A stretch of 32,000 bases of DNA from contig NZ_AP012549.1 in the NCBI RefSeq assembly GCF_000829235.1, positions 690,001 to 722,000 of the forward strand, in the 5' to 3' direction. Every line of letters starts with the position of its first letter. The stretch's first letter is position 1. The translations under genes were made by a program, and so were the position numbers. Positions 1 through 32,000 of the stretch are shown here, piece after piece. Below the pieces are notes generated by a model, which saw nothing but the letters and a program-made list of their open reading frames with translations, made no database searches and was not told where the DNA came from. The DNA is from a cyanobacterium endosymbiont of Epithemia turgida isolate EtSB Lake Yunoko (GTDB taxonomy: Bacteria > Cyanobacteriota > Cyanobacteriia > Cyanobacteriales > Microcystaceae).

Positions 1-690
1 TCGATGGACGCTGGTTGATTCTCGCTCGTTCAGCTTCTGTTCTGTCTATCTTTCTGACTGGGCAAAGGACATCGTTGTTACTGTCGACTCGAACCAAGAA
101 CTCCAAAGCAAGATTGTTTAAAATTTCGTTCCTCTTACTCACCATCAAGCAATTCCAGGCGTCTTGTCTACGACGAAATTTTTGGTATGCTTCAAGGAGA
201 AAAAGCTCAGTGCATGGCAGCTTCTGTGTTCGGTTCTATGCAACAAGTTGCAGGTTCAATGATCAGTCCCTACATTCATAAAGAAAAAGTGGTTAGTTCT
301 TATATCTTTCCTTCCAGTATTGGAATGTGAGCAATTCCTCCCGCTCCTAGTGTGAATGTATCTAGTATATTTGGTGTGGGGTTAGGAGTTCCTGTTTTTA
401 CACTGCCCGGGTATTCCCGTAAGTTCTTGTTATTAGCTGGTGCTGAGTTAATTGTTTATGGATCTACTAAACCTGATGCTACTGTTAGCATTGGTGGTTA
501 TTCTATTGGATTTAATTCTGATGGTATTTTCCGTTTCCAGATGTCTTGATAAGATGGTTTGATTGACTATCCTATAGTGGCTGTAGCTGTTAATGGAGAA
601 CAAACCCGTTCTATCCATATGAAGTTTAATCGTGAAACTCTTAAGTGTCATGCTAATTTTAAGCAAAAAGCAGTTTTGGAGTGTCTTTAA
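1..690 (+). pseudogene. Degraded gene for a DUF4912-like conserved cyanobacterial protein; 5' end lies outside the window
   Basis: The coding signal changes frame. Frame 2 is open over 2-118. Frame 1 carries ...RRLVYDEIFGMLQGEKAQ... and is cut by TGA at 328-330. It then reads AELIVYGSTKPDATVSIGGYSIGFNSDGIFRFQMS, hits an in-frame TGA-TAA at 547-552, and continues DGLIDYPIVAVAVNGEQTRSIHMKFNRET to a TAA at 688-690. The double stop splits one contiguous conserved module. The family name is from memory. Confidence 0.55.
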
Positions 691-882
691 ATCTAGTCTA
701 TAACTCGAGACAATAATTGCTTTTTTAAGCATTCTTAAAAGTTTGCCAACTTGATTGCTCCTGATGAGTTTGTCGGGAGCTTATTTTCTAATAATAGAGA
801 AATCCTTAATTTTTTAGAAAGAACGTTACCCCCCCCAAAAGTTCTATACTAGAATAGAATAAATATTAACTTTCTTTAAGAG

Positions 883-1074
883 ATGTTGAGCCCAATTTTA
901 ATATTTGATGTGGCTTTAGTCGCCTGGTCACTCCACTTAATGCAAGAAGCAATTGACCAACAAGAATTTTCCTTAATGCTAGCAGGAACTTTAGTAGCCA
1001 TGTCTGCTGCAGCAATGCTAGTAGTCTATTTTCTGATGGGCAAGTGTTTAAGCTATTTAATTCAACTCCATTAG
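883..1074 (+). CDS. Hypothetical small membrane protein (63 aa, two hydrophobic segments)
   Basis: ATG-initiated ORF with two hydrophobic stretches (PILIFDVALVAWSL and LAGTLVAMSAAAMLVVYFL). The Shine-Dalgarno context is poor and I recognise no family. The overlapping antisense ORF 866-1099 looks spurious. Confidence 0.3.
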   Translation: MLSPILIFDVALVAWSLHLMQEAIDQQEFSLMLAGTLVAMSAAAMLVVYFLMGKCLSYLIQLH

Positions 1075-1346
1075 GTTTCCTAAAAATAGTACAAATCAAT
1101 AAATCTGAATATAATCAACAACATACAAACAGAATAAAAAAATAAATATTTTTTCTTCTTCTATTATCATAAAAGTTGATTGTACAACATATATTTTATG
1201 TTTGATTTATAGTGTTGCACTTCAATTAAATAACTCAAAAAAATCTCTAAAATTTTCTCTAGTAGGGTGTAGTCGTTGAAATTAAATCTCAAGAATTTTG
1301 AATAGGACTTAAAATAATAATCTCCAATAATCAAGATTTAATCCTA

Positions 1347-3317
1347 ATGAAATTGCCCGATCAACGATGGCAAGTTGCTGTTCCTAATCCCAAACAAGTC
1401 GAGCAACTGATCAAAACAACAAAACTACCACCTTTAATTGCCCAAGTTATTATTAATCGGGGTATTGAGAGTTCCAATGCTATTGAAATCTACCTCAGTC
1501 CTGAAACTCAAACTCTTCCTTCACCTTTAGAGGAATTCCCTGATTTAGAGATCAGTGTAAAATTATTAAAAGATGCGATTACCACAGAGAAAAAAATCGT
1601 TATTTGTGGGGACTATGATGCTGATGGTATGACTAGTACTGCCTTATTATTGCGTGCTCTCACCCACTTGGGGGCTGATGTTCACTATAAAATTCCCAAT
1701 CGGATAAAAGATGGTTATGGCATTAATGAACATATTGTAGAAGCCTGTGCTAATGAAGGAGTAGGGTTGATTTTAACAGTTGACAATGGCATTACAGCTT
1801 GTAAACCGATTCAACGAGCTATAGAATTGGGGTTAAGTGTTATTATCACTGATCATCATAATCTCCCTAAAAAATTACCTCCAGCCGATGCGATTCTTAA
1901 TCCAAAATTACTTCGAGAAACTTCTCCTTATTGTGGATTAGCAGGAGTCGGAGTAGCATATATTTTGGCAGTAACAATAGCTCAAAGTTTTGGGTTACTC
2001 AAGGGTTTAGTAAATCCATTATTAGAATTATTCACATTAGGAACTATAGCAGATCTAGTCCCCCTTGTTGGTGTAAACCGACGTTGGTTAAAACGGGGTT
2101 TAAGGAAGCTTCCCCACTCAAAATTAGCAGGAGTTCAAGCGCTCATGCAGGTTACCGGAATCAGTGAAGAACAAAAACAACTTAAACCCGATGATATTGG
2201 CTTTCGATTAGGACCAAGAATTAACGCAGTAGGACGTATTGGCGAGCCTCAAATAGCGATTGAATTATTGACTACTGATGATCCTAAAATCGCATTAGAA
2301 AGAGCGATGCAATGTGAGCAAATTAACAACAAACGTAAGTCCATATGTGAAAAAATTGAATTAGAAGCTATTCATTTAATAGAAAATACTCCAATCCTTT
2401 GGAAACGTGACCGAGTTTTAGTGGTGATCAAATCTCAATGGCATCATGGGGTTATTGGCATTGTAGCTTCCCGTTTAGTAGAACGTTACGGAGTTCCTGT
2501 TTTTATCGGAACCTATGAAGAAAACTCTAGTAAAATTAGAGGGTCTGCACGAGGAATTAAAGAGTTTAATATAGTTGAAGGATTGGATTTTTGTCAAGAT
2601 ATTTTAGAAAAATATGGAGGACATAAAGCAGCAGGTGGCTTCAGTTTATCAGCTAGCAAATTAGAGGCTTTCAAACAAAGATTAAGCACCTTCGCCCATC
2701 AATGCTTAAAAACTCAACATCTCAAACCTTTAGTAATAATTGATGCTCAGGCTAATTTTAAAGAATTAACTACTAATTTATATCAGTCCATTGATCAACT
2801 TCAACCTTTGGGAATTGGCAATCCTTTCCCTGTTTTTTGGACTCCTAATATTTATATTGTTAAGCAAAGAATAGTAGGTAAAAATCATATTAAGTTAGAA
2901 ATTTCTCAAAATGATTATAATCAAACAGAGATATATGCAATTGCTTGGCGTTGGGGCGAGTATTTTCCCTTACCTAAACGAGTTGATATTGCTTATAAAC
3001 TAACAGAAAATGACTGGAATGGTAATTCAAAAATTGAGTTAGACATTGTAGGAATACGATTACCATCATATCCTTTGTCTGCTTCTGATCAGAAATCAGA
3101 AATCTTTCAATATCAAGGGCGAAACTATCGATGTAGTTTTTCTGCCACGGAGAAGAAATTAAAAATTAGAAATGATCAAGGAAAGGTGTTAGCCGTTAAA
3201 AGAGGAGAAAGACAAGGGTTTTTAGGAACAACGCGGGAAAATTTGCAGAACGTCGATATTACTCAGCAACGTTACTTTGATTTAATTAAAATAGCCATGG
3301 AGGTTTTAGGTTTATGA
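1347..3317 (+). CDS. recJ: Single-stranded-DNA-specific exonuclease RecJ
   Basis: 656-aa ORF carrying DHH-family motifs (VICGDYDADGMTSTA, LILTVDNGI, IITDHHNLP) and the DHHA1-type GGHKAAGG motif, followed by a C-terminal OB-like extension. Confidence 0.9.
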   Translation: MKLPDQRWQVAVPNPKQVEQLIKTTKLPPLIAQVIINRGIESSNAIEIYLSPETQTLPSPLEEFPDLEISVKLLKDAITTEKKIVICGDYDADGMTSTALLLRALTHLGADVHYKIPNRIKDGYGINEHIVEACANEGVGLILTVDNGITACKPIQRAIELGLSVIITDHHNLPKKLPPADAILNPKLLRETSPYCGLAGVGVAYILAVTIAQSFGLLKGLVNPLLELFTLGTIADLVPLVGVNRRWLKRGLRKLPHSKLAGVQALMQVTGISEEQKQLKPDDIGFRLGPRINAVGRIGEPQIAIELLTTDDPKIALERAMQCEQINNKRKSICEKIELEAIHLIENTPILWKRDRVLVVIKSQWHHGVIGIVASRLVERYGVPVFIGTYEENSSKIRGSARGIKEFNIVEGLDFCQDILEKYGGHKAAGGFSLSASKLEAFKQRLSTFAHQCLKTQHLKPLVIIDAQANFKELTTNLYQSIDQLQPLGIGNPFPVFWTPNIYIVKQRIVGKNHIKLEISQNDYNQTEIYAIAWRWGEYFPLPKRVDIAYKLTENDWNGNSKIELDIVGIRLPSYPLSASDQKSEIFQYQGRNYRCSFSATEKKLKIRNDQGKVLAVKRGERQGFLGTTRENLQNVDITQQRYFDLIKIAMEVLGL

Positions 3318-3790
3318 ACCTCAAATTTACCCTAATTTTTTGAGTGAGATAGCTTAATTATCATTTTTTATCATTCAAATTGTAGAAAAAATACACAGAT
3401 AACAAATTATTAATCAATAAAGTATATTTTAAAATTAGAATTTAGGTTTTGTATGAAAAAATAGTAAATAAATTTTAAAATATCAACTTACCGAATACTT
3501 ATAGATGATAGTAGGTTGTGTTTAAATCTACGTATAAGTCAATTTATTTAAAAATAAAAACATAAAGAAGTTTACTTTTGAGTGTAAGTCAAACCATCTG
3601 AATTAGAATTACTAATTAACTACTCTGATCAGTTGTTTTCTTAAGAATATTGCGACCCATTGAACTAGATAAAAAAGGTTGACAAACCCTATGACCATAT
3701 GGGTAAAAAATACGTAAAGCTATTGCGGTTCAGTCTTTTAAATCGGCTTTTAAATGGGTAAAGCTAACCGATTATCCTAGTGAATATACT

Positions 3791-4083
3791 ATGCTCAATA
3801 ATAATCTCACTGACGCTCTACAATCTCTTCCAAGTGTCATCCGGTATAAAATAATTTGAAAGCTCTAGCTGCATACAATAAGGCGTTAAAGGTTTGTACT
3901 CCTCAAAATACTCCTGTTGAATAGGCTCACACTATTTCAAATAAGGCAAACGTTTTATTGAATTTAGCTGATGATGTTGAGCATCCTGAGAAGGGCAATC
4001 AAAATAATATGATGGAAGCTAAAACTTACTATTTAAAAGCCCAAGGAGCATTTAGTCAATACGGACAATGGGAACGAGTATAA
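3791..4083 (+). pseudogene. TPR-repeat protein remnant
   Basis: Translation gives ALAAYNKALKVCTPQNTPVE*AHTISNKANVLLNLADDVEHPEKGNQNNMMEAKTYYLKAQGAFSQYGQWERV*. This is a TPR-like A-x-x-Y-x-x-A-L helix pattern with an in-frame TAG. The upstream ATG segment (3791-3858) sits in a different frame. Confidence 0.45.
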
Positions 4084-4162
4084 ATCATGAAAAACGCTTT
4101 ACAAAATATAGAGGTATAATTAGAAAGTTGGTAATTTAATTTCTCTAAGGAACGTAATTAAA

Positions 4163-4432
4163 ATGACTGAAATTTTAGGTGACTTAGGAACAGATACAAG
4201 CCTTCATAGTTTTTTTGTAAACCTAATGATGGGAGAGATAACCCTAGTAACAGGCTTACTCTGGTTAGTAGTAGCTGCTATCATTTCTGTTGTTGGTGGA
4301 GCTATGGGTGGAGTGTTATTGGCGGGGAAGGATATTGGCTATCAATTGTCTGCCATGTTGGGTAGTTTATTTGGTCCTGCTGGAGTTATTCCAGCTGTTG
4401 CCGTTGGACTTATTTTGTTGAGATTAATGTAG
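4163..4432 (+). CDS. Hypothetical glycine-rich small membrane protein (89 aa)
   Basis: Intact ATG ORF with an AAGGA upstream. It has two Gly/Ala-rich hydrophobic helices (LLWLVVAAIISVVGGAMGGVLLAG and LFGPAGVIPAVAVGLILL). The next ORF starts 12 nt downstream. Confidence 0.55.
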   Translation: MTEILGDLGTDTSLHSFFVNLMMGEITLVTGLLWLVVAAIISVVGGAMGGVLLAGKDIGYQLSAMLGSLFGPAGVIPAVAVGLILLRLM

Positions 4433-4444
4433 GAGTTACAGATA

Positions 4445-4666
4445 ATGTTAAAACTTACCTGGTATAGTGCGAAATTGTTTTTTAAAGGAAAATTAATTCG
4501 TGACACTGGATATTTTTACAAACAATACGCTTTAGGGTTTTTTATCGGACTATTGTTATTAGTCGGATTGTCTAAAATGGAGGTTAATTTAGCTTTGGCT
4601 ATTACAGTGTCTAGTCTAGTGACAGGGATGCTTATGCCTTTTTTGTTTAAAGATATAAAAATGTAA
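4445..4666 (+). CDS. Hypothetical small membrane protein (73 aa)
   Basis: Intact ATG ORF preceded by AGGAG about 10 nt upstream. It has two hydrophobic helices and appears to be co-transcribed with 4163-4432. Confidence 0.5.
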   Translation: MLKLTWYSAKLFFKGKLIRDTGYFYKQYALGFFIGLLLLVGLSKMEVNLALAITVSSLVTGMLMPFLFKDIKM

Positions 4667-4689
4667 TGATTTTCCACATTGAGTTATTC

Positions 4690-4733
4690 AGATTCTATAG
4701 TGGCTAGCTATTAACTATTCACTATAGAATTTT
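4690..4733 (+). terminator. Possible intrinsic terminator after the two-gene membrane cassette
   Basis: An 11-bp perfect stem, attctatagtg (4692-4702) with cactatagaat (4720-4730), plus possible flanking G-U and A-T pairs, followed by TTT. The 17-nt loop is large and the T-run is short, so this is a weak call. Confidence 0.3.
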
Positions 4734-4933
4734 AACTGTTGATATATAAATAAATCTATCTCCACATCAGGACAAGTGAAGATATTAAAAAGCCTAGCAA
4801 AAGAAATTAGTCCCTGTGAGCAAATAACATCTTAATGGGATAAAAATCAGAAGGTGATTGTTAAAAGGTACAGTAAAAGAATCACATCAAGAAAAGGTTA
4901 ACTCGTATAGTTCCTAGAATTAAACAAAAATCA

Positions 4934-5239
4934 ATGGATATATTGCGCCATGCAGTTGAGGGTAAAATTGTTTATAGATTATTACGTTATAATCAATTAA
5001 TTAAACCTCTAACTCCGCTCTTAGAAGAACGTATTCGAAAAACATTATAAGCTGTTCAATTAAGAGCAAAAAGTCATAATGAAAATATAGAATTGGTGGC
5101 GATTGAACTACCTAATAGTGTCAAAGTTCAATTGATTCGGACTTGTAAGAATTGTGCAACTTCTAGCCTAACCCCAAAACAGGAGTTAAACAGGTGATAA
5201 AAACTTATTGTCGTAAAATCACGTCCTATCAGTGAATAA
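4934..5239 (+). pseudogene. nfu: NifU C-terminal-domain (Nfu-type Fe-S scaffold) pseudogene
   Basis: A single frame reads ...LTPLLEERIRKTL*AVQLRAKSHNENIELVAIELPNSVKVQLIRTCKNCATSSLTPKQELNR**KLIVVKSRPISE*. This aligns with the Nfu pattern (GGNVELVEI.G..VKLRLQGACGSCPSSTMTLK.GIERKL) and the CxxC motif is retained as CKNC. The in-frame stops are at 5048-5050 (TAA), 5195-5197 (TGA) and 5198-5200 (TAA). Confidence 0.65.
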
Positions 5240-5316
5240 CTCTACAATAGTTAATTGTTAAGAATAACAGCTGTTTAAGTGGTTCATTTTCTTCATTCTA
5301 AGATAGAGGTTAGACA

Positions 5317-5619
5317 TTTTGAACAACTATTGACGAGATATTCAATCGAAGAATTTCACCGCTGTAAATTTAAGGATTAACGTTGATTTGAACCAGACAA
5401 CATGAGCAAGTAATTGTGCATAGTAATAGTTGTAATCATGTAACGATGCCCTTAGAAATTAAAAAAGTTGAAAATGGTATTTTAACCTGCTTATATCATG
5501 AATTTAAATATCGCTTAGCTAAAGAACAATGTTTAACGGCACTAGAAATATCTCTGGAAGCTTATTCCGTTAAACAATATGGATATCGCGTGTTAGTTCA
5601 AGTTTCTTCGGAGAAATGA
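5317..5619 (+). pseudogene. Small Rieske [2Fe-2S]-domain protein, N-terminally disrupted
   Basis: ORF 5416-5619 carries an exact Rieske motif, C-N-H-x16-C-L-Y-H (SCNHVTMPLEIKKVENGILTCLYH), but only about 10 residues precede it before a TGA at 5389-5391. Remnants of the N-terminal strand (FTAVNLRINVDLNQTT*ASNCA) lie upstream in another frame. A local near-duplication, agtaattgtgcat / agtaatagttgtaatcat, sits at the junction. Confidence 0.5.
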
Positions 5620-5634
5620 CATAAGCTGTTCAGA

Positions 5635-6085
5635 TTAAACTTTCTTGTGTTTGCTGACAAATTTTTCTTTAACAAATATATTCTTGGGGTCATAAATAAT
5701 AATATACTACCAAATAAGTTCCCCCTACTGCGACAAGAATTTATCTCCGAGTAAATTTAAAATATGAGGGTATTTGTTGGCTAATTCCGTATTTAAAATT
5801 TCATCATGGGTCAGATTCTAAGGATTAACCAAATTTCCCTGTCCATCGATACAAACCATTAATATCTACAAACAGAGTATCAGAAAGATAATAATTTAAG
5901 ACATAAAGCCTTTCGTCCTACTTCGTTTTATTCATCTCAAATTAAAAATCTCTTATACCTATAAGTATTTTAAGTGAAAAATATAATGTATGAAGTTTTA
6001 GATAAGTTACGTTAACGACATCGTGGTCTACTCTACCGAAAATTCGTAACTATTCCGATCCCCTTCTCTTTATCATAAAGATGAT
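5635..6085 (-). pseudogene. Amidohydrolase (dihydroorotase-like) C-terminal remnant
   Basis: The reverse strand reads in one frame MVCIDGQGNLVNP*NLTHDEILNTELANKYPHILNLLGDKFLSQ*GELIW*YIIIYDPKNIFVKEKFVSKHKKV*. This resembles the dihydroorotase C-terminus (..NPA.ilgl..G.L..G..ADi.i.D......v....f.SK.KN). A further upstream piece, KGIGIVTNF, may correspond to the I..I.TDH motif. There are three in-frame stops and the N-terminal two-thirds of the gene is absent. The assignment is weak. Confidence 0.3.
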
Positions 6086-6110
6086 TGGAAAAAAGATTTA
6101 AGGAGCAACG

Positions 6111-6377
6111 ATGACGCAACCACCAAAACTACATACAGTAAACTATTCGTATAATTAGCAAAACAGTTCACTGTTCCAACGTCTTTAAGAAATAGTGGCT
6201 ATTGTCGAAACCCTAGGTTTTGATTGTAAAGACAATACTTATGACTTGCTGTCTTTATTATGCATTTTAGAAACTTTACACCGAAAAATCCGATCTAACC
6301 TTTTCGAACCTTCTTTGCCCAATACTCGTAATAAATTATATGAAGTTTTAAAAACCATTAAAGAAAAGGGAGGTTAG
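6111..6377 (+). pseudogene. Unidentified small gene interrupted by two in-frame stop codons
   Basis: A strong AAGGAG lies 5 nt upstream of the ATG at 6111. The frame reads MTQPPKLHTVNYSYN*(TAG 6156-6158)QNSSLFQRL*(TAA 6186-6188)EIVAIVETLGFDCKDNTYDLLSLLCILETLHRKIRSNLFEPSLPNTRNKLYEVLKTIKEKGG*. The ORF-track entry 6195-6377 is the tail of this frame. Confidence 0.5.
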
Positions 6378-6586
6378 CCTTATATTTAACGAATAAAACT
6401 GCAAAAATTCCCTAATTATTGTCCCAATTCGACCTCTTCCTAAATTTTGAAAATGGCGAGAGAAAGACTCTAAAATTAGATATTTGACTTCCACTGAGTG
6501 ACTTATTTTTCCTTGTCTTGGCAAAGAAGTCTTTACAAGGGACAATAGATTGCAGTTACTATATCAATTAAATTTAAGTCTCTTTT

Positions 6587-7324
6587 GTGGATAAAATTCG
6601 TACTGTTTCGGATACTAAACGGGATTTCTACACCCATCACGCCCGACCCATAAACTCTGTTTACCGCCGTTTTATTGAAGAGTTGTTGGTAGAGATACAC
6701 CTGCTCTCAGTTAATGTAGATTTTCGTTACGATCCTATTTATGCTCTAGGGGTTGTCACTTCTTTTGAGCGTTTTGTTCAAGGATATCAACCCCAAAAAG
6801 ACAAAGACTCTATTTTTTCAGCGTTGTGTTATTCAGTTGGAGGCAATGCTGAACAATATCTACAAGAAGCTCAAACTCTTTTAGCTCAGGTTAAAGGAAT
6901 GTCAGTGTCAGATTTCAGGGAAATTCTTAAAGCTGCTAGTTCACAAGTTCCTGACAATAGAACATTGTGTGAAATTTTTCAAGCAATTGCTCAAAATTCT
7001 CGGTTTAAATATAGTCGTCTGTTTACGGTAGGTTTATATACTCTAATAATGGAACTTGCTCCTGATTTAGTCACAAATCAGGAGCAAAGCAACCTAATTT
7101 TTAGTCAAATAGCTGAAGTGCTTCATTTATCTCCAGAAAAACTCCAAAAAGACTTAGATCTCTATCGTAGTAATCTCGATAAAATAGAACAGTTACTTGC
7201 TGTTGTTGAAGATGCCCTCAAAGCAGAACAAAAAAAACAAAAAAAAGTAACACAACAAACACAGACAACTAATTTTTCCGTTAATTCAGACAATGATTCT
7301 AAGGATGATTTGAATAACTCATAA
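6587..7324 (+). CDS. thf1: Thylakoid formation protein Thf1 (Psb29)
   Basis: 245-aa ORF with a GTG start. The N-terminus, RTVSDTKRDFYTHHARPINSVYRRFIEELLVEIHLLSVNVDFRYDPIYALGVVTSFERFVQGYQP, and the DLDLYRSNLDKIEQ motif match the cyanobacterial Thf1 I remember almost residue for residue. Confidence 0.88.
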   Translation: MDKIRTVSDTKRDFYTHHARPINSVYRRFIEELLVEIHLLSVNVDFRYDPIYALGVVTSFERFVQGYQPQKDKDSIFSALCYSVGGNAEQYLQEAQTLLAQVKGMSVSDFREILKAASSQVPDNRTLCEIFQAIAQNSRFKYSRLFTVGLYTLIMELAPDLVTNQEQSNLIFSQIAEVLHLSPEKLQKDLDLYRSNLDKIEQLLAVVEDALKAEQKKQKKVTQQTQTTNFSVNSDNDSKDDLNNS

Positions 7325-8099
7325 TGGATTTGTGCCAAAGTTTAGCTGGATTTAACTGAGAAAAAGGGAAAAGGGAATAGTTTAGAGAATTTGATAATCT
7401 TATTATCATCATATTATTGATATAAAACTCAAGTTATCAGTTTGGACTCTTTACTTTCTTCTAATCCCTAATTCTTGATTTATAATCCCCACTATAGCTA
7501 AAATTTAAAGACAAGAAAAAAGATTAACTTTCATAAAAGTTACTGATATATTTATCACTTTGTTGACGTTCTATATTAGTTACTAAATTAGCCTAAATTT
7601 CTTATATAATTAGGAGATCTTGATTAAGATTTTGGGATCTTTTGTCTAATTTTTAATAGAGATTCATAAGATAGAATACTCAAGAGATTTTGTAGATACA
7701 ATTTATATTTTATTTAATAATTTATGGATATTATCTATGGAAGTAACGGGTATTATTTTTTTATTTAAAACTGCTATGTTTTAGTTTGTTGATAAGTAGA
7801 TTTTTTAGAAAATACAAAAATAGACACTATATTTATAATAGTCAGTCAAAATCATAGTCTCGACTTTAAGGATTAAATAAATATTCTTAGCAAAATTTAT
7901 CTCCCATTGAGATTATTCTCAATAATCAGCAAACAATTGTTAATTTTTTTAAAAAAAAGTGCCGACTAGACTGAAGCTGACCCTAGCTGACAGTCAACTT
8001 CATTACAATAAACAATGATTACGCGACCAGCCCGAAGACTGAAAATCTAATCTTTTGGATCGAAGGGTGTGAGGAGACTAATTAAAGATTGTATTACTC

Positions 8100-8702
8100 A
8101 TGAATACCGCTCGAATTTCCCAGCTTATCCATTTGACTTACAGTTTACATCAATGGTTCCCAAAACTTATTTCTGACAGTCAACTTTGGTTGTTTTTAGT
8201 CATTTCCATTGTTGTAAGCCTTCCTTTGAAGAGTGTTTCTCAAAGTTTAGGAACTCTGCCCTTTCCCCCTCCTCTTCGAGTTCCTGAAAATGCAGTTCCT
8301 AATACTTCTACTGAACCAAGTTCTGAATTTAGTAGTTTTATTCCTGTTGAAGTAGTTCCAGCTAAACCTATGTCCCCTATGAGCGTTCGTGAATATACCT
8401 TTCAAGCTCCAACTAGCCACCCGTCTTCTGTCCCCGTCAGCCCTGTCACTCCTAGAAGCTCGGCTTCATCTTCCCAATCAAACAAGACTCCTAGTCTCTA
8501 TCGAGTAGAAGTCGTGGGTAAAAATACATTGCTTTTATCTCAGGTTCAAACTGTGGAACCTCTTGCGTTTATTCGTCAAAGTGAGGGGGTTATTCATGCA
8601 GGGATATTTAAACAATCCCAACAAGCTCAAAAAAGGGTTGTTGAATTGCAGCGCAAAGGGTTATCTGCAAGCGTCGTTCGAGTTTATGAAAGTAAACAAT
8701 GA
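8100..8702 (+). CDS. Hypothetical membrane-anchored Pro/Ser-rich protein with a SPOR-like C-terminal domain
   Basis: 200-aa ATG ORF with an N-terminal hydrophobic helix (LWLFLVISIVVSLPL) and a P/S-rich linker. The C-terminal segment YRVEVVGKNTLLLSQVQTVEPLAFIRQSEGVIHAGIFKQSQQAQKRVVELQRKGLSASVV follows the beta-alpha-beta pattern of SPOR-type domains. Confidence 0.55.
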   Translation: MNTARISQLIHLTYSLHQWFPKLISDSQLWLFLVISIVVSLPLKSVSQSLGTLPFPPPLRVPENAVPNTSTEPSSEFSSFIPVEVVPAKPMSPMSVREYTFQAPTSHPSSVPVSPVTPRSSASSSQSNKTPSLYRVEVVGKNTLLLSQVQTVEPLAFIRQSEGVIHAGIFKQSQQAQKRVVELQRKGLSASVVRVYESKQ

Positions 8703-8749
8703 CGTAATTAGATAGAAAACCATTGCAAATCAGCAGTCAATGTGTTGTC

Positions 8750-8801
8750 AAATTAGTCATACTAAAGATCAATGCTAATTAACTTTTAGTATGACTAATT
8801 T
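8750..8801. repeat. Perfect 17-bp inverted repeat (hairpin) downstream of the 8100-8702 gene
   Basis: aaattagtcatactaaa (8750-8766) pairs perfectly with tttagtatgactaattt (8785-8801) across an 18-nt loop. It is followed by A7 on the + strand, so it is not a canonical + strand terminator. Confidence 0.8.
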
Positions 8802-9269
8802 AAAAAAATGTCACTGAAACAGATTAAAGTCTTAGTGGGGTTTAGTTTATCTAACAAATCATATAAACTTTAATAAAATACATGTCAACCTTGATTCCTT
8901 TACATTAATTTCTGTGACAAATATTTATTATACTTATTTATATAAGTTAATAAAATTCGAATTGAAGGAGTCATAACAATCATGTAAATATTGTTATTAT
9001 CTTATTTGTTATTAGTTTAGTCGTCGCTGTAGCAATCAAGACCACAGCTCATTTCCGTAGTGAATAAACTAAACCTATCCACAAGATAAACTAGCATTCT
9101 AAATCCTTTGAAATCTTGTTTCAATCTATAACTGATCAAGGAATAAACTACAGAGATAGTCACCCTGTATTTAACAAAGATGCGTATGGTAGTCAAAAAC
9201 TATCCATGAGCTAAAACCTGTAGTGGTTATAAGCTGTCAACCGCTATTAACTTTTTCAAGGAAGGATTG

Positions 9270-10175
9270 TTATTTATCATCAATCTTCGATAGCAATTTG
9301 ATAGCTTTCTGACAGAGAAGTTCATGACAGTGACCATTGCTGGCAATTAATCCTCCCCACTGTTCAACATCCCCCTTGTTATAGGCTAAAGGTGTGCCAT
9401 CAAAGTTAGTGAATTTTCCTCCTGCTTCTATTAGGAGCAACTCAGGAGCAGCGAAGTCCCAGTCTTTGGGAGCAGATTTGCCAGACAAAGAAGCATAAAC
9501 ATCAGATTTTTGTTCAAGAATAGTAGAAATCTTTCCTCCAACACTCCCCATATAGTTACAATCTTTCAATGGTAAGCTATTGATCAATTCCTGAAAACGA
9601 TCATCACGATGGGTTCGACTCACCACTAAGAACAAATCTTTCATTTGATTTCGTCCTGAAACACGAATAGGTCTAACTATTCCGTCGGGAGTTTCTACAA
9701 AAGTACCCTGATGTTTCGCTGCAAAATATAGTTTTTTAGCTTCAGGAATGCCAACTACGGAAACAACAGGATGACCTTTATAAACTAGGGCAATATGTAG
9801 AGCATATTCCCCAGTTTTATCAATAAAATCTCTAGTACCATCAAGAGGATCAATAATCCACACCCAGTCTTGAGGAATAGGATCAGTTTCTTGGTAAGTT
9901 TCTTCACTAAGATAACCAAAACTGTCAGGAGCAAAAACTTCTTGTAATTTCTCTAAAATATAGTGGTTGGCAGCCAAATCTGCCGCAGTGATTGGTCCAT
10001 CTTTTTTATCTTCATTAACATCTAGATTGCCTTTATTGGCTTCCCTTCGGTAGTAAGAACGAAGAATTTCAGTGGCTCCCCAAGCAACAGAGCGAACAAC
10101 CTTAAGAATTTCCTCTAAATTTTTGGTCTGTGTAGTTTCCAAAAGACCCTCAACTTTACTTTTTGTAATTTTCAA
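9270..10175 (-). CDS. Inositol monophosphatase family protein (CysQ/SuhB-like 3'(2'),5'-bisphosphate nucleotidase)
   Basis: 301-aa ORF with IMPase signature motifs (LSEET, WIIDPLDGTRDF, WDFAAPELLLIEAGG). The only available start in the N-terminal region is TTG (10175 or codon 12), so the start is uncertain. Confidence 0.8.
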   Translation of the reverse strand: MKITKSKVEGLLETTQTKNLEEILKVVRSVAWGATEILRSYYRREANKGNLDVNEDKKDGPITAADLAANHYILEKLQEVFAPDSFGYLSEETYQETDPIPQDWVWIIDPLDGTRDFIDKTGEYALHIALVYKGHPVVSVVGIPEAKKLYFAAKHQGTFVETPDGIVRPIRVSGRNQMKDLFLVVSRTHRDDRFQELINSLPLKDCNYMGSVGGKISTILEQKSDVYASLSGKSAPKDWDFAAPELLLIEAGGKFTNFDGTPLAYNKGDVEQWGGLIASNGHCHELLCQKAIKLLSKIDDK

Positions 10176-10256
10176 TTGTAAGATGATACCCTACCTGTCC
10201 TAAAAGTTTTTGAGTTTCTTAATAAAAAAAAATTTATCTTTTTTTTGAATAATTTT

Positions 10257-10678
10257 GCCCCCGTTTGCAGATCCCTAATAGCTTCAGGTTGGTTATTTAA
10301 GACTAGACAAACTTTAGCCCGTTAGAGGTAGACTTCAGCAAATTCATTATCTAGATATAAGGCATAGTTAAAATCAGCGATTGCTTGGGAATAGTTGTTT
10401 ATTTTAGTATAGGCAATGTCTCGATTGTAGTAGGATTCTGCATCGTAAATATTAAAGCGAATCACTTGAGTAAAATCTGCAATTGCCCCTTAATAATCTC
10501 CTTTAATTCCTTTTTCCATACCTTCAATCAAGATTTCTTCAAGGTTATGAACGTCATTGGACTGTCGACTCAAAAAAATAACTTCCTGGAAAGGACTATA
10601 GAGAAGACTATGTCCTTGCGTGAAGGATAAAACAATCAATATCTCAAGATAGTTAAAATAACATAAACTCATTATCAT
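10257..10678 (-). pseudogene. TPR-repeat protein remnant
   Basis: The reverse strand reads ...GIKGDY*GAIADFTQVIRFNIYDAESYYNRDIAYTKINNYSQAIADFNYALYLDNEFAEVYL*RAKVCLVLNNQPEAIRDLQTG. These are tandem TPR motifs (AIADF..AL.l.p..aeay.nRg) with at least two in-frame stops. ORF 10490-10678 is its 5' piece. Confidence 0.6.
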
Positions 10679-11214
10679 CAGGGTATGAAAGAAAGATAGT
10701 TTTTATATTATGATGTTGAATGCTTATAATTTTTAACAGATCTGGGAATTATTAGAGAAAATAGATTGTTCAATCAAAATAAATTTTCTCTATGCTCCTC
10801 TTCAGAGATATTGAGAGATTTACCTAATCTCTTTTTAGTAGCTAACTGATAGAGTCAGACTACATTAATTTAACTCAGATACAACAAGGATTGATCGAAC
10901 TCGAAATCTAGATTATCTGCTTATAATAGTTATTGAATAAATTACCAGTCAATCTATTCCACCTGAGTTAATGTGACAAAATTGAAACTTCATCAGAGGT
11001 GGGGATTTCCTTGGTAGTGACCATGGTAAATTTTTGTGATATCAATACAAACAATTTAGTAAGCGTGTCAAAAAACAATGTTCCTTGGTAACAGATGAGC
11101 ATTATTTAAGAGAATTACAATAAATTATCTGGTGAGGTCATGAACCTATATAAATAACAATACAATAATAAAAAGTAGTTTAACATTTATTGAGAATATA
11201 AATAATCTAGTTAA

Positions 11215-11263
11215 TTATTATTAGACTTTGTATTTATTGCAAAAATACAAAGTCTAATAATAA
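11215..11263. repeat. Perfect 21-bp stem hairpin
   Basis: ttattattagactttgtattt (11215-11235) is the exact reverse complement of aaatacaaagtctaataataa (11243-11263). The loop is the 7 nt attgcaa. Confidence 0.85.
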
Positions 11264-11291
11264 CTTTTTATATTTCAGATAAATTCTATCG

Positions 11292-11333
11292 TTTTACTAA
11301 TAATTTTATTAGCTAATAAAATTATTAGTAAAA
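11292..11333. repeat. Perfect 42-bp palindrome
   Basis: ttttactaataattttattag|ctaataaaattattagtaaaa consists of two exact 21-nt arms with no loop. It lies 28 nt downstream of the previous hairpin. Confidence 0.85.
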
Positions 11334-11851
11334 TCATTATAAACTAATTAATTTCACGAAATATTGAACATAAAAAAGATTTATTATCAATTACTATAAA
11401 AAGCTAGAAGAGAGCTATAAGTAGCTATAGTATAATGCAAAAATAGTTAAATGTCTTTCAAAGACAACATCTATACATTTTCTAATTATTTAAAATTTCA
11501 ATAAACTATTTCTTATATTCATAGAAGTCAATAAATAATTAGAAATTTAATCATTTTTAGATAAGATATTTACTTATTGTAAAGTATATCTTTAAGAAAT
11601 TGTAAGGCTATCAATATAGCATAAAAGATTAAATAAATTACTGTAGACTACAACAATAAACAAGATAAATCACTGAAAAACTGCAGTTTACCCAAACTAT
11701 CCTAGTAAATGGTTTTATGCAGATATTTTTAAAAAATCTTGTATTTTCTTCTCAAGAAAGCCTATTTATTAGTCTTTCTCGTGAAAAGGGTATGATCTTC
11801 TTCCATTTAGAAAATAAGAAAGTGTTGACCAAAGTATATCCATAAGAAACT

Positions 11852-11894
11852 GCAGATGATTACAGGTTTCTAAGAGAAGCTTGTAATCATCTGC
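11852..11894 (+). promoter_or_regulatory. 15-bp stem hairpin in the gcvH leader region
   Basis: gcagatgattacagg (11852-11866) pairs with cttgtaatcatctgc (11880-11894), giving 14 Watson-Crick pairs plus one G-U. It sits 100 nt upstream of the gcvH ATG. Its function is unknown. Confidence 0.35.
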
Positions 11895-11994
11895 TACAGA
11901 TTACAAGATTTATCTTGAAATTTGTAACAAAATTCTATCTCCTTCAGCATTAGCGGTGTTAAACTTACGTTTGCTGTGAATTTGAGAATAAAAA

Positions 11995-12390
11995 ATGGAC
12001 TTAGAATATCCCGATGATCTAAGATACTTAGATTCCCATGAATACATTCGTTTAGATGGAAAAATCGCTACTATTGGCATTAGTGCTTATGCGCTCGAAC
12101 AACTTGGAGATATAGTGTTTTTAGAATTACCTGAAGTAGGAGATTCCATAGAGATTGGGGAAGTTTTTGGGGCAATTGAATCAGTAAAAGCGGCTGAGGA
12201 TCTCTATCCTCCCGTATCAGGTACTGTTGTAGACCGCAATGAACAGATGATTGAAACTCCTGAACAGATCGCTGATGACCCGTACGGAGATGGATGGTTA
12301 CTCAAAATTCGGGTTGAAAACCTTGATGATCATTTGGACAATACTTTATCTGCTAGTGAATATCAAGCTCAAGTAGAAGGAGAAGAATAA
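11995..12390 (+). CDS. gcvH: Glycine cleavage system H protein
   Basis: 131-aa ORF with the lipoyl-lysine motif [18 protein letters not shown], and with [12 protein letters not shown] and [13 protein letters not shown], all typical of GcvH. Confidence 0.92.
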
Positions 12391-12420
12391 CATTATTGAT
12401 ATGTTACTTTGCCATAAATG

Positions 12421-12456
12421 AACCCAAAAAAGGTGTTCCCATTACGGAGAACACCT
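12421..12456 (-). terminator. Intrinsic terminator on the minus strand, immediately 3' of the psbA remnant
   Basis: An 8-bp GC-containing stem, aggtgttc (12431-12438) with gaacacct (12449-12456), and a 10-nt loop. On the minus strand it is followed by TTTTTTGGGTT, the complement of 12421-12431. Confidence 0.55.
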
Positions 12457-12464
12457 GAAAATCA

Positions 12465-13530
12465 ACTAGAGTTAAAATGTTGGCTATAAATAATAGGGGC
12501 TGTTCACCATTAGCTAAATCAAAGGGTAGTTGTGAGCGTTTCGTTCGTACATTATTTTCATTATTCCAATTCCCACATAGTTTAAGACATCAGTCTAGGT
12601 ACTAATCGTACGATCTTAAGAAGATGATATTAATTGGTCGAAATTAAATTCACTTAAGGTTAAAGTCCATTAAGTTGATTTCCATTGTTGTTAACCAGAT
12701 ACTAATAACAGGCTAGTCCTCTAAAAAAAGAAGTGTAAAGCACAGCTATCATTAAAAGATACATATTGAAAGATTAAGTGGACCAAATAACCGTTAACAG
12801 CCATAATATTATAGTTTTTCTCTTCTTATTCCAAGTCAGAATTATAGTTCTGAGACTCTATATGGCAGAAAATAGTGCCCCACTAAATACACCGACAACC
12901 CCCAACATGTAAAATTGGTGTATCAATATATTGTATTCTGTTTGAAATACAACCACAAAATTAAAAGTTCCATTGATTCCTACGAGCATTTTATCAGAGA
13001 GGTATCCTTGACTAATTAGGATAGACGAGGAAAACAGTGGTTGTCGTAGAAATACACATACTATAAGTAATAAAAATTCAAGGAGCTATTCCTAAACGGT
13101 TAATAGAGTTCTTATTGTTTTCCCATTTAACAGAAAATACCAATCAGAAAATAAAAAATTCCTAACTGACAAGGATTTTCATTGTATAGCGACTCATCTA
13201 GGGAGGTTGTTCACCACAAAATAGGGTAAAAGTGCAATTTCATGGTGTTAGACGAAGAGATAACCGCTCCAAAAGTAATATGATTTCTATCAAGGAGAAA
13301 ACCGCTACAGTTTCGCTGATATGATAAATATCTACAGTAAGAGGGAGAGTATTTTAGCTGGGTAGAGTCGCAATGAAAGCAATAATAAAACAAATAGTTA
13401 AAGTAGGAATAGTGAGAATAAGAACAACACCAAACCAACCGACATATAGACGGTTATTAATGCCAGGCAACCACTGACAAAACCGTTCCCATAGAAAAAT
13501 ATCTTATCTAGTGTGTAAAGTTACTTTTAT
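12465..13530 (-). pseudogene. psbA: Photosystem II D1 protein pseudogene
   Basis: Reverse-strand translation recovers D1 from end to end, but across several frames. The N-terminus reads [43 protein letters not shown]. Another frame gives ..HITFGAVISSSNTMKLHFYPILW. A further stretch reads [50 protein letters not shown], and the C-terminal end reads MYERNAHNYPL / DLANGEQ. The start-codon position reads ATA (13528-13530), codon 9 is TAA (13504-13506), and a TAG (12858-12860) aligns with His215. Confidence 0.93.
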
Positions 13531-13825
13531 AGGAAAATGATTACTGAATCACAATATTTAAAGTCAGTAATGTAGCAATGACTACGTTTTCTGCATCTAT
13601 AATCTAAGTGTATTTATTCCTTTAGTCTATAATCCACTATTCTTCCTTGTTTTTAACAAAATCATATCCTTTATTATAAGTTTAATAAGTCAAAATAGTT
13701 TTTTAAATTAAAAACCTTAAAATCTTACTATATTTACTTGTATTCTATTAGACATCAAGGTGATTGGTGACGAAACCCTATTTTCTAATATAGTTTTGAT
13801 AAACTGTCATTTTATTTTACTTCTA

Positions 13826-14995
13826 TTAACTATTTCCTGTTCGATTTAAAACATCTTCGGCTGATAGACCATCCCCTTGATAGCCAAAGTACCATAAGGC
13901 GGCTGCGGCTTGAGCGCGAGTGACAGTTTTTTTAGGTTGAAACAAGATTATATAACCAAAAACACGGCGGACGTTCCCCTGTTCTCCATTTTGGAAATCA
14001 GCATATAATCCCCGTAATCCTATAGGCTCAATTTGAGTAGTGTCCTGAAACCCCCAAGTTTCTCTAATCCCATCAATAGAAGCTTTAGGTAGACTTTTCC
14101 CCATGTCTAAAGGAACTTTCCAAGCAATTAAATCAGACCGTGTTAACAATTCATTAGGACGGAATAAAAAAGTGTTACTGTCTCCTGTCAGATGAGAGGA
14201 AATTAACCCTGCCTCGGCTAATCCTTGAATTACGGCAAAATCAGCGTCATTTGAAGGAACATCACTAAAAACCGGTTGAGCATTTTTTAATCCTAAATGG
14301 ATTTGTTGCTCAGGATAATCTTGATAAAATTTATTTTTAGCCTTGACTAACCATCGTGCGTATTCCCGACGAGTAATCGGTTCATTAGGGTTAAATTGGT
14401 TATTTTCTTTAGCAGTTAAAATACCCAAGTTTGCTACATCTTTAACATAGGAACGTAAAGCTTCAGGGACTTGATTAAGATCAGAAAAATTAGTGGGTTT
14501 ACTAGTAATAGTTGAAGACTGATCAAAAGAACTATTATTTAATTGAGTCGTATTAACCTGTTTATATCTAATGGTAAATTCTGTTGTTGATTTCATGGGA
14601 AATAGAGATAGTCTAATCTTTAGATTATTTTTTTGAGCAATTAATGAACTTTCTTGAGAGTCAGACGAAAAAGACTGAATAATTTCCCATTTTTGCAACT
14701 TTAATTGCTGTTCATAAAAATTCTTAACTGTCTCAGTAGGTTCATTGGTTTTCCAACTAACTTCTCCGTTATTTTGTGTAATTTTTTGATTTATTTCTTG
14801 TAGAGTAGCTTGGGGATATTGGGGAATTTCTGAGGGAAAATTATTGGGAAGTTTAATGATTGGATTTTGATGAATTTCTGAATTTTTTGTAAATTTAGGA
14901 TTTGCAGAAAATCGACTTTCTAACCCTTCTATTCCCCTACATGCTGTTAATAGTCCTATTAAGGAAAGCAAAATACTGTAACGTATCACAACCAT
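13826..14995 (-). CDS. S-layer-homology (SLH) domain lipoprotein
   Basis: A signal peptide with the lipobox LLTAC, followed by three SLH-like repeats (FSDLNQVP..YVKDVANLGILT...PITRREYARWLV; FSDVPSNDADFAVIQGLAEAGLIS...LLTRSDLIAW; ...FQPKKTVTRAQAAAALWYF). I prefer the ATG at 14995 to the TTG at 15007 used by the ORF track. Confidence 0.8.
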   Translation of the reverse strand: MVVIRYSILLSLIGLLTACRGIEGLESRFSANPKFTKNSEIHQNPIIKLPNNFPSEIPQYPQATLQEINQKITQNNGEVSWKTNEPTETVKNFYEQQLKLQKWEIIQSFSSDSQESSLIAQKNNLKIRLSLFPMKSTTEFTIRYKQVNTTQLNNSSFDQSSTITSKPTNFSDLNQVPEALRSYVKDVANLGILTAKENNQFNPNEPITRREYARWLVKAKNKFYQDYPEQQIHLGLKNAQPVFSDVPSNDADFAVIQGLAEAGLISSHLTGDSNTFLFRPNELLTRSDLIAWKVPLDMGKSLPKASIDGIRETWGFQDTTQIEPIGLRGLYADFQNGEQGNVRRVFGYIILFQPKKTVTRAQAAAALWYFGYQGDGLSAEDVLNRTGNS

Positions 14996-15007
14996 AAGCC
15001 TAAACAA

Positions 15008-17197
15008 TACCTAAAGAATTAAGAGTTCGTTTATCTAGACTAACGCATTACAGCAAAAGTAGAGTAAGCAGATATTATGTCTCTTCTAAATATAGAGAAT
15101 ATAATTATTCTTTTTTATCTCAAATATTACTGTTCTTACAAAGCAAGCGACATAATAAGTATACAGCTTTAAATAAAATTTTAAAAATATAAATTATTTT
15201 ATATCTCTATATCTACTAAAGTAGAGCTATTTTTCTATTGTTTTATTTTTTTAAAAAAATAATAAAAATTTTTATTCAGTCAATAATAATGTAGCTATTT
15301 ACTTTATTTTATAATGTTTATTTTTACAATATTGTACTAATAATTTTTACTGTATTTTATATAAAATAACGTATTTTATATAAGTGAATAAATATTGCCA
15401 TGTTTTTATTTTTTTATCTTTTTTCTTGAAAAATATTTATCTTAAATACTTTAAAATAAATATTTTTTTCTTTTTTTGTATATTTATAATTTCAACTACA
15501 AAGTACTTTTTTTAGATTGAAAATTATCAATTTTTAGCTATCTATTTTATTAAACCTAATATCTCAGATGAACGATTACAGCCTAAAAATCTAGATTGAA
15601 CTATCGAAAATTCTATTTTGATATTTTTTTTATTTGCTTTCTACTTTTTTTTCAACGTTAAAGCGATTACTTTATGTTCTCATACATCTCATATTTAAGT
15701 TCATCTCTTAAGATGTTACTTTTGCATTTGCAATTATATTGTTTAAAAAACTTCGACATGAAAGTCTTATTTGGACAAATAGGAAAAAATTGGAGATCTA
15801 AAACTATAATTTTATCGTTAAATCTATAATAGAAAAAAATATAACTATGACCTTTTAACTTTATATAAATCTCTTTATCATCATGAAGATGTACTCAAAT
15901 ATAATTACTGAATCTATTAGTATAATACTAATTTTTTTTAAATATTTAAGATAAATTTAAGACAATAACCTTATCCCAACCCCGACTATAAATATATTTT
16001 TTGACTGTGGCAGTATACTACTCTCCTCTATTTTTAGAATAAACTTTATACCATACAATAGTAAGTTTTTTATGTGGTTATTTACATTCAAAGATTTTAG
16101 GAACTAACTTCTACCATAAATAGGGAATAACATTGCTGCACCCTTTATCTGTTTTCTACCTAAAATTAGAATGACTTTAAATAAATTTAACCTGAAATTT
16201 AATTTTTTAGACTCCGACTTCTCATATTAGTTAGCTAGGATCCGATCTCAAATAATATTGTTTCGCATAATTAACTTTTACATGATATATAACAAATAGT
16301 TAACAACTCATCCTCATCCTAAACTTCAAAATTTATTCTGTAAACATTGAAGCTACACTTTTTGTTCTAATCACAACTAAAAAACATTTGCATTCATAGT
16401 GAATTTCTTTGCTTAAAGCCTATATTGCTAATTAACTACTAAGTTAATTAGCAATATTACGGATAATATTTATCTTGATCATTAGTAGCTATGATACCTA
16501 CATCAAAAATTCCAAAGCTTGTTTTTGGTTTATTTGAAACGCTGCATTTTACATCCACTTCATCTCAAATTGTTGCGTTAAGCTGAGATTGGAAAATTTT
16601 GACTTTATACAGACCTCTTGAAAAAATAAAAACCTCATTTGTACTACCCCAACAAAGTTAATCCCACAAAGGTACTTTTTTTAGAAAATCTAACAAAAAC
16701 TTAACAAAATGTCTAGTTTAAAACCTATAAACTAGGCATTTTTAGCTTGGACAGCATTTGGAGACCCAATTAATAAGCTCTATGAGTCGACAGAATATGC
16801 ACATAACATTATTCTTGGCAAGATATTTGTCAACAATTTACTCAGCATGAACAAAATATTAAGTATATCTACTCACAAAAACAGAAAATTCGAATAACTT
16901 TCTTTCAAATCATTTGACGAATACTGTAAAGAATCTGTAATAATCTAAAAGGGCAGTATATTTTGCAGTCCTTATTCATTGCCAGAACTGTTAAAGATTA
17001 AAACAAAATCGTGAGTGATCACCCTATCAGCACAGCTAGAGGTAAGATAATTTCGACGGCACAAGCCAATATTACTAACAATAATCTGGGTTTTATAGAA
17101 ATACGTCTCCGAAAAATTTCTGGACAAGTCTCTATATAAATCATATTTCGATATGGCTGATCATTGCTAAACTAATGAGTTTTTTTTAAACCAATCA
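15008..17197. other. 2.2-kb extremely AT-rich gene desert
   Basis: No ORF of 60 codons or more occurs on either strand apart from the edge artefact 17167-17373. The region has long A/T homopolymer runs and low-complexity strings, and I found no recognisable protein remnant in any frame. Confidence 0.75.
16422..16457. repeat. Perfect 16-bp stem hairpin inside the desert
   Basis: atattgctaattaact (16422-16437) is the exact reverse complement of agttaattagcaatat (16442-16457). The loop is the 4 nt acta. Confidence 0.8.
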
Positions 17198-17212
17198 ATG
17201 GAGATATATCCT

Positions 17213-17677
17213 ATGCCCATACGTTTATATATCGGTAACTTACCCAAAGAACCTATCGAACGCCAAGCTTTGGAAGAAATGTTTGCTAATGCTGGTGAAA
17301 TTATGTCGACAAAAGTAATTAAAGATCGCAAAACGGGAAAATGCCGAGGGTTTGCTTTTGTCACTGTAGCCACAGATGAATTAGCCGATGCGTTTATCGA
17401 GGAATATAACGGTCAACTTTTCATGGATAGTTCTCTCAAAATTGAAAAAGCCTTACCGAGAGCTAAAAACACAGACAAAGAAGAAAACCAAGAAGAAAAG
17501 CTTGCCCCAATTCCGGCTCCATCTCCGAAGTCATCAATGAAAAAAGGTGGTGCCAAAAAACGGTCTCGTGCTCAAAGCAGTGACAGTAGTCCCTCTGGCG
17601 ATAGCTTTCAACCTGATCCACGTTGGGCTGATGAGTTAGCTAAGCTTAAAGAAATGCTTGCTACTTCATCTAATTAG
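17213..17677 (+). CDS. rbp: RRM-type RNA-binding protein with a long C-terminal extension (Rbp3-like class)
   Basis: The RNP1 and RNP2 motifs are present (IRLYIGNLP; CRGFAFVTV). The acidic/basic tail ends in the conserved PDPRWADELAKLKEML motif. I place the start at ATG 17213 because GGAGA (17200-17204) lies 8 nt upstream and RRM proteins begin M-x-I-R-L-Y-V-G-N-L. The track start at 17198 adds 5 residues. Confidence 0.85.
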   Translation: MPIRLYIGNLPKEPIERQALEEMFANAGEIMSTKVIKDRKTGKCRGFAFVTVATDELADAFIEEYNGQLFMDSSLKIEKALPRAKNTDKEENQEEKLAPIPAPSPKSSMKKGGAKKRSRAQSSDSSPSGDSFQPDPRWADELAKLKEMLATSSN

Positions 17678-17799
17678 AAGAATGTTAGGGTAAAGGGTGG
17701 GTTCATAAAAAATGACTGATTAAGTAATTACTCATCCTCTATTCTTGAAGTTGGAATCTAAAAATCCAGACGAATAATCTGCTGTTAAGGAGTTTAACC

Positions 17800-18510
17800 A
17801 TGTCAATGACCAATGATCTTGTTGTGCTTGCGAAACAAGAGGTAGGAAAGTCTGCCGTTGCTCGTATTCAATCTAATTCCATTGTCGGGTTAGGTACAGG
17901 CTCTACAACAGCCTATGCCATTCAATACATTGGAGAACGCCTCAAATCGGGAGATTTAAAAAATATTGTTGGGGTGACGACTTCCTTTCAAGGAGAAGTC
18001 CTAGCTAGAAAATACAATATTCCCCTGACCACCCTTGATGTGATTGATCATATTGACATTGCAATTGACGGCGCTGATGAAGTTGATCCGAAGAAAAATT
18101 TAATTAAGGGAGGTGGTGCTGCTCACACTCAAGAAAAAATAGTAGATAGCTTAGCTAGATTTTTGATTGTGGTAATTGATAGTAATAAGCTAGTAGATAA
18201 ATTGGGCTCAACTTGTCCGTTACCTGTGGAAGTAATCCCCAAAGCAGTAACTCCTGTTATGCGTCAATTAGAACAACTGGGAGGAAAACCGGAAATCCGA
18301 ATGGGACTCAGAAAAGCTGGACCTGTAATTACAGATCAGGGAAATTTAGTTATTGATGTCAAATTTAAAGAGATTAACGCTCCAAAAACCTTGGAAGTTA
18401 CCATTAACAATATTCCAGGGGTACTAGAAAACGGTTTGTTTGTTGGGATAACTGATTTGGTCCTAGTAGGAGAAATTATCAATGGTAAGCCAATAGTAAG
18501 GGAACTATAA
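17800..18510 (+). CDS. rpiA: Ribose-5-phosphate isomerase A
   Basis: 236-aa ORF with an AAGGAG Shine-Dalgarno sequence and the motifs [19 protein letters not shown] and [11 protein letters not shown]. Confidence 0.92.
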
Positions 18511-18839
18511 ACTATAGCTGCTTTTGCCTAATGAACATCGATCTCCCCGTTGTCACAAACAAAGGGAGCTGTACCACTGAATTATTCTTTAGTTTATGTC
18601 AAGATAATTACATTTAATAGAATTTGTGTGTCATGGAGGATAAACATTAAAAATAAAAATTGTGACAAAAACTATTTATACCTGATTTGAGGAGATCAGG
18701 AATTCAAAGACTTTTAAGTTTAGATAATAACTCTGTTATGCTGTTTATAGCTAACTAAATTCAGCAACTCCAGAAATTATGACTAACAGCTAACAGTTAT
18801 GATAATTTTTATTCTAAAAATAACAGAGGAACCGTGAAG

Positions 18840-19700
18840 CTCAATAAGACGGTTAATAAAAGTGAACGAAATAAGTTAGATAGAATGGTCATCTCCGGAT
18901 AAATAAGACGTGCTTCAGTTCAACTAAACAAATTCTATTTGTTTAGAACATAATTCCGAAATATTTCAAATATTAAATAAAAATTTGGGCGGATATCTAT
19001 CCAGTAATAGGCTCAAACTCGGTCCATGGTATGTCCGATGACATTTATATAATCCAAAATAAAATTTATAGATGATCATGCTATAAAAGCGATTTTATCT
19101 GAGTTATTTTAACTTTATTGGAGATAGGGTGACTTTTTCATCGGACATACACCTTCCCTGTTCTCTGTTCTTTATTGCTTTAAACCACTTTCTGTGCTCA
19201 CGGTCAACACTTGAGGAGGAGTAGCATCAGGGGAATAGAAAAAATTTATTCTGACTAGCTTCCATACTTTGGGAAAAATCGTTTGTTTGACAAGAAGTTT
19301 GCCAATTCTCCCCTATGTTGAACAATATGAAAATAATAGGTTTACTAAGTATGCATCTGATCAAAATAACAGATGCTAATTCCTCCTAAAAAAAGACTTA
19401 TGAAGTAGGGAAATGAAGGAAACTTAACCCTCCAATTGATTTATCTCGTTTAACGGGAGTTTGTGGTGTACTCGTACACAACTTTAAGAAATGGTTAATA
19501 ATTTGTTAGTAACTATTGTTTCTTAACACTATCAGTCATTCACCGTATTTAAGGAAGTTGTTAGATAGTCAACTTTTTAAAAAATATTAAGTAAGAGTTA
19601 TAAATTCCTATCTGTTATTTTACCTATCCTAAAAAAATAGCAGAAGTTCCGTTAGTTTTAATTAAAAATTACTTGGTTAAATTTATTGCTTTTCTTAATT
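18840..19700 (-). pseudogene. D-isomer-specific 2-hydroxyacid dehydrogenase family pseudogene (glycerate/hydroxypyruvate reductase- or SerA-like, about 320-aa class)
   Basis: Reverse-strand fragments in shifting frames follow the family order. VVYEYTTNSR* corresponds to the ..V.NTPG.N motif. SKPIIFILFNIG is followed, after an apparent G-run frameshift, by GRIGKLLVKQTIFPKVWKLVRINFFYSPDATPPQV, which covers the NAD-binding GxGxIG region and F-G-M-x-V-x-x-Y-D-P. The remaining pieces are VCPMKKSPYLQ* (H.P.T..T..li), DIPWTEFEP (LDV...EP) and SLLLDRYPPKFLFNI. The borders are approximate. Confidence 0.5.
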
Positions 19701-19722
19701 TGAATAAATTTTAAATAGATGA

Positions 19723-21063
19723 CTAAGCTAAATTACCTGTCAAACTAAACGCACGAGCTTCCGTGATTTTTACTTCAACAATTTGACCTTTTAATTGATT
19801 AATATTCCCTCTAAAAAATGTTAAACGATTACCCTGAGTTCGTCCCATCAATTGAGTTTTATCTTGTGGGTTTTGTCCTTCTACTAATACCTTTTCTATC
19901 CGCCCTAAATATCGTTGTGATCTTTCAGTAGCTTTTTGTGCTACTAAATGATTGAGACGTTGTAGGCGCTCGCTCTTAACATCTTCACTTAATTGATTCT
20001 CCCACAAGGCTGCAGGTGTTCCAGGACGGGGAGAGTAAGCTGCTGTGTTGAGTTGATCAAATCCAATATCAGCGACCAATTTTAAAGTCTTCTCAAATTG
20101 TTTTTCTGTTTCCCCAGGAAACCCCACAATAGCATCAGCACTAATGGAAGCGTCGGGCATACGGTCCCGAATGTTAGAAATAATTCGGTGATATTTTTCT
20201 TGAGTATAGCCCCGTTTCATAGCTTTAAGTATTTCATTATCTCCTGACTGAAAGGGAATATGAAAGTGTTCGCATACCTTAGATAATTCTTGACAAGCAA
20301 CTATTAAACGTTCGGTAAAATAACGAGGGTGACTTGTCGCGAAACGAATACGCTCAATTCCAGGAACATCATGAATAGTGTAAAGTAAATCTGTTAGGGT
20401 GTGTCGATATCTGCCTGTTTCTACCGCTCCCGGTAAGTCTCGTCCATAGGCATCAATGTTTTGTCCTAAAAGTGTAACTTCTTTGTATCCTTGTTGTCCT
20501 AACACTTTTATCTCTCTTAAAATCTCTTGTGAAGTTCTCGACTGTTCTACACCACGTACATTAGGAACCACACAATAAGTACAACGTTCATTACAGCCAT
20601 AGATAATATTAACCCAAGCAGTAATCGCACTTTCTCTACAAGGTTTTGTGATATCTTCAACAATATGGATAGGTTCAGTGACAACTACTTGATTCCCATC
20701 AAAGACCTGTTGTAGTAAATCTTCTAGACGGTTAGCGTGTTGTGGTCCCATAACTAAGTCTAATTCAGGAACCCGACGCAGGATTTTTTGTCCTTCTTGT
20801 TGTGCGACACAACCAGATATTACTAAGGTTAAACTGGGGTTTTGATGTTTTCGTTTAGACTGTCTTCCTAAGTATGAATAAACTTTTTGTTCGGCATTAT
20901 CCCGAATAGTACAAGTGTTGTAGAGAATTAAATCGGCGTTATCAGGATCTCCTGACCAAATGAACCCCATGTTTTCGAGGATACCTGCCATGCGTTCCGA
21001 GTCAGCTTTATTCATCTGACAGCCAAAGGTAGTTATGTGATAGTAACGTTGGGAAGAAGCCAT
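19723..21063 (-). CDS. miaB: tRNA-2-methylthio-N6-dimethylallyladenosine synthase MiaB
   Basis: The N-terminal MTTase cysteine pattern ([11 protein letters not shown]...NTCTIR...SGC), the radical-SAM motif [11 protein letters not shown] and a C-terminal TRAM domain are all present. I prefer the ATG at 21063 to the upstream TTG at 21081 used by the track. Confidence 0.9.
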
Positions 21064-21540
21064 AGCGTACGTAGGTTGCAAACTAGATATTTATCTTAGA
21101 AGAGTCTAGTCCTTCATTGTAAGCTTTTCATCATCCACATGACTTGTCTTAGAAACTAAAATGGATGAAACTAACTAAAATTAGATAGCAAGGCCGCCAC
21201 CAAATTTTAAATTAACTTTCAGTGAAAAATATTAACAACTAAGATAGGAAAGAGCGCAAATAGTGTAGTTAACTTTAGATTAAATCATTTTTGCATACCC
21301 GTTTATAATTTTTAAAATTTATTATGATACTCTTGAGAGTAAAAGGTCTTAATGGACCCGCAATCTAAGTGAGAAAAGCATTATTTTTAAGACCAACTAA
21401 TCCAGTTGAACGATTGTTTTATTATGAAGATTATACTTTATGGATACATTTGCATCAGTGATGAGAAAAAATTTAAGTTGTTTGTCATCTGAGGAGCTGT
21501 TAGTGAGTGTTCCGGGAGAAGAGAGAAATTGCTTACAAAG

Positions 21541-21574
21541 AAAAATAGAGAGCAGCATAAGAGCTTACTCTCTA
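21541..21574 (-). terminator. Possible intrinsic terminator of the COP23-like gene
   Basis: On the minus strand the stem tagagag/ctctcta (21546-21552 with 21568-21574) is followed by TTTTT, the complement of 21541-21545. It lies 70 nt after the stop codon. The stem is short (7 bp) and the loop is 15 nt. Confidence 0.35.
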
Positions 21575-21644
21575 GCAGATTGACCGAGTAAAATAGAAAA
21601 GAAAGAATTACATAACTGGAATTTCTCTTCTCTGAAATCTGATA

Positions 21645-22340
21645 TTATTCCACAACAGGAGGTAATTCCTCAACAGCAAGTTCAGGACCACCAATCCCTT
21701 CAGCAATACCGCCAGAAACACCAATTTTAAACTGGGTTAGGGTTGTAGCTGCTTGCTGTGCATTCTCAGGCTTTAGAGTGAAAATTACGTTTCTGGTGGA
21801 CGCATTTTCGGGATCATGAGAAAGGAAGATTACCCGCTCTCCATTAACTTTACCCACTAAGCTAGATTCGCTAAGTTGTGCTACCTGTTCGGGGGTAACT
21901 AAACCAAAGGCGTAGGAAAGATTGGTTAATCGAGCACTAACCGTTTGACAACGACTTTCAGGAATGTAAGCTCCATCAGGATGGCTAGAAGGTAGGGTTG
22001 CCGTCCAAACCATCATAGGTTGGCTATCCAGACCGTACTCAGCAGAAATATCTTCCGTGGTATAAACAGGGTAGTGATCAGGATCCATTGTTTCCCTTAC
22101 TGCTTTTTCTACAGTTGTGTAGCTTCCATCCCCTTGAGCTTCACAGGTAAAAACAACCTTTTCTTGAATATGGGGAATCACTGCGCGGTTGCTATCCCAA
22201 TCTACACTAGAAGGAAATCCTTCTGAGACCATGTTATACTGGGGATATTTAGGATGAGCTTGGGCTCCAGAAATTGTGCTTAGTAAACCAAGAGTGGCTA
22301 ATGCACTTGCCGCAACAACTTTAACTGAATTGTTAACCAT
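21645..22340 (-). CDS. COP23-like (circadian oscillating protein) secreted protein
   Basis: The start is set at ATG 22340 because GGAGGTCAAA lies immediately upstream. The signal peptide is MVNNSVKVVAASALATLGLLSTISGAQA. COP23-type landmarks recalled from memory are present: VFTCEAQGDGSYTTV, PMMVW, SRCQTVSARL, GKVNGERVIF and VIFTLKPENAQQA. The 32 N-terminal codons in the track ORF are probably not translated. Confidence 0.6.
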   Translation of the reverse strand: MVNNSVKVVAASALATLGLLSTISGAQAHPKYPQYNMVSEGFPSSVDWDSNRAVIPHIQEKVVFTCEAQGDGSYTTVEKAVRETMDPDHYPVYTTEDISAEYGLDSQPMMVWTATLPSSHPDGAYIPESRCQTVSARLTNLSYAFGLVTPEQVAQLSESSLVGKVNGERVIFLSHDPENASTRNVIFTLKPENAQQAATTLTQFKIGVSGGIAEGIGGPELAVEELPPVVE

Positions 22341-22729
22341 TTTGACCTCCAATGAGTGTAAGAAGCAGTAATTAATAGCTACTACTATATTTTTATAAAA
22401 CTTCCCATTAGCTAAAAGGCCCCGGGATAGTTCCACTTCCTCACCTCACACATTACGCCTTACAGGTCGTCAGTCGTCGTACCTTAACCTACGCGCTTTG
22501 TCTATAACTATAAACATCCTAACCGTATCATTATGTTCAAAATTTACAATAATAGCATTATTTTACAATTGAGTTAAAAACCTAAGATTTTCCTTCTTAA
22601 ATCAATGCCTATGACTAAAAGTAATCCAAGACTGGATGCTAGTGTACAGAAAAGAGATCACTTTAAAGTTTAATAGACAAAAGATATAATTCAGGAGTTA
22701 AATAGAATTAAAGCTAGTAGAAGAATCTT

Positions 22730-23392
22730 ATGGCAGCTGAACCTGAGCAGTTAACCGTTTATCAAGGACAATTTGGGGAATTTACTGTTACTCAAAATGA
22801 TCGCATAAAGGTCATCATATATCGTTTGGGGTTATGTTTAGCGTCCTTCAACTTTGCGATTGCTACTCTGTTAGTATTGATCATTGGAGAACAACTCTGG
22901 GTACTAAACTTGCTAACCCTATTATTTATGATGTTTTCAGTGGGATTAGGGATTAGTTTAGTAACTATTCACATTTATCTCCGTCCTCTCCATCGACTAT
23001 TGCAGATATTTTGGATTATTGGGACAATCACGGCATTAATAATTGCCTGGCAAAGCTCTGATCCTCTAGCCCTATTTGTCTACAATCATCCTTCAACCTT
23101 ATTCGGGATTGGTTTTACTTTTGCTGCTTTAACAGGTATCTTCTTCAAAGAAGCCTTTTGTTTTAATCGTTTAGAAACCAAATTTCTGACCTTTCTAGTT
23201 CCCAGTCTCTTGTTATGCCATTTAATAGAGATTCTACCGGTTAGGGTAGAATCCCTACTCTTAGCTAGTTGGGGATTATTATTTGTTATTTTTGGTTCAC
23301 GCAAAGCGATTCAAGCTATTCCCCCCGATATTGGTGATAAATCTGTATTCACCCATCTTGAACAACAACGTTCTATATCACTGTCATCGTAG
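22730..23392 (+). CDS. Polytopic membrane protein, DUF2301-like
   Basis: 220-aa ORF with about 6 hydrophobic helices. The N-terminal segment VYQGQFGEFTVTQNDRIKVIIYRLGL resembles the conserved cyanobacterial/plastid DUF2301 family; this is recalled from memory. Confidence 0.6.
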   Translation: MAAEPEQLTVYQGQFGEFTVTQNDRIKVIIYRLGLCLASFNFAIATLLVLIIGEQLWVLNLLTLLFMMFSVGLGISLVTIHIYLRPLHRLLQIFWIIGTITALIIAWQSSDPLALFVYNHPSTLFGIGFTFAALTGIFFKEAFCFNRLETKFLTFLVPSLLLCHLIEILPVRVESLLLASWGLLFVIFGSRKAIQAIPPDIGDKSVFTHLEQQRSISLSS

Positions 23393-23884
23393 TAAATAGA
23401 TCAGGGATGAAGTTAACCTTTTAACCCTTCAGATTTTTCTATCTTTCAACAACTGTCAGGATTATTTTACATCATAGATAAAAAACTCAGTGAACATCAC
23501 TCTTTAAAGGCTGATGTTTGATTATATTGCCAATAATATTTATATTTTCTCAAGGTCATCTCTGTGAAATTACATCGTCGAAGCCAACAGAACTGCTACC
23601 TCGACTATGGCAGTTAACGACTTGTGATCTCAGTTTAATTTAGAGATTACGAGAGCAACTAATTTATTCTTATCAGGTTTATATTTAAAATATTTATTTG
23701 TCCTGCCGATACCAACAAAACATAAAGATAAATAGCTTAACATTGTACATTTTATATTTTACAATTAACCTTAAAATTAAGATATCAAGCCTGTAGTATA
23801 GGTATAAAAATAGACAATTTATTTAACTTATCTTAAATGTCTATTAAGACAAAGCTCAGGACCACTTCAAGGTTTTCAATTATG

Positions 23885-23925
23885 AGCCCACTAGTTACTG
23901 AAACAATTTCTGTAACTAGTGGGCT
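23885..23925. repeat. 14-bp perfect stem hairpin
   Basis: agcccactagttac (23885-23898) is the exact reverse complement of gtaactagtgggct (23912-23925) across a 13-nt loop. It lies in the convergent spacer between 22730-23392 (+) and mutM (-). Confidence 0.8.
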
Positions 23926-23966
23926 ACCATGACTAAGTCTTAAATCTGAGTTGTTAGGAATGGGGT

Positions 23967-24017
23967 GCTGCCATGGTCTGAAAAGTTGATAAAAACGACT
24001 TTTCAGACCATGGCAGC
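23967..24017. repeat. 20-bp perfect stem hairpin
   Basis: gctgccatggtctgaaaagt (23967-23986) is the exact reverse complement of acttttcagaccatggcagc (23998-24017) across an 11-nt loop. There is no adjacent T-run on either strand. Confidence 0.85.
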
Positions 24018-24104
24018 CTCAACTTTCATTAGTAGTTATGAAAAATTGAAATTATAAGAACTAGTATGAGAAGTATTTTAAAGAGTAAAAGTGAGTGTAA
24101 CAAT

Positions 24105-24953
24105 TTACCTTTGACATTGCGGGCAAAAGTGTGCAGAACGTCCGCCTAATTTTAAGCGCTCAATGGCTGTTCCACAAACTCGACAGGATTCCCCTGTGCG
24201 ACCATAGACCCAGGCAATCTTTCCATAATTACCATTGATTCCCGTCACTCCTCGAAAATCACTAAAGGTTGTTCCTCCTTTATCGATAGCCTCTTTCAAT
24301 ACTTCAATAATTGATATTCTTAGCCTTTGAAGTTGTTTGCAATTTAAATTTTTAGCCATTACAGTCGGTCGAATACCGCTCTTGAATAAGGCCTCATCTG
24401 TATAAATATTTCCTAATCCTGCTACGATACCTTGATCCAATAACAGGCTTTTAATATTGCGTTGACTAGTTCTTAATCTTTCGGTTAAATAACCTAAAGA
24501 AAATTCTTCAGAAAAAGGTTCAGGACCCAATTTTTTTAACCCCGTAATAATTATTTCTGGATTTTGGTTTTGGGGAACCCACCATAGTCTACCAAAAGTG
24601 CGAACATCAACAAAACGTAGCTCTTGAGCTTTATCACAAAACAAACGTAAACGCGTATGTGTTTGTAGGGGTTCAAGTCGATTCAACCATAATAACTGAC
24701 CGGTCATTCGTAAATGAACGCCTAAAAAACCCCCATTTTTGCCGGATTTTTTTCTCAATCTTCCTAATAAATATTTCCCTCGTCGCTCCCACCCACTAAC
24801 GGTGACATTGGTAATTTGGGTTAAAAATTCCGTAACTGATAAAGGATAAGCGAGAGTACGATTCAGTAATACTTCGCCACCTTGTATTGTTGTTCCTAAA
24901 GTTAGCCGATTAAGACCTTGACGAACAGTTTCTACTTCAGGAAGTTCTGGCAC
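24105..24953 (-). CDS. mutM: Formamidopyrimidine-DNA glycosylase (Fpg/MutM)
   Basis: GTG start with an AGGA 7 nt upstream. The N-terminus is (M)PELPEVETV with the catalytic Pro2/Glu3, the H2TH region is present, and the C-terminal zinc finger is CRVCGTAIERLKLGGRSAHFCPQCQ. Confidence 0.92.
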   Translation of the reverse strand: MPELPEVETVRQGLNRLTLGTTIQGGEVLLNRTLAYPLSVTEFLTQITNVTVSGWERRGKYLLGRLRKKSGKNGGFLGVHLRMTGQLLWLNRLEPLQTHTRLRLFCDKAQELRFVDVRTFGRLWWVPQNQNPEIIITGLKKLGPEPFSEEFSLGYLTERLRTSQRNIKSLLLDQGIVAGLGNIYTDEALFKSGIRPTVMAKNLNCKQLQRLRISIIEVLKEAIDKGGTTFSDFRGVTGINGNYGKIAWVYGRTGESCRVCGTAIERLKLGGRSAHFCPQCQR

Positions 24954-25129
24954 AGTTTTATCCTAAAAATCATTATTAACAATAATAGTCCAGTCCGAGT
25001 ACTCTTATTTTAAGAGTGGTTCCTTCGTGTTTTCTTCTCTCCTTAGGTTAGAGTTAGATTATAGTCAAAGTTGATATCAGTTTGGCATCAACTTTGTATA
25101 AAAGTACTCTTTATTGGCGTATACTAAAA

Positions 25130-25311
25130 AATATGACATTATTTGATTAATTTTCGGTAAAACAAAGCTGTTGGTATCAACGCCACCAAGACTGCTGTTA
25201 AAGCTGACGATGATAGGATAGATAATTTTCTATTTGTCAACACTAGCAACAGTTCCTACATCTTTCGGGATTGCCTAGCTCTCCTAAACCTAAATACTAT
25301 TGGATAGCAAG
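25130..25311 (-). pseudogene. psaE: Photosystem I subunit IV (PsaE) pseudogene
   Basis: The reverse strand reads ..[40 protein letters not shown]... against PsaE ..YWF.[35 protein letters not shown].DEL. There is an in-frame TAG at 25230-25232. The N-terminal part (AIQ*YLG.. / VFRFRRA..) is frameshifted with further stops, and no ATG remains at the expected start near 25311. Confidence 0.8.
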
Positions 25312-26009
25312 ATCTTGATGGTCAAAATTTTAAATTGTATTGCAAATATGACCATGTTACCTCGACAAAATAAGTGAAATGTCACAAAACCCTTCAGACA
25401 GGAGAGTTTTCTCTAGCTATAAACTAGGTTTTTGGCTGATCTTTATAAGTTAGAGGATAATGTGGTAGCCAATACTAACCCAATAAATTGTTCAAGTTGT
25501 AAGTTCAGTAAACTTTGGATTCTCAAATAGTTTTAAGTAAGTTACTATGTCCTATGTTAGTTAGAATGGATAGGATTTTAAATCCCAAAAACCATAAACA
25601 CTAGAGTTAGCAGGAGTGCTCATAAGGCATGAATAGATTCGGCCCAAAATAATTAACATTAGACTGAATTCGGACTATAGGTGAGGAGGGAGTGTACGGT
25701 TAATTTTTTACTATCATAAATATTTTTTATTTATCAAAATTTTTCTATCTCCTTACCTCCAAAAGTTTTTCCTCAAAAATATTTATCAAGAAAAAAACAG
25801 TTTTATACTTAATAAAGTTAATTGGAAGACTCGGCAATCCTAGCATAATATCAGCAGTTAAGAATAATTTAAAAGAGTTATGCTGCTCCTAAGAATCTCT
25901 CATCTCTAGTGAAGGGAGTGTCAAAGCGGGTACCTTTTTATGATATCATTGCTGACGGTTCGCTATTGGCTTTATGGATTAATTCTAATAGCTTCACTTG
26001 TCTAACACT

Positions 26010-26432
26010 ATGCCCGTGATTGATCATCAGACCCCGACGGCTAAAACCGTTTCCCTCTCAGTTGATCCCATGAGAGATTACTATCAATTGCAACGCACTT
26101 TGTTGTTGTTGAGTTTATCTCTAACGGTGATTATTTTTATCTGTGTCTGGACTGTATATTCCCTAAATACTGCTCTTAACTACCTAGTAGGAGCTTTTGT
26201 CGGCATTGTTTATTTAAAACTATTAGCCGGGGACGTAGCACAAGTTGGTTTAGTCAAAAAACGGATAGGAACTAGAGGGATGGGATTATTTGTGACTTTA
26301 ATCGTTGTGGCTAGTCAATGGCAGAAAATGCATATTCTCCCAGTTTTTCTGGGATTTTTGACTTATAAAGCCGCCATAATTGCCTATATGCTCACAAGTA
26401 TTCTAATACCAGAATCTGAGCCAAGGCATTAG
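26010..26432 (+). CDS. atp1: ATP synthase protein I (atp1, operon leader gene)
   Basis: A small four-helix hydrophobic protein located directly upstream of the a subunit, as in cyanobacterial atp operons. I prefer the ATG at 26010 to the TTG at 25998 used by the track. Confidence 0.7.
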   Translation: MPVIDHQTPTAKTVSLSVDPMRDYYQLQRTLLLLSLSLTVIIFICVWTVYSLNTALNYLVGAFVGIVYLKLLAGDVAQVGLVKKRIGTRGMGLFVTLIVVASQWQKMHILPVFLGFLTYKAAIIAYMLTSILIPESEPRH

Positions 26433-26488
26433 GGCATCGAGAAATTTAACCATTCTCGTATTTTGATTAAGTAAATAAATCTCACCGA

Positions 26489-27229
26489 ATGACAATGTTA
26501 GATGGTTTGAGTTTTGTACAAACATTTCCTCTTGCTTCATTAGAAGTCGGTCAGCATTGGTACTGGGAAATTGGTAACTACCGGGTACATGGACAAGTAT
26601 TCATGACCTCTTGGTTCGTAATTAGCCTCTTGGTAATCGCATCTTTAGCCGCCACTCAAAATGTGCAACGCATCCCCAGTGGAATGCAAAATTTTATGGA
26701 GTATGTCCTAGAATTTTTGCGAGACTTGGCTAAAAATCAATTGGGAGAGAAGGAATATCGGACTTGGTTACCTTTTATTGGGACCTTGTTTTTATTTATC
26801 TTTGTCTCTAACTGGTCAGGTGCGTTAATTCCTTGGGCGCTAATTAAACTACCAGAAGGAGAATTAGCTGCTCCTACCAACGACATCAATACCACTGTTG
26901 CCTTAGCATTACTAACTTCTCTAGCGTACTTCTATGCTGGTCTAAGCAAGAAAGGATTGAGCTATTTTTCTCACTATATAGAGCCAATTCCTGTTCTCTT
27001 GCCAATTAAAATCTTAGAAGATTTTACCAAGCCTTTATCGCTAAGCTTCCGTTTGTTTGGAAACATCCTAGCTGATGAATTAGTGGTGGCCGTATTAGTC
27101 TTCTTAGTGCCTTTATTCATTCCCCTACCCATTATGGCCTTGGGGTTGTTCACTAGTGCGATTCAAGCCTTAGTATTTGCTACCTTAGCGGGAGCTTACA
27201 TTCATGAGGCGATCGAAGAAGAACATTAA
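26489..27229 (+). CDS. atpI: F0 ATP synthase subunit a
   Basis: 246-aa ORF with [21 protein letters not shown] near the N-terminus and the essential Arg motif [13 protein letters not shown]. The gene is named atpI in cyanobacteria and atpB in E. coli. Confidence 0.93.
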
Positions 27230-27379
27230 TCCTTATAAGGGATGAAGCAATGATCGAGCGTCGTAAATTGAATATTAGGATCTGTTATTGAAATATGTCC
27301 AAAACATAGGACAATATCAGATGAGTTCATTTTTACAATTCAACATCGAGAATTGCTGAACTCTTCAAGCATATAGGGG

Positions 27380-27409
27380 TTGACTAGTAGGGCTTTTTTC
27401 CTCGAGAAT
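27380..27409 (+). promoter_or_regulatory. Sigma70-like promoter candidate inside the atpI-atpH spacer
   Basis: TTGACT (27380-27385), an 18-nt spacer, then GAGAAT (27404-27409), lying 150 nt upstream of atpH. This rests on sequence resemblance only. Confidence 0.25.
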
Positions 27410-27503
27410 CAGAGAGAACTCCGCCGTACGACGATGGAGCCGGTTCTGACCTTCGGTCAATAACTATTCATTGCTTGGGAACGTCAACCTCCATGGTTGT
27501 TAA

Positions 27504-27803
<300 letters not shown>

Positions 27804-27811
27804 AAAGTTTT

Positions 27812-27989
27812 GAAACAGTAGAGACGCACGTTGTGTGAAGGCAAAAAGCGAAAAGAGACAATACAGTCCTTACTACTTTGACTAATGTTAAGTGTCAACT
27901 CAGATAATATCGGGTGTAGTAAATAAAAAAAAGTTTGTATTGACTTGGCCACTTGCGACTTCAATCATTGTCTCGTCTCTACTGATTTC
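27812..27989 (+). repeat. Nested long-range inverted repeat in the atpH-atpG spacer
   Basis: Outer helix: gaaa-cagtagagacg (27812-27826) pairs with cgtctctactg-a-tttc (27974-27989), giving 15 bp with a 1-nt bulge. Inner helix: gagacaat (27855-27862) pairs with attgtctc (27967-27974). The structure begins 9 nt after the atpH stop codon. Confidence 0.7.
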
Positions 27990-28068
27990 TCTAGCACACT
28001 AAGCAAAGATTCGTTAGCCGCTTAGATCTTTTTTGTTTTGACTGAAAAATCAATGGGAACCGCAAAAA

Positions 28069-28500
28069 ATGTTTGATTTTGATGCAACTATGCCTTTAAT
28101 GGCTTTGCAATTTGTTCTCTTGGCAGTTATCCTCAATGGAATTTTTTACAAACCCTTGAATAAAGCATTAGATGAGCGAGCAGATTATATTCGTCAGAAA
28201 GAGACTGACGAAAAGAAGCGTTTAGCTAAAGCTAAGGAATTGTCCCTACAATATGAAGCGCATCTTGCTGACGCGCGTAAGCGGTCTCAAGAGATAATCG
28301 CACACGCTCAGGCTGAAGCACAAAAAATGACAGCAAAAACTTTAGCTAATGCTCAACAAAAAGCTCAAGAGGAAAAAGAGAAAGCCGCCCAAGAAATAAC
28401 CCAACAACGCCAAGAAGCACTGGTTGTTCTAGAACAACAGGTTGATACCCTCAGCCGTCAAATTCTAGAAAAACTTCTAGGGACTGAATTGGTAAATTAA
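28069..28500 (+). CDS. atpG: F0 ATP synthase subunit b'
   Basis: 143-aa [43 protein letters not shown] is followed by a long charged coiled coil. Its position between c and b is typical of subunit b' (cyanobacterial atpG). Confidence 0.9.
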
Positions 28501-28537
28501 ATCTACCATCGATTGAGTTTTAACTAGCAAAATACGT

Positions 28538-29074
28538 ATGATCGATTCTTTTTTTATATTAGCTACAGAAGCCCATGAAGCTGCTAAAAGCTGGTTCGGC
28601 TTAGATTCTAATCTTCTGGAAACGAACCTTCTTAATCTTGCTATTCTTATTGGGGTGTTGGTATTCTACGGCAGCAAAGTTTTGAAAACCGTCTTAAATG
28701 AGCGGCAACTGCAGATTGCTGATGCTATTCAAGAAGCTGAAGAGCGCCAACGCAAAGCAGCTACTGCTTTAGAAAAGGAACAGCAGAAATTAACGCAAGC
28801 TCAAGCTGAAGCTGAACGAATGTATCAAAGGGCTAAAGACAGAGCTGCTGCCCTAGCTGACGAAATTACAGAAAAAAGTAGGCAAGATATGGAGCGTCTT
28901 AAAGAGACAGCTGCAGCTGACCTTAGTAGGGAGCAAGAACGAGTTATTGCTCAATTGAACAAACAAATTGTTCAAATAGCCCTCAATAAAGCGGAAAGCC
29001 AACTCAAAGAACAGGTCAATGAGGATATACAACAGCTCCTAATTGACCGTAGTATCGCTCAATTAGGAGGTTAA
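28538..29074 (+). CDS. atpF: F0 ATP synthase subunit b
   Basis: 178-aa ORF with a single N-terminal transmembrane helix (LLNLAILIGVLVFYG) followed by a long Ala/Glu/Gln-rich helix. Confidence 0.9.
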   Translation: MIDSFFILATEAHEAAKSWFGLDSNLLETNLLNLAILIGVLVFYGSKVLKTVLNERQLQIADAIQEAEERQRKAATALEKEQQKLTQAQAEAERMYQRAKDRAAALADEITEKSRQDMERLKETAAADLSREQERVIAQLNKQIVQIALNKAESQLKEQVNEDIQQLLIDRSIAQLGG

Positions 29075-29077
29075 TTA

Positions 29078-29635
29078 ATGAAAGGTTCCCTCATTAGTAC
29101 TGCGATTGCCGAACCTTACGCTCAGGCCTTGATGTCAGTGGCTTTGAGCCACGATCTTGCCGATGCCTTTGGGGAAGAATGCCGGTCTTTAGTCACCTTA
29201 CTAGAAAAGTCCCCTGATTTGGAAGCATTTATTGCTTCTCCAGTGATCAAAGAAATAGATAAAAAAACTGTTTTGGGAAAAATCATGGGAGAAGGTACTA
29301 ATTTGTATCTACTAAATTTTTTGATGTTGTTGATAGATAAACGGCGGATTATCTTTCTTGAAAAAATTTGTCGGCAGTATCTTACCCTATTGCGGAAGTT
29401 AACCAATACCGTTTTAGCCGAAGTTACTTCAGCCCACAAATTAAGCAGCGAACAAAGTGAGTCTATAGCCAACAAAATTGAAGAACTTACTGGTGCGCAA
29501 GGCGTGGAAATCAAGACTAGAATTGATCCCAACTTGATTGGGGGTATCACTATTAAAGTAGGGTCTCAAGTCTTTGATGCCAGCCTTCGAGGACAACTAC
29601 GCCGTGTCAGTCTTAGCCTAGGCGGTATTGCTTAG
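29078..29635 (+). CDS. atpD: F1 ATP synthase subunit delta (OSCP)
   Basis: 185-aa ORF with a GGAGG Shine-Dalgarno sequence. It contains [13 protein letters not shown] at the N-terminus and [23 protein letters not shown] at the C-terminus. The gene is named atpD in cyanobacteria and atpH in E. coli. Confidence 0.9.
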
Positions 29636-29683
29636 GTTATTTGTGTTTCATTCTATTTATTCGACTTCTAGAACAACTTAACT

Positions 29684-31195
29684 ATGTTTAGTATCAGACC
29701 CGACGAAATTAGCAGCATTATTCGCCAGCAAATTGAATCCTACGATCAAACTGTAACGGTTTCTAATGTAGGAACAGTGCTTCAAGTAGGAGATGGAACT
29801 GCCCGTATTTATGGCTTAGAACAAGCCATGGCTGGAGAACTTCTTGAATTTGAAGATGGAACTATCGGAATCGCTCTCAACCTTGAAGAAGATAACGTTG
29901 GGGCCGTATTAATGGGAACCGGTCTCGATATTCAAGAAGGAAGTACCGTTAAAGCCACCGGAAAAATTGCACAAGTTCCCGTAGGGGAAGCAATGATAGG
30001 ACGGGTGGTTGATTCCCTAGGTCGCCCTATTGATGGTAAAGGGGATATAAACACTTCTGAAACTCGTCTAATCGAATCAATGGCCCCTGGGATTATTGCT
30101 CGTAAATCAGTTTGTGAGCCCATGCAAACAGGGATTACAGCTATTGATGCGATGATTCCTGTGGGACGGGGACAACGAGAATTGATTATCGGTGATCGTA
30201 AAACTGGAAAAACGGCAATTGCGATTGATAGCATCATTAATCAGAAGTCCGAAGACGTAATCTGTGTCTATGTAGCAATTGGACAAAAAGCGTCTACTGT
30301 CGCCCAGGTAATAAGAACCCTCGAAGACAATGGTGCGATGGACTACACCATAGTCGTTGCCGCTAACGCAAATGATCCAGCTACATTACAGTATCTTGCC
30401 CCCTATACAGGAGCCACCCTCGCTGAATACTTTATGTATAGGGGCAAAGCTACCCTGGTCATTTACGATGACCTCTCCAAACAAGCTCAAGCTTACCGTC
30501 AGTTATCTTTGCTACTAAGACGTCCTCCTGGTCGGGAAGCTTATCCTGGTGATGTGTTCTATATCCACTCTCGTTTATTAGAACGTGCGGCAAAACTTAG
30601 CGATAAGCTCGGTGGTGGTAGTATGACAGCGTTACCCGTGATTGAAACTCAAGCAGGTGACGTTTCTGCTTACATTCCTACTAACGTAATTTCTATTACT
30701 GACGGACAGATTTTCCTTTCCAGCGATCTGTTTAACTCAGGTTTTCGTCCCGCTATTAACGCAGGGATTTCAGTAAGCAGGGTAGGATCTGCGGCTCAGA
30801 CCAAGGCCATGAAAAAGGTTGCTGGTAAATTGAAGCTAGAATTGGCACAATTTGCTGAACTAGAAGCCTTCTCCCAGTTTGCCTCTGACTTAGATGCCAC
30901 CACTCAGTCTCAACTGTCACGGGGTCAACGGTTACGTCAAGTATTGAAGCAGCCTGAAAATTCCCCCTTAGCAGTGTGGGAACAGGTAGCAATTTCCTAT
31001 GCAGGGTTAAATGGTTATCTTGATGAAATTGCTGTGGAGAAGGTGACTGAATTTACTATGGGACTACGGAACTATATTAAAACCAGTAAAGCCAAATTTA
31101 CTGAGATCGTTGGAACTGAAAAACAACTTACCGATGAAGCAGAAAGCCTCCTCAAAGAAGCTATCAAGGAACATAAACAGACCTTTGCCGCGTAA
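29684..31195 (+). CDS. atpA: F1 ATP synthase subunit alpha
   Basis: 503-aa ORF with the P-loop GDRKTGKT and the segments [47 protein letters not shown] and [31 protein letters not shown]. Confidence 0.97.
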
Positions 31196-31300
31196 TTGAC
31201 CATAAATAAGTCAGTGGTTAGTCATTTCCTGACGAACGAGAAGGAGGGCTAACCACCCATGACCCCTTATGAATAATTAATCCCACAAAAAATAAAAAAT

Positions 31301-32000
31301 ATGCCTAACCTCAAAGCTATCCGTGATCGGATTAAATCAGTCAAAAATACAAAAAAAATTACTGAGGCTATGCGTCTGGTAGCCGCCGCTAAGGTTCGCC
31401 GAGCTCAAGAACAGGTAATGTCTACTCGTCCCTTTGCTGATAATTTAGCCAATGTTCTTTATAATTTGCTCAACCGTCTTAAGTATGAGGATGTGAGTTT
31501 ATCTCTATTGCAACAAAGACAGGTTAAAACCGTGGCTGTAGTTGTTGTCTCAGGTGATCGGGGGTTATGTGGTGGATACAACTCTTATGTGATTCGCCGT
31601 GCAGAACAACGCCAAAAAGAATTAGAAGCTCAAGGACTTGATTATTGTTTCATCACCATTGGAAACAAAGCGACTCAATATTTTTCTCGTCGCAAGGTCC
31701 CCATTCTAAGCAAGTACACGGGATTAAATCAAATTCCTACAGCCAATGAAGCTATATCTATTGCTGACGAGTTGCTGTCTCTATTTTTATCAGAAACAGT
31801 TGACCGAGTAGAGTTAATTTACACTCGTTTCGTTTCTGTTATAAGTTCTCGTCCGGTGATTCAAACTTTGCTACCTTTGACTCTTCAGGGGTTGGAAGTT
31901 GAAGATGATGAAATGTTCCGCTTAATTACCCGCGAAGGGAGATTAGGCGTAGAAAGGGAAACGATTACTCAAGAGATCGAGATCTTCCCTCAAGATATGA
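31301..32000 (+). CDS. atpC: F1 ATP synthase subunit gamma, truncated by the window end
   Basis: My own translation from ATG 31301 gives [49 protein letters not shown]...[14 protein letters not shown]... The frame stays open to the window edge (233 codons). It is absent from the ORF track because it has no stop in the window. Confidence 0.93.

What the first reader, a model, noticed from the sequence alone, without database searches (positions are those of the whole stretch)
1..32000. Window-wide signature of a genome caught in mid-reduction, probably a non-photosynthetic endosymbiotic cyanobacterium
By my coordinate arithmetic only about 51% of the window is intact CDS and about 15% is recognisable pseudogene. 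The rest is AT-rich spacer in blocks of 0.5-2.2 kb. Free-living bacteria are typically 85-90% coding. The survivors are DNA repair genes (recJ, mutM), tRNA modification (miaB), pentose-phosphate and one-carbon metabolism (rpiA, gcvH), and a complete ATP synthase operon. The casualties include two photosystem subunits, Fe-S and redox proteins, and TPR proteins. I saw no IS elements, so the decay is mutational rather than transposon-driven. Gene content, including the COP23-like protein and the cyanobacterial atp operon order, points to a unicellular diazotrophic Cyanothece/Crocosphaera-type lineage. Obligate endosymbionts of rhopalodiacean diatoms (spheroid bodies) are known from that lineage and are reported to be non-photosynthetic. 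That identification is inference.
Basis: inference. Interest (0 to 1): 0.75.

Follow-up and report, generated by a model that had tools for sequence, protein, structure and literature searches.

The report
Decaying genome of diatom nitrogen-fixing endosymbiont

Summary
The observation and the interpretation are both correct, and both are already published.

Three proteins encoded in the window (RecJ, RpiA, AtpA) are letter-for-letter identical to BAP17291, BAP17303 and BAP17314. These belong to "cyanobacterium endosymbiont of Epithemia turgida" (EtSB), on a 2,794,318-bp contig.

My recount of the window:
- Intact coding sequence: 51.2% (23 genes).
- Recognisable pseudogene: 17.3% (18 remnants).
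- Unassignable AT-rich DNA: 31.5%.
- GC falls in steps across these three classes: 39.5%, 33.4%, 28.4%.

Loci from the free-living relatives SU2, Rippkaea PCC 8801 and Crocosphaera XPORK-15E are 79-88% coding. In SU2 the window's "empty" spacers are occupied by intact psbA, psaE, two nblA genes, a pilB-like ATPase, a TPR gene, DUF3370, DUF8210 and DUF6391.

No IS element is present, and none of the 18 published EtSB IS remnants matches the window.

Four pseudogenes are specific to EtSB and intact in other spheroid-body lineages. Three spacers are about 2.0-2.9 kb shorter than in three sister lineages. Decay and deletion are therefore still going on.

Low coding density, many pseudogenes and no active transposons in spheroid bodies are already described (Nakayama & Inagaki 2017; Abresch et al. 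2024 and 2026). The finding is a correct rediscovery, not a novelty.

The parts
2..687 (+). Pseudogene of a Rho_N/DUF4912 protein. The 5' end lies outside the window. It has one frameshift and three in-frame stops.
   Evidence: tblastn with the intact 431-aa RgSB orthologue gives E=9e-77 over aa 193-430. Stops are visible in the translation. The gene is called intact in RgSB, the EcSB-like genome and EpiScrs1 (one search agrees except for one probable N-terminal stop artefact in EcSB).
883..1074 (+). Intact 63-aa conserved hypothetical membrane protein.
   Evidence: 95% identical to the RgSB orthologue and intact in all spheroid bodies sampled.
1347..3317 (+). recJ, intact.
   Evidence: NCBIfam TIGR00644, 5.5e-150. 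Exact match to BAP17291.1.
3701..4128 (+). Pseudogene remnant of a 322-aa TPR_12-like protein. Only the C-terminal 44% is recognisable. The stretch 3318-3700 is its decayed N-terminal part (GC 23.5%).
   Evidence: tblastn E=3e-54 with 4 stops. Intact in RgSB, EcSB and EpiScrs1.
4163..4666 (+). Two small intact genes: an asr0689-family protein (4163-4432) and a 73-aa membrane protein (4445-4666).
   Evidence: NCBIfam NF052670, 1.2e-32. Both are conserved in all spheroid bodies sampled.
5096..5616 (+). Fe-S protein remnants: a frameshifted NifU-like pseudogene (5096-5298) and a Rieske [2Fe-2S] domain fragment (5392-5616).
   Evidence: tblastn with RgSB NifU73 gives E=7.5e-12 in two frames. Pfam Rieske 1.1e-5 and NifU 1.1e-4.
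5708..6437 (.). Remnants of two small genes that are called intact in RgSB: a 56-aa ORF (5708-5859, minus strand, frameshifted) and a 122-aa ORF (6111-6437, plus strand, 4 in-frame stops).
6587..7324 (+). thf1/psb29 (PSII biogenesis protein Psp29), intact.
   Evidence: NCBIfam TIGR03060, 6.9e-78. Intact orthologues in all spheroid-body lineages sampled.
7650..7820 (+). Remnant of a 103-aa gene that is intact in SU2.
   Evidence: tblastn E=3e-8 with 3 stops. Dead in all spheroid bodies sampled.
8100..8702 (+). Intact 200-aa hypothetical protein.
   Evidence: 87% identical to RgSB and 62% to SU2.
8984..9211 (+). DUF8210 pseudogene with 2 in-frame stops.
   Evidence: tblastn with the SU2 protein gives E=5e-23. 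Translation.
9270..10175 (-). Inositol-monophosphatase-family (CysQ-like) gene, intact.
   Evidence: Pfam PF00459, 3e-55.
10176..10702 (-). TPR-protein pseudogene (orthologue 174-179 aa) with 2 in-frame stops and a C-terminal frameshift. This loss is specific to EtSB.
   Evidence: tblastn E=3e-79. Pfam TPR_1 1.4e-8. Intact in RgSB, EcSB, R. gibba SB, EpiScrs1 and SU2.
10792..11891 (+). Wreck of a 767-aa PilB/GspE-type ATPase gene. Only aa 1-182 are traceable (10792-11175). The rest is 716 bp of unrecognisable DNA at GC 22%.
   Evidence: In SU2 the intact gene sits between the TPR gene and gcvH. tblastn gives E=1e-8 to 3e-11. NCBIfam PilB/GspE hit on the SU2 protein. GC.
11995..12390 (+). gcvH, intact.
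   Evidence: NCBIfam, 3.4e-47.
12520..13530 (-). psbA (PSII D1) pseudogene: three frames, at least 12 stops, 37-60% identity to SU2 psbA.
   Evidence: PDB phmmer 3e-45 to D1. Pfam Photo_RC 9.5e-12. tblastn 1e-60. An intact 360-aa psbA occupies the same position in SU2.
13826..15007 (-). SLH-domain protein, intact.
   Evidence: Pfam SLH 2.4e-17. 87% identical to RgSB.
15008..16244 (.). Unrecognisable AT-rich block (GC about 21%) with no ORFs. The SLH-Rbp interval that contains it is 1.8-2.1 kb longer in RgSB, EcSB and R. gibba SB, where the extra DNA is ORF-free at GC 15-20%.
16245..16617 (-). Two nblA (phycobilisome degradation protein) pseudogenes: 16245-16412 and 16480-16617.
   Evidence: tblastn with the SU2 NblA proteins. 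Those SU2 proteins hit Pfam NblA at 6e-18 and 6e-17. The window copies carry 8 and 3 stops. Pfam on the window remnant gives 4.8e-5.
17198..18510 (+). RRM-type RNA-binding protein (17198-17677) and rpiA (17800-18510), both intact.
   Evidence: RpiA is an exact match to BAP17303.1.
18779..19478 (-). Remnants of a 116-aa gene (18779-18943) and of DUF3370 (19190-19478; only the C-terminal 20% of a 449-aa protein remains).
   Evidence: tblastn with SU2 ORFs. Pfam DUF3370 2.5e-196 on the SU2 protein. DUF3370 is still intact in EcSB.
19723..21063 (-). miaB, intact.
   Evidence: NCBIfam TIGR01574, 1e-141. The orthologue in the E. adnata SB locus L081 is called at 446 aa, and I placed the start at 21063 to match.
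21645..22340 (-). COP23-family protein, intact. It is 98-99% identical among spheroid bodies.
   Evidence: Pfam PF14218, 8e-9. Identities.
22730..23392 (+). DUF2301 membrane protein, intact.
   Evidence: Pfam, 4.2e-58.
24105..24953 (-). mutM (fpg), intact.
   Evidence: NCBIfam NF010551, 1.2e-134.
25134..25496 (-). psaE (PSI subunit IV) pseudogene (25134-25262) and faint DUF6391 traces (25340-25496).
   Evidence: Both SU2 and PCC 8801 have DUF6391-psaE-mutM in this order. psaE: tblastn 8e-10 and Pfam PsaE 9.3e-10. DUF6391: tblastn hits at chance level only (E = 0.12-0.6), though collinear with the expected gene order.
26010..32000 (+). atp1 gene cluster, all intact: atpI-like (26010-26432), a (26489-27229), c (27558-27803), b' (28069-28500), b (28538-29074), delta (29078-29635), alpha (29684-31195), and gamma (31301 onward, cut by the window end).
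   Evidence: AtpA is an exact match to BAP17314.1. SU2 has the same order and similar internal gaps.

Best explanation
The window is a stretch of the chromosome of the spheroid body (diazoplast) of the diatom Epithemia turgida. This is an obligate, vertically inherited, non-photosynthetic cyanobacterial endosymbiont derived from a Rippkaea/SU2-like unicellular diazotroph.

Shown here:
- Genes inherited from that ancestor, still intact in SU2 at the same positions, have been knocked out by point mutations and small frameshifts. They include photosystem, phycobilisome-turnover and pilus/secretion-ATPase genes, a DUF3370 gene and several small genes of unknown function. The reading that they became dispensable inside the host is inference.
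- Dead genes drift towards AT. GC runs 39.5% in genes, 33.4% in pseudogenes and 28.4% in unassigned DNA, and reaches about 21% in the most AT-rich unrecognisable block.
- Spacers diverge between spheroid-body lineages a little faster than third codon positions in four of five lineage comparisons, and about equally in the fifth (EpiScrs1).
- The debris is removed by deletions of hundreds to thousands of bases. Three EtSB spacers are about 2.0-2.9 kb shorter than in three sister lineages. One 536-bp indel separates EtSB from a 98-99% identical relative.
- The process is asynchronous between lineages. Four genes are dead only in EtSB. DUF3370 survives only in EcSB and NifU only in RgSB.
- No IS element or repeat is involved in this window.

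Inferred, not shown here:
- Relaxed selection together with drift in a bottlenecked, host-restricted population, plus an AT-biased mutation spectrum, drives the decay.
- Deletion is slow because there are no mobile-element repeats to recombine.
For: Identity: exact protein matches to EtSB; 100% nucleotide identity to independent contigs; RpiA tree.

Density: 51.2% intact, 17.3% pseudogene, 31.5% unassigned, against 79-88% coding in SU2, PCC 8801 and Crocosphaera loci.

Synteny: in SU2 the order is thf1 - 103aa - (tnpB) - 215aa - 48aa - DUF8210 - inositol-P - TPR - pilB - gcvH - psbA - SLH. SU2 also has the atp operon - DUF6391 - psaE - mutM, and nblA - nblA - rbp - rpiA - 116aa - DUF3370 - miaB. 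The window keeps these orders, with the listed genes broken.

Lineage-specific states. Interval shrinkage. GC gradient. Spacer identity 0.74-0.82 against third-codon-position identity 0.73-0.89. No IS.

Literature: EtSB is 2.79 Mb, 33.4% GC, with 1,720 CDS, 225 pseudogenes and 18 degenerate IS remnants, and has lost photosynthesis (PMC5638926). Spheroid bodies have 0.58-0.68 genes/kb, no intact transposases and high synteny, and SU2 is the closest free-living relative (PMC11131595; bioRxiv 10.64898/2026.03.19.712447).
Against: Nothing contradicts the identification.

Limits:
- About 31% of the window cannot be assigned to any ancestral gene, so 'decayed gene' is inferred there from position and composition only. 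Part of it is ordinary promoter, 5'UTR or intergenic DNA. For example, the gaps inside the atp operon are equally long in SU2.
- For the spacers miaB-COP23, DUF2301-mutM and 4667-5095 I found no ancestral occupant. SU2 and PCC 8801 are not syntenic there.
- The drivers (drift, mutation bias) are not measured here.
- The window by itself cannot show that photosynthesis is lost genome-wide, because psbA is usually multi-copy. That rests on the published genome.
Confidence: 0.97

Rival explanations
1. The low density is local. The window would be an unusually gene-poor island, such as a decaying prophage, a horizontally acquired AT-rich island or a rearrangement hotspot, inside an otherwise normal free-living cyanobacterial genome.
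For: Local GC dips to about 20% at 15-16 kb. SU2 shows synteny breaks at three places relative to the window.
Against: The genes are core housekeeping genes, in ancestral order and with no phage or mobile content. Other spheroid-body loci fetched around the window are also only 48-65% coding. Published genome-wide figures give 0.60-0.62 genes/kb and 225 pseudogenes.
Confidence: 0.01
2. The apparent pseudogenes are sequencing or assembly errors (homopolymer frameshifts) in a draft of a normal genome.
For: AT-rich homopolymer-rich sequence is prone to indel errors.
Against: Independent contigs from SRR29904087 are 100% identical over 19.8 kb, lesions included. Most lesions are in-frame stop codons and large deletions, not single-base indels. 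The shared pseudogenes (psbA, nblA, pilB and, where the locus covers it, psaE) are also broken, with different lesions, in the other independently sequenced spheroid-body genomes sampled. Pseudogene amino-acid identity has dropped to 37-60%, which errors cannot produce.
Confidence: 0.005
3. The sequence belongs to a different reduced cyanobacterial endosymbiont or organelle: UCYN-A/nitroplast, a Paulinella chromatophore, or a Richelia-type diatom symbiont.
For: All are reduced cyanobacteria. UCYN-A is also a Crocosphaera-clade diazotroph lacking PSII.
Against: UCYN-A4 RpiA is only 71% identical, against 91-94% for spheroid bodies and 100% for EtSB. The window sits in the spheroid-body + SU2 clade.
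Confidence: 0.005
4. Genome reduction here is, or was, driven by IS-element proliferation and recombination, as in the classical model for young endosymbionts. The IS copies would since have been erased.
For: Free-living relatives carry many transposases: at least 75 in PCC 8801 and 61 in SU2 (PMC11131595). SU2 has a tnpB inside the syntenic block. EtSB retains 18 degenerate IS fragments elsewhere. Deletions of about 2.0-2.9 kb exist.
Against: There is no IS remnant, repeat or tnpB trace in the window or at the edges of the shrunken intervals. Gene order is collinear among all spheroid-body lineages across the window. Dead genes lie in place as point-mutated wrecks rather than having been excised. 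Published work reaches the same conclusion.
Confidence: 0.03

Closest known systems
Spheroid body of Epithemia turgida (EtSB) genome; Nakayama et al. 2014 is the original report as cited in PMC5638926, and the accession AP012549 is from my memory
   Same: It is the same molecule. RecJ, RpiA and AtpA are exact matches on a 2,794,318-bp contig. The published features are all visible in the window: about 33% GC, 1,720 CDS, 225 pseudogenes, loss of PSI/PSII genes and only degenerate IS remnants.
   Different: Nothing differs. I add only a per-gene pseudogene map for this 32 kb and its comparison with SU2 and sister lineages.
Other spheroid-body (diazoplast) genomes: R. gibberula RgSB, E. clementina EcSB, R. 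gibba 17Bon1, E. adnata 19Bon2, E. pelagica EpiScrs1
   Same: Collinear gene order across the window. The same ancestral pseudogenes are present (psbA, psaE, nblA x2, pilB, DUF8210). Coding density is 48-65%.
   Different: EtSB has additionally lost DUF4912, two TPR genes and a 122-aa gene. It has also shed about 2.0-2.9 kb from each of three spacers. This matches the published statement that pseudogenisation is more advanced in EtSB than in RgSB (PMC5638926).
Unicellular cyanobacterium SU2 and Rippkaea orientalis PCC 8801 (closest free-living relatives)
   Same: Orthologous genes at 70-89% amino-acid identity, with local synteny in three blocks.
   Different: These loci are 79-88% coding and about 40-41.5% GC. 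They have intact photosystem, nblA and pilB genes, and transposases are present.
UCYN-A (Candidatus Atelocyanobacterium thalassa, nitroplast)
   Same: Crocosphaera-clade diazotrophic endosymbiont that has lost PSII (from my own knowledge).
   Different: It is a much later stage of reduction: about 1.4 Mb, compact and with few pseudogenes (my knowledge, not tested). RpiA is only 71% identical.
Pseudogene-rich, low-density reductive genomes such as Mycobacterium leprae and Sodalis glossinidius (from my own knowledge)
   Same: About 50% coding density, with many in-place pseudogenes caught before deletion.
   Different: Sodalis-type young symbionts are rich in IS elements, whereas this window and spheroid bodies in general are not. 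The lineage and biology are also different.

Membership tests
Epithemia turgida spheroid-body (EtSB) chromosome | Sequence identity to the deposited EtSB genome | tested here: met
   RecJ, RpiA and AtpA are exact matches to BAP17291.1, BAP17303.1 and BAP17314.1 on a 2,794,318-bp contig. Thf1 and MutM are 100% identical to EtSB entries.
Rhopalodiacean spheroid bodies (diazoplasts) | Phylogenetic placement in the spheroid-body clade, sister to SU2/Rippkaea within Aphanothecaceae | tested here: met
   RpiA NJ tree: window + E. adnata SB at 100% bootstrap, spheroid bodies + SU2 at 82.5%. Identity ranking. This is single-gene evidence only; the genome-wide tree is published.
Rhopalodiacean spheroid bodies (diazoplasts) | Loss of photosynthesis genes (PSI, PSII, phycobilisome) | tested here: met
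   Within the window, psbA, psaE and two nblA genes are pseudogenes. Genome-wide loss is taken from PMC5638926.
Rhopalodiacean spheroid bodies (diazoplasts) | Retention of the nif cluster and N2 fixation | not testable with these tools
   No nif genes lie in this window, and their absence here says nothing either way.
Rhopalodiacean spheroid bodies (diazoplasts) | Low coding density with many in-place pseudogenes | tested here: met
   51.2% intact coding, 17.3% pseudogene and 0.72 genes/kb, against 79-88% coding in free-living relatives.
Rhopalodiacean spheroid bodies (diazoplasts) | No active mobile elements; high synteny among lineages | tested here: met
   No repeats, no tnpB trace and no match to the 18 published IS remnants. 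The window is collinear with five other spheroid-body genomes.
IS-driven early-stage endosymbiont reduction (Sodalis/SOPE type) | Proliferated IS elements and frequent rearrangements | tested here: not met
UCYN-A / nitroplast | Close sequence identity and a compact genome with few pseudogenes | tested here: not met
   RpiA is 71% identical. The window is half non-coding.

The most novel reading that the evidence does not exclude
Some of the apparently dead DNA may not be dead. About 20 non-coding blocks of 41-130 nt are at least 90% identical in three or more spheroid-body lineages, above the 74-82% spacer average. Examples are 22341-22470 upstream of the very highly expressed COP23, 11892-11994 next to a hairpin upstream of gcvH, and 16894-16971 upstream of rbp.

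Some of these could be regulatory RNAs or control elements specific to the symbiosis, rather than ordinary promoters, 5'UTRs or recently dead coding sequence.

Separately, the four EtSB-only pseudogenes and the dated deletions could calibrate the rate of gene death and DNA loss in an IS-free genome.
Probability: 0.07. Interest if true: 0.4.

Novelty: already known. Interest (0 to 1): 0.12.

Why it matters
Spheroid bodies are a leading model for how a free-living bacterium turns into an organelle. They are caught at the stage when pseudogenes peak and coding density is lowest, and they have no mobile elements.

This window shows that process gene by gene:
- ancestral losses shared by all lineages (psbA, psaE, nblA, pilB);
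- fresh losses unique to EtSB;
- stepwise AT-drift;
- kilobase-scale deletions.

The genome, its non-photosynthetic nature, its low coding density and the lack of transposons are all published. It is not a discovery.

Tried and rejected
1. Pfam scan of concatenated six-frame spacer fragments. Only the Rieske domain surfaced. Concatenation costs too much sensitivity: the psbA fragments were missed. I therefore did not scan the second half (about 12.8-28 kb) this way.

2. PDB phmmer on three concatenated packs. The pack covering 8.8-16.9 kb found psbA and weak TPR hits, which served as a positive control. The packs covering 1-8.8 kb and 16.7-28 kb found nothing, so psaE was missed. It surfaced only through synteny with SU2.

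3. Search for heme oxygenase, HemN, PsbQ and other SU2 or PCC 8801 neighbours of mutM in the DUF2301-mutM spacer. No remnants; that junction is not syntenic.

4. SU2 IS605 tnpB against the window. No trace.

5. NCBIfam on the small conserved ORFs and on the Rieske fragment. No names obtained.

6. Rfam at gathering threshold on the whole window and at E<=1 on 11600-12050. Nothing credible.

7. tRNA scan. None found.

8. The original 2014 EtSB paper could not be opened, either by DOI or by a PMC id recalled from memory.

9. An attempt to get the window's coordinates in the EtSB record returned only a Logan contig. I therefore tested the published IS remnants by sequence instead of by position. 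The held table truncates each IS sequence at about 400 nt.

10. I considered and rejected four rivals: assembly error, a local island, a different endosymbiont, and IS-driven loss.

Full report
**1. What the window is.**
An exact-sequence look-up shows that three window proteins are identical to entries from "cyanobacterium endosymbiont of Epithemia turgida". AtpA (29684-31192), RecJ (1347-3314) and RpiA (17800-18507) match BAP17314.1, BAP17291.1 and BAP17303.1, all on a 2,794,318-bp contig. Thf1 and MutM also have 100%-identical EtSB entries.

Contigs assembled independently from run SRR29904087 are 100% identical to the window over 14,443 bp and 5,317 bp. The E. adnata 19Bon2 spheroid-body genome (CP076462) is 98.3-98.9% identical (the strain name comes from PMC11131595).

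RpiA identity falls in this order: other spheroid bodies (SBs) 91-94%, free-living SU2 86%, Crocosphaera 80-81%, UCYN-A4 71%. In an RpiA neighbour-joining tree the window pairs with the E. adnata SB at 100% bootstrap, inside an SB + SU2 clade at 82.5%.

That inference is correct.

**2. Checking the numbers.**
The window contains 23 intact genes:
- the 63-aa ORF, recJ, an asr0689-family gene, a 73-aa ORF, thf1/psb29 and a 200-aa ORF;
- an inositol-phosphatase-family gene, gcvH, an SLH-domain protein and an RRM-type RNA-binding protein;
- rpiA, miaB, COP23, DUF2301 and mutM;
- atpI-a-c-b'-b-delta-alpha and a truncated gamma.

Together the genes cover 16,387 bp, which is 51.2% of the window or 0.72 genes/kb. 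Recognisable pseudogene remnants cover 5,529 bp (17.3%). The remaining 31.5% cannot be assigned.

Spacers come in blocks of 0.3-2.2 kb at GC 25-33%. GC falls from 39.5% in genes to 33.4% in pseudogenes and 28.4% in unassigned DNA. The most decayed stretches reach about 21-22%. No tRNA gene or Rfam family is present.

**3. What used to be in the spacers.**
[quoted passage not shown] It is syntenic with the window in three blocks.

Block A. SU2 carries thf1 - 103aa - IS605 tnpB - 215aa - 48aa - DUF8210 - inositol-P - TPR(179 aa) - pilB-like ATPase (767 aa) - gcvH - psbA (360 aa) - SLH. The window keeps thf1, the 200-aa gene, inositol-P, gcvH and SLH. The 103-aa gene, DUF8210, the TPR gene, the first 182 codons of pilB and psbA survive only as wrecks with stops and frameshifts. 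From the start of thf1 to the far end of psbA, this block measures 10,265 bp in SU2 and 6,944 bp in the window.

Block B. SU2 carries nblA - nblA - rbp - rpiA - 116aa - DUF3370 (449 aa) - miaB. In the window both nblA genes, the 116-aa gene and DUF3370 are remnants.

Block C. SU2 carries the atp operon - DUF6391 - psaE - mutM. Rippkaea PCC 8801 has the same DUF6391 - psaE - mutM order. The window's 1-kb spacer between mutM and atpI holds a psaE wreck (tblastn 8e-10; Pfam PsaE 9.3e-10). It also holds chance-level DUF6391 traces (tblastn E = 0.12-0.6) that are collinear with the expected gene order.

Upstream of thf1, SU2 is not syntenic, but other SB genomes still have intact genes there. These are a Rho_N/DUF4912 protein, a 322-aa TPR_12-like protein, a NifU-like protein and a 122-aa protein. 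All four are broken in the window. A Rieske-domain fragment lies at 5392-5616.

The psbA wreck is the strongest single hit: PDB phmmer 3e-45 to PSII D1 in six stretches.

The loci fetched from free-living relatives are 79-88% coding (SU2 79% and 82%, PCC 8801 88%, Crocosphaera XPORK-15E 79%). SB loci are 48-65% coding.

**4. Is the decay still in progress?**
A gene-by-lineage table (gene calls) shows three classes.
- Dead in every SB whose fetched locus covers the gene: psbA, psaE, nblA1, nblA2, pilB, DUF8210, the 103-aa gene and the 116-aa gene. These are old losses, at 33-77% identity, with many stops in the longer ones.
- Dead only in EtSB and intact in RgSB, EcSB and EpiScrs1: DUF4912, the TPR_12-like gene, the 122-aa gene and the 174-aa TPR gene. 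These retain 63-78% identity to the intact RgSB orthologues and carry only 2-4 stops.
- Patchy: NifU is intact only in RgSB, and DUF3370 only in EcSB.

Inter-gene distances show shrinkage specific to EtSB:
- recJ-thf1 is 3.3 kb, against 5.5-5.6 kb in sister lineages.
- SLH-rbp is 2.2 kb, against 4.0-4.3 kb.
- rpiA-miaB is 1.2 kb, against 2.9-4.1 kb.

The marine EpiScrs1 SB has shrunk independently. At the SLH-rbp interval, the extra DNA in sister lineages is ORF-free at GC 15-20%. Even between EtSB and the 98-99% identical E. adnata SB there is a 536-bp indel inside the rpiA-miaB spacer.

Spacer nucleotide identity between SB lineages (0.74-0.82) is lower than third-codon-position identity in four of the five lineage comparisons. 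In the fifth, EpiScrs1, the two are about equal (0.735 against 0.732). This is what unconstrained DNA would show.

Non-coding blocks that are at least 90% identical in three or more lineages fall into two groups. Some are recently dead coding sequence. Others lie directly upstream of genes, as expected for promoters or 5'UTRs.

**5. IS elements.**
The window has no repeat family of note. The SU2 tnpB leaves no trace. None of the 18 degenerate IS remnants listed for EtSB in Table S4 of PMC5638926 matches the window beyond chance 13-21-mers. The held sequences are truncated at about 400 nt. Gene order is collinear with five other SB genomes across the window.

**6. Comparison with what is known.**
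All of this is published.
- PMC5638926 gives EtSB as 2,794,318 bp, 33.4% GC, 1,720 CDS and 225 pseudogenes. It lists 18 IS elements, none transposable. It reports that photosystem, chlorophyll and RuBisCO genes are lost or pseudogenised, and that pseudogenisation is more advanced in EtSB than in RgSB.
- PMC11131595 reports very low coding density (about 0.60 genes/kb), pseudogene content more than twice that of PCC 8801, and no mobile elements. [quoted passage not shown] It also reports the COP23 homologue as the most highly expressed SB gene.
- The 2026 preprint 10.64898/2026.03.19.712447 extends this to 22 more SB genomes. It finds 0.58-0.68 genes/kb, no intact transposases and high synteny.

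The mechanism I give is the standard one. The steps shown here are the lesions, the AT-drift, the lineage-specific timing, the deletions and the absence of IS elements. The drivers are inferred: relaxed selection, drift in a bottlenecked vertically inherited population, and AT-biased mutation.

**7. Corrections and caveats.**
- The "complete ATP synthase operon" is the atp1 cluster only. The gamma gene is cut by the window end. No beta or epsilon gene lies in the window or within about 4 kb downstream in the near-identical E. adnata SB locus. From textbook knowledge, in cyanobacteria these two form a separate operon.
- Part of the unassigned 31% is ordinary intergenic DNA. The gaps inside the atp operon are just as long in SU2.
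- For several spacers I found no former occupant.
- The window alone cannot prove that photosynthesis is lost genome-wide.

**8. Verdict.**

Noticed in passing
window 6587-7324 (+): thf1/psb29, annotated as 'photosystem II biogenesis protein Psp29', is intact in EtSB and in every other spheroid-body lineage sampled (75-84% identity). Yet psbA and psaE are dead and the organism is reported to be non-photosynthetic. This suggests a role independent of PSII, such as thylakoid maintenance or FtsH regulation; that suggestion is my speculation.
   Followed up: partly
window 21645-22340 (-) and 22341-22470: COP23 is 98-99% identical in amino acids among spheroid-body lineages, against 82-94% for its neighbours. 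A 130-nt non-coding block directly upstream is at least 90% identical in three or more lineages. PMC11131595 reports the COP23 homologue as the most highly expressed gene of the R. gibba spheroid body, with unknown function.
   Followed up: partly
window 18549-19084: A 536-bp segment of the rpiA-miaB spacer, including the 116-aa gene remnant, is present in EtSB but absent from the E. adnata 19Bon2 spheroid body. That genome is otherwise 98.3-98.9% identical. This is a very recent indel in dead DNA.
   Followed up: partly
window 15008-16244; L001 5300-7650, L002 5550-7650, L003 5350-7750: An ORF-free, extremely AT-rich block sits between the SLH gene and the nblA remnants. GC is about 21% in EtSB. 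The SLH-rbp interval is about 2 kb longer in three sister lineages, where the block is GC 15-20%, and shorter again in EpiScrs1. No ancestral gene could be assigned to it.
   Followed up: partly
window 11852-11894 and 11892-11994: A 20-bp-stem hairpin (90% complementary, 3-nt loop) lies about 100 nt upstream of gcvH. It adjoins a 103-nt block that is at least 90% identical in three or more spheroid-body lineages. No Rfam family matches. It could be the terminator of the dead pilB gene or a gcvH leader element.
   Followed up: partly
L091 11470-12618 (SU2): SU2 carries an IS605-type tnpB between thf1 and the 215-aa gene. No spheroid-body genome shows any trace at that site. This fits either a SU2-specific insertion or early loss of mobile elements in spheroid bodies.
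   Followed up: no
window 883-1074, 4445-4666, 8100-8702: Three small or medium ORFs with no Pfam or NCBIfam family (63, 73 and 200 aa) are intact and conserved across all spheroid-body lineages sampled (68-97% identity; the 200-aa ORF is also 62% identical in SU2). This is so despite heavy decay around them, so they are probably real genes under selection.
   Followed up: partly

Follow-up and report, generated by a model that had tools for sequence, protein, structure and literature searches.

A psbA relic in a spheroid-body chromosome of Epithemia, probably dead since before the sampled lineages split

Does a D1-like locus in the chromosome of a cyanobacterial endosymbiont still encode the D1 protein of photosystem II (PSII), and if not, what is it and how long has it been decaying? 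We analyzed a 32,000-nt stretch from a cyanobacterium endosymbiont of Epithemia turgida (contig NZ_AP012549.1, positions 690,001 to 722,000), termed here the window, and all coordinates are those of the window unless another sequence is named. The reading that we favor, with a probability of about 95%, is that the locus is the non-functional relic of a standard psbA gene in the non-photosynthetic, N2-fixing spheroid body of Epithemia (E. adnata / E. turgida group), that the gene was dead before the lineages split, and that it has drifted neutrally since. The features on which the analysis turns are the following.

12480..13530, minus strand: psbA (PSII D1) pseudogene, running from the ex-start ATA (13530-13528) to the ex-stop CAA (12482-12480)
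12861..13016, minus strand: longest best-preserved stop-free block, about D1 residues 163-214, with H190Y and H198Y, followed by TAG at 12858-12860
13338..13361, minus strand: 24-nt insertion after codon 57, which includes a TAA and is found in all spheroid-body lineages that retain the segment
12861..12862, minus strand: junction of a 46-nt frameshifting deletion, with codons 215 to ~229 lost (His215 and part of the QB-site loop)
11995..12390, plus strand: intact gcvH (Pfam GCV_H; dN/dS 0.06-0.10), the downstream convergent neighbor and a synteny anchor
13826..15007, minus strand: intact SLH-domain protein gene (dN/dS ~0.3), the upstream same-strand neighbor and a synteny anchor

Three-frame translation of window 12300-13700 placed D1-like peptide pieces (among them HFYPI.W..SLDE.LYN..FLIGIFC, GTFNF.VVFQ.E.NIL.H.F.MLGV.GVF.GALFSA and NAHN.P.DLA) in three minus-strand frames. 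A tblastn search with a D1 query gave three high-scoring pairs in frames -3/-2/-3, covering D1 residues 1-341 with a summed E of 6e-54. The query was a Synechocystis D1 sequence and served only for locating matches; all quantitative comparisons used the psbA orthologue of the free-living 'unicellular cyanobacterium SU2', taken from sequence data. In the SU2 codon register 335 of the 360 codons are alignable, with 62% amino-acid identity, and the claim of a preliminary description that nearly all of D1 can be traced on the minus strand holds. The remnant measures 1051 nt, vs. 1083 nt for the intact SU2 orthologue, and at its 3′-end (~12480) the ancestral stop TAA has become CAA. The frame-repaired translation matched Pfam Photo_RC (PF00124) over profile positions 1-240 of 260 (121.7 bits, E = 4e-35, cut-off 27), compared with 309 bits for intact SU2 D1. 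In a phmmer search of the PDB, the block at 12861-13016 matched the D1 chains of solved PSII structures over residues 163-213 (E ~1e-16), and the D2 chains matched it much more weakly than D1. By these sequence measures the resemblance to D1 is well above chance.

Lesions were called from a MAFFT alignment of the whole SLH-gcvH intergenic region, with SU2 and the spheroid-body copies, in the SU2 codon register. The window remnant differs from SU2 psbA by 11 indels (+35 nt and -67 nt in total), eight of which shift the frame (-1 at codon 68, +1 at 135, +1 at 162, -46 at 214-229, +2 at 273, +1 at 297, -1 at 341 and -19 at 347), the other three being in frame (+24 at codon 57, +3 at 96 and +3 at 327). 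The preliminary description had counted "at least two frameshifts"; the frameshifts are real, but their number had to be raised to eight. The -1 deletion at codon 68 is what places the HFYPIW and GWFGV segments in separate frames, as had been noticed. Nine stops lie in the ancestral register (E9, E98, W126, W131, W142, Q241, W278, Q310 and W317). The initiator was correctly read as ATA and codon 9 (Glu) as TAA, and the TAA reported after an 11-residue peptide falls within the 24-nt insertion.

Tyrosine now stands at the H118, H190, H198 and H332 codons, in agreement with the earlier reading of His190 and His198 in the best-preserved block. The same reading erred over His215, which it took to be mutated to TAG: codons 215 to ~229 are deleted, and the TAG after ..FSAI arises across the junction 12862|12861. 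The cofactor ligand set of a functional D1 is thus incomplete (H190Y, H198Y, H332Y and deleted H215), and Y161, D170, E189, H272, E333, H337, D342 and A344 are still readable. With ATA at the start position, no uninterrupted frame of ~360 codons, and a longest ORF of 75 aa across mixed frames in the region, the locus lacks the attributes of a functional psbA. The frame-aware alignment to D1 that had been proposed as a check gave the same picture, namely no uninterrupted frame, eight frameshifts and nine stops.

The source of the window was assessed by comparison with other assemblies. The Logan assembly of run SRR29904087 was 100% identical to it over 11,087 bp spanning the locus. Identity to CP076462.1, the spheroid-body chromosome of E. 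adnata 19Bon2 (PMC11131595 Table 1), was 96.7% over 16.5 kb and 97.7% over 3.9 kb, and the GcvH protein of the window had exact matches on both CP076462.1 and the SRR29904087 Logan contig. Identity to the spheroid bodies of R. gibberula, R. gibba and E. clementina was 80-88% in colinear blocks. The GC content of 20-46% per kb and the sparse ORFs fit a spheroid-body genome. These comparisons indicate that the window is part of a spheroid-body (diazoplast) chromosome closely related to that of E. adnata. The E. adnata remnant differs from that of the window at 1.2% of sites and has all 11 indels and nine stops, and one extra stop.

Contigs from environmental samples (JGI metagenomes 3300082793 and 3300045954; Logan SRR32618685) are 89-95% identical to the window and encode an identical GcvH. 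Two of them, ~90% identical, carry most of the psbA lesions of the window together with extra ones of their own. The contigs stand for additional, unsampled spheroid-body lineages present in public metagenomes.

When genome contigs were searched with the SLH-domain protein (13826-15007), four further spheroid-body genomes were found (R. gibberula, R. gibba, E. clementina and 'Cyanobacterium sp. uoEpiScrs1'), as were SU2 and more distant Crocosphaera-group genomes. The SU2 locus contains the SLH gene (10001-11182), an intact 360-codon psbA (11499-12581) and a convergent gcvH (13176-12781), in the order seen in the window; the position of gcvH is alike in SU2 and all spheroid-body loci. The product of SU2 psbA is a standard D1 with the full Mn/Ca ligand set, 92% identical to the Synechocystis D1 query. 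D1-like remnants occupy that same slot in five of the five sampled spheroid-body lineages, which bears out the earlier view that the gene decayed in place. With an intact syntenic orthologue and the neutral evolution described below, the remnant would classify as a unitary (orthologous) pseudogene.

Many lesions predate the sampled lineages. Among the indels, +24 at codon 57, +1 at 135, 162 and 297 and +3 at 327 are common to all spheroid-body lineages that retain the region, and so are the stops at W131, W142, Q241, Q310 and W317 and the H190Y replacement. Since these lesions are common to all, the common ancestor of the lineages must already have had a dead psbA, and the pattern points to a single ancestral inactivation. 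Other deletions separate the lineages. The 46-nt deletion is present in the window and in the E. adnata, R. gibberula and R. gibba spheroid bodies and absent in the E. clementina spheroid body and uoEpiScrs1; the last two have in common a 14-nt deletion at codon 260. Both deletions are clean phylogenetic markers for grouping lineages. The smallest genome, that of uoEpiScrs1 (2.48 Mb), has lost ~40% of the remnant, the whole 5′ third included, through deletions of 275 and 113 nt.

Differences between the remnants are spread evenly over the codon positions. At positions 1/2/3 they amount to 0.215/0.193/0.210 in comparison with the R. gibberula spheroid body and to 0.196/0.213/0.196 in comparison with that of E. 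clementina. Relative to SU2 there is an excess at the third position (0.318 vs. ~0.20), which we read as the trace of an earlier period under selection. The p-distances of the remnant to the R. gibberula, R. gibba and E. clementina copies (0.209, 0.158 and 0.204) resemble the distances at four-fold degenerate sites pooled over eight neighboring intact genes (0.182, 0.157 and 0.191 for the same three spheroid bodies), and they are in line with the dS of the neighboring genes (0.15-0.36, NG86). The preliminary description had proposed a long relaxation of selection, and this even spread and four-fold-site rate sustain it.

Substitutions from GC to AT outnumber those from AT to GC (165 vs. 59). 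From 0.44, the GC content is down to 0.335 in the copy of the window and to 0.26-0.27 in those that have decayed furthest, with an implied equilibrium of ~0.19 (positions 1 and 2 only). There is about one indel per 22 substitutions and almost no net length loss; near-balanced small indels of this kind would let the genomes stay at ~2.8-3.0 Mb with low coding density. Elsewhere in the window, a 2.2-kb segment without genes (15008-17197) has neither a recognizable Pfam domain nor a recognizable SU2 homologue. The GC content is as low as 19.8% at 15001-16000, which equals the mutational equilibrium derived from the psbA remnant, and the segment is probably DNA decayed past recognition.

D1 is nearly invariant in free-living cyanobacteria, so the divergence from SU2 at the first two codon positions is an approximate measure of all the neutral decay that the window lineage has undergone. 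These positions gave p = 0.205, or 0.24 after Jukes-Cantor correction. The deepest split among the sampled spheroid bodies has a mean distance of 0.246, half of which, 0.12, would have accrued since the split. Assuming a constant rate, we infer that about half of the decay (~0.12 of ~0.24 substitutions per site) preceded the crown split. As a rough clock, this would put the loss of photosynthesis about twice as far back as the crown radiation. The remnant is thus useful as a calibrated neutral ruler, as nearly all of its position 1 and 2 changes date to after selection ended.

These data are consistent with a history in which (i) the ancestor abandoned oxygenic photosynthesis and lived on host photosynthate; (ii) psbA, thereby without selective value, was inactivated prior to the divergence of the sampled spheroid-body lineages; and (iii) the remnant has since changed by neutral drift, with mutation strongly biased from GC to AT. 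Its near-full length would persist because small indels roughly balance and large deletions are rare, and not through any activity.

Whether any part of the locus retains a function was addressed through its flanks, where two further features lie.

13531..13612, minus strand: ex-psbA 5′ UTR/promoter region, still alignable with SU2
12431..12456, minus strand: psbA-sense intrinsic terminator (10-bp stem, 6-nt loop, T-run), between the convergent psbA remnant and gcvH

Conservation of the 5′ region across four spheroid-body lineages was not above that of the dead coding sequence (68% vs. 64% invariant columns, Fisher p = 0.5). Rfam (gathering threshold) and tRNA scans returned no match in the psbA region or in the rest of the window. 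The terminator hairpin folds with -14.3 kcal/mol (z = -2.3), and its stem is retained in all lineages. Between the gcvH stop and the hairpin (~12393-12427), 32 of 35 nt are invariant in four spheroid-body lineages, vs. 64% of the dead coding sequence. This block has no counterpart in SU2; it may be a 3′ UTR element of gcvH that arrived, or became fixed, in the ancestor of the spheroid bodies. The outermost 3′ flank thus probably retains a function, the simplest candidate being a role for gcvH.

The 24-nt hairpin GGTGTTCTCCGTAATGGGAACACC of the window and its copy in the E. adnata spheroid body are exact reverse complements of each other. The hairpin loop has thus been inverted between two genomes with 96.7% identity, and either orientation is found in other lineages. 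Depending on the orientation, it is the transcript of one strand or of the other that has a G·U pair in the stem in place of a C·A mismatch.

How these observations bear on other accounts of the locus can now be considered. We regard it as improbable that the remnant is kept for a non-coding role, in which the dead locus would not be wholly inert. Its former promoter, if active, and the kept terminator would then yield a discrete, stable non-coding RNA, or the DNA would separate the convergent units of the SLH gene and gcvH as a transcriptional buffer, spacer or terminator that gcvH needs. Such a role would account for every lineage keeping at least the 3′ part, and it has in its favor the presence of the remnant in all five lineages, the maintained psbA-sense hairpin and the near-invariant 35 nt beside the gcvH stop. 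However, neither the remnant body nor the 5′ region contains a conserved island, and both diverge as fast as four-fold sites; uoEpiScrs1 has dispensed with ~40% of the remnant, its entire 5′ third among it; no Rfam family matches; and the conservation is limited to the flank next to gcvH, for which psbA need not be invoked. A non-coding role is conceivable for the 3′-most ~100 nt, and the evidence argues against it for the gene body, from which we infer that no function of the former gene remains. An RNA-seq study of the R. gibba spheroid body counted reads on pseudogene features, and the text of its supplement has no psbA entry (PMC11131595).

The other alternatives fare worse. An intact gene garbled by sequencing or assembly errors is effectively refuted, and the preliminary description had rightly set it aside. 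AT-rich, homopolymer-rich DNA is liable to indel errors, and the codon 273 lesion does sit in a T-run, but errors would not recur in an independent read-level assembly (100% identical over 11 kb), in the E. adnata spheroid body (11 of 11 indels, nine of nine stops) and, as a subset, in four more distant genomes from different laboratories; nor do they account for 246 substitutions in a neutral pattern and replaced catalytic histidines. Several psbA copies are usual in cyanobacteria, and the remnant could in principle be a single dead paralogue of a multi-copy family in a still-photosynthetic organism, as in free-living Crocosphaera/Cyanothece, which have several psbA genes, or the photosynthetic symbiont Nostoc azollae. 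We hold this to be very improbable: the window belongs to a spheroid-body chromosome and has at least five further decayed genes, these genomes have no functional photosystem I (PSI) or PSII genes (PMC5638926), and 24 PSII and 11 PSI proteins are missing from all rhopalodiacean endosymbionts (PMC12903740). These published genome analyses of sister strains argue that the source organism has no working PSII. Hardly credible, finally, is a sentinel or rogue D1 (rD1), a naturally inactive form, as the ancestor. Relatives such as Crocosphaera subtropica ATCC 51142 carry an rD1 gene (cited in PMC10103950), but the orthologue at the syntenic position in SU2 encodes a standard D1 in which no Mn/Ca ligand is missing, and the D170, E189, E333, H337, D342 and A344 codons are readable in most lineages, which implies a standard ligand set in the ancestor. 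The locus has neither the intact ORF nor the ancestral loss of Mn-cluster ligands that would mark an rD1. A phage origin of psbA was rejected, since the locus is syntenic with a standard D1 and ligand codons have been retained.

The relic of a standard psbA does not stand alone, and comparison with SU2 ORFs and Pfam revealed five further gene remnants in the window.

3695-4113: remnant of a TPR protein, C-terminal part only
4746-5616: remnant of a NifU-Rieske fusion protein, spread over three frames
10226-10675: remnant of a second TPR protein, with two in-frame stops
10783-11175: remnant of a PilB/T2SSE-type ATPase, reduced from 776 aa to ~130 recognizable residues
19175-19312: DUF3370 fragment

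A Pfam scan of the stop-free segments of at least 30 aa in the twelve non-coding gaps detected no further photosystem remnants in the window; it matched only the Rieske remnant, the DUF3370 remnant and a truncated atpG. The TPR/NifU-Rieske block of SU2 (locus 7197-9828) adjoins the SLH gene on its upstream side, whereas in the window (3687-5616) it lies ~8 kb from that gene in the opposite relative orientation, which suggests a local rearrangement between SU2 and the spheroid bodies.

Some genes with a bearing on thylakoids remain intact. Psb29, the 'thylakoid formation' protein, is tied to PSII repair via FtsH. Its gene, thf1 (6587-7324), is intact in five of five spheroid-body lineages despite the loss of PSII, and its dN/dS of 0.31-0.58 was the highest among the eight neighboring genes tested; either selection on it has weakened or it is kept for a PSII-unrelated role. 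Also intact is the ATP synthase operon (25998-32000: atpI, a, c, b′, b, delta, alpha and the start of gamma), which agrees with the proposal that the thylakoids retained in diazoplasts supply ATP through respiration (PMC10103950).

The decay of photosynthesis genes in spheroid bodies has been described before. The E. turgida spheroid body was reported to be without most PSI and PSII genes, and the R. gibberula spheroid-body genome to have no functional PSI/PSII gene and pseudogenized rbcL/rbcS and chlorophyll genes, pseudogenes there having been identified by tblastn of non-coding regions (Nakayama & Inagaki, PMC5638926). Spheroid bodies in general have no functional PSI/PSII genes and >100 pseudogenes (PMC5638926, PMC12903740, PMC11383321). 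Each genome has 99-148 annotated pseudogenes, with high synteny and no mobile elements (PMC11131595), and genome-size differences among rhopalodiacean endosymbionts have been ascribed to retained broken genes (PMC12903740). The psbA remnant and its lesions are not named in PMC5638926, PMC11131595 or PMC12903740, and the supplements of the first two have no psbA entry; the 2014 EtSB genome paper lay outside this comparison.

The closest known systems are the pseudogenes of the Epithemia/Rhopalodia spheroid bodies themselves (EtSB, RgSB, EcSB, EadnSB and RgibSB), which are the same organisms undergoing the same decay process, with low coding density and pseudogenized rbcL/rbcS and chlorophyll-pathway genes (PMC5638926, PMC11131595, PMC12903740). 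The phenomenon is thus already known, and the analysis of shared lesions and neutral rates is added detail and not a new kind of thing. Spheroid bodies are a textbook case of photosynthesis loss in a cyanobacterium, and one psbA relic has little weight as a discovery.

Pseudogenes of psbA are also present in the plastomes of plants and algae that are non-photosynthetic, such as holoparasitic Orobanchaceae and mycoheterotrophs, where frameshifts, stops and AT drift follow the loss of photosynthesis. They are relics of the same gene, but of a different age and in organelles with established gene transfer, whereas here the relic sits in a ~2.8-Mb bacterial chromosome. UCYN-A (Candidatus Atelocyanobacterium thalassa, the nitroplast) has a compact genome from which the PSII genes were deleted outright and in which PSI was kept, whereas psbA is still physically present here. 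Like the spheroid body, UCYN-A is a related unicellular diazotrophic endosymbiont that has lost PSII, but it has 57 pseudogenes vs. >150 (PMC11383321). The rD1 of C. subtropica ATCC 51142 comes from the same clade, belongs to the D1 family and cannot support water oxidation; rD1 is inserted into PSII at night by unicellular diazotrophic cyanobacteria (Wegener et al. 2015, as cited in PMC10103950). That protein is intact, expressed and selected and is without specific Mn ligands, whereas the psbA relic has no reading frame and descends from an ancestor with standard ligands.

Follow-up and report, generated by a model that had tools for sequence, protein, structure and literature searches.

Background

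The closest described counterparts of the sequence considered here are the psaE genes of Rippkaea orientalis PCC 8801/8802 (Cyan8802_0128) and of the free-living relative L089 (NEED01000069, GCA_002110465.1, 1-3849). They are intact open reading frames (ORFs) of 69 and 75 codons, respectively, in photosynthetic organisms, and both lie directly upstream of mutM (also named fpg). In Rippkaea orientalis PCC 8801, 274 bp separate the 69-codon psaE from mutM downstream of it, and a DUF6391 gene precedes psaE. An intact 69-codon psaE is also found in Spirulina sp. CS-785/01, where it ends 26 bp ahead of mutM. In L089, atpE, atpB, and atpI lie on one strand, and the DUF6391 gene, psaE, and mutM lie on the other.

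Among the endosymbionts, UCYN-A (the Braarudosphaera bigelowii nitroplast) is a relative that likewise fixes nitrogen and belongs to the Crocosphaera/Rippkaea group, as does EtSB, the spheroid body (diazoplast) or cyanobacterium endosymbiont of Epithemia turgida. The psaE gene of UCYN-A (ucynA-02950) is numbered beside fpg (ucynA-02960) (PMC12903740, Table S2), which is the arrangement at the EtSB locus. UCYN-A dispensed with photosystem II alone and retains a 72-residue psaE together with the rest of photosystem I (PSI), whereas EtSB has lost both photosystems.

Loss of photosynthesis was reportedly the headline of the 2014 description of the EtSB genome. According to PMC5638926, photosynthesis has been lost entirely in EtSB, most PSI and PSII genes are missing, and 225 pseudogenes are present; the loss has also been published in PMC12377750. 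For individual genes, Table S2 of PMC12903740 (2026) gives psaA, psaB, psaD, and psaM of EtSB as absent, psaC as a pseudogene, psaF, psaI, psaJ, psaK, and psaL as 'broken', and psaE as '(broken)'. In the same table, psaE is '(broken)' in EaSB, an annotated pseudogene (P3F56-02160) in EcSB, and '--' in EpSB, RgSB, and RaSB, so that the endosymbionts of E. clementina (P3F56-02160) and E. adnata have the same gene at the same locus with the same fate as EtSB. The psaE relic of EtSB is therefore already known and constitutes expected genomic debris. The additions made here are small, namely the exact anatomy of the lesions, the nested pattern in which they are shared, and a relic in RgSB, where the table has none.

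Identification of the psaE relic

The window analysed, i.e., the whole stretch of 32,000 nucleotides of the EtSB chromosome, has a GC content of about 34%, which fits the published value of 33.4% for EtSB (PMC5638926). Translation of its minus strand from about 25311 to 25130 yields a PsaE-like peptide that is interrupted by a TAG at 25232..25230. With the stops replaced by X, the relic peptide matches the Pfam family PF02427 (PSI_PsaE) with 36.5 bits (E 3.9e-9) over profile positions 18-58 of 60, which exceeds the gathering cut-off of 27 bits. Among the solved structures in the PDB, about 75 PsaE chains are matched as well, the best with an E value of about 1e-6. When the PsaE of Rippkaea PCC 8801 was searched against the whole window with tblastn, a match of 43.9 bits was found at 25262..25140. 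The chance level, derived from 60 shuffled windows, has a maximum of 21.2 bits (mean 17.9, S. D. 1.7). The amino-acid identity is 49%, in agreement with the initial annotation, in which a PsaE core with about half of its residues identical to PsaE was placed on the minus strand upstream of mutM. At the nucleotide level, the relic is about 77% identical over its surviving part to the orthologous genes of Rippkaea and L089. Its position directly upstream of mutM is that of psaE in this cyanobacterial group, and L089 shares in addition the places of the DUF6391 gene and of the divergent atp operon. The sequence at 25262..25107 (-) is thus a genuine psaE pseudogene, with homology far above chance.

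The relic does not, however, encode a complete PsaE domain (PF02427 positions 1-60, comprising all beta-strands of the SH3-like barrel), nor does it form an intact ORF with a start codon, a ribosome-binding site, and no stops. Compared with the intact orthologues in Rippkaea and L089, it is devoid of the start codon and of codons 1-19 and 41-48, and only the relic has a nonsense codon and a broken 3' end. With its lost start, its nonsense codon, its deletions, and the frameshifts at its 3' end, the relic has the disabling lesions of a unitary bacterial pseudogene.

Table S2 of PMC12903740 records no intact psaE and no complete PSI gene set elsewhere in EtSB. The more general proposal in the initial annotation, that maintenance of the photosystem genes as a class has ceased, is borne out by the statuses of the PSI genes in that table and by the published loss of photosynthesis. 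In the window itself, a second PsaE match of 28.9 bits (34% identity) is located at 2409-2579 (+), inside the intact recJ gene, where it corresponds to RecJ residues 355-411. It was rejected as a second psaE, because it represents the DHHA1 motif of RecJ in the reading frame of recJ itself and was judged to be a chance resemblance.

Anatomy of the lesions

The lesions were mapped with MAFFT and by aligning the relic pairwise, with affine gaps, against intact psaE from L089 and L081. The relic extends from codon 20 to the former stop position, i.e., over the rear two thirds of psaE, and occupies 25107..25262 (-), as delimited by Pfam, tblastn, and base-by-base alignment to L089 and L081. Upstream of it, the segment 25263..25324 (-) aligns to a non-coding stretch of L089 and L081 and represents the old spacer, with the 5' leader, that once separated the DUF6391 gene from psaE. 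The extent of 25130-25311 given in the initial annotation therefore holds for the core only: 25263-25311 (-) is leader, and the relic reaches further in the 3' direction, to about 25109..25107 (-).

The leader and the relic meet at the junction of a 97-bp deletion at 25262..25263 (-), where, in the pairwise alignment to L089, CAATCCCGAAA is followed by GATGTAGGAAC. The deletion took away 40 nt of the leader (with the ribosome-binding region in them) as well as the ATG and codons 1-19, and it fused the leader ending in GGCAATCCCGAAA straight to GATGTAGGAAC, which begins with Asp20. What had been read as a scrambled and frameshifted N-terminus is accordingly former non-coding leader joined to codon 20 by a single clean deletion. 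MAFFT paired the 5' end of the relic with psaE codons 10-19 across a 7-bp gap; this pairing was wrong according to the affine-gap alignment, in which the stretch is the old leader and there is one 97-bp deletion. Upstream of the PsaE match, no in-frame ATG, GTG, or TTG was found, so that the start codon is indeed missing as had been proposed, the ATG having been lost in the 97-bp deletion.

The in-frame TAG is located at 25230..25232 (-), at the exact position given earlier, and translation and the alignment column assign it to the codon of Ser30. In this column the free-living relatives and most spheroid bodies have TCY and the metagenome lineage JGI96 has TAT, while TAG is found in EtSB only. 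The adjacent Gly31 has been replaced by Lys in the relic. Further downstream, the alignments place the junction of a 24-bp in-frame deletion at 25199..25206 (-), a placement that is ambiguous by a few bases; the deletion comprises codons 41-48 (DKVNYNGF). It had been described as a deletion of one codon, because a PsaE of the short-loop Nostoc type served for comparison; the true relatives possess the long-loop PsaE, and relative to them eight codons are missing. After codon 60, the 3' end of the relic (25107..25165, -) has several small frame-breaking indels relative to L089, and the position of the former psaE stop codon, at about 25109..25107, is now GAG.

A 36-codon ORF overlaps the relic in another frame (25139..25249, -). 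It was rejected as a new gene, because it is broken in JGI96, which is 96% identical to EtSB.

Neighbourhood and synteny

The downstream neighbour, mutM, is intact at 24105..24953 (-), with the Pfam domains Fapy_DNA_glyco, H2TH, and zf-FPG, and it anchors the synteny. The protein that it encodes and the NCBI protein of the cyanobacterium endosymbiont of Epithemia turgida are 100% identical, and fpg of EtSB (ETSB-0452) is listed beside psaE in Table S2 of PMC12903740. The upstream neighbour is a divergent atpI-like gene at 25998..26432 (+), with matches to Pfam CGL160_C and ATP-synt_I, at the start of the atp operon. Between it (25998) and mutM, 1044 bp are without any ORF. A faint relic of the DUF6391 gene is present in this spacer at 25325..25496 (-). 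Its tblastn match in EtSB has an E value of only 0.09; at the corresponding site, ENA_SB, the R. musculus spheroid body, and RgSB give clearer matches (E 1e-8 to 3e-4). The stop region of the DUF6391 gene, ATTTGCAATAA, aligns at 25335..25325. The 1044-bp spacer is what remains of two wrecked genes, DUF6391 and psaE, and apart from this ORF-free spacer the gene order of the window is that of L089.

The order with atpI on one side and DUF6391, psaE, and mutM on the other is common to L089 and the spheroid bodies and is not found in Rippkaea PCC 8801. At mutM, L089 is also nearer to the spheroid bodies than Rippkaea is (nucleotide distance 0.214 vs 0.252). An inverted repeat, ACTCTTA-AAA-TAAGAGT, is located at 25001-25017 (-), some 50 nt ahead of the start of mutM. 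The stretch around it is well conserved among the spheroid bodies and is not alignable to the free-living relatives.

Distribution of the lesions among spheroid bodies

The locus was compared in EtSB and six other endosymbiont genomes or contigs, i.e., in seven lineages. Six of them have a psaE relic at this site. The exception is the R. inflata endosymbiont (L085 2589-3000, CP191494.1), in which the relic and most of the spacer have been deleted and mutM is intact. In the L085 sequence, 64 consecutive N moreover separate the 3' end of atpF from the spacer, and the sequence is without atpG(b'), atpE, atpB, and atpI, probably owing to an assembly gap.

The lesions form a nested pattern. The 97-bp deletion is found with an identical junction in five lineages, namely EtSB, JGI96 (L083), RgSB (the spheroid body of Rhopalodia gibberula, L082), and the spheroid bodies of R. 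musculus (L086) and R. sterrenbergii (L088). In contrast, the later lesions of the other rhopalodiacean spheroid bodies are lineage-specific. The 24-bp deletion is common only to EtSB and JGI96. JGI96 has no stop in the stretch from codon 20 to about codon 60. In RgSB (L082 2735-2859), the relic was found as two tblastn pieces with frameshifts (E about 4e-6), in contrast to the '--' of the published table (PMC12903740, Table S2).

The 97-bp deletion is absent from ENA_SB (L087 2652-2863; ENA assembly ERZ25042306, 3.1 Mb). Its relic is nearly full-length and in one frame, with a single TAG of its own, an N-terminal deletion of 27 bp (nine codons), and a change of the ATG to ATA. In the neighbour-joining tree of mutM, ENA_SB is the sister of the remaining lineages, which include the five that share the 97-bp deletion, and this position fits the deletion as a derived character of the other clade. 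No disabling lesion in psaE is common to ENA_SB and the clade that contains EtSB.

Substitution rate of the relic

The identities between the relic of EtSB and those of JGI96, RgSB, the R. musculus spheroid body, and ENA_SB are 0.90, 0.81, 0.78, and 0.73, respectively. The corresponding identities at the third positions of mutM are 0.93, 0.80, 0.79, and 0.70. The first and second positions of mutM are 0.90-0.99 identical in the same four lineages and 0.80-0.99 identical across all seven comparisons. Since the identity of the relic is approximately that of the third positions of mutM, the relic evolves at an approximately synonymous, near-neutral rate, which, together with its lineage-specific decay, is the behaviour of a unitary pseudogene. 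Over its first 30 nt, the relic is 97% identical to the free-living gene, which resembles conservation, but the identity of the relic as a whole is at the level of synonymous sites.

This rate also bears on the possibility that the relic DNA or its RNA has been co-opted, e.g., to serve mutM as promoter, 5' UTR, or small RNA. Co-option would agree with the retention of a recognisable relic at one site in most of the lineages, and with the good conservation among spheroid bodies of the last ~100 nt ahead of mutM, including the inverted repeat at 25017..25001. The conserved stretch next to mutM, however, is downstream of the relic and outside it, while the relic itself diverges as fast as the third positions of mutM and has its own indels in each lineage. 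Moreover, the mutM ORF of the R. inflata endosymbiont is intact without any relic upstream of it. Considering these facts together, a regulatory role of the relic is very improbable.

It is still less probable, to the point of being hardly credible, that a shortened PsaE-like protein is produced through an internal start or through readthrough of the stop codon. Such a product would have to come from the stretch between codon 20 and about codon 60, in which the TAG is the sole interruption of the frame and which is stop-free in JGI96; the same stretch, however, contains frameshifts in other lineages. In EtSB it is preceded by neither an in-frame ATG, GTG, or TTG nor a ribosome-binding region, and a protein made from it would lack eight loop residues and the initial beta-strands of the SH3-like fold. 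The core genes of PSI are also absent, and there would be no complex for the protein to bind.

Finally, the match is short (about 50 codons) in an AT-rich genome and recJ in the same window gives a chance match of 28.9 bits, but a chance similarity, or lesions created by assembly errors, may be practically dismissed in view of a score of 43.9 bits against at most 21.2 in shuffled windows and above the gathering score in Pfam, an exactly syntenic position, and the recurrence of the two deletions (97 bp and 24 bp) in metagenome contigs that were assembled independently (L083) and in other genomes.

Other genes and gene remnants in the window

The coding density of the window is low, as is typical of the EtSB genome, and ORF-free stretches of 1-3 kb contain further gene wrecks. 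A heavily degraded relic of psbA (D1) at 12496-13518 (-) was detected as three tblastn pieces in different frames, with 32-49% identity to a plant D1 query; it is probably the pseudogene ETSB-0445 of PMC12903740, Table S2. A relic of a Rieske [2Fe-2S] domain is located at about 5380-5533 (+) (Pfam PF00355, 23.2 bits vs a gathering score of 20.3), and a weaker NifU-like trace is seen near 5036-5185. In the 3.3-kb gap at 3318-6586, which holds the Rieske relic, there is no ORF of at least 90 codons. The ORF-free stretches at 10176-11994, 15008-17197, and 18511-19722 are 1.2-2.2 kb in length with a GC content down to 27-28%, and they are probably further pseudogene debris.

An intact ORF of 245 codons at 6587-7324 (+) is the gene psb29/thf1, annotated as 'photosystem II biogenesis protein Psp29'; it scores 261 bits, where the NCBIfam cut-off is 139. 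Because the organism has no photosystem II, this gene presumably has another role in EtSB.

Discussion

From the above results, the feature upstream of mutM in EtSB is almost certainly a non-functional and neutrally decaying relic of psaE at its ancestral site. Its decay may be explained by the way of life of the organism. As a nitrogen-fixing endosymbiont, EtSB lives on carbon from its host diatom, and because the host supplies fixed carbon, PSI would have become useless. Once photosynthesis was dispensable, selection on psaE would have lapsed and mutations would have piled up.

The order of these mutations may be derived from the lineages that share each lesion. The first would be the 97-bp deletion, in the ancestor from which EtSB, JGI96, RgSB, and the endosymbionts of R. 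musculus and R. sterrenbergii all descend. The 24-bp deletion would have followed in the ancestor of EtSB and JGI96, together with the changes of Ser30 to Tyr and of Gly31 to Lys. Lastly, TAT would have mutated to TAG in EtSB alone, with small indels gathering at the 3' end. Since JGI96 has TAT at codon 30 where EtSB has TAG, the stop codon appears to be the youngest lesion. To judge from its sequence, the relic is presumably not expressed; it would encode nothing and would persist only through the slow pace of deletion in these genomes.

The earliest part of this history may be interpreted in two ways. When the sampled spheroid bodies last shared an ancestor, the psaE gene, and perhaps PSI, may still have been intact, to be disabled independently at least two times thereafter; we regard this as a tentative and rather unlikely reading. 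At least as likely is the alternative that selection had already lapsed in the common ancestor, and that the gene, being only 210 bp in length, was not hit before the lineages split. If psaE was disabled independently, photosynthesis would have been lost after the endosymbiont lineages split, and the finding would bear on the question of single versus multiple acquisition raised in PMC12903740.

On its own, the psaE relic matters little, since EtSB has more than 200 pseudogenes, of which this is one. Its modest value is that of a clean and datable marker, and the nested lesions across the spheroid bodies provide a small set of characters for ordering the decay of PSI in the evolution of a nitrogen-fixing proto-organelle.
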